Shown here in pieces: positions 1 through 64,000 of a DNA stretch of 64,000 nucleotides (position 1 is the first letter of the stretch; the number at the start of each line of letters is the position of its first letter). The DNA lies in the IMG/VR virus record IMGVR_UViG_3300002498_000029. One strand, 5' to 3'. Made by a program: the position numbers and the translations under genes. Under the pieces are notes generated by a model, which was given only the letters and a program-made list of their open reading frames with translations, made no database searches and had not been told where the DNA came from. The stretch comes from an uncultured virus (IMG/VR IMGVR_UViG_3300002498_000029) (taxonomy: Duplodnaviria > Heunggongvirae > Uroviricota > Caudoviricetes).

Positions 1-2
1 AT

Positions 3-479
3 GACATGTGCTTACAAAATAAACGAAACAATATCTTGTACAATCCCGCCAAAGGTTTATCTGATTTAATGCTTTTTAAGTAGAAACTGTAGCAGATTAC
101 TACAGACTATACATTTATACCTATTCAAAATATGTCACATACTCAAATTAGGAATATTATGTTATAGTCAAAGATATATATTGATTTTGGCAATCATCCT
201 GGAAAAGATAGAATTCCGAGAGAAGCAGCAATGTGTGGTTGTTGTATAATAACAGGCTGAAATGGGTCTGCTCAGTTTTTTGAAGATGTTAATATTGGTG
301 CACAATTTAAAATAAATATATAGGATAAAGATAACATCAATATGTTGATAAATACGCTAATCAATGTATCAACTAATGATTTTTATAAATATCATATGTA
401 GTTTTAGTATTATCGTAAACAAATAATGCTACAAAAATAGAAAATGATTTTTAACGTAAAATCTTTTTTTATTAGTTAA
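3..479 (+). CDS. Glycosyltransferase-like protein, 5' partial (recoded)
   Basis: Frame open to TAA 477 if TAG/TGA are sense; ILYNPAKG...KIYIDFGNHPGKDRIPREAAMCGC resembles a GT-B C-terminal motif. Confidence 0.65.
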
Positions 480-498
480 ATATTAATTTGGAGAAAAA

Positions 499-1212
499 AT
501 GTATATAATATATAGAATATCTGATTGTGGATATAATAAAGTTAAACCGAGTTACATTAATAATAAAATTTGTTTACAAAACGCATTAAAATAGTTCCCA
601 ATTAATATATGCAATTGACATATTATAGCAGATAATGTATCAGAGGAAACCAAAAGTATGTTATCAGAATACATACACAATAAAGATTTAATTGAATATG
701 TATCGGTAGGTCATGGAGCTGGTACCTTTAATGTAGCATTAGATTTTGCTAAAAATAGTATTAATAATAATCATTAGATAGTATATTTTCTGTAGAATGA
801 TTATTTACACAAACCTCAATCGTTAAAAATATTACAAGAGGGCTTTTCGTTGAACCCTATGTTTGTATCATTATATGACCATCCAGATAAATATATTCCA
901 CCTACATCAGGTGGTAATCCTTATTGTATTGATGGTGCAGAAGATACAAGAGTATATTTAACAAAATCTTGTCATTGAAAAATTACAAACTCTACAACAA
1001 TGACATTTGCTATTAAAAAAAGTAATTTAGCAATTGTAGAACTGATTTTAAGAAAACATACTTAGGGAACACACCCATATGATTTTGAAATGTTTATTGA
1101 GTTGATGTAGAATGGACATTTATTGATAACACCAATTCCAGGATATTCTACACATGGTGAAACAGCTTGATTAACACCCTTAACGGATTGGAGTCAAATA
1201 TGTTTAGTGTAA
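499..1212 (+). CDS. Glycosyltransferase (GT-A/GT2-like)
   Basis: GGAG RBS; VYFL(TAG)NDYLHKP, FVSLYDHPDKY, H(TGA)KITNSTTMTFA, PGYSTHGE. Confidence 0.7.
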
Positions 1213-1253
1213 TTATGCCAAAAAATATAATAATATAAAGGAGAAAAATATTT

Positions 1254-1793
1254 ATGATAACTTATAATTTTTCAAGTGAAAATCCAGATATACATTGACC
1301 ATATATTATTTGTAATACAGATGATATAGGAGTTGATTTAGGTTGTGGAAGATCGCATTTCATACAGCATAGAAGTCCAGACCTATTAACTTCATCATAG
1401 TGATTGAAAAAATGTGGATGTAATTTTGTATATGGGTTTGATATGGACAATAACGAAATAATTTGATTTAATGAAAATTTTAAAGAATAGAAATCTTCTT
1501 ATAGTTTTCATTTGAAGGAAATTAGTAGTATAGATGATATAATATAGATATATGATTAGTGTAAACCCAATGTAATTAAAGCTGATATATAGGGAGCAGA
1601 AATATATATTACACAATTACCAGATTAGATATTTAAAAGAGTACATTGTTATGCAATAGAAACACATAGTACTGATTTATACAATATGTTTATGACAAAA
1701 TTTCAACAATGTAAATATGAAATAACGGCAATAGCTAGATGAAATGATTCTGTACATGTTATATTTGCATAGAAAATTAAAGAAAGTAATTAA
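1254..1793 (+). CDS. SAM-dependent methyltransferase, FkbM-like
   Basis: VDLGCG motif I; VIKADI(TAG)GAE matches FkbM K.DIEG.E. Confidence 0.65.
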
Positions 1794-1845
1794 TGAAAAA
1801 ACATTTGATATAACACCAAATAAAATACACAATAAGAGATAAAAA

Positions 1846-2610
1846 ATGATTTCAATAATAATACCAAGTTATAAAAACGCAAAATGTTTAGATATATGTT
1901 TAAATTCAATAATACACAATCAAAAATATAATAATGAAATAATTGTTGTTATAGATGGATTTGTTTAGCAATATTCTGAACTTAAGAATAAGTATAATAA
2001 AGAAGTAAAATTCTTTGATTTTGAAGAAAATCAAGGGATGCCACAAGCATTAAATATTGGTGTATACAATGCAACAAACTAGTATATACTTATAATTAAT
2101 GATGATAATGTTTTATGTAAAGATTGAGACACTATTTTATGATAGGATAGAAAATAGAATAGTGTAATTACTATAAATCAAATTGAGAGAAAATCTAGTA
2201 TATTTAATTTTATTTAGTATGATTTTGGGGGGGTCAATGATTTCAGATATGATTAGTTTTTAAAACTATAGTTAAATTTTAGACAAAATATATTAACATA
2301 TGATGGTGAAATATTTCCATTCTTCATGAATAAAAAATATTATATGATAGTAAACGGATTTGATACACTATATCAATCTCCATTTATTTGTGATTGAGAT
2401 TTTTTTTATAAATTACAAATAATTAATGTTTAGTTTATACGAACAAGAAAAATTAATTTTTATCATTTTGGTAGTATTTCTACAAAAAACAGTTTAGAAA
2501 AAACAAACTTTTATTAGTCTGAAACAGAAGCTTTAAAAATGTTTTATTATAAATGACATAAATATCCAATAAGAAATAAAACTGATAACACTATTATATT
2601 GAAGGATTAA
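1846..2610 (+). CDS. Glycosyltransferase family 2
   Basis: MISIIIPSYKN...EIIVVIDG...ENQGMPQALNIG...LIINDDN. Confidence 0.85.
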
Positions 2611-2613
2611 AAT

Positions 2614-3198
2614 ATGAAACATGATGAAATATTACAATTACAAAAAAACAATGCGTAGTTAATATCATAGCATATTTAGTTATCCAATTTTTTATCACCT
2701 GCAATAGTTGGACATATACCAAGTAATCAAATAGTCATATTAAAAGATATATTAGATAGAACTAAAGCAACCTCTTTATTGTAGATTGGGTTTAATGCAG
2801 GACATAGTTGTATAGGTTGATTATTATCCTCAAAAACAATACATGTAACAGGTTTAGATATATATTGTCCTAGTAAATCTATAGATTTTATAAATGAAAA
2901 ATTCCCCAATAGATTTGAATTTTGTAATTGTAATAGTAATGTTTTATCTTTGTAGGAAAACATACTATTATGAAGAAATTGTTTTGATATTGTATTTATA
3001 GATGCTGATCATTCTTATAATGCTGTAAAGGAAGATCTAAAAAATGTTTTAGAATTACATCCAAAATATATAGTATTTGACGATGTCAGACATCCAGCTC
3101 ATAGTTATATATAGGATATTATAATGGAATAGAGCAAAATTAAACTCATATAGCTATACTAGTATTAGTTATGCATAGGATTAACATAGGTTTTATAA
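2614..3198 (+). CDS. Class I SAM methyltransferase (Methyltransf_24-like)
   Basis: LL(TAG)IGFNAGHS; FDIVFIDADHSYNAVKEDL; IVFDD. Confidence 0.8.
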
Positions 3199-3214
3199 TT
3201 TGAAGGAGAAAATA

Positions 3215-4075
3215 ATGATAACAACAATTGGCATAATAGGACAAGGATTTGTAGGATCAGCAGTTTATAATGGTATGAAAGAATATTTCAACATATTAAC
3301 ATATGATATAGATCCATTAAAATTTAGTAACACATAGTCCTTATAGGAAATAATTACACAATCAAATATATGTTTTATTTGTGTTCCAACTCCAATGAAA
3401 AAAGATGGTAGATGTGATAAAAGTATTCTCATAAAGCTACTCAACTAGATAGATACAATATGTAGTATAGTAAATAAATAGATAATATTAGTTATAAAAT
3501 CAACTATCCCACCGGGAACAACGTAGTATCTTAATAATTAGTTTGAAAAATTACATATAGTGTTTAATCCATAGTTTTTAACATAGGCAAATGCTAATGA
3601 TGATTTTAAAAATCAAAATAGAATAATTATAGGTGGAGATAGACCATACTCTACTTAGGTAAAAAACATATATTCAATAGCATTCCCTGGAATACCTATT
3701 ATTAAAACTAGTTCAACAATAGCATAGTTGGTTAAATATATAACTAATACATTCTTAGCAATGAAAGTATCATTTTCAAATTAGATTTATCAGCTGTGTC
3801 AATAGATTAATCAAGATTATGATAAAGTAATTGAATATGCAACCTATGATGAAAGATTAGGTAAGACACACTGGACTGTTCCAGGTACAGATGGTGATCT
3901 TGGATATGGTGGACATTGTTTTCCAAAAGATATAGCAGCATTAAAAAATCTTATGGATAATTTAAATTTAGATACAACAATACTTACAGCAGTAATTAAA
4001 AAAAATGATTTAGTTAGAACTGATAGGAACTGAGAGAGACAAAAGGGCAGAGCTGTTTCAGAAGATTTTAATTAA
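3215..4075 (+). CDS. ugd: UDP-glucose/GDP-mannose 6-dehydrogenase family (short form)
   Basis: IGIIGQGFVG, FICVPTP, VIKSTIPPGT, FNP(TAG)FLT(TAG), A(TAG)LVKYITNTFLAMKVSFSN(TAG), GYGGHCFPKD. Confidence 0.92.
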
Positions 4076-4106
4076 TTGTGATAATTCCATAACTTCTAAT
4101 TATAAT
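4074..4106 (+). promoter_or_regulatory. Conserved promoter motif AATTGTGATAA-N16-TATAAT, copy 1
   Basis: TTGTGATAA 4076-4084, TATAAT 4101-4106; same spacing in four gene-upstream copies. Confidence 0.75.
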
Positions 4107-4141
4107 TAACACATCTTAAAAAAAAATAAGAGGTAGCGATA

Positions 4142-4444
4142 ATGATTACATTTGAACAGCAATAGTATAATGACGCTTTAGAATATATCAAATCTAAACT
4201 TAATTTAGATGAATTAGAATCATTAGATATAGATGATTAGATATTTAGAGCATTAAAAATATTAGATAAAATACAAGATGATAACTTTATATCATTATTT
4301 GAAGAACTAACAGAAAGATATGAAGATGAAGTTAGTGAATTAAAAGATGAGATTGACGAATTAACCGATGTAATTAGTACATTAGAAGATGTAATTAGTA
4401 CATTAAATGATGAAATTGATACTTTACATGAAAATATGTTTTAA
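4142..4444 (+). CDS. Hypothetical acidic coiled-coil protein
   Basis: GAGG RBS; two in-frame TAG, otherwise GAA/GAG; ends TAA. Confidence 0.65.
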
Positions 4445-4468
4445 CTATAAATAAAAAGAGGTTACAAA

Positions 4469-4702
4469 ATGAAAACATTATTAAATCAAATTCAACTAGA
4501 TCTAATAGATAAACTTATGCCACTAGTTTATACTGTTATGTCAACAACTATTTTAATTATCGTAACACTATTAACTTTATATAATACTGCTATATTAATA
4601 ATAAATAATGTATCTATACCTGAAAAGATTACTACTATTACTATTATAGTTTTAGTTACATTGATGTGGTCTTATTTTATTAAGCATTGTATTAAAAAGT
4701 AA
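4469..4702 (+). CDS. Hypothetical membrane protein (no recoded codons)
   Basis: ORF track; AGAGGTTACAA leader; two hydrophobic segments. Confidence 0.65.
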   Translation: MKTLLNQIQLDLIDKLMPLVYTVMSTTILIIVTLLTLYNTAILIINNVSIPEKITTITIIVLVTLMWSYFIKHCIKK

Positions 4703-4733
4703 TTGTGATAATTTTGCTGTATCTAAGTATAAT
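4701..4733 (+). promoter_or_regulatory. Conserved promoter motif, copy 2
   Basis: TTGTGATAA 4703-4711, TATAAT 4728-4733. Confidence 0.75.
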
Positions 4734-4763
4734 TAAATTAGATTATAAATAAGAGGTTACAAC

Positions 4764-5039
4764 ATGAAAAAGGCAATTAAAGTCTATAAACAAACTTATT
4801 ATGAAACAACTTGTCCTTATTGTAATGTTTATACTGTTTCTAGTCATGATAGAGATATTACTAAAGAAGAAATGGAATTACATATACAAGAGTGTGAATA
4901 TAATCCAGCAAATAAATATTGTAGAATATGTAAGTATTCAGAAATGATTATTCCTGGTGAATTTACATGTAAAAAAGAATTATGTGAAGATGGTGGATGT
5001 AAATCATTTAAACTAAAAAAAGTAAAAACTGGAGTATAA
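4764..5039 (+). CDS. Hypothetical Cys-rich (Zn-binding) protein (no recoded codons)
   Basis: CPYC, H...C, CRIC; AGAGGTTACAA leader. Confidence 0.7.
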   Translation: MKKAIKVYKQTYYETTCPYCNVYTVSSHDRDITKEEMELHIQECEYNPANKYCRICKYSEMIIPGEFTCKKELCEDGGCKSFKLKKVKTGV

Positions 5040-5040
5040 G

Positions 5041-5496
5041 TTGCAGACTTTTTTACCATACCAAAACTTTATACAATCTGCCAAGTGTTTAGATTATCGT
5101 AGACTTGGAAAGCAAAGGGTTGAAGCAAAACAACTTATAAATATATTAGAAGGTAAGAATACATCAAAGGCTTGGACGCATCACCCGGCTCTGCTTATGT
5201 GGAAAGGTTATACTGATACTCTTAAACTATATCATGATATAATGATTGCTGAATGGATAAATCGTGGTTACAAGAACACTATGCAATTATATTGTGGAAA
5301 TGTATGTAAGCAAACTCTTCTTACAGTAGATTATCAATTTTCTGGTAATTTTGAAAATCCAATATGGCTTAAAGATGAATTTTGTAGTTTCCATCGAGCA
5401 ACTTTACTTTATAAAAATTATGAATATTATAAACAGTTTAGTTGGACTGAAACACCTAAATATGAATATTTATGGCCAGTAAAAATAGCTAAATAA
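5041..5496 (+). CDS. Pyrimidine-dimer DNA glycosylase / DenV-related (MSMEG_6728-like) protein
   Basis: MQTFLPY..F..SA..LD.RRLGKQRVEAKQ...HPA.LMW.GY; TTG start; no TAG/TGA. Confidence 0.85.
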   Translation: MQTFLPYQNFIQSAKCLDYRRLGKQRVEAKQLINILEGKNTSKAWTHHPALLMWKGYTDTLKLYHDIMIAEWINRGYKNTMQLYCGNVCKQTLLTVDYQFSGNFENPIWLKDEFCSFHRATLLYKNYEYYKQFSWTETPKYEYLWPVKIAK

Positions 5497-5532
5497 ACTG
5501 TATAAGATATATAAAAAAAATAGGGAGTAAAA

Positions 5533-5751
5533 ATGTTTATATTTTGGTTAGGTATTATAATAGTACTATTTTTTGTAATTGGAATGCCAATAATTACCTT
5601 TATTTGGATGAGAATAGAAGACCCATTTAAATTTGGAAGCGATGATGACTTTTATGTTTTATGTGGATTCTTATGGATGGTAAGTATACCATTTGCAGTA
5701 TTTAAACAACTTGGTAAATATTTAGACAATAAAAAATTAAAAGGCAAATAA
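5533..5751 (+). CDS. Hypothetical membrane protein (no recoded codons)
   Basis: ORF track; GGGAG RBS; hydrophobic. Confidence 0.65.
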   Translation: MFIFWLGIIIVLFFVIGMPIITFIWMRIEDPFKFGSDDDFYVLCGFLWMVSIPFAVFKQLGKYLDNKKLKGK

Positions 5752-5752
5752 A

Positions 5753-6007
5753 GTGTAGTGTAAAGATATTTTATATTCAATATTATTTTAGACGTTTATT
5801 GATCTTTCATTATTTAATCCTAAAACAAGACTATTTCATTGGAATATTATAAACCCTATATACAAGTTTTTATTTTAGAAGTATAATTTATCAAAGAAAT
5901 AGGTAAATTTATAGTTAATTTAGACATATAAAGATAATAGATTTCAATATATGTTAATTGAAGGTATTCAATTATGGAAATAGCATTTTCATGAGGATGG
6001 TAAATAA
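5753..6007 (+). CDS. Hypothetical protein (TAG-recoded)
   Basis: GTG start, fills the gap exactly, ends at TAA overlapping next ATG. Confidence 0.5.
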
Positions 6008-6177
6008 TGGCATTATATCAATGTAAAAAATGTGGGTAGTATGTTTGCATATAGTCAACCAACGATCAACAAGAACATGAAAAAGTTTGCAAATCAGATA
6101 TAAAATTGATGTAGAAAAATGGATACATTAGAGAGTTAGAAGTAAATCGAATATTTAATTTCTTAACAGGGAGATAA
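6007..6177 (+). CDS. Small Zn-finger-like protein
   Basis: MALYQCKKCG(TAG)YVC...HEKVC. Confidence 0.55.
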
Positions 6178-6178
6178 T

Positions 6179-6388
6179 ATGAAGTGGACAAGATCTAAAG
6201 ATTATATAAACCGTATTGAATTTCACTCTGATAATACTAGTCGGATATTTATTGATACTCAATTTGATATGAATACATTACAACATTTCTATGTATTACA
6301 TGTCATTTATCCCAATTCTGCATTTGATTTAGAAACAGTATCAAAGAATTTAGCTTATCTTAAAAAGCTTGGCGTAGAATATAGTTAA
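6179..6388 (+). CDS. Hypothetical protein (no recoded codons)
   Basis: ORF track; GGGAG RBS. Confidence 0.6.
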   Translation: MKWTRSKDYINRIEFHSDNTSRIFIDTQFDMNTLQHFYVLHVIYPNSAFDLETVSKNLAYLKKLGVEYS

Positions 6389-6407
6389 ATAAAAAGAGGT
6401 TACAAAA

Positions 6408-6773
6408 ATGAATATATTAATTATTTTTACAGTAAGTCTTATTTTATCATATATTATTTTTAATATTAAACATTATTATGAATATAAAAAATCATATAAA
6501 CTATATAATAATATGTATAAATAGTTTTGTAGATAGCAATCTGATGAATAGTTATTAAATAATTATAAACTTATATTAGAATTATTATCAACAAAATAGT
6601 AGAATAAATTTAATGAATTAATAACAAAATATTCTACTATTGAACCGTATAGAATTAAACAATCAAGAAGTTCATACAAAAATTTTAGAAATCAAAGAAA
6701 ACTATCGTTTAATGTTTATTGTTTTGTATTATATTTACTTGGTAGATATTCATTCTAGACATTTAGATATTAA
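6408..6773 (+). CDS. Hypothetical protein with N-terminal TM segment
   Basis: AGAGGTTACAA leader; open to TAA with TAG as sense. Confidence 0.6.
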
Positions 6774-6793
6774 ATAAATAAAGAGGTTACAAA

Positions 6794-7312
6794 ATGAAAT
6801 TAAAACATGTTTTTATGAAAAGACACTTTACAAAGGATGATACATTTAGTCATGCGACCTTTCATCCAATACCAGAGAATAATATATATAACCGCTATCT
6901 TTGCCAACTTAGATTTGCTTGGCCAGAATTATACAATAGTGATGAAGGTAAAAGAGTAGAAAAGTTTTTAGATAAACTTTGGTTTGTTAATGATGACTAT
7001 ATTGGTAAAAATATTTGTGAATTCTGGATTATGGGTGATGGAACGGAAAAATACATACCAAATTTATCTAGACCCACGAATACTCCAATTAAGACTGTAA
7101 GAAGATTTAGAAAAGCTCTTAAAAACAAGTATTCCAAAATACTACCGAATGGTACTAAAATAATGATGGACTATAGATACCAAATTAAAATATCTGGAAA
7201 ATATCGAGATTGCGGTGTTCTAGGAACAATCAAAAACAATCTAACAGTTGAAGATAGTGAAAGAATAATCAGAAAGCAAATGAGTGATTATGTTAAAATT
7301 TATGGAAGGTAA
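6794..7312 (+). CDS. Hypothetical protein (no recoded codons)
   Basis: 172 aa ORF; AGAGGTTACAA leader. Confidence 0.8.
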   Translation: MKLKHVFMKRHFTKDDTFSHATFHPIPENNIYNRYLCQLRFAWPELYNSDEGKRVEKFLDKLWFVNDDYIGKNICEFWIMGDGTEKYIPNLSRPTNTPIKTVRRFRKALKNKYSKILPNGTKIMMDYRYQIKISGKYRDCGVLGTIKNNLTVEDSERIIRKQMSDYVKIYGR

Positions 7313-7314
7313 AA

Positions 7315-7545
7315 ATGAAAATAATAAGAATAGATAAAGCTAGAGATGGCGGTACAATTTGTTTTGAATATGAAGATGGACACGAACTTTATATTGATAA
7401 TAGAATAGGGTCAAGAACTACAAGTCAATTTTACGATGATTATCCTGAACATAAAAATGCAAAAATCGTAAGAATGACAAATGAAGATATACATAATCTT
7501 ATCTGTTGTATGATGGAATATTACCATAAACTGAAAAGTGATTAA
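7315..7545 (+). CDS. Hypothetical protein (no recoded codons)
   Basis: ORF track; RDGGTI...YIDNRIGS. Confidence 0.7.
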   Translation: MKIIRIDKARDGGTICFEYEDGHELYIDNRIGSRTTSQFYDDYPEHKNAKIVRMTNEDIHNLICCMMEYYHKLKSD

Positions 7546-7744
7546 GTACATATTGATGACGTGTAGTTTGTATTTACATAGAATGGTAATAAAATAATAG
7601 ATTATGTATTCATATAGTCAGATGGTGGATATTGATATATATAGGAAAGTGAGTTGTAGAGAACTGATAATGTATATACCTGAATTGATATGAAATAGTT
7701 GGTATAGACGGCAGTAAATAATCTAACATAAAATGAATATAGTT

Positions 7745-8278
7745 ATGAAACTAAAAGAATTGATAGATAGAAACCCAATATTCAACAAAGCTTATTTTTA
7801 TGAATGGTATTGTAGACCATAGGATGAAACAATAGATGACCCAGATGAGCATTATGAATCACACTTAGAAGTATTTAATAGACTTAAACAGATGAAACCT
7901 TACACCGGGCCAGGTGAATATCCAGCTAAGATAGCAATATGTTATATTTCAAAAGAATAGAATGATGATTGGGATTATAATGATGTGTATGGTTTAAGTT
8001 TAACCACGGATGAATCATATGCTATAGAATTTAGACCTTGGGCAGAATGGTTAGATATGGACATAGATGAAGAAACATTAAGTAATTATCTAGAATCAGA
8101 AATAATTGTTCATTGTATATGGGAAATGACATTTTGTGGTTATGATAATGATGATGTTCAATAGCAATGGAGTGGCATTGTGTGGAAATGTGATAAAATT
8201 AAATAGTCTAATATTGATGAGTTAATAGAAAGCGGTGAGATAATTCCGTTGAATTTTAATGATGATGAGGATGAATAA
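7745..8278 (+). CDS. Hypothetical protein (DUF6557-like)
   Basis: YAIEFRPWAEWL.M.I...EIIVHCIWEMTFCGYD; few TAG, Trp as TGG. Confidence 0.65.
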
Positions 8279-8868
8279 TGTTAGGATTTTTAGAAAGACG
8301 TAAAAAATAGTTATAGCAATTTGGAAAGACACTTCTAGGAGTTCAAGCCCTTTGTGAAAAAGTTAATAGTTAGTCATTTACAAAGGCACTAGCAATGAAT
8401 TTAGCTTTTAATAAACCTAGTTATGATCATTGGAGAGACCGCCTAGAACAAAAAATACTTAGTAATTTAATTTATGGCAAGTTAAAATAGTTGGATGATA
8501 GTATATAGTTAGCAGAATATCCATCTTTTAAATATAATGAAATTAACCACACTGTTATGACTAAAAAAACTCCATATGTTTTGCTAGATAAACCAGAATA
8601 TTATGTGTAGGATAATGAGTAGTGTTTACTAGCTATTGTGAATAGCTTGAACTATCATGAATTATTAGATGTTATGTATAAAGAAAGAGATGAGCTTAGA
8701 GGAATAAATTCTAATGCTAAAATATTTTTCTACACTATAAACATTGTGTCAGGCGTATTCTTAGATCCATATGCTGATAGTTTATCAGTACTAGATATTG
8801 GCATGCCGATTATGCTAAGATTTGCAATTGCGCGAGCTGGCAAGGTGCATAATGAAACCAATATATAA
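8278..8868 (+). CDS. Hypothetical protein
   Basis: TAATG overlap; extends track ORF 8638-8868 upstream through TAGs. Confidence 0.65.
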
Positions 8869-9250
8869 AATAGTCGATTAGGGTAATAATACTGTGATTG
8901 AATATCATGATAGTGTAAGACCTGATCCAGATGGAAATGGTGTTCAACGATATGGTGTTGGCGATAATGATGAAGGCGGTTGATACCATAATGAATACGA
9001 TAAAAACTTAACCGTAAAATGGGGTCTATTGCGTAATGATGTTAGTTATTTTGATGGTGATAAAGTTTCTGTTGTAATATATGATGGAAATGGTCCAGAT
9101 TATGGTGATAAAGTGTGTTAGGATTGTATAATAAAATATAATGAAGAAGAAGGATAGCTACAGATTTTTGATAATACAAATGGGGAGTATGTAGATTCTT
9201 TGAGTAATGTTTTATTTCAATATGGCTGGAGCCAAATTAAACATATATAA
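8852..9250 (+). CDS. Hypothetical protein
   Basis: Open to TAA with TAG/TGA as sense. Confidence 0.55.
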
Positions 9251-9259
9251 AGAGGAACA

Positions 9260-10456
9260 ATGATAAATAAAGAAACAATAAGAAACGATATTAAGTAGTC
9301 ATTAAAGATAATATAGAATAAATATTCTACTAGAATATAGTCATGTAAAATTGAATAGCCAAAAAATATTTTAATTACTGAATATACTGATTCTGAAATG
9401 ATAGATAAGCTTGTTGATGAAGGATATGAAAATTCACAAAATGACTATCAACTTAATAGTAGATGTTCTGCATAGGTTCATAAATGGTTGCTTAGTACTG
9501 AATTAGGTCGATTTATATCTTATATGAAATCTGAAAATTTTAATATAGTATTTAGTTCGGCGGCAGAATATATGAACACACTGCCAGTTTCATTTTATAT
9601 TCATAATGATTAGCACCTATTTGAGATTGCACAACTATTAAAATTACAGGGATATGATAAAATTGGAATATATTCAATACGATTAATATCTAGTTTATCC
9701 TTAGACTATAGCATTAAAACTATAATTAGAATACATACATTATCTACTTGTCCAATACTTACTAATAAAATAAATGATTATCGTAATAAAATATTAAAAT
9801 TAGATAATTCTATATTATTTTAGAATATACAAGATATTCATAGAAGATCTAAAATATTTATTAAAACATTATAGTTAGCTAATATTGAGATAGAATATAC
9901 AAAATAGTCTGTTCCGTGTTTCATGGTAAAAGATAAATTTGTAATTGCTAGAGGATATATTATTCCAGTTTAGAATTCTGATATTACAACATTTGTAGAA
10001 TAGAACTTTGTCAATAATGGAGTAAAGAAGATTATAATATCGCAAGCAAAGATATATCCTGATATGTTAGATAAAAATTTAAAAATATTTTAGATGTTTG
10101 TAATATGGATTCATGTAATAAATTATGATAAGTTGTTTATACAAGAATGGGAAAAAAAGAAGCATGAAGAGATTAGAACAGCTGTAGATACGACATCAAA
10201 AACTTTAAAATATTTAAAACTTATATCAAAATAGACTGTAGATAAAAATGAAATGGATGATTTACGATTTACTATGATTGAGTCTTTTATGACTACAATA
10301 CCAAGATAGTTTCTTTGTATGTCTGATGAATTTTGGGAAGAATATGATAAATGGAAAAAATCTAAAGAATCTAAATTAACTGGAATTCGTCATTATGGTT
10401 ATAATAGAGAAGATTATGTAAGTAATCATACTGTACTTCCGTGGGATATTACATAA
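9260..10456 (+). CDS. Hypothetical protein (~398 aa)
   Basis: GAGGA RBS; long frame with TAG as sense and TGG Trp. Confidence 0.65.
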
Positions 10457-10457
10457 T

Positions 10458-10718
10458 ATGAGAAAATGTAATCAATGCCATAGACGAGTAAAATATAATA
10501 TAGACTATTCATATATTTGTGTTAATAAGAATTGTATTGATTACAATAAAAAGTTGTATCTAATAGGATATAAATTTAGATCTAGTATAGATGAATTACC
10601 AGCAGTACACTACTATAATGTATATACAATGGATGAATAGGGAAAAACTCATAGTGGTGTATATGATGAATAGCAAAAACGTAAAGCTATACGGATTAAA
10701 AAAATAATTAAATTTTAA
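10458..10718 (+). CDS. Hypothetical Cys-containing protein
   Basis: Track ORF extended through TAG to TAA. Confidence 0.5.
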
Positions 10719-10753
10719 GATAAACTAGATATTTATATACATAGGAGTAATTT

Positions 10754-11164
10754 ATGGACCATTATGAACAAAATTTAATATGAACTTATACTACTAAAAT
10801 TGGTAAAGTATATATAAGAAAAACTTATAGTAAGTAGTTTTAGAAGTTATTAAAAAAACATAAAATACTTCCAGCTGCCACATATTATAATAAATCTGGT
10901 GATATTGTAGGATATGATTATAATTTTAATACTGATATTAAAAAATAGATATAGAAAGCGGTTAAAAAAGATAAACCCGCTAAAGTAATAAAAACTAAAT
11001 CGCCTAGTGTTAAAAAAGCAAAAGTAATAATAACTAAACCATTAAAAGACAAACCATTAAAAGACAAACCAATAAAAGACAAACCATTAAAAGTAGGTAG
11101 TAAATTAAAAAAGCCATCTAAGGAGGTAGTAAAAAATGACAGATCTAATAAAAAGACAAAATAA
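10754..11164 (+). CDS. Lys-rich protein with KP(L/I)KD repeats
   Basis: AGGAG RBS; very basic C-terminus. Confidence 0.65.
11036..11093 (+). repeat. 15-bp tandem repeat AAACCATTAAAAGAC, nearly 4 copies
   Basis: Directly visible; encodes KPLKD. Confidence 0.9.
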
Positions 11165-11588
11165 TACACCTAAGTGGGTATTACATTCACATCCATTCGA
11201 TCTATTATGAAAAAACTTATTTGATAATGATTCTATATTTGATACAGTATTTAATAGTAAAATTGATTATCCGTTAGATATTTATTAGACTGATAATGAT
11301 CTTGTAATATAGATTGCTGCAGTAGGATTAAGTAAATAGGATGTTAATATTGAAATTAAAAACAATAATTAGCTAATTATATCATATGATAGTACAGCTA
11401 AATAGTGTGAATAGAAAACATGTATTAAACGTGGAATAACTAGAAGAAGTTTTAATTTCGGATGAAAAGTTGCACCTACATATAACTTAAATAAAATAAA
11501 TGCATCACTATAGAAGGGATTATTAAAGATAAATATTCCAAGATCATAGGAAGATGTATCAATAACTAAAAAAATAGAAATACAATAA
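11136..11588 (+). CDS. Small heat shock protein, Hsp20/alpha-crystallin family
   Basis: AAGGAGG RBS; YPLDIY(TAG)TD..LVI(TAG)IAAVGLSK(TAG)DVNIEI...RGITRRSF...ASL(TAG)KGLLKINIP. Confidence 0.9.
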
Positions 11589-11619
11589 AATCTAAAATTA
11601 CTACCTACTTTTTGAAAAT

Positions 11620-11652
11620 AATTGTGATAAATCTGACAAAGGTGATTATAAT
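11620..11652 (+). promoter_or_regulatory. Conserved promoter motif, copy 3
   Basis: TTGTGATAA 11622-11630, TATAAT 11647-11652. Confidence 0.75.
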
Positions 11653-11683
11653 AAACTTAATTAAAGATTATAAGGAGACTATT

Positions 11684-12244
11684 ATGAAACAAGCAAATGT
11701 TATTAGAAATATGAGGAAGAATTCAAAGTTTTTGAATGAATCAATTATAGAAATAGTTGATATTATTTTAGATGTATTATATCAATATAGTAAAGAAGAT
11801 CAATTATTTATCAATGCATATGAAAATGACGATTTTGATGATATTGATTTATTTGATGATGACGACAATGCTATTGATGATAATGATAACTACCCTGATA
11901 CTAATGATACACTGGAAGGATATGGAAAATGTTTTGTTGATGATAGTGATATTGTAATTCAAACAAATCCATTAATATATGGAGAGTATTCTGAAGTAAA
12001 TGATTCTATGCCAATTGAGCTTCAAAATATCATTACATTTGAAGATCATGGTGTAAAGTTTGGTAAATTTACAAAGTTTGGCTCAGTAGAAGAATTTCTT
12101 GATAATGTAGAACAACTTTCAAAAAGAATTAGACCTAGTCGTGGAAATTTAACGGCTCCACAATTTAGGAACCTAGTAGAAGAATGGCGTCTTAATATGA
12201 TTGAAGATGCTATGAATAAAAACGGAATAGAACTTAGTATTTAA
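11684..12244 (+). CDS. Hypothetical acidic protein (no recoded codons)
   Basis: AAGGAG RBS favours ATG 11684 over track start 11612; Glu-rich but no TAG. Confidence 0.75.
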   Translation: MKQANVIRNMRKNSKFLNESIIEIVDIILDVLYQYSKEDQLFINAYENDDFDDIDLFDDDDNAIDDNDNYPDTNDTLEGYGKCFVDDSDIVIQTNPLIYGEYSEVNDSMPIELQNIITFEDHGVKFGKFTKFGSVEEFLDNVEQLSKRIRPSRGNLTAPQFRNLVEEWRLNMIEDAMNKNGIELSI

Positions 12245-12268
12245 ACTAATCTCAATTAGTTAAACGTA

Positions 12269-12308
12269 TACACAGGTTATATAATGATTTAAATATATAA
12301 CCTGTGTA
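12269..12308. terminator. 15-bp perfect inverted repeat (terminator-like hairpin)
   Basis: TACACAGGTTATATA-N10-TATATAACCTGTGTA after a gene end; no clear U-tract. Confidence 0.6.
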
Positions 12309-12388
12309 ATAATTTAAATGTAAGGAGATGCAAATGAAAATGACATTTAAACAACCTGTGTGGAATAATATAGTAAATAATAACTAAA

Positions 12389-12907
12389 ATGAAATACATT
12401 TTACCATTGGTAATAATGTTGATCATATTTCCACAGAATAATTATACCTCCACACAACAAGAAATACAGTATAATGAAGCTGATTTAAAAGAACAAAGAG
12501 ATATTCAAGATATATATAATTGTATTATTTCTTTAAAAAACGTAAATGATAAAAAACAAACTGATTTATATAAATTATCAACATCAATATTAAAATATAG
12601 TAAACAATTTAATATTGACTATAAAGTTTTAATTGGAATAGCATATGTAGAAAGTAGAATGAATAAATATGTAAGTTCTGGTAACAAGTATAAATGTATT
12701 GGAATATTTCAATTAAATGAAACTGTCCATAAATTAGATTCAAATTTAAAATATGATGAAGATTATCAAACACTAAAGGCTTGTGAAATATTAACTTATA
12801 CTATTAAAATGTATAAAGGTAATATTCAATCAGCTTTAAATGGATACAATGGATGGGCAAATGTAAATAATCCATATGCAAGTAAAGTGTTAAACGTAAT
12901 AAAATAA
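12389..12907 (+). CDS. Lytic transglycosylase (SLT domain) with N-terminal signal/anchor (no recoded codons)
   Basis: IAYVESRMN catalytic ES; GIFQL; ALNGYNG; YASKV. Confidence 0.85.
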   Translation: MKYILPLVIMLIIFPQNNYTSTQQEIQYNEADLKEQRDIQDIYNCIISLKNVNDKKQTDLYKLSTSILKYSKQFNIDYKVLIGIAYVESRMNKYVSSGNKYKCIGIFQLNETVHKLDSNLKYDEDYQTLKACEILTYTIKMYKGNIQSALNGYNGWANVNNPYASKVLNVIK

Positions 12908-12916
12908 GAAGGACGA

Positions 12917-13543
12917 ATGAAAAAATATACTGAATAGCAATTAGAACATATGTATAATCAATTCCGATAGATACTAGAAAAATATGTTACTGGTAATAAT
13001 AAGGATGTTATATTATCTTAGCTACTACCAGATTTTGAAACCAATATATTAGTATCACCAGCAGCATCTAAAACATTTTTTAATGATGCCAATCCAGGCG
13101 GGTGGTTAAACCATACATTAAATACAATTAAAATTAGTTTACAATTAATGCAATTATGGCAAAAGAATAATATAAATATTGATTTTACTATTGAATAGTT
13201 AATTCTTGCTGCAGCGTTACATGACTTTGGCAAATTAGGTACAAAAGAATAGATGTTATATTTGCCGTAGACAAGTAAATGGCATGCTGATAGAGGCAGT
13301 GCATATATATTTAATCCTAAGATTCCATTTATGAAAGCTCATGATAGAACATTATTTATACTTCAGCAATATGGCATTCAATTAAATTTTAATGTAACAT
13401 TAGCTATTAAATTATCTAGTGGTATGTACTAGGAAGCAAATAAATCATATTATATGCAGTATGATCAGGTAAATATTTTATCAACGATATTACCACATAT
13501 TATACATCAAGCTGATATGATTGCAGTAAATATTAAAGAATAA
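12917..13543 (+). CDS. HD-domain phosphohydrolase
   Basis: PAAS...PGGWLNHTL...LILAAALHDFGKLG...IIHQADM. Confidence 0.85.
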
Positions 13544-13544
13544 T

Positions 13545-13856
13545 ATGGTATATATTATTGGAGTCCTGGGTACTATTATTATAGTTTTAATTATAATAAG
13601 TAAAAATTTGTGAAAACAAAATGATAAATTGTATCAAATAAATTAGACAATTTCTGATATGTTTCAATAGGCATATATAGAGACATAGAAAATATATGGA
13701 ATAATGAAATAGTTAGATAACAAACAAATGTTTTAGAAAGATGATGAGGTTGGAGTACTTTGAACAGCGATCGCAAACTTAATATAGAAATGAAATAGAA
13801 ACATAAATATCTATAACGGAATTGATGTAGAAACAACAGAAAAAAAAGTAGTGTAA
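13545..13856 (+). CDS. Hypothetical membrane-anchored protein
   Basis: N-terminal TM; MF(TAG)KDDEVG. Confidence 0.6.
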
Positions 13857-14571
13857 ATTTTATTTTACTCAATAGACATAGGATAATATAATACGATATA
13901 ATTCGCTAGATCCTGTATTGTGTTATGGATAGAGAAATAGGATATTTTAGAATTACATATATATACCATTGTGTAAAATATGTGAAAATCTTATACATAC
14001 ATATAAGTTATATTATTTCTAGCAACCGTCAGATATAATAACATTATAGGCTGTTAGCTTTCTAGTATTACAACTCGGTAAATATAATCAATAGAAAGGT
14101 AAGGCCTTCTCATATTTTACTAAAATTGCGTTTTATTATTTAATTAATGCAAATAATAAACATTATGGTTAGTATAAGATTATGCAAAGTTTCTAGTAGT
14201 ATGATTAGTCTAAAAAGAATTCCTTACTAAGTGTTATATATTCAAATAAGGCTAATTATATCTGTGATTATGATATTATTATACATTAGACTATTAAACT
14301 TATTTAGTAGAATACTTAGTATTTGTTTAATAAATAGAGGGACAAAACAATAGCATTGTCAATAGTTGAAATATTAAAACGATGACAGTCATTAGATATT
14401 ATTCTAAATAAAAAAGCCTTATATGTTTTAATTAGATAGTATAGTGGGCAATAGACTAAATATATAACCAGTGTATTAAATAAAATATCTAAATATTATT
14501 TTAATTGTAAAAATAAGCAACTAAATTATTAGGCTTCTATCTTTTCAAACAATGTAAGTGAGAAAATATAA
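13825..14571 (+). CDS. Putative phage late-transcription sigma factor (T4 gp55-like)
   Basis: YFTQ(TAG)T(TAG)DNIIRYN...ICENLIHTYK...KYNQ(TAG)KGKAFSYFTKIAFYYLI, resembling sigma region 2. Confidence 0.65.
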
Positions 14572-14990
14572 TGTAGATTAATGATATTAAGATATTTAAC
14601 GATAAAAATTTAAATAGTTTATTAGAATAGATATATAATAATCAAAAAAATAAATCCAGTAAAATATAGTAGCTGGTATAGCAATTACAAAACATGGTAA
14701 CAACTGTTGATTAGGCTATTATGCTAGTGCCTTCTATTGCAAATTATTTAACAATAGGGGTTAAGAATGATTAGATATTAATAAAATTAACTCAATCAAT
14801 AACAAAATTATTATAGAATTCACTAAAATAGAAATTATTAGATAATTTAAGCGCAAAATCTCCATTAATAACTGATGCATAGTTTGAATAGTTGATATCT
14901 AAATCTAAACAATAGGCTGTATTGCTATTAACATAGGAATAGAAACTATAGCTACAATTAAATAAGCTTCAATAGGGCAATTTAAATTAA
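14571..14990 (+). CDS. Hypothetical helical phage protein
   Basis: TAATG overlaps at both ends; GVKND(TAG)ILIKL. Confidence 0.7.
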
Positions 14991-16138
14991 TGTTAAATTA
15001 TTCAATAAAGTCTAGTGTTAATGGTGACATATTTTCAGACGCTTGAAGTATTGCACCTGGAATAAAAAATTTACAAAGTATTACATTAAATTCAATATCG
15101 ACAACTCAATTAGCTGAAGTAATAGATGTTATTACTAATTAGTCTCATTCCCAATCAGATAAATATCCAATTGGAATGTGTTTTATAAAATTATTAAATA
15201 CTGGAGTAGATTAGTAGTTACTTTTAGCTTATCCTTATTAGGTATATGATAAAGTATATCCATTAAAGGGCTAGATAGTAAGAATTTTACAATTACAATA
15301 TTATACAACTGTTAAAGTTGGAGTACAAGTTGTAAATTTATATTTACCACCGTATAACATTTTAAATAATATTAGACATAATAGTATTCCTGGGTTATCA
15401 CAGCATAAATATAATTAGTAGAAAGCTTAGTCATCGTTAGGGTTAACCTTTTCATAGACATCTGATAATGTAAATGAAATATATGCATAGTAGGGTGATA
15501 TAATACATGCAGGTAGATGCGGACAGAATATAAAATTTTCAAGTGAAGACGGTTAGGGTAAATTACCATAGACAAAAATTATCAATAGATTACAGATAGG
15601 TAATATTGGTAAATCAGTTAAATAGGACATAAATGAAGATTAGTCTGTAATATGGCTTACTTCTAATAAATAGGTACCAATATAGGTTGCTTCTAAAATA
15701 TCTAAAAAATCTATAGTAAATTATCCAAGTATATTTAATGGTAAACAAATTATATTAAATAGTGATAGAATATTATTTAATAGTAAAGTAAATCAAATAA
15801 TGATGTTTGCTAAGAAAGATATATACTTATCATCAGATACAAATATATGTTTAGATAGTAAATAGAAAATTATTTTAAATAGCAATAATATTGTACTTGG
15901 GTTAGATGGATAGGAGCCTGGTGTATTAGGTAATAAATTGACAAGTGTATTAAATGATATGGCAGCTATGCTTACTAAACATTAGCTTCAACTAAGTAAA
16001 ATATCAAATCACGTACATCCAGTAGTTGCAATAGGGTCACCAACTTTGCCATCAATAGAAATATTATATACAACAGCAGTAAAGTCGTTTGGTACTAAAA
16101 TAAGAAAAATATTAAGTAAAATAATAAAATTAAAATAA
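14990..16138 (+). CDS. Baseplate central spike/hub (gp5/gpV-like)
   Basis: PLKG(TAG)IV OB-fold-like part; GKQIILNSDRIIFNSK beta repeats; PGVLGNKL; C-terminal HVH. Confidence 0.7.
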
Positions 16139-16153
16139 GGTAAATTTAAAAAT

Positions 16154-16684
16154 ATGAAAAAAACATAGCTATAGCAAATTATACTAGAGGTATTAAGAAG
16201 ATAGTTACCAGCAATATTAATATAGATCATAAGTGGTAATAGTGGTCAAATTAAATAGCAACAAGTAGTTAGACCGGTTATTGTACAATAGCAGCCAAAA
16301 AAACCAGTAACACAAAAAGATTATACGGCTCTACAATAGAATTATGCAAGACTTCAACAAAAATTACAAATGTATGTTAGTTCACCTCCTCAAAATACAA
16401 CACTTACATAGATATTAAATCCCTATTAGCCAGATGAGCTTGAGGATGATCAACCAATACTAAACCTTAAAAATCCTAAGTTTACACCAGCCATAAATTA
16501 GACTGTCAATGATAGATTAAATAATTTTGGATTATAGTCAGCAATAAATGATTTGACTGGATAGGGATAGGTAGCGGCTTCAAGTGTATTATAGGATCCC
16601 AATAATGCTTTTATGTTTAATAAAGACTTTTCTAAAATATTAAAGAAAACAGATTAGAAGTTAAAGCTAAAACAAGGACTATAA
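16154..16684 (+). CDS. Hypothetical protein, MKKxEL leader family
   Basis: MKKT(TAG)L(TAG)QIILEV. Confidence 0.7.
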
Positions 16685-16688
16685 TTAA

Positions 16689-17084
16689 GTGCCGCTTAAG
16701 CAATCATAGAAGTTTATTGGAGTCCAATTACCTATTGGTAATGGTAATTATGGATATTTTACCCCGTCAGTACTTACAAGTTAGCAAATTAAGTCTAATT
16801 TAACGAATTTAATACTAACTAATCCCGGGTAGAGGATTATGAATCCATAGTTTGGGACAAAGATAACATAGTTATTATTTTAGAATATTAATTAGGATGT
16901 GGGTAGAAAACTGATAACTAATATTTAGGAGTCAATTAAAAGGTGAATGCCATATATTTAGATAGTTGATATAATTATAAATTGACAAGCTGATTATAAC
17001 ATTATTTTAATTAAGCTTATATATAAAACAGTTGGAACATAGTAGGATTAGATAATAATAAATTTGTCATTACCAACAAAGTAA
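16689..17084 (+). CDS. Baseplate wedge protein gp25/GPW family
   Basis: QIKSNLTNLILTNPG(TAG)RIMNP(TAG)FG. Confidence 0.9.
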
Positions 17085-17115
17085 TTGTGATAAATATTTA
17101 AATTTGTTATATAAT
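17083..17115 (+). promoter_or_regulatory. Conserved promoter motif, copy 4
   Basis: TTGTGATAA 17085-17093, TATAAT 17110-17115; upstream of primase. Confidence 0.75.
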
Positions 17116-17141
17116 TAAATTATACTTTTTGGAGGGTTATT

Positions 17142-18092
17142 TTGATCAATACTACATTATTACAATTATTATAGTCTACAATAAGTATATCTACAACTGG
17201 ATCAAATGGTAATTATAATTTCTATTGTCCAAATTGTCATCATCATAAGCGTAAATTAGTAATAAATATAGATTCGTAGTCAGATGAATTTGGATATTAT
17301 AATTGTTGAACTTGTAATTTAAGTGGAAAAAATTTAATAAATTTATTTAAACAATTATTCCCTAATAGTGTTTAGTCATTATTAGGGATTTTGTCATTAG
17401 TAAAAAGAAATAATAATATATTATTAAATAATTATAATAATACACACTTTAAATCTAAATGTATATCATTACCGCAATAGGCAATATCACTTACTATAAA
17501 ATCTACCCACCCATAGTATACCAATGCAATATATTATTTAACAAAAAGAAGTATAACTTAGTATGATATATATAAATATAATCTACATTATTGCTGATAG
17601 GGCAGATTTGCAAATAGAATAATATTTCCATCATATGATAAACATGGAATACTAAATTATTATGTAGGAAGAAGTTATTATGAAAGTAAATTAAAATATT
17701 TAATGCCATCAATATAGAAAAATATTATATTTAATTAGTTATTTATAAATTGAAAGTAGCCAATTGTCATATGCTAGGGTGTTACAGATATGCTAGCTAT
17801 ACAAACAAATTGTATTCCAATACTAGGTAAGTTTATTCAATAGAAATTATTGACATAGATAATTACTAATAAACCACCTAAAGTATATATTACTTTAGAT
17901 CAAGACGCGTATAATAATGCCATATAGTTAGCAAAGACTTTAAGTAATTTATCTATCAATACTTACATTACTAAGTTTCCAAAAGATACTGATCCTGGAT
18001 AGCTTGGGTTTAATAAAGCGTGGTAGTATATAAATAATAGTGAATAGTTTAATAAAAGATTTTTAATGAATAATATGTTTAAGAGGCAATAA
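17142..18092 (+). CDS. DNA primase (Zn finger + TOPRIM)
   Basis: GGAGG RBS, TTG start; CPNC..H...YNC(TGA)TC; IVIC(TAG)GVTD; LDQDA; DPG. Confidence 0.9.
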
Positions 18093-21000
18093 ATGATCAA
18101 AACAATCTACCATATAGCTGACATACATTGTCCATTATGAATGAGACATGCCTAGTATTAGACAGTGTTTAATAGATTATATTAGGTTTTATAGAAATAG
18201 TCATAGTTAGAATCTACAAGAATAATATTAGCTGGTGATATATTACATAGTAAAAATAATCTATCGCCAGAAGTAGTTAATATGGTTATTGACTTATTAA
18301 ATAATCTAGCAAAATTTTGTAAGGTTTATATTCTATTAGGTAATCATGATATTAATTCTAATAACATAGATAGATTAGATGCTTTAAGTCCAATTGTAAA
18401 AGCATTAGATAATAGTAATATATATTTATCTACTACAACCTAGACTATTATAGATGATAATGTATAGTTTTCTTTTTTAAACTTAATGGAATAGGTTTCA
18501 GGCTAGTTTGGTAAATCAAAATCAAATAATATAAAGATCATGTGTATTCATTAGGCTGTTAATGGTGTTATAGATCAAACTGGGTATACATACACTAATT
18601 GCAGATTAAGTCCATAGTAGTTTAATGTTAATATTGTTATGGCTGGTCATATACATAAATATCAATCATTATTAAAGTAGTCACCATTTGTTGTTTATCC
18701 TGGAAGTCTAGTTCAACAAAATTTTGGATAGAGTTTATAGCATGGTATAGTTAAGTGAGATATACAAAATATAGATAATATAACACATTAGTTTATTAAG
18801 ATATAGAATGATTATGGGTATTATAATATTTAGATTAAACAGGGCAAATTACAACCAGTTAACTTTAAAACTAAAAAACTTAGACTTAAAATCAATTCTG
18901 TAAATACTCAAATAAATCAATTAAAGGATATTATATCTAGTATAAATAAAACTAATAGTATATAGACTTATTCAATAAATAATATTAAAGTATAGTCTAC
19001 TAATACTATATGTGATTAGAAAAACTTAAATAATATATATAATATTGAATATCAAAATAAGTTATTAGAATAGTTTTTAAGGTATAAATATATTAATATT
19101 ACTGATGAATAGATAACTAATATAAAGGGAATCAATACACTATTAAACAGTCAAATGGTGTTTGAAGATAAACAGCTTGGTAATATATGATATCCAAAGA
19201 AGTTATAGTTTTCGAATATGTTTGCCTATGGTCCAGATAATGAAATAGACTTTACTACTTGAAATGGAGTAATTGGTATATTTGGTAGAAATTATTCCGG
19301 TAAATCATCACTATTAGATATTTTATTATTTTGTTTATTTGATAAAACAAATAGATCATCTAAAGGTATTGACATCTTAAATTCAAAGTCAACGTAGTTT
19401 AAATGTAAGTTATAGTTAGATATAGATGGAAAGTCATATTTTATAGAAAGAATTGGTAAAAAAGCTTCAAAACAAAATGATGCAGTATCGGTGACGGTTG
19501 ATTTTTATACATATGATTAGTCTAATATTAAAATTAGTTTATGCGGAACTCAGCGGAGTGACACTAATAAATAGATATGTAAGTATATTGGCAGCTATAA
19601 TAATTTTGAGAATACATTAGGTGTCTTTCAAAAAGCAAATACTGGTTTAATCTTTCAAAAGCAATCATAGCGTAAAAACTTTCTATCAGCCTTACTTGGT
19701 ATAAATTTATTTTAGAAATTATATTCAGCTGCAACATAGTAGATTAAATAGACTAAACTATTATTAAAACAGTATTAGAATAAATTTCCCAAAGAATAGA
19801 TATAGAATAATATTTTAACCATAAATCAATATACTACTAATACAATAGAATTAAATACTAAGATAAAATAGTTATAGATTATTATAGAAAAGTTAAAATA
19901 GTCTAAAACTTTATTATATAGTAAAATAGTTTAGATAGAGTTAAATGATGTAAATATATAGTTATTAAATTCACAAAAATTACAAATATAGTTATCAATA
20001 CAATCTGTAATAAATAATATTAATGATATAACTTTATAGAATAAATATATATAGATTTAGTAGTTATAGAAATAGTTAACTAATATAAATATAGATTAGA
20101 TTAAATAGAATAATAAAACTTTAAATACATTATTATAGCAAGTAAAACAAATCAAAACAGACTCACAATTATTATAGAAAGATATAACTATTTGTAATTC
20201 AAAATTATAGAAGCTTGGTAACTTATAGTATGATCCAAACTGCAAATACTGTATGAATAATATATTTGTTAAGGATGCTATATCAGCAAAAGATAAATTA
20301 ACATAGTATAATAAACAAAAATAGAAGTATATTACATAGGTGAATAACATAGTAAAATCTATACAATAGATATAGCATGTTAAAGATTAGTTAAAATAGT
20401 ATGATAATAAAGTATAGAGTAAATCAAATAAATATTAGACAATAGTATTATTATAGAAAAAGAAAAAATTATTATAGGCCCAACAAATAGATAAACAGAA
20501 ATAGTTATAGTAGATAGAAAAAAAGATAACATAGTATAATAATAATTAGACTAATATACTAAATAATAAGCAGATTGAATAGAAGATAATCTTAATTGTA
20601 AATAAATTAGAATAGAATCAACGAGAATATAATAAGAACAAGATTACGGTAGATAATAACAACTTACAATCAGGAATTTTATTATAGAAGAATATTCAAC
20701 TATAGAAATAGATAGTTAAAATAAATTAGTTATAGATTAAATATAATTTGTATAGTAAATATATATAGGCTATGCATAAAAATGGAATACCATTAAGACT
20801 TATATAGTCATCTATACCATTAATACAAACATAGACTAATAACATATTATCTCTATTAACATAGTTTACATTATAGTTCCAAATAAACTAGAGTAGTATA
20901 GATATATTAAGAGTATATGATTTAGATAATAAATTACCAGTATAGTTAGGTAGCGGATTCTAGCAAACAGTAAGTGATATATCATCAAGAATAGCATTAT

Positions 21001-21218
21001 CTAAAATAAGTAACGCTCCAAGAAGTAATATAGTTATTATAGACTAGAATTTTGGAGCATTAGATAGTAATAACATTATGAAAGTATAGGGAGTATTACA
21101 ATATCTTAAATAGTATTATTAGTATGTATTAATTATAAGTCATATAGATATACTAAAGGGTATGGTAGATGATAGTATAACAGTTATTAAAGATGGATAG
21201 TTTAGTTATATTAGATAA
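18093..21218 (+). CDS. Fused SbcD/Mre11 nuclease - SbcC/Rad50 ATPase (gp47-gp46-like)
   Basis: DIH, GD, GNHD, GHIH, YPGS; G(TAG)NYSGKSS Walker A; CKYC hook; GSGF(TAG); IID(TAG)NFGALD; no TAA between the two domains. Confidence 0.9.
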
Positions 21219-21240
21219 ATAAAATTAATCTATAGTATTA

Positions 21241-21280
21241 TAGCCGAGTAATATTAACTTATTACTCGGCTATTTTTTTT
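21241..21280 (+). terminator. Rho-independent terminator
   Basis: TAGCCGAGTAATA-loop-TATTACTCGGCTA followed by T8. Confidence 0.9.
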
Positions 21281-21357
21281 GTAAATATATTTTGTTATAT
21301 TTTTCATATGAGTATATTTATATTTATATAGTAGTATTTATAGGAGAATAAATAATA

Positions 21358-21735
21358 ATGAAAAAAAGTGAATTAAAACAATTAATCAAGTAGTGCATAC
21401 TATAGGGTGATCAACCATTAACATATAATAAAATAATTATCACTTTACAAGATTATAATAAAAATATAAAATATTTAACAGTTACAAGTAAACCATTTGT
21501 AGGGCTAGGAAAAGCACCAGGCTATGGTGGATTTGGGTTATCAAATGTATTTTTATAGACAAACTAGACTCGTGGAACAAATTATATTGAATTTTAGAAG
21601 CTAATAAAATATTATCTTATCGAACTTGCAGAAGATTGTAACTGGGACGCTAAATTATTTGCAGTGTAGTTACAAAAAGGCAGTAATAATCATAAATGAC
21701 TATATCTTTCATCAAAAATTATTGGAGTTAAATAA
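21358..21735 (+). CDS. MKKSELKQLIKE-leader hypothetical protein
   Basis: AGGAG RBS; leader shared with neighbours. Confidence 0.75.
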
Positions 21736-21737
21736 TT

Positions 21738-22163
21738 ATGAAAAAATCATAGTTAAAACAATTGATTAAATAGATAATATTAGAATCTAACCCCCATGAT
21801 GTAAAAAAAACATTTACTATTGAATTAGACCTATTCTTATCAAAATTTACCGGTACTAGAATATGAGATAATAAATTATTGGAAATAATGATAAATGAAC
21901 CAAACAATTTCTATTTAGATTTCTATTTACACCATGAATGTGTATCAAAATAGTAGATAGAAAATTTTATCAATATATTAAGCGAAAACAAATCAAAAAT
22001 CATAAAAGTATATGGAACAATATATCATTATGGAGAACCACCAAAACTATATACTAGATATAATGAAGATAAATATTTTAGTAAAGATATTTAGTACACC
22101 TTTTATGTTGGTGGGCATGAGTTCAAAATGATACATTCCAACAAAAGACAATTTATAAATTAA
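21738..22163 (+). CDS. MKKSELKQLIKE-leader hypothetical protein
   Basis: MKKS(TAG)LKQLIK(TAG)IILES. Confidence 0.75.
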
Positions 22164-22189
22164 CATATATATATAGGATATAAATATTA

Positions 22190-22615
22190 ATGAAAAAAAG
22201 CGAATTAAAACAATTAATTAAGTAGTGTATAATGTAGTAGATTGGATTAAACAAAGATAGTTTTTATAATGAAAATAAATAGATAGTATAGAATGCATTA
22301 TTAAGATTAAAGTAGTGTAATAAACATTTAAGTGGATACTATATTGAAGACCTAAATTGAAATATGAGAGCCGTAGAATATGAATTAGAAAGTCTAAAGT
22401 TTGATAAAGATACTATAGACTTTATTATTAGTAGATTACGTACTCATAATCCTGACTTTGATATATCTGAAGAATTTTTTAATCACAACGTAAGCGATCA
22501 CGAAAGAACAATACAAGCAATTAATATTGCATGTGATATTTCTGAAAGTTATTCAAAGTCAAGTGCAAATGTTGACAAGTGGCGTAAACAAGTAAAAAGA
22601 TCGTTAGGATATTAA
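22190..22615 (+). CDS. MKKSELKQLIKE-leader hypothetical protein
   Basis: In frame with track ORF 22364-22615. Confidence 0.75.
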
Positions 22616-22635
22616 CTAAAGGAAATTAATAATAA

Positions 22636-24435
22636 ATGGCAACAAAGCAAATAAAATACATAAACAGATAGTTTGATTCATTAAAAACAGACTTAATTAA
22701 CTTTACTAAAACTTATTTTCCAACTACATATAATGATTTTGGTCAAGCTAGTATAGGTATGATGTTTATGTAGCTGTCTGCTTATGTTGGAGATGTATTA
22801 AGCTATTACTTAGATAATAATTTACAATAGATGTTTTTACAATATGCTCAAAATTAGAATAGTATTATGAGAATAGCATAGATGTACGGTTATAAAGTCC
22901 AAATGACTACTCCTGCTAGTGTTACTTTAAGTGTATCTATAACAGTGCCGACGGCTACACTAAAACAATACATACCAATTATACTGCCTAACACTATAGT
23001 TAGAAGTGTTACAAATTCAGATATTAAATTTATAATACAATAGGCAATAACATTTTATACTGATACTGATCAATTATTATAGGTTGTACCTGGAACTGGT
23101 GATTATTCTACAATAACTAAATATGTTTCCGCTATATCTGCTCAAATTGAATCTGTATAGATATAGTGTCCAGATAATTTAATATAGTATTGAAGTTTTA
23201 CTATAAATAAATAGAAGTTTATAAAAATATTAAGTATAGTTGATTCAAATAATAATACATGGTATTAGGTTCCATATTTAGCTCAGGATTTTATAGTATA
23301 GTCATTACCAACTCAACAATCGGATTTACTATTAAAATATAATATCAATTTAAAAAAGGTATAGAAAAGATTTACAACTAGAATTATTGATAGTGAAAAT
23401 GTATAGATATTATTTGGATCTGGTAAAATAACATAGGATTAGTGGTATACTAATTAGCAATTTAGTATACAAGAAGCAATATATTAGAATGTATATGGCG
23501 GAGTTGATAATCCAATAAACTCAAGAATATTTTTAAAGAATAAAACATATGGATAGGCTCCATCTAATTGTACCTTAACTGTTACATATTTATATGGTGG
23601 TGGAATATAGAGTAATATTGCCTCTAATATATTACAAACCGTATAGCAAATAGCATTTCAATTTAATAGTGGCTTGGATGCAGATATACAAGGGGCTGTC
23701 TAGAGATCAGTAAATATTACAAATATGTAGATGGCTACCGGCGGGGGTAGTTATGCTAGTATAGATGATATTAGATAGAATATTAAATCTTGATTTGCTT
23801 CACAACAACGGTGTGTCACCGGGTAGGATTATATAAGTAGATTATATAATATGGCGCCATAGTATGGTAAAGTAGCAAAAGCTTTTATTATAAATAGATC
23901 ACTAGTTACACCAGGTAATAAAGAAAATCCATTAGCATTAAATTTATATGTGTTAGGATATAATAATTTAGGTCAATTAACATAGCTTAATTCTTTAACT
24001 AAATTAAATATATCAAAGTATTTATAGCTGTATAGAATGCTAACAGATGCTATAGATGTATTAAATGCATATATCATTAATATTAAAATATCTTTTGATT
24101 TAATAGTTAGAAAAGATTATAATAGTCAATAGATATTATTAAATTGTATGTTAGTAGTTCAATAGTTTTTTAATATAAATAGATGACAAATAAATCAACC
24201 AATAGTTTTAATGGATTTATATACGTAGATATATAATATCTAGGGTGTTAGAAATATTGATAACTTAGTTATATCTAATAAGTATAATGATGGAGTAAAT
24301 AACTTAGACTATTCAGATAAAATATATAGAATAATTCCTATAAATGGTATTATATACCCACCTAAGGACCCAAGTATATTTGAAGTAAAATATCCTGATT
24401 CTGATATTGTAGGAAATTTGATAATAATCAATTAA
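22636..24435 (+). CDS. Baseplate wedge subunit (T4 gp6/baseplate J-like)
   Basis: FDSLKTDLINFTKTYFP..YNDF..ASIGMMFM(TAG)LSAYVGDVLSYYLD; ATGGG; QQRCVT..DY; PSIFEVKYP. Confidence 0.9.
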
Positions 24436-24436
24436 T

Positions 24437-25930
24437 ATGGTTACTATAACAGAGTCTATTGCAACTAAAGGTAATTTATTACATAATCAAATTTAGTAGC
24501 TACCTATATCTGGTACTATAATAAATAGTGTATAGTAGTGGTTTGATGTTTTTTATCCTAAATATTCTAGTAGTATAAGTGTAACTGGATAGATATAGTC
24601 ATATCAATATTTATTTAATTAGGCTAGTTATATAACTAATGATAAGTTAATCTTACCAACTCCGGTTCAATAGACTAGTATGTCATTACAAAGAATAAAA
24701 TAGTTATTTACTCCAGAGTTAATACAGTCTAATTTATTATTAGATACTTGAATATTTAATGATACTGGTGATATATAGAATTGAAAAACTACTAATATAA
24801 ATGTTATTCCAATGTAGTAGTAGAACCATAGAAAGTTTTTTATAGATAGTAATAAGCCTGGGTAGTACGTTAGAACAATACTAAAAAATGTAAAAACTAA
24901 TACTAAAATTAAATTAACTGGTAAGTATAGAAGTAATATTAGTTTTAATATAGCATTATATGATAGTACTTGAATACAGCAACACTGGTACTATTATAAA
25001 TAGGATAAGCATTTACCATCTCAATCTACTTATAATAATTTAAACTAGATATAGTTTACAGATATATAGTAGTATTATACATTTCCAATGAATTAGTATT
25101 CTGGTAATGGGATAAAATATTAGTTAATGCTATGATGTAATGGAACGTATATATAGTCAAGATATATATAGTTTAAAGATATTAAGTTATAGTTATTGCC
25201 ATAGTTAAATGTTATAGATTATAATTATACTTGAGATAAAATAGATAATAAATACTATCAAATAATAACTCCAAGTAGTATATTAGGTGATACAAGATTA
25301 GATACAAAATATAGTTTACAAGATTAGCAAATACATTGACATAGATATTCTTGGCAAGACACTTCTACGTATGCATCAACAATATGTGAAGTCTCATATA
25401 TTAAACCGGGTGATGTAGTATAGTTTAATACTCCAGAGTCAATATACCCGTAGGTATAGTTACATCATTATATAACATTTGCAAGACATACATAGAATGT
25501 AATTAAATCATTCACTTTATAGATATTTGGTAACATAGCATTATATGATGGAGATAGTACTACACCAACACAGTATATAAGTCATTCTATAATAAATATG
25601 TATTTATATGGATATTCTGAGACATTTAAATATTATTGCTCTTATGGCAATCCTACATATCTTCCATTAGAATATTTATGATATACTAATAACTCTAGAG
25701 AACTAGGATATTCACCGGCAAATGGTAGTATAGCTGATTATGGTACAGACTATACAGACCAGACACAAAATAATATATTTGGGTATGCATCATATAATGG
25801 TGCCCTGATTCCAAATAATAATAGGTATAGCTTGTATATGATATTTCTTCCAAAGGGTACCACTAGATTTAAGATAGGTGGAGCAACAGATGTATTATAT
25901 TTTAATGGCATATACACAATAGAAGCATAA
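24437..25930 (+). CDS. Putative virion structural protein
   Basis: Long recoded frame in the baseplate module. Confidence 0.6.
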
Positions 25931-25932
25931 TA

Positions 25933-27147
25933 ATGAATGTAATACAATCTATCTCTAATTCATCATCTCTATCAAGAACTAACTAGGTTTTAAACACTAG
26001 TATAACATAGTTTGCATTTGATTAGAAATTTTATATTAAAGATATACCTACATTTTTTGAATACTATGACAATGTTAAATAGGATATAACTAGATTGTAG
26101 AATAATTATTCACATCAATACTTAGTTAATTAGTGTATTACTAAATATCCAGATAATATAAATATAATAGATTAGCATTCATATACTTATGTTATAAATA
26201 ATTTAAAATATAATTAGAATACAATATTACTTAATAAAGATTATAGTAAATGGTAGACTTTTAATAAATTATAGAATTGGTATATAGGAAATTCAATTAT
26301 ATCAAAAACAGCTGGTTACACTAGTGGTAATACTGGACTTATGGTTAAACAAAAAACAGATGATTATAACTATTATTGAATATCTCAAACTATAAAACCT
26401 ACAACAATAAAGAATTCATGATATAAGATAACTGGATATGTATATCTTATATCAAGTAGCGGTTGTCATATTAAGGTTAGAGATAAATCATTTGATAATG
26501 TTGCATATAGTTATAATGGTAATCATACTGACTGACATTTACAGTAGCCATTATAGTTAATCAGATATTATATAACAGGATCTCAAAATTAGTGAAATCC
26601 ATTTACAATATATTATCCTAATATTATAAATAAGTCAACTAATAAGTTATTTATTCCAACCTTATAGTTATTAAATATATCTACTAATAATATTAACAGT
26701 AAAGTTATTTGATCTAATATATCATATACTATTGAACCATAGAATAAATTATAGTGGTATAAATAGAATAGATATATTTATCCAAATAATAAATAGAGAG
26801 TTATATTATATATGCCAGATATGTATAATTAGAGTTCTGCTAGTTTTCAAATTACTACCGAAAATTATATTAAATCATATTATTATATTGATAGAATAAT
26901 TGAGAATAATAAACGATACTAGCTTAAAATACAATCAGCATATGATTCTGAAATAATTTGAATATATTAGATGGATATAGATTTTACTTGACAGTGTATA
27001 AGTTGTAATAATAATAATTTTACTAATACATATATAGTTAGTACACATATAGATATTAACACATATAATTACATATAGATATCAACAATATATTTAGGTG
27101 AATATAGCATATTACCATACATAATTCAATTAAGATAGATACAGTAA
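25933..27147 (+). CDS. Putative virion structural protein
   Basis: Long recoded frame in the baseplate module. Confidence 0.6.
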
Positions 27148-27166
27148 AGGAACTTATAATAGCTAA

Positions 27167-30100
27167 ATGATAATTAAAACAAATTTATAGCAAATACTAT
27201 CGTAGAAATAGTTATAGCTAATAAGCTTATAGTATTCTACTGATGTTGTTTAGTCACCAAAAAATGTATAGGTTCATTTATATGATATAAACAATAATAT
27301 AGTCGGTTCACTATATAGTTTAAATAGTAAATTATTACCTAAAAACTTAATTAGCGGTTCGCCATACTATTAGAATAATGGTATATGGTAGGGTGGATAG
27401 TATTCAACAATGTAGGTTTATGATGAAGGTAGGGACTATACTCTTATACCATCTGGCGGTGTATACTATTGATAGTTTATTAATAACACCGGAACAGATT
27501 TAAAGGATCTAGCGTCTAATGTTACAGATTTAATATTATTATATAGCCAAAATGTTTTAGATTATACAAGTATTACATATACATTACCGTATATTTATGA
27601 TTATAAAGTGCTATGAAATTTTACAACTAATATACTCGGTGGATATACTAATAGAGTATTTATAGATGACATATCTCCATCAAGAAAATAGATAAGAATT
27701 AGACCAGTATTATAGAATTAGAATATATAGCTATATAATTGGTGATTTAATTTTAATAATATATAGAATAAAACTAATTGTAAATATTTTATAAACTTTG
27801 GTGATAATTAGTTATATTTAATTTTAAATTGAGTATATGAAGAGAATGTTTATTAGGATGGTATTGGTAGTTATGTTATTAAATTATACTCTAGCTTACC
27901 TACTAACTATACTATAAATAGTCAATTATGAGTTGTATAGAATGTATTTAATGGTATAATATAGAATTTAAAAAGTACACCAATACAAGTATTACAATAG
28001 TTATCTGGTAATTTATTAAATACTGATAATCAAACTTATGATAGTACTTAGTATACATTGGGTCAATTAAAAACATTAAATACAACGTTTACTAATTATA
28101 ATACTGCTAGTAAATCGATATAGTTATCTATAAATTATTCTAACTATACTAATTTTGTCCACTATGGAAATGCAAAATCTATGCTGGATAATTTTATGTA
28201 TAAATATTCATAGCGATAGAGATTATTATCAACTAACACTACTGCTAAACCAATATTAGATTCGTTAACACCATTTTAGAATTATTTATTATACCATAAT
28301 AAGCTTATAACTTCATCAGTAGATAATTATATATTACCAGTACCTAAGAAAGAAAACTCTGGTAGCATATATACTTTTCTTTCAGTTACGTCTTCATAGG
28401 TAGTAGCTTGATATAATATACAAAGTAATTATGCTGTTGATTATGATTTAAATAACATACATAACTTAACTACTATTATTCCTACCTATATTAAAAATGA
28501 TTAGTTGAATGATGAATATTTAACATTTATACATATGATTGGATAGTACTTTGATAAGATATGAGTATATACTAGTAATATAAATAATATATACAATAGA
28601 AATAATACTATACCAAAGTAGTTATTGTTTAAAGTATTATAGAATAGTGGGTTCTAGATTTAGAATTATACACATTTAGATTAGCTTGACAAATATTTAT
28701 ATAATACTACTGTTCAATAGTATACAACAACTATGACAGGTAGTTTAAGATCAATAGTATTGTCAAGTTCACAATTATATATATCAACATAGAAATATAA
28801 TACGGCATCATTAACAGATCAATAGAAATGAATTAATATAACACCAGAATAGATGCGTATTAAATCAGATGAAACTGAAGATGTTAAGTAGAGTGTATAT
28901 TAGATTGGTAATCGTATACTAAATAATTTAATTTATATATTAAAAACTAAAGGTAGTAAACGATCTATCAATGGATTAATGAATTGTTATGGTATACACC
29001 CAGCAATGATATAGATTACATAGTAGGGTGGGCCATCACTGACTAACACTGGATCTAACTATTTAACAACCATACAAGATTATTCAATATGGTTTACTGG
29101 ATCTACTAATTATATATAGGTTCCAAATATATAGCATAAAAGCTTATAGATTAAAATAAAGCCAAGTTTATTATATACTGGGAGCTATTCATTATTAAAT
29201 TTAACTGGATCATAGGTATTTATAACTTATACCGCTAATTCATTAACAGCATCATATGTATCTAGTTCAGAAATATTAAGTTCTAGCATTGGGTATATTG
29301 GAAAGGAATATTTAACCTTAGCCTTAATACATAGTTAGAGTATATTTTAGTTATATTTAGGGTGTAATGATATAACAACTAATACATACATATCATCATA
29401 TGCAACCTCCAGTCTAATATCTTCAAAGAGTTGGTATGATAGTTCTACTATATTAATTGGATCTGGTAGTTATACAAATTACACTGGTAATATACAGTAG
29501 TTTAGATTATGGAGTTGTTCACTAAATAATTAGTAGTTTAACTATCATATGAAGACTGATAGAAGCTTATACTTGACTGATAATAAATCTATATATAATA
29601 ATTTACTTACATTATATAAGTTTAATGTTCCATCTAATGTAAATATATTAGCAACTTGCCATGATTAGAAGTATGATCAATCTACCACTAATGCTGGGCA
29701 GTATAAAAATTTTAGTAATATTTCAACATTCCCGTATAACTTTAAAATAGTATAGCATAATACAGTAACGATGAATTCTTATTTTACTTCTGCAAACAAT
29801 AAAATAAGAATAAGAGATAATTATTTATATGATAATGTGTTATACCAAGATATTAGTAATGATATATTTAATTAGGTAAGTTAGAATCCAGATAGAAGTA
29901 CAATTAATATGACTATTTCTATACCATAGATATAGAATAAATTAATGTATAATATTAACCCAGCTTTAGATCTATCACAAGTATATGGAGATTATAGGTT
30001 AAAGACAATAACAACATTATTACCAAGTTTAATATAGTCAATAAGAGTCGACATAGATTTATATAGATAGCAATTAAATGTATAGCAATCTGTTATATAG

Positions 30101-30568
30101 TACCAGAAATATTTTGATAAAACTATATTTAAACAAGTTCAAAAAGTAATACCAAGTAGATGTTATTTAAATAAGGGTATAGTGTATGGTAACAATGATT
30201 TAATTCCACTAGATATAATCAATACACCGGCAGAAATAATAAGTATAAATAATAATATAGAAACTAGTAAAGGTATATAGTATACTATAACAAATGTAAT
30301 TAATAATATTAATAACACTATTACAAATATTATTTTAACTTAGACTGTAATTAATAATATTAGTTCAAATATTTCTAATATATCTAATATTTATATATAT
30401 AATAATAGTGTTGCTAATGTAATTATAGAAGATACATATATACAAACAATCAATTTATATAAAACATATAATAATTATTAGACAGACAGTATAGTACGAT
30501 ATAATGTAAATTATACTAAATTAGTAGTAAATGATTTAACAGATAAACCAAACATAACAATAATATAA
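27167..30568 (+). CDS. Large baseplate/tail protein with LamG-like segment
   Basis: DISPSRK(TAG)IRI; NFVHYG; MIG(TAG)YFDKI(TGA)VY; KTKGSKRSINGLMNCYGI; YTGNIQ(TAG)FRLW. Confidence 0.7.
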
Positions 30569-30580
30569 GGAGTTTAAATA

Positions 30581-31174
30581 ATGTCATATACAAATGACTC
30601 ATCAACAATTAAAACAGTTTTAACCCAAGTTGGTAAACAAATGTTAGCTCGGGGAAAGTTTAATCCAGTTACATTTGCAATAGGTGACACTGGAGTAGAC
30701 TATAGTATGTATACACCAAGTGATCCACCGGCATCAACTGATGGGGCCGTGGTATAGGCTATACCTTGCCCACTACAAACATAGTTTTCACCATTTTATC
30801 CACTGTTTAGTAAATTACCAGGAGCGTAGACTACATATACAATGATTTTAAAGGGTAATACTTCTACATCATTCCAACTTAATTCTAGTAAAGCCTATTA
30901 GATTATTCCATAGACTCCTACCGTAGTTTAGACTTATAGAATGACTATAACTAATACTAGATATTTCAGTAATAAATTTGCAAATGCTAGTTTAGGTAGA
31001 TATACTGCAATATTATAGGGATAGAGTTTTATATTAAATACTGTTAGTGATATTACTAAAATAACTGATGTATACGGAACTATATTTCAAATTTCATTAT
31101 AGGGGTTGAAATCCGGTGCACACTTAGAATTAACATTTACTTATAATGCCGCTGGATAGCCAATTGCACTATAA
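30581..31174 (+). CDS. Putative baseplate/tail structural protein
   Basis: VLTQVGKQMLARG.F....FAIGD.GVDY. Confidence 0.65.
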
Positions 31175-31189
31175 TTGGAGAATTAAATA

Positions 31190-32086
31190 ATGAATGAAAT
31201 ATATACAAAAATTAATCAATAGGATATATTAGTAGGTAAAACGAGCACAACTAATGCAGATGTTGGAGCGACAACTGATATAACAACTTTTTATACAAGT
31301 TCTATACAGAAGGTAGCTAGTAGTTCTAATTATTATATTAGTATGTACTTGAGTGCAACTGCGACTGGATCATCTGATAATCAATTATTTGATATTGGGT
31401 ATGGTAATTATAGTAGTGCCGATTCTGAATCTAAAGCTAATTATAAATGATATGCTCAGACCTGTTTAGTATCACAGAATAGTAAGTTTACTTTAAATAG
31501 TGTAGATGTTGAACATATTGTATTTATAAATTATAATGATGTATTATTAAAAGATAGAATTAATATTAGTAATTATTCACTTACAATGGGAACTAATGTA
31601 TATACACCAGACACAGCACAAACTAATACTACTGGTATAAGTCCGTTATGTGGTAGATCTAGATATCTATTAAGTGCTAGTGTTCACGTTGGGTGACTAT
31701 TATATGATAAAAAATTAGCAATATTAGATGGAGCTAAAGTATCATAGTCCTTAGCCTTTAGTTGAAATGCTGATGCTAGACTTAATAATATTTCTTGTTC
31801 TCAATACATAAAAACAAATAGTTTACAATCTCAATAGGATTCGACACCAACTAAAGTTATTTGTAGAATTCCACATAGAGAGTGGGGCTCATCTAATCCA
31901 ACCTGAGTAACAGGTTCTAATAATACTATTATACATTCTGACTGGTATAATGATCCAATTGTATATTTAACCACATTACGAATGTATGATGAAAACGGCA
32001 ATTTATTATCAGTATCAACTATTTCTAACCCGATGAAATTAGATACATATAGCGATCTTAGTATAGCAGTAACATATAACATATAA
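31190..32086 (+). CDS. Putative baseplate/tail structural protein
   Basis: SNPT(TGA)...VYLTTLRMYDENGNLLSVSTISNP. Confidence 0.65.
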
Positions 32087-32088
32087 TA

Positions 32089-32778
32089 ATGGGAAATCCA
32101 ATATATAATACCTATATAAATTAGTTAACATTTTATAAATAGTATACCTATTTAACTACAGCGTCATTTAAAGCAGATGGGTATATACTATAGTTATATT
32201 AGTCTACATCTGTATACTATACATCTATAGATATAATGTTATCTCAATATAATAATAGTAATGTATATATACAAAATACATCAAGTTATTATTATATAAA
32301 TATTACTAAATAGGATATTGGAAATGGATTATTATAGAAATCAATACATTTAACTATAGATGGTACATAGTATATCGATAGTAACTTTACATTATTTTAG
32401 AGTGGTACATTAAATAATTGTGGTAATATTATATATGATGTTGGTACAATAATAATTACTTCTCAATCTGTAATAGATAGTATAGCGAGTAATCAATGGA
32501 GTTAGTTTAAATATAAAACAATAGTTAATATACAGTAGTATAATATATAGTGTAATATAAAAAGCTATTAGTTTAAATATTCTACTAATCCAACTTTATA
32601 TGCAACTAATTCAGTATTGTTAAGTCAATATACGGCATCATATCAACCATATATAACTACAATAAGATTATATGATAGTAATGATATTCATATTGCTACA
32701 ACAACATTATCGTATCCAATGAAAAAAAGTAAAGAAGTAGATCAAACAATTAAAATTAAGTTATTAAATTACATTTAA
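32089..32778 (+). CDS. Putative baseplate/tail structural protein (C-terminus similar to upstream gene)
   Basis: STNPT...PYITTIRLYDSND.HIATTTLSYP. Confidence 0.65.
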
Positions 32779-32793
32779 AAAAAGAGGTATAAA

Positions 32794-33147
32794 TTGGCAG
32801 CAACATCAACAAGAGCTCGTAAATCTAAAGGTATGCAGTTACAGAAAGACCTTAGATAGTTATTATTATAGACATTTACTTAGTTATAGGAAGATGATAT
32901 AAAGACTGCAGTTGCATCATAGTCTGGCGAAGATATAAAAATGTCCCCAGCTGCAAGGAGAAAAATACCATATAGCTTCTAGTGTAAAAGGTGCGAAAGT
33001 ATAAATATATACCGGGCGATATAGCAATCTAAACAAAATAGTAAAACTAATACACCGGCTGTAGTATTTAGAAAGAACCATATGGAACCTTGAGTAGCAA
33101 TACCATTAAGTACATTTTTATAGTTAATAAAGGATAAGAATGAATAA
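32794..33147 (+). CDS. Holliday junction resolvase-like PD-(D/E)xK nuclease
   Basis: RKSKG..LQ; GEDIKMSPAARRKIPYSF(TAG)CKRCE; PAVVFRKN. Confidence 0.8.
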
Positions 33148-33706
33148 ATTAATATTTTAGTCTCCAGGTAGTATATTTTTTAATAATCAAAATAATGTAT
33201 ATACAAATACTAAACATATTAGTTTTTTCTTTTATAACGATGTTATGTATTCTCAATTTGATACAATGCATGTTCAAATTATGATGGATTTAAAAGATGC
33301 AGATCCAATAATATTTAATAATTTAACATTTATGAATCAGTAGTTTCCAGGTAGATTATTTTTACTAGTTGGTACTCCAATATTAACCTTTTATTCATTT
33401 TGATAGTTAACATACAATAAAATAATATAGATATCTAATAAATTAAAATAGAAATATTCTAAATTAAGACCATTACAAGACTGATATATTAACTTGGATT
33501 AGACTTATTTAAATATGTAGTATAATAAATTATGAAAAGTATTAAGATTAAATAAAATTATAAATAATACATATTTACAATAGTTCTTAACAAAAAATAA
33601 ATATTATATAAGTCCAACTTAGGATAGATAGATATTTGTTCCATTACTTAATTACAAGATACATTTAAATAAAATAATTAGATTTATTGATAATATAAAT
33701 AAATAA
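33140..33706 (+). CDS. Hypothetical protein
   Basis: Open recoded frame; weak resemblance (H...GR.F) to 50573-51124. Confidence 0.55.
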
Positions 33707-33715
33707 AGATAATAA

Positions 33716-36271
33716 ATGTTAACATATACAACTATATAGAATTATGATAAACTAGCTAACTTACATCTAGTTGATACTTATATAGTTTAGAATTTAAACA
33801 CACAAAAATATTTTAAAATACTAGACTTACCAAAAGTATTGGCTTATGGTATTTAGTCTTTTAAAATAGATATATAGAAAGAATGCTTTTAGACTGGAAC
33901 TCAATTACAAGTATAGTTAATAGATAGTACTGGTAAAACAATATTTACTAAATACTATCCAGTAATAATAGATTTTAGTAGATTAATAACAATAATATTA
34001 GATAAAAGTACCGCCGCTGGTACAGCAGTATTAACAATACTTGGTACTTTAAAATCAAATTTAGTACCACAATAGTGACAAAATAAAATAAATGCCAAGT
34101 TCACATAGTATTTAATAGTAAACCCATATTAGATAAATAAGTCACCATTATATTTTATAGGTGAACCAATATGTAATATACAATAGACTAGAGTACAACA
34201 ATTTAAACCATAGTATATAAACAGTAGTAGACAAAATTATATTACCGGGTCCTGTTATGGTGGATTTAATGTAAATCAGAAGTTATATAAAGTATAGATA
34301 AATAAAGTATAGTTAGATTTAACTACTATAGATATGGCAACAACAATCTATATAGATAAATATAATTATACTGGTAGCATTATTAGTTCAAGTAATAATG
34401 ATATTTTTTTAAATACACCAGTAATTGATTCTAAATATAATTTAATATAGCTAAGGCAATAGCCATATATATTATATTATATATAGAATTATATATCATC
34501 AGCTTCTACTAGTAATTATAAATCATTTATTAATTGTAATATATATTTTACATTAATATCTGGATATTTAAACTAGATAAATATTTATGCAAGAAACAGT
34601 GGTAATATAAATAAATAGTACTTCTATGTTGGTAATAGTAAAACAACATAGATAGTTAATAATAATTATTAGTTTATGGTATAGCTTCCAAATTGATCTA
34701 GATACTAGGTATATGATTTTAAAGTATAGTATATAAACCAAAATAATATTAAATCACCGTATATATCATACGTTTATGATGTATATTTTACAGGTAGTAA
34801 TACTTATATAGAAGGTGATGATAATTTATTAACTGGGTCTTTATCTATTGGTAGATCAGTCGGTGAGGGTATATAGATGTCTGGTAAAAATTCAGCATAT
34901 ATAAGATCTATTGGTTATTAGGGTTGACAAAGAGCATCAAACTTTAGTGGATCGATTTATGGAACTAGTTTATACGGAATAAGTTCATCAATATATGGTA
35001 CTGCAAGTCCAGGTGGGTTTATCTTATGGAGTGGTAGTATAGTTCTTCCAAATTGCTCTGAAATATATAGTGGTGTTGGGCTATAGATACATGATGGTTT
35101 AAATGAAAATTATTTTAGATTTAGATCTAACCCATCATTATTAGAGATTAAAACTGATACATTCTTTTTTGGTAAAGAAGGCTTACAATATATTAGTGGA
35201 TCTGGTGGAGTTTTATAGATAAGTAGTAGTAACTTTTTACTAAGTAGCAGTGGTGATGTTTATATTAGTGGTACTATTAATGCTACAGATGGTAATATTG
35301 GTGGTTGAGTAATTAATTCGAGTAGTATATATAAGGATAATACTAGAATTGATAGTGAAGAACAAGCATTTATAGTAAAGAATAGTACAAACAAATAGTT
35401 AGTAAAGGTTGGTGATATAAGCTTACCAAATATTCAATAGTGTATAATATTGTTTAATAATAATGATTTTAGTTTGAACACTACTCAATCTTGAATACTA
35501 ACATATGATCCAGAATATATGAATACTACTATTCAATATGATACTGAGTTAAACAAATCAGTTTTAAGGTTGTTAATTCCAATATAGGGTACTAGTTGGA
35601 GTATGACAAATTACCTAACAGGATCATTATATATTGGGGATCAAATAAGTATTGATGTATTAGTAAAAAATAGTGAGAGAGCGGCAGATTTAGGTATTTA
35701 GTTGTATGAAAATGATGCTGCAATTTATGGATGAAAATGCTCTACTGAAGTAAGTTCCTAGTGAACAAAATATAATGTAGTAACAGATTTTACAGTACTA
35801 TAGGAATATAATAGCTGCTCAATCTAGTTATTAGCAGATAGCTTTTTCAATGATTTTTATATATCTACTGTATATTTAACAGTTATTAGATCAAGTAGCT
35901 TATATTTATCTCCAGAAGGATTACATTTTCAAATTGACAGTGATCAATATATAAGAATGGATGAAAATGGTATTAATTTAAAAAATATAAATGTAGTACC
36001 ACAATATACTGAATTAATCGGCCGTGATAATTATATTATACAAAATAAATCAGATACTGGATCTATGTAGGTATTATTTGGAGATATAAATTCACAATAT
36101 TTTAAATCAACTAATAAATCAATATAGATTAGTAGTAGCTTATTCTTTTTATCAAGTAGTGGTGAATTATATATACAAGGGTTAAATAGTTCATCAATAC
36201 AATACTTCATTAGTCCAGATGAACCAAATGAATCCAGTGGGTCAAACGGTGATATATGAATTCAAATATAA
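33716..36271 (+). CDS. Tail fibre/tail-associated protein
   Basis: GTINATDGNIGG(TGA)VIN; C-terminal P..SSGSNGDI(TGA)IQI. Confidence 0.7.
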
Positions 36272-36298
36272 TAATAACATAAAGGGAGTTAAAATATA

Positions 36299-37417
36299 AT
36301 GTTTAACTGAATAAACAACTTTAACATATTAGATTATATGACATCTAATATAACTGGATAGATTAAAATTTATGATCTATAGGGTAATCTGGAACATACT
36401 CAGGATATGCATACTGTAAATTAGAATTTTTTGTGAGTCATGTACAATAAGTGTTTTCATGAAGGATTATTGACAACTAATATAGATATTGTAAACAACT
36501 TAAATGGACCTGTAGATAATTGATGAGATACACATTTTATGTCTCAGTCACTGAGTTCTGCATCATACTGTGGACTAACTTTAGCAACAGGATCTAATAG
36601 TACAAATACAGATTGATATACACTTAATGGTCCAATTATTACATCAAGCGTACTGCTAGGTAAACCGTCAATTATCTATAGATCAGCATCAGCTGAATCC
36701 CCAACAGCATCAGTTGGTATCAGAAGACAATTTACAGTAACAGAATCATGCACGGATACGTTTAGTATTAGCCATATGGGATTAACAGGAAGAATAAGTG
36801 ATACTTAGTATGTTCTATGGAGTAAGGATAAGTTAGCTACATCGATGTCAATTAGCAGAACACAAGGAAAGGTATTAGAGGTTGATATAAATTTCCCTGT
36901 ATAGATTGGTAAGCCTATATCAGCAATGGTAGCAAGTGCATTTGGTTATGAAAGTAATAGTATTTCTATTAATACTGTGGCAAATGTTGGACAGTCTGGA
37001 AGTGGACTACCAACTTATATCTATATGTCAGGGTCACTAAATAGTCACACATCTGGAGTATTAATTGGATCAAGTAGTATAGGTACACTATATAATACAT
37101 ATAAATTATAGGGAATATGCTCAACATTTTCTGCATCAGTATCTTCAGCAAGTGCAGGATCTTATACATAGGGAATTACTACATATAAAGCAGTTCAATC
37201 ATATCGTGAATTTACTGCTACTGAAACTAAAAATATATCTGAGATAGGTATATATGGATACTCTGGAAGCCATCAATATATGTTATTTAGAACAACTGCC
37301 AGTGCATATCAAGTTTTAACAGGTGATGAAATTAAAACAACTATTTATTTAGCTGTTGATACTAGAAATGATAGTGGAGCCCCAACACCAGTACCTACTG
37401 GTAGTATTGAAGATTAA
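36299..37417 (+). CDS. Tail-associated protein, TQDMHT paralog 1
   Basis: Shares TQDMHTxNENF, YCG.TLATGS, WYTLN, HMGL, WSKDKL, EIG with the next three genes. Confidence 0.75.
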
Positions 37418-37423
37418 TCTTAA

Positions 37424-38503
37424 ATGTTTAGTGTACAAAGTTATGTATATGGAGAAATTTAGATATATGATTTAAACGGTATAAGATTATATACTCAAGA
37501 CATGCATACTATAAATTAGAATTTTTTGCATGTTATGTATAATCTTTGCTTTAAATCAGGTAGTGGACAAGCTAATACACCCGTTGTAAATAATACTAAT
37601 ACTAGTGCTAATAGTTACTGACAAACACACTATGTGTCTCAGTCTATTAGCACTAGTTCTTATTATGGTATAACATTGGCCACCGGTAGTCATATTACTA
37701 CTAATGATTGATATACTTTAAATGGAGTGTTGATAACATCTAGTCTAACTTTAGCCTCTCCTACATATACCTATACACAATTAACTACATATCGTCAATT
37801 ATCAATAGGTCAAAGCTTTACAGTATCTGAATCTTGTGAAGACTCCTTTACAATTACACATATGGGATTAACAGGAAGAGTAAGTGATACTTAGTATGTT
37901 TTATGGACTAAGGATAAATTAACTACACCTATTATACTAAATAGAGATTTTGGTAAAATATTTTATATAAATATAAAATTTGAAAATAATATTATAAGAC
38001 CAATTCCTATTATGGTATCTCAAGCATTTGGAATTAATTCTGGTAGCTTATCTTTAATTACTACTACTAATGTTACTCAAACTGGAAATACTTTACCACA
38101 GATAATATATGTTTCAAGTTCATTAAATGATAATACTAGTGGTATGATAGTTGGTACAAATAATACACCAGTAAGTAATTTAACATATCAAATGGGTAGT
38201 ATATCGCATTTCAGTGGATCCGTTTGTAAATCTAATTTAGATTATTATAAATGACCTCTAAATACAAACTATTTTAGAAGTATTTTTACCTATAGACAAT
38301 TTATAGCAGCTAGTAAATAGACAATTTCTTAGATAGGAATATATGGATATTCTGGAAGCTATAAATATTTATTATTTCGTACTGTATAGACATAGCCATT
38401 TTTAGTATATAAAGATGATATAATATCAATTAGTTGTAGTTTATTTATTTAGACAGTAAGTGGTTCTACTACTATTGCAACATATAGCCCTGGAGCAGTA
38501 TAA
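37424..38503 (+). CDS. Tail-associated protein, TQDMHT paralog 2
   Basis: Shared motifs. Confidence 0.75.
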
Positions 38504-39576
38504 TGGATATAAATATATTAGGTTAGATTAATGTTTATGATTTAAATGAAAATTTATATTATACTCAAGACATGCATACTGTAAATTAGAATTTTTTAAA
38601 AGTATTATACAATTTATGTTTTAAATATAATATTTATTCAGTTAATGAAAAAGTATATAATAATTAGAATGTTCAATGTTCTAGTTATTGGTAGACACAT
38701 TATGTTTCATAGTCTATGACAACTGACAAGTATTGTGGTATAACACTAGCTACAGGTAGTCATACAACTACTAGCAATTGATATACTCTAAATGATCCCA
38801 TTACTACATCTAGTCTGATTCAAAGTATTCCCACTATAATATATGCCCCTGCAACAGCGACATATAATCAATATACAATTAGTATTAGAAGTCAATTTAC
38901 AGTTGACCCAACATATGATGGTATATTTGAAATAACACATATGGGGCTTACATCTAGAATAGATGATGATAGTTATGTTGTTTGAAGTAAGGATAAATTA
39001 ACTACTAATATTTAGTTAGATAAATAGAATGGTAGAATATTTGAAATAGCTATTCATTTTCCACTATAGGTATTAAAACCAGTTTCAACATTAGTAGCAT
39101 TAGCTTTTGGGTATGATGATACTCTACTTTTAATATATGATATTGAACACAATGCATATACCGGAGCAAATATACCAAGAGTATTATATGCCCAAACAAG
39201 CTTTAATAATAATATTGGTTCAGATACAAATTCTACAATATATAGTACATATAAAATGACTACACCCCCAGCAGAAATAACTGATACTATTACAACTAGT
39301 GTAGATTATATAATATAGTAGGGAAAATCATATTTAAGTATTATTCATACTCAAATAATAAACTTATAGACAATATATCTACCATTTACTATTGGAGAAA
39401 TAGGTGTTATGTGTAGATCAATGTTATATAATACATTCTTATTAATGAGAAGTATTGTATTTCGTAACATTACTTTAACTTCACAATATGAAAAAATTAG
39501 TGTAATATATAATATGTATATAAATACTCCAAAAGATACCACACCAATTGATTTTATACCATCATTAAAACCTTAA
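38503..39576 (+). CDS. Tail-associated protein, TQDMHT paralog 3
   Basis: Shared motifs. Confidence 0.75.
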
Positions 39577-39586
39577 GGAAATTAAA

Positions 39587-40705
39587 ATGTATAATATTAA
39601 TCAAATAAATGGTGTTATAAATGTTTATAATAAAAATGGAGAATTATAGCATACTCAAGATATGCATACTCTTAATGAAAATTTCTTAAGTATATTTGCA
39701 TTTAGATGTTATGATGAAAATATGATTGCTACATTAGGTATCAATATAAGAGATTCTCGTAATTATGGATTTATTCCTAGTTCTTATCCCAGTTTTGGAT
39801 ATTGATATACATTCTTACATGAATACACTACTGGATCCTATTGTGGTATAACATTAGCTACAGGTAGTCATACTACTACTAATGATTGGTATACTTTAAA
39901 TGGACCACTAGTAAGCTCAACAACAGTAGTTAATAAAGTTCCAACAGTGTAGTTTAGATCTGCTTCAATTTTATCTAACACTCATTCTATTTCTATTAAG
40001 AGAGAGTTTGGTATAAATTCTTCAAATTATAATGATTATACTATTACACATTTAGGGCTAACTAATCCCTATTATGATACATCTTATTTTGTTTGGAGTA
40101 AAGATAAATTAGAGTAGCCAGTAATATTAAATAGAAATTAGAATAAAATATTTGAAGTATTATTAACATTTCCTCCTGAAGTATTAAAACCTATACCTGT
40201 TATAGTAGCTAAAAATTTTAATATTAATACTTCTAGTATTAGTTTAAATACATTTCCCTATGGATCAACTTCAGAATAGATTTCAGGTAGTGATTTACCT
40301 GATTATATTCGTGTTAATTATCTTTCTCATATTGAACCTATGGGTATTAATATTGGTACAGGTACTACTCCAACAGATTATAATACTTATAATATGGAAT
40401 CTAACGTTACAATTTAGAGAAATACTTTAAGTAGAACAATAGGATTTGTAAATATTGATAGTGTTTCATATAAATCAATACAACTTGTACATAATGTAAG
40501 CTTAGCTAACTCTATAAATTCAAATATAACTGAAATTGGTTTAGTTGGTAGAGATATACTACACTCTAAATATTATTTATTATATCGCGTTACCCAAAGT
40601 GCAATATTAATAACACCTGATGATACTATAGAAATTTCATGCAGTGCTTATATAAATACTCCATATAATACTTCACCATATACCCATTCAATTGGAACCA
40701 TTTAA
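39587..40705 (+). CDS. Tail-associated protein, TQDMHT paralog 4
   Basis: Shared motifs; uses GAA/TGG at positions where the others use TAG/TGA. Confidence 0.75.
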
Positions 40706-40707
40706 AA

Positions 40708-42225
40708 ATGATTAAAGTAAAATGAAATTCTATATGGAATAGTATTACTAATTTAAAGGTTAAAGCAGAAGATACTTGAACTCAAATTTAGAAATATTGA
40801 GTCAAGATAACTGATGCCTGAGTTCAGGTATGACCATTTGGACCTATAATTAATACTGTTAAGTTTGTATATAGTACTATTAAATTACATTTAATGAATG
40901 TTGATTATAGTTATATAAGTACTATGTATAGTACTATAAAATATAGATTATTATTATATTTATGAGCAATTGAAATAGGTTTTACTAATATTATAAATAT
41001 TGTTTCAGTATTAAATCCATTTAAACAATATCTATATACTATATATAGTAATATTAAACAAAAGACAAACAGATATGATAGATATCTTAAAAACATATAC
41101 ACTACAATAAAATTAAGACTTTTAAATTATGATCTATCATATATCTCTTATGTATATAGTACTATTAAAGCTGCTTCAAAAATAATATTTGAAACATCTT
41201 ATATAAAACAAATGTATAGTACAATTAGATATAGGTTAATAAATATTTTTAAATCATATGCACAAATAATATATGTATCTCTTTCAATGTACTATATACC
41301 AGCAACTAGACAAATATTACATCAAATTACAAATGAAATATGATATAAACTTATTGGAATAAACTTATTTGTTAAACATATAACAAGTAGTATATTATTA
41401 AGGGTTATTTATACTTCAAAATTTAGCAAAACAATATTTACTAGAATTTATATTTTAGTAAGTAATATCTATAAATACCACACCAATATTTATACAAATA
41501 TTAAATAGAAAATTTTAACACATTATATTATTTTTAAATATATTTATACAAATATTAAATAGAGATTAGTTTACTCATTTTTAATTTCAAAAACAATCTA
41601 TACTAAAATAAAATAGAGATTAGTTTACTCATTTTTAATTTCAAAAACTATTTATACATTAATTAAATAGGGTGAGTTAAATGCTCATAGGTATATGGCT
41701 TATATATATTCAAAAATAAAATAGAGATTAATTTACTCATTTTTAGTTTCAAAAACAATATATATATTAATTAAATAGAGACTAGTCTATTCAATCTTAG
41801 TTTCAAAAAATATTTATACATTAATTAAATAGAGATTAGTTTATATACACATCTACACAGTAATAGTATTTTCAAATATTAGAGAAAGGTTAATATTTAT
41901 ATATGTATATAATAAAAAGATTTATACTATTATATTAGAACGATTAATAAATACTCCTATGTATATTGTTAGTATTTATAGTAATATAAAATAGAGATTA
42001 CAATATGCTAATAGATTTATAAGTAATATTTATAGTAATATAAAATAGAAATTACAATTTACTAACAGACATATAAGTAATATCTATAGTAAAATTGGAG
42101 AAAGACTTATGTTTCCTAGAATATTCATAAGTAGTGTATATAGTAAAATTGGAGAAAGGATTATGTTTCCTAGAATAGTTATAAAAACAATATACACAAA
42201 TATTAATTGAAAAGAAGTAGCATAA
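40708..42225 (+). CDS. Repeat-rich protein (Trp-rich N-terminus, ~18-aa IY(S/T)xIKERL repeats)
   Basis: Open only with recoding; ~54-nt repeat units. Confidence 0.65.
41480..42205 (+). repeat. Degenerate ~54-bp coding tandem repeat
   Basis: AAATAGAGATTAGTTTACTCATTTTTAATTTCAAAAAC recurs at 41558 and 41611 with variants; GGAGAAAG..TTATGTTTCCTAGAATA occurs twice. Confidence 0.85.
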
Positions 42226-42382
42226 TAAAAGAGGTAAATAATGGCAGGAAAACAAATATCCATCAGAGTTGATTTTATTGTTCATCGTAAAAAATGTATA
42301 GATAAATGATATAAAAGATTATATAATAAGATATTTAGAAAATACATAAAATATTATTAAAATTAAAAGGAAAATATAAATA

Positions 42383-43015
42383 ATGGCAACAAATTTAATT
42401 ACAACTAGAGCTTCAATTTTAAATGGTAGCGTAATTGATGCAACTCAAACATCAAAGATATATGATGTTTTAATAAGTGGATCAAAAAATACCAGTGATA
42501 ATTCTATATTCGGCGGTATAAAAATATATGACAATACAATTATTACAAAAAATTGCTAGACTGGACCAAGTGAAAATACTGCTGGTCTTACTATTGGTCT
42601 TGGCGGTACTAATATGGGATATAATAGTTTTACTATATCTAATAATTGGCAACATGAAGGAGAATTTGGAAATTGCCAAGTTACTAAATATGTTCTTCAA
42701 GCCAAAGAAGGCACTGTAAAATTTTGATTAGCAGAAGAAAAAAGTATAGAACTGTCTAAAGAATATTTTTATATAATAAATATAAATGCGCATGGATTTA
42801 TTTCTACCGGAAATGTATCAGAAATTATTAGTTGTATTAAGTCTATACAGGTATACTATTATGAAAGTGCTTGAGTCGTTGAGGATATTTACACTCCATT
42901 AGTTGCAACAATGGACCTAGTTTGCAGTGTTGTAGATGAACAAATATTATTTACACCCCCAGAGGATTTAAACAGAGGAATATTAATAGCTGAAGTTTTA
43001 CAAGTTTTAGTTTAA
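42383..43015 (+). CDS. Tail-fibre-associated protein
   Basis: N-terminus (TRA.I..G..I.A...S..YD.LISGS) similar to 48618. Confidence 0.6.
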
Positions 43016-43035
43016 TAATGTAAGGAATTAAATAA

Positions 43036-43479
43036 ATGGTATGTCATATTTCTGGATCAATTATAAATAATGAATATAGTAAATCATTTCAACTTACTGG
43101 ATATTCATCATAGTATCCTATATAGTTTAGATCAAGTAGTTAGGGATAGTACACATCTATTATTGATAATTTCAATATACTTTTAAGTACAAATTATTAT
43201 TAGTTTATAGTTGTAAATCCAAACTATATCATAAGTTATTCTTTAGTTATTAATGATAATATAATTAATAGTTTAAATGATCCTGAGGTAGTGTATAATA
43301 CCTATAGTTATCCAAATATAGTAGTAGCAATATCAGCATCTGGAAATTATGTTCAAATTAGTAATAATAATGTTTACATACCAAATTTAACCTAGAGTAT
43401 ATCATACAACCATATTATGACAGACATATCAGAATATAGTAATAAAATAACAATAAACTATGCAACATAGGATATATAA
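43036..43479 (+). CDS. Hypothetical protein
   Basis: AAGGA RBS; open recoded frame. Confidence 0.55.
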
Positions 43480-43484
43480 TTAAC

Positions 43485-46400
43485 ATGATAGAATATACTG
43501 GATCATTTATTATATCTAGAGATACTACTATAGATGCTTATTCTATCTATGACCAATTAATATCTGATTATATATCGGAAAAATATTATCTTTCATTCAG
43601 TATATCTCCAACAATATTATATACTGCATCAGTTATTAATTAGTATATTGTTATTAAACCATAGTTTGTAGAACCCTCGTACACTATATTATTTGATAAT
43701 GATTATATATAGATAAATACTAAGTATGATTATGGTATAAAAACAAGGTATAAATATAATTAGTAGACATATTTATATGAATATGGTACAAAATTTATCC
43801 CAATTTATTATGGTGAGAACCAAATAATTACAGTGTATAACATTATAAAACAAACATAGGAATATTCTTCTGAATCAATACTAACATATGACAAAATATA
43901 CTTTAATGCGTCACCATCCAGTGGACAATATAATGGTTAGCAATATGTAACATTATCATTATCATTTAATACAGATAGCGCTTCTATTTATTATGATTTA
44001 AATAATACTGGTAATTATACTATATATACTACACCAATATTCTTATAGGATATAATTCCAGAAGTTGATGATACATATAATTTAAAGGTTAAATTAGTAG
44101 ATGTTAATGATAGTAACCATAGTTCATCTGTATAGTAGTTTAATTATATTATATCTACAGTTCCTCAAGTATTATTTACTATAAGTAATCCGAATGATAG
44201 TTATATTTAGATGGATGGAAGTTATAATGGTTATGCTGTAGTGGATTTAGATGTATCAATCGAGCAAAGAGCTACAACTGATATTTATTATACTTAGGAT
44301 GGAACTACTCCTAATGATGATTCTTTGTTATACACTGCATCATTAAAATATATAGTACCTGGGTATTAGGCATAGAGTGTTAGTAAATAGATTAAAACGA
44401 TGATATATTATGATACATAGAGATATTATTACAGTAGTAGTTTTGTAGTTAGCCCCAAGAAAGTGAGAACATATCAACATGATGATAGTAATAATGGTGG
44501 AGTCCGCAAATATTTTAATGATAATTTTATAATTAGTGGTTCATCAATATTGTTTAATTCATCAAGTAATAATATAACAACATTTAATAGTTGTATTACA
44601 TCTTGAGGTAGATTTCCTTTAGATATATACGTTTCAGCTTTTGGTAGTATGAATAATCCAAACAACTGAGGATATTATAAAATATATTAGATAAATACAT
44701 CAAGTTTATATGTATCTTTTTCTAATGCAAGTTTTGAATATTAGTAGTGTAATACTTCTCCATATCTGTACTTACTAACAGTAACTGGGCATATGAGTGG
44801 TACTAGAGCTAAATTTATAGCATAGTGTAATAGTAGACCCAATATCACTATTCACTCTACTGATGGGTTTATAGGATCTTGAGCTAAATTATTTCATACA
44901 TTGGGCACTATATCTATGGGCGGATTATCAGATTCTACATCTTAGCAAATTGATACTTTGTTAAATAATATAAATATATGTTATGGAAATGGATATAATT
45001 CATTTGTGAGATAGGTATATACTGAACCAAATCGTAGTGCAAGAGTTGATCCAACCAAGCAATATAAAAAAATAATAGGAGTAACTTCTCCAGATTTATC
45101 TTATGGTCCATCTATATAGTTTGTCATGTGAAATTCAACTAGTAATACTCAATCTTATACCACTCCAAAAGTAGCAGCTATTGTTGCATCAATAATGCAT
45201 AATAGACCAGATTTAACATTTTTAGATATTCGTCAAAGACTTAGAAAATTAGCAGATAAATATACACAAGGGTGAAAATAGACAAATATTAGATAGTTAT
45301 TAGGGTTCTGCTAGATAACATTTTATTTAAGTCTTGGATTAAAAATTCCTAGTACAATATTATATTAGGTATTAAATAATAGTAAATTTTATTATTATGA
45401 TTCAAAAACAAAAGAGCTATCACTCGGTTGAACATCTGGATCATTAACAAATATATCATCATCAATATATAGTCAATCAATTATATCATTATATGATTAT
45501 AGTGAATATAGTACTAATATAATGACAGCTATGTACTCTAATCCATTTGAGTCAGCTAGTTATATATTTTATAATGGTACACAAATAACAACTGGAACAT
45601 CTACTACTAATTATATATATCCATATCACTATCAATATGTACCAGATAATAATATTCCAGTTGGACAATATATATTAGTATATCAATGGCAAGATACTAG
45701 TAGTAATTTTTATCCAATAACTTATCAAACAACAAAAGCTCAAGGGTTAGGATTAATACAAACATATTAGCAAGGTGATTTACATGTTAATGTTGAAAAA
45801 ATAATATATTCAGCATCATATATGGATTAGTAGACTGTTGGTATAATGTCCCCATTTAATAAACAAGTGATTTGTAGGGATAATAGTATATAGTTATCTT
45901 GAGAAAATGCATCATTAAACAGTTTTGATTTAACTTATATATGAATAATACCAAGTGCATCATATAGTAATTTTAGATAGTATAACCCATATACTACATA
46001 GAGTATTGTAATATTATATTCTGGATCAGATGAATCTTATACTGCTAGTATAACTGGATATGATGATGGAGATTATTTATTAGTGTTTCAATCTAAAGAT
46101 ATATATAATAGTTATTCATATATATAGAATAATCAATATTATAACTAGTCATACACAAGAAATTCAAATTATTATTATGATATATTTAAACTAAAATATA
46201 GTGAAAGTGTGTTGTATAAATATGATACTCTGATTCAAACTCCATATTATTACAGCTATACTGACACATCAAAAGCATTTACACCAGTAACCTCAACTAA
46301 TCAAAATATACCATACCAATTAGCAACATCATTTGGAAACAATAACCTATGGTTTTAGTATAATAAATATCCATTAGTAACTAATACCTATGTTACATAT

Positions 46401-47042
46401 AGTGTAGCAGGGTAGTAGTATTATTTAGCATATAATAATCATTTCAGTGCTTTAACGTATATTAAAAAAAATAATAGAACATTAAGAGTTACTGCTAGTG
46501 TTGTAAATAATTGAAATTCATAGTCATATGGTAATATTGTATCAACTTGATTGCCAACAGACCCTACTACATATAAGTTCAATATTACAAATTGACCATT
46601 ACCACAATAGACAGATACATGATTAGGGGCTATTTATACTAGTCCATATTCATCATTAACACCATCTCAAACATATACATATAGTATATCTGGAAGTGAT
46701 TACTAGTATGACATTACAATAGTATCAACTCATAAATGATTTAGACCAAGATTTTACGCATATAAGATATATGATAGTTGAAGATATGCAATGCATCATG
46801 GAATGACACCGTTTGGTGTGTATCGTTATCCATTTTACTTATATTATACTACTGATGGTTCTGACCCAAGGATAAGTTAGACTGTATATAGTTGTTCATA
46901 TGATAATTCTGCAATATCTATTCCAACAGAAAGTGGTGACTATACTTATAAATTATATTTACCATAGCAAACTAGCTCAATTGCAGTGTCTGATATATTA
47001 ACTAGTTCTTGATTATATACTATAAATTTTATAAGGTAGTAA
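43485..47042 (+). CDS. Large virion protein with CHB_HEX_C/Fn3-like modules and a subtilase-like domain
   Basis: IYYT(TAG)DGTTP, YYTTDGSDP; SYGPSI(TAG)F...QSYTTPKVAAIVASIMHNRPDLTFLDIRQRL. Confidence 0.7.
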
Positions 47043-47047
47043 TATAA

Positions 47048-48598
47048 ATGGACAATATTATATATATAACTTCATCACAATATATTTATATTGATTCTGG
47101 ATATAATTAGAATACTGTTGTTTATTATAACATAAATTCTTAGTTTGATCCAGATAATCAATCACAACAATATTCTAGTGGAATACTTATAAATTAGAAT
47201 ATTTTATTGAAAACTATAAACTTCAACAAACTTACAGAATAGTATTCAGAAGTTTCATAGTTTCAATTTATACGATTATTACAAAATCCGTATTTATATT
47301 ATACTGGTTCAAAATGATTTATAAATAAAAATTAGGATAATGATGTAATAACAATATATACTGTTGATGGTAGTTATCCAAGTTTGATTAATGGAATAAT
47401 ATATGATGATTCAAAATATTTAACAACTATGACATCATAGTAGTTATAGTTACTACAAATTAAAAATATTAGATATAATTCCATTGATAGTGAATTAATT
47501 TCGACTCATAGTGTTCCAGTGGCAACATCTAATAAAGAATCTGGAATATATTTAACACCAGTAGAGATTGAATTATATTGTCCACTATCTGGTTCATCAG
47601 TTTATTATACAACAAATAGTTCTGATCCATTAATTTATGGTACAGATTATAGTGTAGAACCAAGAGTTCCTGTTCCAAAATATATTTATACTATTATAAA
47701 AACTATTGCAACTAAATAGGGGTGGAATAACAGTTAGACTTCATCTTATTGATATTTTTATACTAATAAGTTAAATAATGTATAGTTTAATTATACTACT
47801 AGTATATATAATAATGATATATTATTACAACTAAGTTAGCCAAACACCTCATCCATATATTATACTACTGATAATACTACTCCAACCACATAGAGTTTAT
47901 TATATTCATAGCCAATATTATTAAATACAGATATAACAGTAAAGGTTATGGCGTATAAGTATTTATGGTTAGATTCTAATATAACTTCATAGTCATATTC
48001 ATTTAAATGCGAACAAGTATCTGCTAGTTATTAGTCTGGTGAATATGAATAGCCAATAACTGTATAGTTATCTTCAATTACTTCTAATAGCATAATATTA
48101 TATACACTAGACGGAACTTTTCCAGTTGATTCGGGAATTGAGTATTCAGTACCAATTTATATAACTAATAGTGTATAGTTAAATGTAGTTGCTTTAAGAT
48201 TTGGATACTGGGCATCAACAGTGTCACAATATGATTATACTATATCGTGGTCATATAATTATTATTCTAATGATTTTATTAATAATGAATAGTTATATAC
48301 TTCACATTCAATATTGATAACAGGATCAACAGATTCATAGAGATATTGATTATATTATAGTAACCAATGAAATAAATTTTAGACCTCAAGTATATAGTAT
48401 TATACAACAACTGGACAATTTAAAATAGTGTTATTAGATGATAAATATTTAAACTTATCATTTATTTCAACATCTAATTCGTATAAATTATCTTAGCCGA
48501 TATATATTAATATAGATAATTTATCAGAATCAATCTAGACAACATCATCAGTATACAAATTAATAACATATACTGGTAATGTTTACACAACAGGATAA
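47048..48598 (+). CDS. Protein with tandem CHB_HEX_C/Fn3-associated repeats
   Basis: YTVDGSYP, YYTTNSSDP, YYTTDNTTP, YTLDGTFP. Confidence 0.8.
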
Positions 48599-48617
48599 AA
48601 ATAGGAGACAAATATAA

Positions 48618-49298
48618 ATGGCAAAACCAAATTTAACAGAAACAAGAGCCGAAATAACTACAGGTGGTATTATATCAGCATCACATATATCTAATTTATA
48701 TGATGCATTAATTAGTGGGTCTAGTGATGATAAATTTTTTAATGGAGTAACAATAGCATCAGATAAATTTGCAATGGCTAGATGCTCAGTTAATACATCC
48801 GGAATGGCTATTGGAGTTGTATCGTCAGCAGTTGGATAGAATTCATTTGCAATGGGCTATAACAGCGTAACTAATAATCCTGGTGAATTTGCTATTGGAG
48901 TGATCTCCCAAAAAAACCCCGAAGATATTTCTCAATTTACTGTTAACATTGGTTCATTGGGATTAGCCGTGGATGAAAAAGCCTATTACATGTTTGGACA
49001 TGACTCAGTTGGATTACACGTTAACAGTCTAACAATTGCATATATTAAAGCGAACGGCATTATGTATAATAGTTCCACACTTGATGACACCGCCACAAGC
49101 ACATCATATTTTAATTATGATAGTATACTGGCCAATAATACTTTATATTCTGAAAGTGTATCATATTCGAGTGATGTCACCAAGCTTACCTTCACAATGA
49201 ACCTAGACCAAGATAACCTTTATCTAAAATTAACTGGTCAATTTAGCACATATTATTTTTCAACAGTAAAAGTATAGATAATACAGTGTGATTATTAA
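48618..49298 (+). CDS. Tail-fibre-associated protein with YadA-head-like repeats
   Basis: Joins two track ORFs via TAG 48837; GMAIG..SSAVG(TAG)NSFAMG...EFAIG. Confidence 0.65.
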
Positions 49299-49403
49299 AA
49301 TCTTATGGACAATAATTAACGATATGCCAACAATAACATACCTTCCAAACTTATATATTAATTATAAAATAAATGGCGGTAATATACTGTATAATAAATT
49401 AAT

Positions 49404-50183
49404 ATGATAAAATTAAAACAATATATATTATAGTCAACACAAGGTCCAGCGGAAATAAATAAAGAATAGTTTATTAAATTATTCAAATAGAATTGTAAAA
49501 ATATACACAATAAGTGGGATTATGTATATAGAGGTAGTAATAATACAAATTAGTTTATATACTGAAAACCCAGGCCTACAAAAAGAAAGTCATCGTGTAT
49601 ATCATAGACTTGTGTAGATAAATTTTATAATTGATATTTATCTAATAGTAAAGATTGAGCTAATTATCCAAAAAGAGACAGTAGTATAATTTGTTCAACA
49701 GATGAATAGGTAGCAAAAAATTTTGGTTAGCAGGTATATATAGTTATACCATTTGATAATACTAAATGGGGAGTATGCATATAGACTGATTTATGAGATA
49801 GTTTTGAAGAAATAAATGAAATATATAATCAAGATGATGGTATTTTAAATTTTTCAAATTAGTTAAGATATATTATTGGTGATGTATATTATCCATAGCG
49901 AGTTTAGTAGGCATTTAATAATATTAGTAATTGGTCATAGTTTTAGTTGTCAAAATTATATTAGTCGAAAATATATAAAGAATATTTATAGAATAAACAT
50001 AAATATAAAACAATATGATAGTTTATTACTGTATTAATGTTACCATAGTTAAATAATTTTAAGTTAAGTTAGTAGCCTTGAAAATATAGTGTTAGAGAGG
50101 TTTGATCTTAGGGGCCATGTTTAATGATTAAGCATTCAATACAAAATGAAAAATTCGTATAGGAATTAATAAATAATGATTAA
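49404..50183 (+). CDS. MIKLK-leader protein, putative ADP-ribosyltransferase-like fold, paralog 1
   Basis: VYRG...YPKR..SIICSTD...A.NFG..VYIVIPFD...REV(TGA)S(TAG)G. Confidence 0.6.
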
Positions 50184-50580
50184 ATTAAAGAATATAGTAA
50201 TGGAAAAATTTGATTTATAGAGAATGAATAACTACACCATTGTAAATACTTGTATTAATAATATTATATAGTATATTAAATTACATTTTAAGTTAAATAG
50301 AATATTTTATATTAAATATAATAATATTAAAATAAATTAGAAAGATAAAATAGGGTGTAAATTATAGTTAACAATTACTCAATTGATACCACAAGATAAA
50401 ATTGATAAAAATAAGCTAGTGTTATTAAATAAGTTAAATAATATTGAAATAGTATTTATTACTCCAACTGAAATACAATATAAATATAGTAATGTTAATA
50501 AAATTGATACTGATATTAAACAAATAAAATACTAGATAATACAATATATAAGATAGATTTTAGATAAAATAAATGATTAA
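50176..50580 (+). CDS. MIKLK-leader hypothetical protein
   Basis: MIKLKNIVME. Confidence 0.65.
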
Positions 50581-51124
50581 ACTAAGATAGATAATACAAT
50601 AGAAATTAGACTACATATAGTTTAATAGTCAAAAAATAATGTATGATAATACAAGTAAAGCTGTTGCATTTATAATTAATAGTGACAACGAAGTATATTA
50701 TGAATGAGGTGGTTTACATTATAATCTTCAAGATAAATTAGCTACTGATAATAAATATGTTAAGTGAGATAATTTAGTTTATGGTAGAATATTCTTTGTA
50801 ATTTATAATCCAGTTATAGTATTTTCAATAAATACTTATAGAAATTTTACAAAAAAAATAATAAATTATTGTAAGATATTAAAATAGTAGTTTCCAAAAA
50901 GCAGACCATTATCAGATTGGTATATTGCAATTGAATAGCAATGTATTGATTATAGAGCTAGATTAAAATTAATAAAGGCATAGTATTCAACTAAATTTAC
51001 ACAATTTTTAAAAAACAATAAATATTATTGAAGCCATATATAGTTATAGTTTTATGTTCCATTATTGACATTTGAATAGGATATACATAAAATATAGTAG
51101 TAGATTATAAAATTGGGAAAATAA
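50573..51124 (+). CDS. MIKLR-leader hypothetical protein
   Basis: MIKLR(TAG)IIQ(TAG). Confidence 0.65.
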
Positions 51125-51127
51125 ATA

Positions 51128-51925
51128 ATGATTAAATTAAAACAATTAATATTATAGACACAAAGTCATAAAATTGAATTAACGAAGTAGTAGTTTAGAT
51201 AGTTATTTAAATAGAATTGTAAAAATATTAAATATATAGATGATTGCGTATACCGTGGATGATGAACATCAGAACAATTTATTAAATTTCAATCATCATA
51301 TGCTGAAAGAATTTCTAGATGAGTACATGGTGGAGAGATGGACTCTTATTATAATTGATATTTATCTACATCAGATGATTGAAAAGAATTTCCAAGAAGA
51401 AATAAGAGTTTAATATGCACAACTGATATTGCTAATGCTAGTAATCGAGGTAAAATATTTTATGTATTTCCATATGATAATATATAGTGGGGTATATGCC
51501 CAAAAAAAGATATTTGATTTTCATTTGATACTTATTTATCTACTCTTACTAATACTAATTTTGTTGGTGCTGGAGTTTTATCAGATATAATGGAATAGTT
51601 ATCTAAATTACAAAATTATCCCAAATTAACACAGGATGATTTCAATTATACTACGTTTAAATAGAAATAGTTCTATTGAATTGATCAAATTTTAAATACA
51701 TCAGTATTTAAAAATAATGAATAGTATACACTTGAACAAAAAAATAAACTAATATACTATTTCTTTAAACAATTATTTAATCCACAAAGTAATTAGTTTT
51801 TAATAAGCACTAAACCATGAGATTATGAAAATAGAGAAGTGTGATCATAGGGACCATGTTTACTGATACAATATGGTAAATAGACTATGGATTATTTAAA
51901 ATAGTTAATAGAAGAAAATAAGTAA
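51128..51925 (+). CDS. MIKLK-leader protein, ART-like paralog 2
   Basis: VYRG, FPRRNKSLICTTD, ENREV(TGA)S(TAG)GPC. Confidence 0.6.
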
Positions 51926-52686
51926 TGATAAAATTAAAACAATTAATATTATAGTATAAATCAGCTACATCTGAAATATCTAAGTAGTAGTTTATATAGA
52001 TGTTTGAAGATAATTGTTATAATATTAAACATCTAAATAATTATGTATATAGGGGCATACCGTCTAATGCGCGGTATCTATATTTTAATTCTAAGAAAAC
52101 CACTATATAGCGACCGTCTTCAATTTAGCATTCACAAAATATTTTAAAGACGGAAAGCTTTTATAATTGGTATATGTCTAATTCTTAGGATTGAAAAAAT
52201 TATCCTAAAAGAAATAAAAGTCTAATATGTAGTACTTCTACAAAATATAATAGATTATACGGAAATAGATATATAGTTATTCCATTTAATAATACAAAAT
52301 GAGGCATATGTCCAGCGGATGATTTGTGAGATAGTTTTCATAATAAAATACTCTTTACTGATTTATTACAATAGTTGTCTTCTCATGACTTATTAAAAGA
52401 TATATATCCATATTTAGATTAGAATAGTATTAATTCAATTAATATTAATGATTTAGATCCAATTAAATATTCTGAATTATTTAAAATATTTGATAGATAT
52501 TATGGTAAAACTAACTGATAGAAATTTAAATGGTTTTGAAATCCTCAAAATACTGGTTTTTAGGTAAGTTAGACTCCATGAGAATATGATAATAGATAGG
52601 TTTGAACTTAGGGGTCTTGTATTTTATTTAAACAGAATATATATAATATAAAACTTTTAGAATAGTTAATATAGGAAAATAATTAA
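51925..52686 (+). CDS. MIKLK-leader protein, ART-like paralog 3
   Basis: VYRG, YPKRNKSLICSTS, DNR(TAG)V(TGA)T(TAG)G. Confidence 0.6.
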
Positions 52687-53420
52687 TGATTAAATTAAAA
52701 TAGATAATAATCAAATAGGGTATAAATGATCCTAATATATTTAAAGCAATATTTATCTTAGGTAGTCCAGCTAGTGGCAAATCAACATTAGCTAAAAAAA
52801 TATTAGGGAGATAGAAATTAAAACAACATGATGTCCATAATATGTATTTATCGTTTAGCCCTACTGGATTAAAGTATTTAAATATAGATGATGTATTCTA
52901 GAGATTATTATTAACTACTAAATCTAAAACAAATTTTAACTAGCTTACAGAGGAATAGTATAAATAGTTAATATCTGCACCAGATTCTAAATATAATAGA
53001 GCTAGTAGATTAACTAATATAAGAAGAAATAATTATGTATAGGCTAGACTTGGATTAATTATTGATAAGACTGGAGCTAATGCAGATAAAATAGCAGATC
53101 AAGTATAGTAGTTATAGTATTTAGGATATTAGTGTTTTTGTATTTATATTAGTTCAGATTTATAGGAAGCAATTACTAGAAATATGAATAGGTTATAGAG
53201 AAGATTAAAAGAATAGGATATTGTTAATTGTTGAACTAGAGTTAATTAGAATAAAGAATAGTTGCAATAGATATTTGGATATAATAATTTTTATAATTTT
53301 ATTAATAATAAATATTATTAGTAGCAAATATCTTTATTGAATAAAAAAATATCTGCATTTTTAAATAAACCAATAACTAATAATATTGCATTAAATTGGA
53401 TATAGAGTCAATATGATTAA
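52686..53420 (+). CDS. Zeta-toxin/AAA_33-like P-loop kinase with MIKLK leader
   Basis: FKAIFILGSPASGKST; LNIDD; GLIIDKTG; AITRNMNR..R. Confidence 0.8.
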
Positions 53421-54192
53421 ATTAAGATAGCTAATATTATAGGCTTCAATACCATATAATAAAATATCAAGTAAAAAATTTTAGTAGTTATTTAATACTA
53501 ATTGTAAAAACATAACAAGTTTAGATCAAGTAGCATATAGAGGTATGCGTAATATTGGTAAAACAGGGTTATTTATACCGACTAATTCAATTAGAAAATC
53601 TTATAAACATAAAAATTATAAGACGGATTCTTTTTATAATTGGTATTTATCTAATAGCCCTAGTTGAAAATAGTATCCTAAGCGAAATAAAAGTATTTTT
53701 TGCATGACTAATTATAATGATGTAACCGGTTATTATGATCCGACTGAGCAAAAAATATATATTGTGATACCATACGATAATGTATAGTTTGGAGTTTGTT
53801 CAGAATTTGATTTAGCCCTCTCTTTTAAAGACTTTAACGTCGTTGGATTAAGTAGGTGGTTATTAAAGTTATTATAGGATTTATAGTTGTTGTTTATATT
53901 AGAATCAACAGATACTATACAAGGAATATAGACTATGTCAAATACAATAAAAAATGATTAGACTATTGATAAATCTTATTATTCATATGTCTTTTAGCGA
54001 GTTAAAAAATATAATACATTTAAAAATTTTATATTAACAACATTTAGTCCAAGATATAATTAGTTTAAACTAACAACTGATTTGAGTTCATTTAATAATA
54101 ATTAGATTTGATCTTAGGGGCCATGTTTACTATTACAACATACTGATTAGAATATAGAATATTTACAACAGCTGATAACTAAAAATACTTAA
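53413..54192 (+). CDS. MIKLR-leader protein, ART-like paralog 4
   Basis: AYRG, YPKRNKSIFCMT, N(TAG)I(TGA)S(TAG)GPC. Confidence 0.6.
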
Positions 54193-54237
54193 ATAATATT
54201 TAAAAAAATAAAAGAATGATATATTTATATATATAAT

Positions 54238-54639
54238 ATGAAAAAAGCTATTAAGTTTAAGATATATAAGAAACTAAGAGAAATAAAGAATAGAAAATTA
54301 AATATTTTATCAGTATAGATGAAATAGAGAATGACTATACCATATAACAATTGAAGAAAACATGTATTTGAAAGAGATAATTATCAATGCCAAATATGCG
54401 GCAGATCTCATATAAGATTATAGGCTCATCATATTAAATCATTTAAGTTATTTCCAAATATAAGACTCGATATAAATAATGGTATAACATTATGTTCAGC
54501 TTGTCATTATATGTTTCATAAAAAATATAGTAAAGTAATATTTCCAAATATAACTACTATATGATAGGATAAATTAATAGTTAAAAAATTTAAGGATAAA
54601 GTAAATAATGAAAAAAAATTAGTTGAAATAGTTAATTAA
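54238..54639 (+). CDS. HNH endonuclease
   Basis: (TGA)RKHVFERDNYQCQICG...L(TAG)AHHIK...NNGITLCSACH..FH. Confidence 0.9.
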
Positions 54640-55057
54640 AGAATAGATCAAAAAAATATTATTATAGTAGCCAATCAAATCTGATAAATCTGCATATAAT
54701 ACTAGAGTAATGTTTAGTGCAGGCGGTGGTAAAGAATTTGGTAAATGAATGATGGAATAGCTAAATAGAAGTTTTTTTGAAAAAAATATAGCTAATACCA
54801 AAGTATTACAATAGTATATAAATTAGCATAGAGATTAGATACAAAATGTAACTGATTCAACTATTAAATATTTTTTAAATTAGATTTAGCAAATAATCAA
54901 TAGAGCCTAGATTAAGAAATCTAGATGTAGACCAGATTAGCAACATATTTGTAATAAATATGAAAAAGAAAAAAATTAGTCGTTACAAAGTTATTTTTAT
55001 AATTTTTATTTAGCAAGTATTGGTAAAGGTTCAATAGACTCATATAAGAAGTACTAA
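54608..55057 (+). CDS. MKKxELK-leader hypothetical protein
   Basis: MKKNELKELIKEEIKKILLEE under recoding. Confidence 0.7.
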
Positions 55058-55062
55058 TAAAT

Positions 55063-55797
55063 ATGAAAAAAACATAGTTAAAACAAATAATTAAAGAATA
55101 GATTAAATATATATTACTATAGAATAAGAGATATGATCATATAAGTAGAAATAACTATAGATTAAAAATGTTAAAATTACCATAGAATAGTAAATTTAAA
55201 TCTACAAAATAGGATGTTTTAGCTATTTTAAGTTCATAGTAGAATATTAAGCAATCTAAATATGAATTAGACGATATAGTTATGCTAATATTATTATATT
55301 AGATAATTGACTATCCTAAAGATTTATATTAGAAATAGTGGTTTAAATCATATTCTCCAGAATTTCAAAGACAATTATTTTTATATATGTAGAATATGTT
55401 TATATATTATTTTAAAAAGGTATAGAAAACTACGAGTAGAGGATTAAATACTACTAGTATGACAGATATGACATAGATTATTAAATTAGTTTTATCTAAT
55501 ATATAGGTATAGCTTCCAATAACATATTAGCAAATATTTGAGGCAGTAGAAGATTATGATTGAAATCTTAGAGATTTATAGATAAGACATAACGGTACTT
55601 TGTAGAATTGAAAAATAAATCTACAGTTTTATATTTCTGGTCATGCTATAAATAACTAGAGGTCAAAACTACATAAAGATGATAGAATTATTCATTGAAA
55701 TAATAAATTAATATATATATATTTATTATAGCCTGGCGTCAAAAACCAAAAACAATTTATAGTTTTTACATAGAAAAACTAGAATCCATTTGGATAA
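55063..55797 (+). CDS. MKKxELK-leader hypothetical protein
   Basis: MKKTELKQIIKEEIKYILLE under recoding. Confidence 0.7.
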
Positions 55798-56081
55798 TGA
55801 TATTTATAAATAAACTATTACGTGATAATACTGGTGTATCAAGTAAAAGATTCGTTACATTAGTAACATTTATACTTATATGTATAATAGCTGTAGTAGA
55901 CTTATTTACACCGTTAACAATTAGTTAGTTTATATTTAATGGTTTAATGTATTTATGTTCAATTGGGTTAGGAACAATATTAGCATAGGATGTTTTAACT
56001 AAAAACAAATATAATAAAAATAATAAATAGTAGGAGATACCATAGTTAAATGAAGAAACAATAGCTTAGACAACTAATTAA
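55797..56081 (+). CDS. Small two-TM membrane protein (holin-like candidate)
   Basis: D..GVSSKR followed by two hydrophobic helices and a charged tail. Confidence 0.55.
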
Positions 56082-56289
56082 ATAGATTTACTAGTAGGTA
56101 ATTAAATAGTATGATAAATAGACCCCTTAGGATGATAAATATATTTATAATATAATTACAAAAGTTATTACTGATGGTAGAAATTCAAATTATCCATTAG
56201 CAATGTGTCTTAGAACCGATTTTGGAAATACACATTGATTTGACATAAGTCTAGATAAATTATACTAGATTGCAAAATTATTTAAATAA
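56050..56289 (+). CDS. MKKxELR-leader small protein
   Basis: AGGAG upstream; MKKQELRQLIKE under recoding. Confidence 0.65.
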
Positions 56290-56310
56290 TTATAAAGGAA
56301 ATAAGAAAAA

Positions 56311-56778
56311 ATGAAAAAATCAGAACTAAAAAAATTAATACAATAGGCCTATCAAGAAGTGATATTATAGGCGTAGGACAATGAAGAGGATATAGACTTA
56401 AGTATATTAGATTAGATGTTTGACGATCCAAATATTAGATATACTAATGCAGATTGCTCACTAATATGCATAGCAAAACATCCAAAATTCGGTGATATGC
56501 CAGTATACAATTAGACTATTAAAGCTGATAGAGATATTCAAAAGGCTGGAATATAGAAGTTTGTTACTACAGCTGGTAGTGGATTTAAATTTAAAGCTAA
56601 AAAGTTTAATAGCGCATAGTAGTTAATTAGTAATGCAAAGTAGCTGTGTAAAAATATTAGAATAAAAAAAGATGGTATTAGTATGAAGGATCTTGCTACT
56701 AAATTAAATAAATGGTATGATAAGATGATATTTGATGCTGCTAAACAATCTGGGATAGATTTAAGAAGAAGTAAATAA
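56311..56778 (+). CDS. MKKSELK-leader hypothetical protein
   Basis: MKKSELKKLIQEAYQEVILE under recoding. Confidence 0.7.
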
Positions 56779-56780
56779 CT

Positions 56781-57131
56781 ATGAAAAAATCAGACTTAAG
56801 ACAATTAATAAGATAGATGACAGAACAATAGTTTAGTAAAATAAATAAAACGAGTACTAGTATTGTTAAGTAGTAGCCAACTATGCGTGGTTTTGCCGGA
56901 GATGATGATGGATTTATTGACGATGATACATTATATAATTAGGTAATACCGAATGCAATTAAATATGCTATACATGACGCTATTCAATATAATGATAAAA
57001 TATGAGATAGATTAGTAATTAGTATAAAAACAGATCTATAGGAATACGGAATTACTGATTATAAAGATGTAATATCATAGGAAAAATTATTAACTAAATT
57101 GTAGTAGTACGGATAGAATCTTATTTATTAA
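56781..57131 (+). CDS. MKKSDLR-leader hypothetical protein
   Basis: MKKSDLRQLIRE under recoding. Confidence 0.7.
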
Positions 57132-57156
57132 AAATAGCAATCAAAATATATAACTT

Positions 57157-57200
57157 AAGAGTAATTAATATCTAAAAATATTGATTACTCTTTTTATTTT
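57157..57200 (+). terminator. Probable Rho-independent terminator
   Basis: AAGAGTAATTAATA...TATTGATTACTCTT then T-rich tract. Confidence 0.7.
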
Positions 57201-57257
57201 AAATATTTTTTTACTTCAATATATTTATATATATAGTATAGAGAAAGGAAGTATAAC

Positions 57258-57878
57258 ATGCCAAGAATAGATATGTCAAAGGTTAAAACAACTGATGATG
57301 TTGCACAAATATTAACATAGTCTAAGCCACAAAAAATATATATGTCACCCAAAGAAGCTTATACCCAAAGAAAATAGGGATAGATATGGTTATAGGATGG
57401 AAAATAGTGGACTATTAAAAATGGATTACGTATAACAACTAATTTAATAAATAATAAGAATTAGACATATAATAGTTGAACTTGTCCAAAATGTAATAAG
57501 TTTATGTCACATTGGTTAGATAAAAAGATTATGAAGACGGCTGGCCATTGTTTTGACTGTGATATTAAAATGTAGTCATAGATGAGATTAAATGGTACTT
57601 GATAGTAGTATAATTAGAATATAAAAAGATAGAATTTAAAATCTTATTTAAAAGATCAAAAATAGCAAATGTTATAGTTAATAAAAAGTGTTAGTAATAA
57701 AATACAATTTATACAGAATTCAGATGGTGGTATATAGTCTTGGCATGTAAGTTAGTAGACTATTGCTAAAACTATGAATAATTTAAATAAACAAATATAG
57801 TAGATTGATTAGATGCTAAAAACCATACAATAGTATTAGATATAGCATAAAATAGTTAAATAGAATGAAAACATATAA
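57258..57878 (+). CDS. Hypothetical Zn-finger phage protein
   Basis: RK(TAG)G(TAG)IWL(TAG)DGK(TAG)WTIKNG; CPKC; HCFDC. Confidence 0.75.
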
Positions 57879-58030
57879 AATAAAAAATTTAGGACTACTT
57901 ATACAAGATAATATTGCAACTCTATTATCAAGTAATTGTGTGTTTATTGCTTAGGATAATGATATTATTTTATAGTTTGATACATAGTTATAGTTAATAG
58001 ATTACATAAATTAGAATGATATTTAGATAA

Positions 58031-58456
58031 ATGATTAAATTACGTAATATTATACTATAGATATTTGGATAGAGTACTAGAAGCATTACAGTAAATACTA
58101 AATAGGTCATATTTAACAAATATCCTAAATATTGATATAGCTAGTTTATAAATACCCTAAAGCAAATAATACCGGTAAGTAATAAAAATACGTATGAGTT
58201 AGACTAGATTTTAAATAAGTTATTAAATAATGATGATCCATATAGTTATTACTTACATATAGTATAGTAGTATAATAATATCAAATATATATATTTTTTA
58301 ATTCAATTTAACAATAACATAAACATCGAGGCTAGAAAATATCATTAGTTTCAACAATGGTTTTTTTATATCAATGGTAAAAAACATATGAATAAATTTC
58401 AAACAAAAAAATATTTAAGTAAAATAATAAAGGATTTAAATAATAATGGCAAATAA
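58031..58456 (+). CDS. MIKLR-leader hypothetical protein
   Basis: MIKLRNIIL(TAG). Confidence 0.65.
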
Positions 58457-58796
58457 TACAACAAAATACTTTTTAAGTGAATCCTATAGAAATCCAAATA
58501 TAGTACAGGGTTCTGCCCCAATGGATCTATAGAGATTTCCGCAATATCAAGCGTTAAATGCATTAGTTGGTATTGGTGTAGGTAGATAGTGAACTGCATC
58601 GTCTATTTCACAACCGGTTTATGCAATACAAGCTATAACAGATACAACATTTACAGAATTAGTAGATGGAACTACAGATATTATTGAAATAGCAACTACC
58701 TTAGAAATATTGGGCCAGGGGGTTATATATGGTAATTTTACTACAGCGTCTATATCAGCTGGATTAATTTGTGCGTACTATAAATTACAGGAATAA
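58446..58796 (+). CDS. Small putative virion protein
   Basis: AIQAITDTTF...IYGNFTTASISAGLICAY. Confidence 0.6.
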
Positions 58797-58806
58797 TTAA
58801 ACTATA

Positions 58807-59421
58807 ATGATAGGTATAGGACTTTGGCTTAGAAATAGAGTATTAGGTGGATCAGCTTTATTTAAAACTTGATTAACCTCTTGATATACAACTAAGAATA
58901 ACGATACAATTTTAACTAATAAAGTAGATGAAACCTTAAATGCTCATCAAGAAGACTTTATATGCGGTAATATGGTAGATACTAATTATAAATTATTTAT
59001 TAGTACATCTATTACTAGTATAACATATAGTGGGTCTGGAACATTTAGTGTAAGTGGAAGTTATTTTGTTACTTGTTCAGCTATTGGTTCTATATATGAA
59101 TTATATGCTTATACTGGATCTGATTTAGTTGGTCATTATCCTATATGTGAATCTAGTGGTATTAATATATATAATATTGCTCAAAATAATTATCATGCTA
59201 AAATATATTATGGTACTGTTACAGCATCTAGTGCGCAAGCTACTTCTTTTTGAACTGGTTTACAATTGTAGTATAATCCTTATCAGAATGGTGCTCAGTA
59301 TTCAAATTAGAGTATTATTATACCAGCTAGTGGTAGTGTATCGGCTATTGGCCAAGCATTAACACATGTAGATGGTAATTGGATAATGAGATTGGGACAA
59401 AGTATTAATTTTGATGATTAA
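58807..59421 (+). CDS. Putative tail-associated protein
   Basis: MIGIGL start; includes track ORF 58972-59253; LVGHYP..E.SG..IYN. Confidence 0.6.
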
Positions 59422-59439
59422 TAAAGAGAGAATTGAATA

Positions 59440-60027
59440 ATGATACAAGCAACATACGATCAACTTAAAACAATAGCAACTCGCAAATCATATAAATGAT
59501 TTACAGATATATACGATTTAAACGTATGGGGTATAAGAAATTCAAGTAGAATAGCTAATGCCTTTGATGATACTTTAGCCATAGCATATATAGATGCCAA
59601 TAAAAACAAAAGAATATTTACATGCCCAATGACAGTTGACCCAGGATTATATTACTTAAAGAACCCATTAAACCACAAGGGTTGTGCAATTATACCAGAA
59701 GGACAATACTTAGGTTTATGAATACTAGGACTACATAAAGGTTATACTGCATTAGCCCAAAGAAAAGCTATTAAAGTATTTAGAGATAATGATAAAAATA
59801 ATTAGTTGGGTGGGCAATTACAAACAATCTAGTAGCTAGGCGGGTTTAATTTACATAGAGCTTTATAGAATGGAATAACTAATACAGTAGATAAATTTAG
59901 TGCTGGTTGTCAAGTAGTACAAATACCAGAAGATTTTAATTATGTAATATCACTAGTAAAGCTTCAAGACAAATATATTAAATCTAAAATAGTATCTTAT
60001 ACACTTATATCAGAAAGGGAACTTTAA
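59440..60027 (+). CDS. Putative peptidoglycan-active Cys enzyme (YkuD/L,D-transpeptidase-like), endolysin candidate
   Basis: LNVWGIR...FDD...TVDPG...GQY...GLHKG...RDND...GFNLH...SAGCQV. Confidence 0.65.
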
Positions 60028-60033
60028 TAATAA

Positions 60034-61335
60034 ATGATAACTTCATCAATATAGATTTGAAACAAGTTAAATATAGTAGGTAATACTAGTGATCTTCCAT
60101 AGATATGATTATCTGATATACAAGATTCAATATATTATGATTCAGATTATCCATATAAATGAAATGTATTCTAGATGGATATTTAGTATTTAAGATTATT
60201 TATAAATGATGGGTATTCTGGAAATATTAGTTCTACATATGAATCAGGTAGTGATTATACTAGTGTAATATTTAATCATTTAAAATAGTGTTATATATAG
60301 AGACCTGTTGCATTAAGTGCTACTAATATAACTGATGTTAGCTTTACTGCTAATTGAAGTAGTGTTGTTGGTGCTACTAGTTATTAGATTGATATTGCTA
60401 CTGATAGTTTATTTAGTAATATTATACAAAGAATTAGTTGTGGTAATGTGATATTATATAATGTTACTGGGTTAACTAGTAATACTACTTATTATTATAG
60501 AGTGAGAAGTATTAGTAGTGGTGGAGTTAGTGGAAATAGTGAAGTGGTAACACAACTTACATACGCCACTGGAGCGCCTGCTTACTTTGCTAGAATGACA
60601 ACTCAAGGTGATACAACATATAAGGCCAAAATAAGTAGTTTTATTGGTGCATTAGAAAGTGCAGGTGTTTGAGCATCATTAGATTCATTACACTTATTTG
60701 CCAATAAGGACGATTACACAGATAATATACCGGCTTCATTTATAAATATGATAAACCCAACTGATACTATAGCGGCTAGAACAGGAGTTAGTGGTTCAAA
60801 TTTGACGTATACTACAAATCAGGGGTGGTTGGGAGCCTCCAATGCTGCTATTGATTTAAATCAATTATTAACTAATAGAGCAAAATATAGTTTAAATAGT
60901 GGCTCTATGTTTGTCTATGTTTATACAACCACCGCAGCAGGATATGTGGCATAGATTGGAACTTATATTGGAGCATCTCAAGCATCTATAATGGATTGTA
61001 GAGTTGATGGTGATAAGATGAGACTTTACCTCAATGGTGGTATGTCTGATACCGTGAATGCATTACCTGGTGCCGGAGTTGGGCTTTTCTCTCTTAATAG
61101 GACTGCTGCAAATAACATAGATGTTTACAAAAATGGTACTTTCGTGGAGTCTCTGGCAAATAATAGCAGCGCAATCCCAACCGGTAATGTCTATGCATTG
61201 GCAGCTAATATAAACAATGTCATCGCCAATACAGCTACTGGTCGGAGAATATCTCTATGTGGATTTGGTGCACAAATGGATGCTACCAAGCAAGCTGCAC
61301 TCTATGCGGCATTTATGACATATCTAACAGGATAA
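60034..61335 (+). CDS. Tail/adhesin protein with Fn3 domain and LamG-like C-terminus
   Basis: ATNITDVSFTAN(TGA)SSVVGATSY...VTGLTSNTTYYYRVR; joins three track ORFs. Confidence 0.8.
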
Positions 61336-61369
61336 TATACATAATTAATCATACTGGAATATATAACTA

Positions 61370-64000
61370 ATGCAAAAAAACGATAAATACATTGTAGACA
61401 TAAAAACATATGATAAATCACTAACGGATAGTGGTTCATTTCCATATACTCATGGTTTAACTACATAGTAGTCTGCTAGAGTAGTAGCTAAAATGAAACT
61501 AGAAGATGATACCTTTATTAATATTAGTGGATCACAATAGTTAGTACCAGCTAATGGATCATTAGTAAGAGTATTATCATTTGATTTTGAACCACATAAA
61601 GGTTATGATACTATTTTAACTATGAATGATTATGATACAGGTTCTGGTAATATGTATAGTAGTAGAGTTATAAAATATTAGTATGGATCAATAAATGTTT
61701 ATAATTAGAATAATATTAGATTAACTTCTAGTATATTATCATATACTTATGGTAGATAGGATTCTAATACTATTCCATTAAATACTAGAGGTAATTGTTA
61801 TGTTTAGTTAGATACATTATTTAGTGTTAAAGGTAATATTATATTAGGAACTACTTCTAGTAATTATAGTATTAGATCATTAAGAGGATTTAATGTCAAT
61901 TTTAGTTATAGTGGTAGCACAGATAGAACTAACTTTATGAGGTAGTTGTCATATTTAAATGATATTAAATCAACTTGATCTTATTCATAGTTATGCCAAT
62001 TTAGTTGGGGTATGTATTATGGTAGAGTAATAACTGATCCTAGTGCTAGTGTATAGACTGGCAGTGCAAGATTATTATACAATCAAATTTAGAATTTAGA
62101 CTTAATACCATATACTAAATTTTTATGGTATGGTTAGGCTGGTACAGTTGTTAGTCAAAGTAGAGTTAGTAAAATATATAGTATAAATACTGGTAGTGTA
62201 GTAGACGGTACAAGTTCTGGTATTTATAGACCATATTATGCTGGTACTATTGCTCCAATTTAGAAAAATAATTTATTAGTAGACTATTCTTCATCTCAAT
62301 ATTATTATATAAGTCATTCAAATATATCATTTGGAACTACTTCTCCTTGAACATTAGTTTCAGTTATTGGTTGACATGGACCTAAAGTATATAATGCTAA
62401 TGGAGTATAGACCCAATTAGTATATGGTAATAATGGTTCAGCAATAAATTTATCAGTATCTGGTAGTACCAAAATTCAAATATCATCATCAACAGTAAAT
62501 AGATAGTTTTTAACTAATACTTCTATTAAGAATTATCTTGCAACTAGAGCTATGATAGCAATTACATATGCTGGTGATGTGAGTGGATCTACTACTACTT
62601 ATTTTAATGGAGTTAGCCAATCAGTATCTACAGGTTCTAGATATGCTTTTGACTTTAGTGGATTCTTAAGTGGAACAGGTACTAGTACTAATAATTATTT
62701 AGGTAGATATTATTATCACCATATTATTAGTAAATCTTTATCACAAGATGAAATAACTGCTCATTATAATGTACTTAGATCATATTATCCTTAGATTTAG
62801 TCAGTAAATATAACTACTCAAAGTTGATCAACTCATAATTTAGGTGTAGTTTCAGATAGAAGCGGAAGTGTTATAAATAATGTTAATTGAACAAGTTCTG
62901 TAGTTACTAGCGGAGTATGTAGTTCATCACTATTTGACGATTCTGATTTATATACATAGTCTGGAACAACATAGGTAATTGATGGTATTGGTTATTTTAC
63001 AGCGTCAAATAATACATATATTACAAAATCATATACTGGTCATTCATTATTGAATAATTATTATTTATTATCAGCTAAATGTTAGTCGTGAGATACTGGT
63101 TCTGCAAAATTTATAATAGGAACAGTTTCATCATCTATATTTGTACCAACTGCTAGTAATATACATTCATATTATATAAAAGCTAATACTGCTAATAGTT
63201 CATTTGGTATTGGTGGTGTAGATTATTTAAGCGGATCATTTAGCAGTATGTCAATATCAAGAATAGGCTGAAACGACATAGGTAACTTATACTCATACTT
63301 AATAACAACAGGTTCATACACTCACTATGATGCTTTAAAATAGTGTGCAGCTTGAAGATATTATAATGATGATGCAAATACCTATGCATTATATGGTAAA
63401 CTATATAATAAATATGCTAAAATGTTAATCTAGTCCTACCCACCATTATGTACATCTCCTACTTCAGCATCATATGTACCTATGTATCAAATACCATTAT
63501 TAGATGGTACTGGTATAAATACTTTAAAAACATATTCAGGTTCAACATTAAGAGTATCAAATTCACTATACTGATCTTCATCAATAAATGATACTAATAC
63601 TACAGGATTATCTTTAATTGGATCAGGATGATGTGATGCTACTGGATCATTTAGACATGCTACTCAAAGATGTTACTTATGATCAAGAAATGTAACTTCA
63701 TCAACATATTTGCCCATAACTTCATCAATAGGATAGAATAGACCATATATAATTTGAAGAAGTTCTAGTTTTATTACTGATGGAGATGATTCAACAACTT
63801 AGGGATATGCTATAAGATTAGTAGATACAGGTATAGATTATAATATAATAAATAATTATACTAGTAGTTAGTGTAAAGATAAATTAAATAGAATAACATA
63901 TGATATAGAGGGTTTAACTGCTAGCTTAATGACTTATTATAATAGTAGTGTAAATGGATCAATTATACCAACATAGATAAACTTTAGGAACTTTAGTAGT
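61370..64000 (+). CDS. Large protein with LamG-like and FISUMP (Fibrobacter succinogenes major paralogous)-like domains, 3' partial
   Basis: QS(TGA)STHNL...AA(TGA)RYYNDD..TYALYGKLYN.YA...GLSLIGSG...G.F...YL(TGA)S...GYAIRLV. Confidence 0.75.

Follow-up and report, generated by a model that had tools for sequence, protein, structure and literature searches.

The window, a 64-kb stretch at 25% GC within a 256,585-base contig, belongs to a myovirus and raises the question of what TAG and TGA stand for in its genes, and which codon is left to end them. The myovirus type is indicated by a Pfam match to GPW_gp25 and by PHROGs matches to baseplate wedge, primase, SbcC-like and RusA proteins. When relatives were searched with the gp6-like baseplate wedge gene, its product was 34-40% identical to proteins of Microcystis phage Mel-JY01, Flavobacterium phage immuto and the uncultured 484-kb phage LR756508.1, which have the baseplate, primase, SbcCD-like nuclease and other genes in common with the window. 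In contrast to the recoded window, these three phages use the standard code and have GC contents of 30-37%; not a single stop occurs in the 74,150 aligned subject residues of the relatives. The hosts of the cultured relatives, Microcystis and Flavobacterium, use the standard code as well. The relatives have tRNAs of their own: tRNA-Glu(UUC) and tRNA-Gln(UUG) occur in phage immuto, and a tRNA with anticodon CUA in one of the standard-code relatives. No relative using the same code as the window was found in the database searches for relatives.

The sequence comes from one sample (four runs of one study, depth about 3-5 per run), and its support was checked on assembled contigs. At this level the Logan contigs of the four separately assembled runs agree over positions 13001-33000 without one differing letter, and 168 of 170 Logan contigs are at least 99% alike to the window.

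Reading frames and termination

In-frame TAG and TGA with termination at TAA only were confirmed in the window. Open reading frames of at least 100 aa cover 7.0% of the + strand under table 11, 14.1% under table 4 (TGA sense), 60.2% under table 15 (TAG sense) and 94.5%, the highest value of the four, when TAA is the only stop, which bears out the tight tiling described in the initial annotation. Under the last setting there are 73 such frames on the + strand, the longest of 1198 aa; in 20 mononucleotide shuffles the mean coverage was 6.6% and the mean longest frame 152 aa. Overlaps between neighbouring genes are frequent, and 51 of 71 gene junctions span 20 nt or less. Within 72 genes (19,849 codons), TAA occurs at 56 and 81 per 1000 codons in the two other frames and at 0 in frame, the zero holding by construction. 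TAG reaches 45.9 per 1000 codons in frame, above its 27.3 and 32.1 in the two other frames. TAG and TGA together are spread evenly along the genes (5.0% in the first 15 codons, 5.6% in the middle and 5.1% in the last 15), and the base following them is not special; they act as normal sense codons do. Of the 18 genes that have homologues, 11 can be aligned to within four residues of the end set by TAA. All 11 positions listed in the initial annotation were found in frame and in the peptide context given there, namely TAG at 1590, 2782, 3572, 3584, 16830, 16848, 17775, 21045 and 32980, and TGA at 17307 and 60355; the TGA of the HNH site NN#RKHVFERD (at #) is likewise in frame.

Residues at TAG and TGA

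To compare TAG and TGA with their counterparts in at least 40 standard-code relatives, including the cultured phages Mel-JY01 and immuto, X was placed at every TAG and TGA, and the alignments are therefore unable to favour any residue. At the 327 TAG positions, spread over 18 genes, the aligned residue is E in 27% of cases, followed by D (10%), K (9%), S (8%), N (6%), T (6%) and Q (5%). This profile agrees with that of the GAA control (E 34%, D 13%, K 10%) and does not agree with that of the CAA control (Q 20%, E 14%), and in log-likelihood E fits best, with Q 34.4 nats behind. Glu occupies 27 of the 41 conserved TAG columns and Gln not one, consistent with the earlier placing of TAG at the Glu positions of protein families and contrary to a preponderance of Gln in TAG columns, which had been named as an outcome that would speak against it. 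In single genes the signal is less uniform: among 14 genes with at least five aligned TAG, the best residue is Glu in nine, Gln in three (by 0.2, 0.2 and 3.8 nats), Asp in one and Thr in one. TGA (38 positions) aligns to W in 34% and Y in 11% of cases, with W the best fit by 23.1 nats over Y, in agreement with the Trp positions first proposed, although Trp occupies only three of nine conserved TGA columns; against an unrelated jumbo-phage family, W is found in 61 of 133 cells.

Further evidence points the same way. In 17 of 20 protein-family comparisons, reading TAG as Glu raises the Pfam bit score above that with Gln, and the net gain amounts to about 34 bits across the 19 comparisons scoring under both readings; the three favouring Gln are Fn3_assoc (1.0 bit), Zeta_toxin (1.0) and AAA_33 (2.5). 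Reading TGA as Trp instead of Gly yields a net gain of about 22 bits. In alignments to solved structures, TAG falls on the motifs NPEFLxE, AE..KY and N-E of UDP-glucose dehydrogenase and on the D-E of Walker B and the signature SGGE of Rad50. At the named TAG sites the relatives have Glu throughout (TOPRIM 6/6, Walker B 3/3, gp25 G-E-R 31/31). Paralogues within the window pair TGA with TGG 15 times and GAA with TAG 21 times, compared with 22 GAA/GAA pairs, and position 5 of a shared N-terminal motif is TAG in four copies, GAA in three and GAC in one.

With 913 occurrences (4.6% of the 19,849 codons) against 517 for GAA and GAG together, TAG is the main Glu codon, accounting for about 64% of all Glu codons and, with one block left out, for 70%; TGA, with 177 in-frame codons, is the main Trp codon (about 66%). 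In the aligned regions, GAA and GAG give 1.6% Glu and TAG another 6.4%, compared with 6.9% Glu in the relatives, whereas Gln without TAG stands at 3.3% in the window and 3.4% in the relatives. The more GAA+GAG a gene uses, the less TAG it has (rho -0.39, p 8e-4); between TAG and CAA+CAG use there is no such relation. A code with TAG as Glu, TGA as Trp and TAA as sole stop is thus favoured for the window by all of these tests (aligned columns, curated Pfam profiles, solved structures, composition and paralogues), and the label "phage genetic code" has sequence statistics as its basis.

Several existing codes were considered and rejected. Table 4 has the fitting TGA=Trp, but TAG as stop is ruled out by the 913 in-frame TAG and the low coverage; table 15 is ruled out in the same manner by the 177 in-frame TGA and by its lower coverage than with TAA alone. 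For table 25 (TGA=Gly), Gly is not among the top residues at TGA, and Pfam favours Trp as given above. NCBI table 31, the Blastocrithidia nuclear code, belongs to a eukaryote and reads TGA as Trp, TAG as Glu, and TAA as both Glu and stop. The first two assignments are common to table 31 and the window; however, the window is from a tailed phage in whose 72 genes TAA is never in frame, and TAA=Glu is rejected by the TAA-bounded tiling and the gene ends at TAA. Decoding of TAG as pyrrolysine is normally confined to a few sites, and it was rejected here because TAG amounts to 4.6% of codons, fills the Glu deficit and lies at catalytic Glu positions.

Uneven recoding and the probable decoding system

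The recoded codons are unevenly distributed among the features of the window.

Table 1. Coordinates of the recoded genes, the genes without TAG and TGA, and the promoter-like sites in the window.
Feature	Position	Strand	Remarks
Recoded gene array	1..64000	+	about 72 genes, one strand only; open solely if TAA alone stops
UDP-glucose/GDP-mannose dehydrogenase-like	3200..4075	+	conserved Glu sites NPEFLxE, AE..KY, N-E are TAG
Promoter-like site, copy 1	4075..4106	+	ATTGTGATAA-N16-TATAAT
Block with reduced recoding	4142..13543	+	TGA 4 vs TGG 31; TAG 57 vs GAA+GAG 151
Promoter-like site, copy 2	4702..4733	+	ATTGTGATAA-N16-TATAAT
TAG/TGA-free gene	4764..5039	+	91 aa, Cys-rich
TAG/TGA-free gene	5041..5496	+	pyrimidine-dimer glycosylase-like
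TAG/TGA-free gene	6794..7312	+	172 aa ORFan; sole database match is its own 256,585-base contig
Promoter-like site, copy 3	11621..11652	+	ATTGTGATAA-N16-TATAAT
TAG/TGA-free gene	11684..12244	+	very acidic protein
TAG/TGA-free gene	12389..12907	+	SLT lytic transglycosylase domain
Baseplate wedge gp25-like	16689..17084	+	12 TAG, 2 TGA; G-E-R Glu is TAG; Pfam GPW_gp25
Promoter-like site, copy 4	17084..17115	+	ahead of heavily recoded primase gene
DNA primase	17142..18092	+	TOPRIM Glu is TAG; zinc-finger Trp is TGA (Trp in 6/6 relatives)
Mre11-Rad50 (SbcCD-like) fusion	18093..21218	+	91 TAG, 4 TGA; Walker B and signature-motif Glu are TAG
Baseplate wedge (gp6-like)	22636..24435	+	33 TAG, 3 TGA
RusA-like resolvase	32794..33147	+	PHROGs match; TAG at 32980
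Four tail-fibre-like paralogues	36299..40705	+	TAG and GAA interchange in conserved stretch VNENFL
Internally repetitive protein	40708..42225	+	repeats IK-TAG-RL, 9 copies; I.ERL (GAA/GAG), 4
Paralogue family (phrog_12810-like)	49404..54192	+	TGA-rich at Trp columns
HNH endonuclease	54238..54639	+	TGA at W-RK..F.RD position
Fn3-containing protein	60034..61335	+	Pfam fn3: 31.4 bits (TGA=W) vs 23.5 (TGA=G)

In the block with reduced recoding, the TGA/TGG ratio is 4/31 compared with 175/60 elsewhere (p 7e-13), and that of TAG to GAA+GAG is 57/151 compared with 866/373 (p 7e-31). The block has the same composition as the rest of the window (GC 0.259 vs 0.254). For each of the five genes without TAG and TGA, the chance probability of such a lack lies between 6e-3 and 3e-5. 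Four matches to the promoter-like pattern were found, compared with 0.03 expected. Uneven use of TAG and TGA together with a gene set fit for the standard code, by which alternatively coded phages are recognized, is thus present here. The primase and the nuclease, however, are heavily recoded.

No tRNA, release factor or aminoacyl-tRNA synthetase gene was found in the 64-kb window of the 256,585-base contig. Since the window is without a tRNA, we infer the decoder and the code of the host. We consider it probable (about 0.8) that the window is part of a large tailed phage (at least 256 kb) whose genes are written in the TAG=Glu, TGA=Trp and TAA=stop code, and that this phage would rely on suppressor tRNAs and a blunting of release factors, in a host that probably reads the standard code. 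On arrival in such a host, the TAG/TGA-free genes and the low-recoding block would be translatable. The remaining genes, those for the primase and the recombination nuclease among them, would depend on suppressor tRNAs, one accepting Glu (anticodon CUA) and one accepting Trp (anticodon UCA), whose genes most likely lie in the other 190 kb or so of the contig. Because a single gene holds as many as 91 TAG, release-factor action at UAG and UGA would have to be almost abolished with termination at UAA kept, and the phage is therefore predicted to blunt, in some way, the action of RF1 at UAG and that of RF2 at UGA. If this is true, the heavy load of TAG and TGA would lock most phage genes until the switch.

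Alternative readings and known recoded systems

The split into early standard-code and late recoded genes is not clean, because the primase gene lies behind a promoter-like site of the early type, one of four in the window, and room therefore remains for a host that already reads both codons. Such a host would read TGA as Trp, as in table 4, and perhaps TAG as Glu, and the phage mirroring it would bring little or no machinery; this would accord with the window being without a tRNA, with the heavily recoded primase/nuclease operon standing behind the same promoter-like type as the low-recoding genes, and with the ordinary following-base context of TAG and TGA. However, five free genes and a 9-kb block of native composition strongly preferring TGG and GAA would not be expected if the host read TAG and TGA, the cultured relatives infect standard-code Microcystis and Flavobacterium, and the available text of the gTranslate paper (2026) gives prokaryotes tables 11, 4 and 25, with UAG to pyrrolysine in Archaea as the sole further variant. 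We therefore regard a host of this kind as unlikely.

It is very unlikely, too, that TAG is mainly Glu but impure, for example a mixture of Glu and Gln made by a tRNA-Gln-like suppressor that a non-discriminating GluRS charges with Glu and that is partly amidated. Gln is slightly better in three of 14 genes and three of 20 Pfam comparisons, but these are weakly conserved structural proteins with small margins, the conserved TAG columns hold no Gln, and the Gln content matches that of the relatives without TAG while the Glu deficit is about the TAG share. Much the same evidence makes it hardly credible that two published codes are simply combined, TAG being Gln (table 15) and thus nothing new, and TGA being Trp (table 4). 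Although Gln is the sole amber reassignment reported for phages in the available portions of the literature searched, and TAG as sense alone already lifts coverage to 60%, Gln fits 34.4 nats worse than Glu (5% vs 27% of aligned residues, and none of the 41 conserved columns), TAG occupies catalytic Glu sites, and the composition would become about 7.4% Gln and 2.6% Glu, compared with 3.4% and 6.9% in the relatives. The single sample, the low depth and the contig-level comparison might be taken to suggest an artefact, whether GAG misread through systematic G-to-T errors, a faulty assembly or a phage that is decayed and non-functional, yet we give this almost no weight: four separately assembled runs show no differing letter over 20 kb, miscalled GAG would mean 982 GAG against 448 GAA, contrary to the AAA:AAG (1141:249) and CAA:CAG (493:65) ratios, TAA is absent in frame with frames collinear with homologues to their ends, and errors would not leave five genes untouched.

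The combination of TAG=Glu, TGA=Trp and TAA as sole stop was not found in the literature searched; there, phage recodings are confined to TAG=Gln or TGA=Trp, one at a time, much as the initial annotation had stated (10.1101/2021.08.26.457843; PMC12386605, in their available text). Among phages with a code unlike that of the host, which include crAss-like, Lak, Jade and Agate phages (10.1101/2021.08.26.457843; PMC9523058), the reassignments seen by Borges et al. were limited to Gln for TAG and Trp for TGA (10.1101/2021.08.26.457843), and the matching suppressor tRNA was encoded in only 35-40% of the published cases (10.1101/2021.08.26.457843). As far as the accessible parts of these reports go, the window resembles such phages in its fragmentation under table 11, mended by reading stops as sense, its low GC, the preference for TAA as stop, a gene subset free of recoded codons and an identical TGA=Trp reassignment. 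Unlike them, it has two stops reassigned in the same genes with one stop left, TAG as Glu instead of Gln, recoded codons as the majority codons, and replication genes recoded as heavily as structural ones; no suppressor tRNA was seen in the 64 kb analysed, out of about 257 kb.

According to the available text, zeta crAss-like phages that carry both suppressor tRNAs still use "either TGA or TAG" (PMC12386605); in phage Lera, which has a suppressor tRNA for each of the two codons, the genes employ TGA alone (PMC12386605), in contrast to the 913 TAG and 177 TGA of the present phage. UAG as Glu uncoupled from UAA is described, in the portion of the report available, for the ciliate Oligohymenophorea sp. 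PL0344, where UAG is decoded by suppressor tRNAs, UAA is Lys and UGA stop (PMC10553269); UAG alone as Glu is thus common to both, but the ciliate code is that of a eukaryotic nucleus and the window that of a phage. A single-stop state is shared with E. coli "Ochre", an engineered bacterium with one stop codon (PMC11903333, available text); Ochre is artificial, the product of recoding across the genome and of engineered factors, whereas the window is natural and viral.

Open reading frames and provenance of the sequence

The window has a GC content of 25.3%, and under table 11 ORFs of at least 100 aa cover 9% of it when both strands are counted and 7.0% of the + strand. Coverage of the + strand by such ORFs rises to 14.1% with TGA as sense (table 4), to 60.2% with TAG as sense (table 15) and to 94.5% with TAA as the sole stop. 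In the last case 73 ORFs of at least 100 aa are found, all on one strand and the longest of 1198 aa; the mean coverage in a shuffled-sequence control (n=20) was 6.6%. The tight tiling claimed in the initial annotation is thus borne out. About 72 genes tile the + strand when TAA alone terminates, 51 of the 71 junctions are 20 nt or shorter, overlaps of 1 or 8 bases are common, and a GGAG/AGGA-type ribosome-binding motif lies upstream of 39 of the 72 starts. TAA does not occur in frame, while the other two frames contain it at 56 and 81 per 1000 codons. TAG reaches 45.9 per 1000 codons in frame, exceeding its out-of-frame rate, and TAG and TGA are evenly distributed from gene start to gene end. 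Among the 18 genes with homologues, the alignment extends to within four residues of the TAA in 11. All 11 coordinates at which the initial annotation had placed an in-frame TAG or TGA, and its HNH site, carry the codons described.

The sequence is present in four DNA runs from one sample of one study (labelled a hydrocarbon metagenome), and no RNA run is among the listed runs that contain it. Separately built contigs of the four runs match 13001-33000 with zero differing letters, and 168 of the 170 run contigs on this segment are at least 99% alike; since run depth is about 3-5 each and contigs were compared, this is concordance between assemblies within one sample and not independent replication. 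Systematic G-to-T miscalls of GAG were rejected as a source of the TAG codons. They would need 982 GAG against 448 GAA in a sequence where AAA:AAG is 1141:249, and they leave TGA and five genes free of both codons unaccounted for. A single Logan contig of X3, one of the four runs, connects 20530 with 25165 and omits 4634 bases, with 21 bases on one side of the join. The same run has four loose ends, each in a single contig, at 20499, 21738, 21779 and 25185; we take these as assembly joins at short repeats.

Residues encoded by TAG and TGA

The genes were translated with X at every TAG and TGA before alignment, so that the alignments lean to no residue. The relatives comprised 38 IMG/VR loci, four longer contigs (used whole) and the complete genomes of Microcystis phage Mel-JY01 and Flavobacterium phage immuto, and their aligned parts contain no stop in 74,150 residues. 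The alignments covered TAG at 327 positions in 18 genes, where E stands at 27%, D 10%, K 9%, S 8%, N 6%, T 6% and Q 5%. This profile resembles that of the GAA control (E 34%, D 13%, K 10%), unlike that of CAA (Q 20%, E 14%, K 12%). When the fit was scored with residue-to-residue frequencies learned from sense codons in the same alignments, Glu was the best fit for TAG and Gln trailed by 34.4 nats, of which the SbcCD-like gene alone supplies 11.6. For TGA, aligned at 38 positions (W 34%, Y 11%), the best fit was Trp, and Tyr trailed by 23.1 nats. Both assignments proposed in the initial annotation, TAG=Glu and TGA=Trp, are therefore favored by the alignments. In conserved columns, defined by at least 75% agreement among four or more relatives, Glu stands at TAG in 27 of 41 and Gln, whose predominance was named there as contrary to the Glu reading, in 0 of 41; Trp occupies three of the nine conserved TGA columns. 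Gene by gene, the best-fitting residue is Glu in nine of the 14 genes with at least five aligned TAG codons, Gln in three (margins of 0.2, 0.2 and 3.8 nats), and Asp and Thr in one each. Against Mel-JY01 alone, Glu faces TAG in 69 of 269 cases and GAA in 17 of 58, so that the two codons do not differ in rate.

Several of the individual motif sites on which the initial annotation had relied behave in the same way. The TAG at the TOPRIM Glu of the primase faces Glu in 6/6 relatives, that at the Rad50 Walker B Glu faces Glu in 3/3, and the TGA at the primase zinc-finger Trp faces Trp in 6/6. In gp25, the TAG in G-E-R faces Glu in 31/31 relatives, and at the second site, in P-x-FG, the relatives vary (N 15, E 8, T 6, D 2). 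Alignment to solved structures places TAG sites of the UDP-glucose dehydrogenase gene at the NPEFLxE, AE..KY and N-E motifs, and with archaeal Rad50 structures TAG falls at the Walker B D-E and the SGGE signature. In an unrelated family shared with jumbo phages (the uncultured 484-kb phage LR756508.1, RsoM2USA and Atu_ph07), TGA is aligned with W in 61 of 133 cells, which are non-independent because several paralogues were compared; TGG codons lie at variable positions in this family, and their commonest aligned residue is L (17 of 48).

Protein-family profiles gave a similar picture. Of 20 Pfam comparisons, 17 scored better when TAG was read as E instead of Q. The 19 that gave a score under either reading add up to a net of about +34 bits; the 20th, DNAG_N, reached the reporting threshold with the Glu reading only. 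The exceptions favoring Gln are Fn3_assoc (-1.0), Zeta_toxin (-1.0) and AAA_33 (-2.5). For TGA, Trp exceeded Gly by a net of about 22 bits (fn3, 31.4 vs 23.5; GT2, 65.3 vs 58.9). Over 4,808 aligned positions, GAA+GAG account for 1.6% of the window and TAG for a further 6.4%, against 6.9% Glu in the relatives; Gln stands at 3.3% and 3.4%, and Trp at 0.5% plus 0.6% TGA against 0.8%. Per gene, TAG use falls as GAA+GAG rises (rho -0.39, p 8e-4) and shows no correlation with CAA+CAG (rho +0.12, p 0.31).

Paralogues within the window allow the codons to be compared directly. In their alignments TGG pairs with TGA 15 times and with itself 10 times, and GAA-TAG pairs (21) are about as numerous as GAA-GAA pairs (22). 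In 40708-42225, nine copies of the repeat have 'IK-TAG-RL' and four have 'I.ERL', with GAA or GAG. Among eight genes with the N-terminus MKKSELKQLIKE, position 5 is TAG in four, GAA in three and GAC in one, and the closing Glu of the motif is written TAG in five of them and GAA or GAG in the other three. The sequence statistics, as far as such evidence reaches, show that TAG is read as Glu, TGA as Trp and TAA as stop.

Codon usage and the proposed mode of decoding

Among 19,849 codons, TAG occurs 913 times against 448 GAA and 69 GAG, and TGA 177 times against 90 TGG. A single gene contains up to 91 TAG (the SbcCD-like gene, 1041 aa) or up to 15 TGA, and the bases that follow TAG or TGA show the same distribution as those behind ordinary codons. 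Under neutral drift TAG should be about as frequent as GAA, the two having equal G+C and T and A being similarly frequent, so the TAG excess of 2.3:1 outside a block of low use would point to selection for TAG. In this block (4142-13543, + strand), TGA and TGG number 4 and 31 against 175 and 60 elsewhere (Fisher p 7e-13), and TAG and GAA+GAG number 57 and 151 against 866 and 373 (p 7e-31). The block has the same GC content (0.259 vs 0.254) and GC3 (0.161 vs 0.165) as the rest, which marks it as native DNA rather than a recent acquisition. Five genes contain neither codon, each with a chance of 6e-3 to 3e-5 at the overall rate. The stronger depletion of TGA than of TAG in the block raised the idea of a two-step switch (TAG first, then TGA), which was set aside since the low counts do not suffice to claim it.

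A sigma-70-like promoter element, ATTGTGATAA-N16-TATAAT, has four copies on the + strand against 0.03 expected. Three precede genes of the low-use block; the fourth precedes the primase and nuclease genes, which are among the most heavily recoded, so that the published scheme of standard-code early genes and recoded late genes fits only partly. One of the loose ends in run X3 carries the promoter-like motif AATTGTGATAAAT, suggesting that more such copies lie elsewhere in the genome. In addition, four copies of a ribosome-binding stretch, AAGAGGTTACAA, lie at 4456, 4751, 6394 and 6781.

Positions in the window of promoter-like elements, genes without TAG or TGA, and genes with shared N-termini
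Feature	Position	Strand	Remark
Promoter-like element	4075-4106	+	
Promoter-like element	4702-4733	+	
Promoter-like element	11621-11652	+	
Promoter-like element	17084-17115	+	precedes primase and nuclease pair
Gene without TAG/TGA	4764-5039		
Gene without TAG/TGA	5041-5496		pyrimidine-dimer glycosylase-like
Gene without TAG/TGA	6794-7312		
Gene without TAG/TGA	11684-12244		very acidic
Gene without TAG/TGA	12389-12907		SLT domain
MKKSELKQLIKE-type N-terminus genes	21358, 21738, 22190, 54608, 55063, 56311, 56781, 16154		
MIKLKQLILE-type N-terminus genes	49404, 50176, 50573, 51128, 51925, 52686, 53413, 58031		

ARAGORN found no tRNA gene in the window, Rfam gave no match there at the gathering score, and neither Pfam nor PHROGs gave a translation factor. 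With introns allowed and the threshold lowered, ARAGORN made 120 calls that are obviously false; by E-value, Rfam gave one weak snoRNA-like chance match in 4400-7800 (E 0.23), and the apparent gaps (5496-6408 and others) contain small ORFs and no RNA genes. Standard-code relatives do carry tRNA genes. In immuto (MW353176.1), tRNA-Ser(UGA), tRNA-Glu(UUC) and tRNA-Gln(UUG) are clustered side by side (L068:1918-2326, on a stretch of that genome), indicating that the phage group carries its own Glu and Gln tRNAs, possibly the raw material for a suppressor; Mel-JY01 carries tRNA-Leu(UAA). A related standard-code contig, G001 (94,980 bases, about 30% identical), has a well-formed tRNA with anticodon CUA (L045:3417-3488, - strand; Rfam tRNA 67 bits), and 13 of its 118 ORFs of at least 100 aa end in TAG. 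The mean column identity of this tRNA to the immuto tRNA-Glu and tRNA-Gln is 71%, with no clear parent. On another stretch of G001, ARAGORN made a tmRNA-like call (L044:12954-13316, - strand), which may be false.

In the most economical model, which we infer from these observations, a tRNA-Glu(CUA) and a tRNA-Trp(UCA) would be phage-borne, encoded elsewhere on the contig and expressed very early, the host would be a standard-code bacterium with Shine-Dalgarno-led translation, and some means would keep RF1 off UAG and RF2 off UGA. Exclusion of the release factors would be needed because a read-through of 95% per codon gives less than 1% full-length product at 91 TAG (0.95^91). Glu might also reach UAG by a different route, which follows from the indirect Gln pathway: a suppressor derived from tRNA-Gln would receive Glu from a non-discriminating GluRS and escape the amidotransferase. 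The main rival to a phage-borne system supposes that the host itself already reads TAG, TGA or both, in which case the phage would simply follow its host; the avoidance of TAG and TGA in the five genes and in the block makes this explanation less likely. We give about an even chance (roughly 0.5) to the full reading, namely a jumbo phage with a natural one-stop code (TAG=Glu, TGA=Trp, TAA stop) unlike that of its host, switched on after infection by its own tRNAs, with RF1 blinded to UAG, RF2 blinded to UGA and termination at UAA kept, and with TAG pushed to the position of preferred Glu codon so that almost all of the genome is locked.

Comparison with known codes and relatives

Among eukaryotes, NCBI tables 30 and 31 have UAG=Glu, and table 31 also has TGA=Trp, but there TAA is read as Glu too. 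A ciliate code with UAA=Lys, UAG=Glu and UGA as stop has been described (PMC10553269). For phages, Borges et al. (10.1101/2021.08.26.457843) report that TGA aligns best with Trp and TAG with Gln, give these two reassignments as the only ones in phages whose code is unlike the host's, and explain them by the tendency of GlnRS and TrpRS to charge suppressor tRNAs. A phage with TAG=Glu would break this explanation. A 2026 survey of 10,754 jumbo phages describes recoded stops as tested singly, and the account of Zeta crAss-like phages speaks of 'either TGA or TAG' (PMC12386605); Lera, according to the same source, carries both suppressor tRNAs and uses one codon, whereas the present phage uses both. 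The description of gTranslate (2026) has prokaryote tables 11, 4 and 25 handled and mentions UAG-to-pyrrolysine in Archaea as a recent addition. Our literature search, in which subscription journals were thinly covered, turned up neither a phage or prokaryote that reads TAG as Glu nor one in which two stops are reassigned.

The novelty, supported by the sequence of one contig from one sample, would lie in a new meaning of TAG in a phage together with two simultaneous reassignments at very high density. If true, no amber-to-glutamate and no double stop reassignment would have been described before it in any prokaryotic system. Two stops reassigned at such density would imply near-total loss of release-factor action at two codons with the third still terminating; in E. 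coli, termination at one remaining stop codon required extensive engineering, and a one-stop-codon strain has been made (PMC11903333). Gene callers and code predictors limited to tables 11, 4, 15 and 25 would shred or mistranslate such genomes. The decoding parts, if recovered, would supply a naturally occurring amber suppressor system that charges Glu, along with a natural regime in which UAA alone terminates.

The protein of 6794-7312 matched only itself among 5.8 billion clustered proteins, a collection in which recoded relatives would be nearly invisible. Its record gives a source contig of 256,585 bases, so that the window makes up about a quarter of a jumbo-phage contig. A degenerate, TAG-specific gp25 motif had no match in viral, metagenome and genome contig collections; the protein-level relatives (38 IMG/VR and 21 metagenome loci) are all at most 37% identical and of standard code, with no same-code relative among them, and the 21 metagenome loci show no stop across 97 alignments. 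A blastn search against GenBank phages gave one match of 156 bases. Absence from these collections does not demonstrate that the lineage is unique. Of the cultured phages, the closest are Mel-JY01 (190 kb), with 39.6% identity in a baseplate protein, and the Flavobacterium immuto phages (160 kb, 35.5%); the uncultured 484-kb phage stands at 33.8%.

Pfam and PHROGs identified gp25-like and gp6-like baseplate wedge proteins, a primase, a Mre11-Rad50 (SbcCD-like) fusion, a RusA resolvase, an HNH endonuclease, an endolysin-like protein, tail-fibre-like paralogues and sugar-modifying enzymes. The Mre11-like nuclease and Rad50-like ATPase are fused in one protein of 1041 aa (18093-21218), and open frames of 1058 and 1062 aa in relatives show that the fusion is common to the lineage. 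Four tandem paralogues of 357-372 aa (36299-40705), conserved in the N-terminal part ('YTQDMHTVNENFL') and divergent in the C-terminal parts, are probably exchangeable receptor-binding tail fibres. The adjacent gene (40708-42225) encodes 505 aa with about 20 degenerate repeats of about 17 residues ('..IYT.IKERL.Y....') and a Trp-rich N-terminus (TGA); none of the families in Pfam or PHROGs matches it.

About 16 otherwise different genes share an N-terminus of 10-12 residues that ends in (L/I)-I-x-Glu, the Glu often being TAG. In T4, internal proteins bear a capsid-targeting leader that is cleaved after L/I-x-Glu by the prohead protease. The shared N-terminus resembles this leader; if it acts as one, about 16 proteins would be packed in the head.

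Follow-up and report, generated by a model that had tools for sequence, protein, structure and literature searches.

The window, the whole stretch of 64,000 nucleotides that was analysed, is a segment of a tailed-phage genome that uses TAA alone as stop codon and reads TAG as glutamate and TGA as tryptophan. It represents about a quarter of a source contig of 256,585 bp, ~193 kb of which lie beyond it. The phage is probably a jumbo tailed phage of ~257 kb that infects a standard-code host and whose decoders for both codons are encoded outside the window.

Open frames and the meaning of TAG and TGA

Under table 11 the window yields just four ORFs of at least 150 aa, and frames open for at least 100 codons cover 0.09 of it. 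Reading through TAG raises this cover to 0.68 and reading through TGA to 0.21, and it reaches 1.17 when both are read and TAA alone stops. Reading through one stop type is not enough; the phage genes become whole only when two types are read. With the TAA-only code, 81 non-nested plus-strand ORFs, with only a few bases between neighbours, occupy 97.6% of the window. All 81 end in TAA, with a short gap to the next gene, and no sign of TAA as a sense codon is present among them. ORFs of at least 100 codons contain 923 TAG and 181 TGA in 20,232 codons, TAG making up 4.6% of codons. G+C content is 25%. Table 4, in which TAG stays a stop, does not fit, since the 81-ORF set holds 933 in-frame TAG. 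The features used below are the following.

1-64000, plus strand: phage segment with TAA as sole stop, TAG = Glu, TGA = Trp (packed ORFs, coding cover)
3200-4075, plus strand: UDP-glucose 6-dehydrogenase (UGDH)-like gene, 12 TAG and one TGA (solved UGDHs, Pfam, PHROG)
17142-18092, plus strand: DnaG-type primase, 17 TAG and three TGA (PHROG_47, E=6e-32; DnaG 4e2k alignment)
18093-21218, plus strand: fused SbcD/SbcC-like nuclease-ATPase, 91 TAG and four TGA in 1,041 codons
22235-22240, plus strand: tandem TAG TAG inside a small leader-bearing gene (22190-22615)
22636-24435, plus strand: baseplate wedge (gp6-like) gene, 33 TAG and three TGA, used for tracing relatives (34-40% identity with Mel-JY01, immuto and LR756508 across 99% of its length)
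49404-50183, 51128-51925, 51925-52686 and 53413-54192, plus strand: four paralogues of a widespread family
52686-53420, plus strand: P-loop kinase-like gene among the four paralogues

Genes of the phage include those for a T4-type baseplate, for a primase and for an SbcCD-like nuclease, along with many fibre genes. The SbcD/SbcC-like gene is the most heavily recoded of the window. Tandem TAG codons, noted earlier near 18615 and 22235, occur at 18615-18620, within this gene, and at 22235-22240. The window holds 50 TAG-TAG dicodons (52.2 expected) and two triple TAGs, and no avoidance of tandem TAGs was detected. The nucleotide 3' of TAG is distributed as that 3' of GAA. A signature of release-factor competition in the next base was not seen when TAG and TGA were compared with GAA and TGG. 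TAG is used as a full sense codon.

The amino acid assigned to TAG was read from alignments. The UGDH-like gene matches solved UGDHs (best E=1.8e-28), and in three alignments its TAG codons pair with Glu within two conserved stretches, NPEFL.EG and AEL.KY, and with Glu or Asp within F.NE. In the primase, the Toprim glutamate itself is a TAG, 'VIC-TAG-GVTD' lying opposite the E of 'LLEGFMD' in DnaG 4e2k. Against three standard-code phages, TAG is opposite Glu at 133 of 561 aligned positions, followed by D (57), K (55) and Q (32). GAA has the same profile (E in 26 of 113). Well-conserved columns under TAG are E in 14 of 16 and D in two. Table 15, with TAG = Gln, was rejected, Q being absent from these conserved columns and scoring a mean BLOSUM62 of 0.54 against 1.2 for E, the best residue.

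TGA is opposite Trp at 19 of 72 positions in the same three phages, as is TGG at nine of 35; G is absent from the 12 residues most commonly aligned with TGA. In the paralogue family TGA falls on three columns where 61, 59 and 61 of the 62 homologues have Trp. Among the paralogues of the window TGA exchanges with TGG, and TAG with GAA. Conserved columns under TGA are mixed in the three reference phages (W two, R one, Q one), and over the 142 loci described below they are R, W, Y and Q once each. As judged from these alignments, TGA = Trp is supported by fewer sites than TAG = Glu. Solved homologues, paralogues, the three phages and the 62-member family agree on the code originally predicted, in which TAG means Glu, TGA means Trp and TAA alone terminates. 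Table 31 additionally has TAA = Glu; this feature is rejected by the terminal TAA of every ORF and by gene lengths that fit those of homologues.

The weakly recoded block and the probable origin of the code switch

Recoding is uneven along the window. The genes concerned are as follows.

4142-13543, plus strand: early-type block of 22 small genes, weakly recoded
4469-4702, 4764-5039, 5041-5496 (Pyr_excise), 5533-5751, 6179-6388: block genes without TAG or TGA
6794-7312, 7315-7545, 11612-12244, 12389-12907 (SLT): the rest of the nine block genes without TAG or TGA

Genes free of both codons number nine of 22 in the block and none of 59 elsewhere. The nine contain 61 GAR and 16 TGG, with 0 TAG and 0 TGA. 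TAG:GAR is 74:170 in the block versus 859:370 outside (p=1.5e-30), and TGA:TGG is 6:38 versus 167:62 (p=1.4e-13). Codon usage of the nine fits that of the remaining genes (RSCU r=0.956; GC3 0.164 versus 0.170), by which they are regarded as native to the phage. Native genes that avoid both codons point to a standard-code host and to a code switch made by the phage; judged by codon use, the host is most likely of this type. The earlier claim that the phage and not the host supplies the change is supported by this evidence, which is indirect. These putatively early, native genes would be readable before the code change, while all other genes would need the new code. Together with a window that holds none of the machinery, this would place the decoders outside it.

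Block genes that do bear TAG also have few TGA (TGA:TGG 6:22 versus 167:62 elsewhere, p=1.6e-7). A two-step switch in which TAG is decoded before TGA was considered and not retained: TAG use in the block is also low, and a general gradient of recoding fits equally.

Decoding, termination and known systems

No tRNA gene is found in the window by ARAGORN or by Rfam at E up to 1, where the one match is a chance-level snoRNA (E=0.38). No Pfam family of release factors, aminoacyl-tRNA synthetases or tRNA-modification enzymes was matched by any of 71 ORFs (TAG=E, TGA=W). Among the intergenic gaps, the five longest contain terminator-like hairpins or no fold, and no cloverleaves. Two of the hairpins are listed.

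21219-21357, plus strand: terminator-like hairpin between genes, with a U run after it, not a tRNA (z=-4.86)
57132-57257: similar hairpin (z=-4.37)

The original observation that no decoding machinery is visible within the window therefore stands. tRNA genes are present in all five standard-code relatives, where they lie outside the syntenic region; four of the five have tRNA-Glu(UUC). None of the five has an RF-1 domain, a GluRS/GlnRS catalytic domain or a suppressor anticodon. According to the available text of Borges et al. (10.1101/2021.08.26.457843), suppressor tRNAs were detected in just 40% of the genomes recoded at TAG and 35% of those recoded at TGA, so that a complete genome without them would be no exception.

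The most probable decoders are tRNA genes of the phage within the remaining ~193 kb. TAG would be read by a Glu-type tRNA with anticodon CUA, and TGA by a Trp-type tRNA with anticodon UCA or by a CCA tRNA altered to read UGA. At UAA, release by the host's RF1 and RF2 would continue, whereas at UAG and UGA the factors would be out-competed or blocked. In bacteria RF1 recognizes UAG and RF2 recognizes UGA, each in addition to UAA. Each factor thus reads UAA plus one reassigned codon, and the phage must hold both off the second codon while keeping release at UAA. The 'paradox' that had been drawn from this is too strong: suppressor tRNAs compete with release factors, so loss of a factor is not logically needed. 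The difficulty is quantitative: as many as 91 TAG and four TGA fall within one gene.

A further possibility, put forward tentatively and held to be unlikely, is a natural counterpart of the engineered 'Ochre' strain, in which a phage lineage reduces termination to UAA within a standard-code host: two suppressor tRNAs would be joined by active disabling of RF1 on UAG and of RF2 on UGA. This could be achieved by a UAA-specific phage release factor or by enzymes that modify host factors or the ribosome. Candidates in the window would be the four paralogues, the predicted fold of which may resemble ADP-ribosyltransferase (ART). The AlphaFold2 model has a pLDDT of 83. Foldseek gave nothing at E <=0.001 with this model; the top rows of VIA-align are ART-fold proteins, at a Z of just 6.2 to 3. 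In the family E237 is invariant, and R43 and C97 are nearly invariant (the ART triad is Arg, Ser/Thr, Glu). A PDB profile search gave nothing meaningful (E=0.31). Pfam gave no family for the first paralogue; among 66 members just four matches were obtained, each in a single member and none stronger than E 0.00018. A short N-terminal leader is common to the four paralogues and at least a dozen other proteins. If this leader is a capsid-targeting signal, the paralogues may be injected with the DNA and act before phage genes are read.

Recoded phages (crAss-like, Lak, Agate, Jade and others) are described in the available text of Borges et al. and Yutin et al. (10.1101/2020.07.20.212944) as reading either TAG as Gln (table 15) or TGA as Trp (table 4). 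For such single-codon recoded phages Borges et al. report early genes in the standard code and suppressor tRNAs encoded by the phage. As far as these texts describe them, the phages share with the present one a low G+C content, in-frame stops mostly in structural and late genes, a presumed standard-code host and a subset of genes compatible with the standard code (here nine of 81, all in 4142-13543). They differ in that 'either TAG ... or TGA' is reassigned, whereas here both are, in the same genes; in that TAG is Gln there and Glu here; and in that the other release factor covers their two remaining stops, while in the present phage each of the two factors meets a conflict. The available text of the Borges preprint contains neither the word 'glutamate' nor the phrase 'both TAG and TGA'.

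The Blastocrithidia nuclear code (NCBI table 31; PMC12153298, as far as its available text goes) likewise has UAG = Glu and UGA = Trp, but in a eukaryote with a single eRF1 in which UAA is both Glu and stop, in contrast to a tailed phage with TAA as stop. 'Ochre', an engineered E. coli (PMC11903333, same scope), also has UAA as sole stop, with UAG and UGA free for amino acids; it was built by RF1 deletion, RF2 S205P and E170K, and a tRNA-Trp mutation, whereas the present system is natural. The literature searched yielded no phage or bacterium in which TAG and TGA are both naturally reassigned, and no phage with TAG = Glu. Recoded phages and bacteria in that literature each free one stop only and leave one release factor without conflict; 'Ochre' is the only system found with both factors off the second codon. 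Complete genomes of the phage and its relatives should reveal nature's solution to UAA-only termination. They could also supply parts for code engineering, namely an amber tRNA that accepts Glu, an opal tRNA for Trp and perhaps a UAA-specific termination device.

Relatives and alternative readings

At least six closer relatives, known as protein fragments of 58-79% identity, display the same double recoding. Ten database protein fragments of relatives have almost no E and are rich in Q, and the window's own database fragments, called with TAG=Q, have the same composition. Eight of the ten relative fragments stop exactly before a TGA of the window's baseplate gene; the stop that ends them is inferred to be TGA. 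Double recoding appears from these fragments to be common to a small clade. In the public protein collection the genes of the contig were entered with TAG=Gln and cut at TGA, which makes the lineage invisible to ordinary annotation.

The closer relatives turned up as proteins only, not among the DNA collections searched. A 40-base stretch of the window had no exact match in viral or metagenome contigs, and megablast of 9.1 kb of the window against phage records gave no match. The baseplate gene, searched in viral contigs with an alignment as query, gave relatives of 35-41% identity (best 80 of at least 599); with stop codons entered as X, it gave 38 loci (30-37%). Metagenome contigs gave 21 loci (29-37%) and genome contigs one (35%). 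The standard code leaves every one of the 142 loci open, with a lowest open-frame cover (at least 100 codons) of 0.74 versus 0.09 for the window. The stretch is present in four runs from one sample of one study, labelled hydrocarbon metagenome, and no RNA datasets containing it are listed. Contigs of these runs are short, with a word depth of about 0 to 5; they have zero letters differing from the first 20 kb and extend nowhere beyond the window.

Among alternative host codes, a table 4 host (TGA = Trp, no RF2) is the least improbable, although improbable still. The phage would add a TAG decoder only, and RF1 would release at UAA. The G+C content resembles that of many table 4 lineages, Shine-Dalgarno-like sites are frequent (AGGA upstream of 28 of 80 ORFs; background 3.8%), and TGA-to-Trp reassignment is described in the available text of PMC13462651 for four bacterial phyla. 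The scarcity of TGA in the block nevertheless speaks against it, such a host exerting no pressure to avoid TGA. An SLT transglycosylase and an endolysin-like gene (PHROG/Pfam) also suggest a walled host, not a mollicute. The termination problem would persist, RF1 still having to be kept off 91 TAG in one gene.

A host that shares the double code, as raised with the original prediction, would free a phage lacking machinery from the termination problem altogether, and the pattern of codon use is its sole direct contradiction within the window. Avoidance of both codons in the nine native genes would be pointless in such a host, and the standard-code genes disfavour this alternative. All known bacterial reassignments concern UGA, according to the available text of PMC8629427. 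Such a host is considered very improbable.

Table 25 hosts have low G+C content. A host of this type (TGA = Gly, no RF2), in which the phage overrides Gly with a Trp decoder and adds a TAG decoder, would explain the avoidance of TGA by the early genes. Phages of such hosts with differing codes are described in the available text of PMC10746230. This reading is highly doubtful as well: TGA aligns with Trp and not Gly, competing decoders would produce mixed proteins, and a very small host genome would be an unlikely match for a 257-kb phage.

A reading without recoding, with in-frame stops arising from decay, introns or assembly error, has nothing in its favour beyond the stops themselves and is refuted to near certainty by 1,104 in-frame TAG and TGA in otherwise intact, packed ORFs, by their specific amino-acid match, by relatives that share the pattern and by the identity of the four runs' contigs to the first 20 kb.

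Coding capacity and gene content

The window has a G + C content of 25% and, under the bacterial code, only four ORFs of at least 150 aa along its whole length. With TAA as the sole stop, 97.6% of the window is occupied by 81 non-nested ORFs; every one lies on the + strand, and only a few bases separate neighbours. The share of the window in open frames of at least 100 codons is 0.09 under the standard code, 0.68 with TAG read through, 0.21 with TGA read through and 1.17 with both. In-frame TAG (923; 4.6%) and TGA (181) are found among the 20,232 codons of ORFs of at least 100 codons.

The gene set is that of a large tailed phage. It includes baseplate wedge proteins (gp25-like and gp6-like), a DnaG-type primase, a fused SbcD/SbcC-like protein, RusA, HNH, Hsp20, SLT transglycosylase, an endolysin-like protein, sugar-modifying enzymes and many fibre-like proteins. 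Synteny at about 12.9 to 32.8 kb is observed with Microcystis phage Mel-JY01, Flavobacterium phage immuto and the 484-kb uncultured phage LR756508, whose baseplate homologues are 34–40% identical to that of the window.

Features of the window discussed here
3200-4075, + strand, UDP-glucose dehydrogenase-like gene
4142-13543, + strand, weakly recoded block of 22 genes
18093-21218, + strand, gene with the heaviest load of reassigned codons (91 TAG and 4 TGA)
21358-22615, + strand, leader-bearing genes
22636-24435, + strand, baseplate gene
36299-40705, + strand, four paralogues in tandem, about 370 aa
40708-42225, + strand, protein of repeats of about 20 residues
49404-54192, + strand, leader-bearing genes; four paralogues of PHROG 12810 at 49404-50183, 51128-51925, 51925-52686 and 53413-54192
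54608-57131, + strand, leader-bearing genes
58031-58456, + strand, leader-bearing gene

The tandem paralogues are conserved at the N-terminal end, diverge toward the C-terminus and are probably fibre or receptor-binding proteins. Repeats of the adjacent protein have the form Y-T-x-I-K-E-R-L-V-Y-S-F-L-x-S-K-T-I, and the Glu is written TAG in most of them. At least 16 otherwise unrelated proteins start with one of two related leaders of 10–12 residues, MKK(S/T)ELKQLIKE or MIKLKQLILE, ending in (I/L)-x-E with the Glu usually TAG. The leaders resemble the capsid-targeting leaders of T4 internal proteins and their prohead-protease cleavage site; if the likeness is true, the virion would carry these proteins and inject them together with the DNA. 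The family of the PHROG 12810 paralogues is widespread, with 3,218 members representing it at E ≤0.001. Their structure model is confident (pLDDT 83). Its best structural neighbours have the ADP-ribosyltransferase fold, headed by Arr (Z 6.2) and followed by toxins, PARPs and tRNA 2'-phosphotransferases. In the family E237 is invariant, R43 and C97 nearly so. An ADP-ribosyltransferase-like fold is assigned tentatively, because the Z scores are middling.

Meaning of TAG and TGA

TAG behaves as a full sense codon and means glutamate, of whose codons it makes up 63%. In the UDP-glucose dehydrogenase-like gene, aligned with three solved homologues, TAG faces Glu in the conserved NPEFL.EG and AEL.KY and Glu or Asp in F.NE; in the primase it aligns with the Toprim glutamate of a solved DnaG. 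Of 561 positions at which TAG is aligned with the three reference phages, 133 have E, followed by D (57), K (55) and Q (32). The profile of GAA is the same (E at 26 of 113), and CAA faces Q at 58 of 283. Mean BLOSUM62 fit is best for E (1.2, vs 0.54 for Q). Well-conserved columns under TAG in 142 related loci hold E in 14 cases, D in two and Q in none. An alignment of the four PHROG 12810 paralogues with 62 of the best 150 family members places TAG in a column with E in 62 of 62 homologues.

TGA is read as tryptophan, on evidence thinner than that for TAG. W faces TGA at 19 of 72 positions and TGG at 9 of 35 in the three reference phages; Gly is absent from the 12 commonest residues aligned with TGA. 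The few conserved columns under TGA in phage relatives hold mixed residues. In the paralogue alignment TGA falls in three columns with W in 61, 59 and 61 of 62 homologues. Between paralogues of the window, TGA alternates with TGG, and TAG with GAA, at shared columns.

Tandem TAG TAG, noted in the original prediction near 18615 and 22235, is located at 18615-18620 and 22235-22240. TAG-TAG accounts for 50 of 130 Glu-Glu dicodons (52.2 expected under independent choice); three TAG in a row occur twice in the window. Next-base distributions of TAG and TGA equal those of GAA and TGG. With tandem TAG at the expected level and the following base unchanged, no trace of selection to soften release-factor competition is seen in these two measures.

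The closest known kind of system is the stop-codon-recoded phages, in which, however, one codon is reassigned instead of two and TAG means Gln, not Glu. Only NCBI table 31 (trypanosomatid) gives TAG and TGA the same meanings, but there TAA is also Glu (excerpts of PMC12153298). No natural double reassignment of TAG and TGA in phages or bacteria was found in the portions of the literature searched, supplementary tables aside.

Code of the host, termination and decoding

Nine of the 22 small genes in the weakly recoded block are free of TAG and TGA despite 61 Glu and 16 Trp codons; outside the block this holds for 0 of 59 genes. TGA:TGG is 6:38 in the block vs 167:62 elsewhere (p=1.4e-13), and TAG:GAR is 74:170 vs 859:370 (p=1.5e-30). 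The nine genes are native by codon usage: for all other codons the correlation with the remaining genes is r=0.956 (0.993 between two halves of those genes), and GC3 is 0.164 vs 0.170. Synteny with phage immuto covers the right end of the block. A near-identical (A)AGAGGTTACAAA stands immediately before the ATG of the starts at 4142, 4469, 4764, 6408 and 6794. It is a strong Shine-Dalgarno-like site by its sequence, and the host therefore likely uses Shine-Dalgarno-led initiation.

A subset of genes free of recoded codons is the pattern described, in the excerpts available, for one-stop-recoded phages of standard-code hosts (Borges et al., 10.1101/2021.08.26.457843). The block speaks for a host to which TAG and TGA are stops or, at the least, neither Glu nor Trp. 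The alternative named in the original prediction, a host that shares the double code, is argued against by the nine TAG/TGA-free genes. A table 4 host is argued against by the same avoidance, and a mollicute by the cell-wall lytic enzymes of the phage. The bacterial reassignments known so far all concern UGA (PMC8629427, in part). The original interpretation is supported in part: the expectation that decoding would have to be supplied by the phage is backed by the standard-code genes of the window.

Termination had been presented as a paradox, in that removal of one release factor cannot free both codons. As logic this fails: a suppressor tRNA competes with the release factor, which need not be removed. 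As a matter of quantity it stands. By simple arithmetic, a 50% full-length yield of the most heavily loaded gene would need >99% read-through per codon. In a one-stop-recoded phage, both stops still in use are served by one factor, so that the other can be lost or swamped. The window phage needs RF1 at UAA, or else RF2 in its place, which attacks UGA. GluRS reads the anticodon, and the earlier concern over glutamate charging of a CUA tRNA is reasonable. The only UAA-only bacterial system found in the literature searched is Ochre, an engineered E. coli as against a natural phage here, in which RF1 deletion, RF2 S205P with E170K and mutation of tRNA-Trp were needed (PMC11903333, in part).

As originally stated, the machinery is not visible in the window. 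No tRNA gene was detected in the 64 kb, either by ARAGORN or with Rfam (threshold E=1), and the 71 translated ORFs include no member of a release-factor, synthetase or tRNA-enzyme family. The five longest intergenic gaps contain no cloverleaf; strong hairpins occur in three, two of them followed by U runs. The record of the window protein at 11612-12241 assigns it to a contig of 256,585 bp, and the window thus leaves about 193 kb of this contig uncovered. Of the recoded genomes of Borges et al. (10.1101/2021.08.26.457843, in part), no more than 40% and 35% yielded suppressor tRNAs and a handful yielded release factors, which tempers the expectation of phage decoders.

Five related standard-code genomes (L144, L160, L161, L143, L157) have neither an RF-1 domain nor a GluRS/GlnRS catalytic domain (0 of 5 each), and thus offer no family precedent for protein factors. 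All five carry tRNA genes (1, 3, 28, 2 and 21), none of them within the part that shares synteny with the window; no suppressor anticodon occurs among the 18 of 30 tRNA loci covered by ARAGORN. tRNA-Glu(UUC) is present in four of the five, even with only two or three tRNAs; its five copies are about 66% alike. The clade would therefore carry a tRNA-Glu habitually, and this tRNA would be an obvious starting point for a CUA decoder.

Related lineage and occurrence

Public protein records of the window's own baseplate gene (P0156 and P0171) give it in fragments, with TAG translated as Q and cut exactly at TGA codons. Public proteins of this contig thus carry Gln in place of Glu and are split into pieces. 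Ten more baseplate fragments, 58–79% identical, belong to relatives on other contigs (836 to 19,088 bp; Logan and ENA). Each has 0 to 4 Glu and up to 21 Gln, with Q, sometimes E, at window TAG positions. Eight of the ten end immediately before a window TGA, and two where a further relative has Trp. The loci of distant relatives (29–41% identity) are all open under the standard code (142 of 142). Since the fragments behave like those of the window itself, the double code appears, on these protein fragments, to be common to a small clade. The observation is confirmed, and its extension to a lineage makes it stronger than originally stated.

Window DNA is found in four runs of one sample, from one study labelled hydrocarbon metagenome. 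Their contigs, at low depth, have no letters differing from the first 20 kb of the window; the window may itself derive from this sample, and the match adds no independent support. At positions 8734 and 14616, each of the four runs has a contig that tracks the window to that base and then has different letters; other contigs bridge 8734 unchanged. The divergent contigs could be a second phage variant or a genomic repeat elsewhere.
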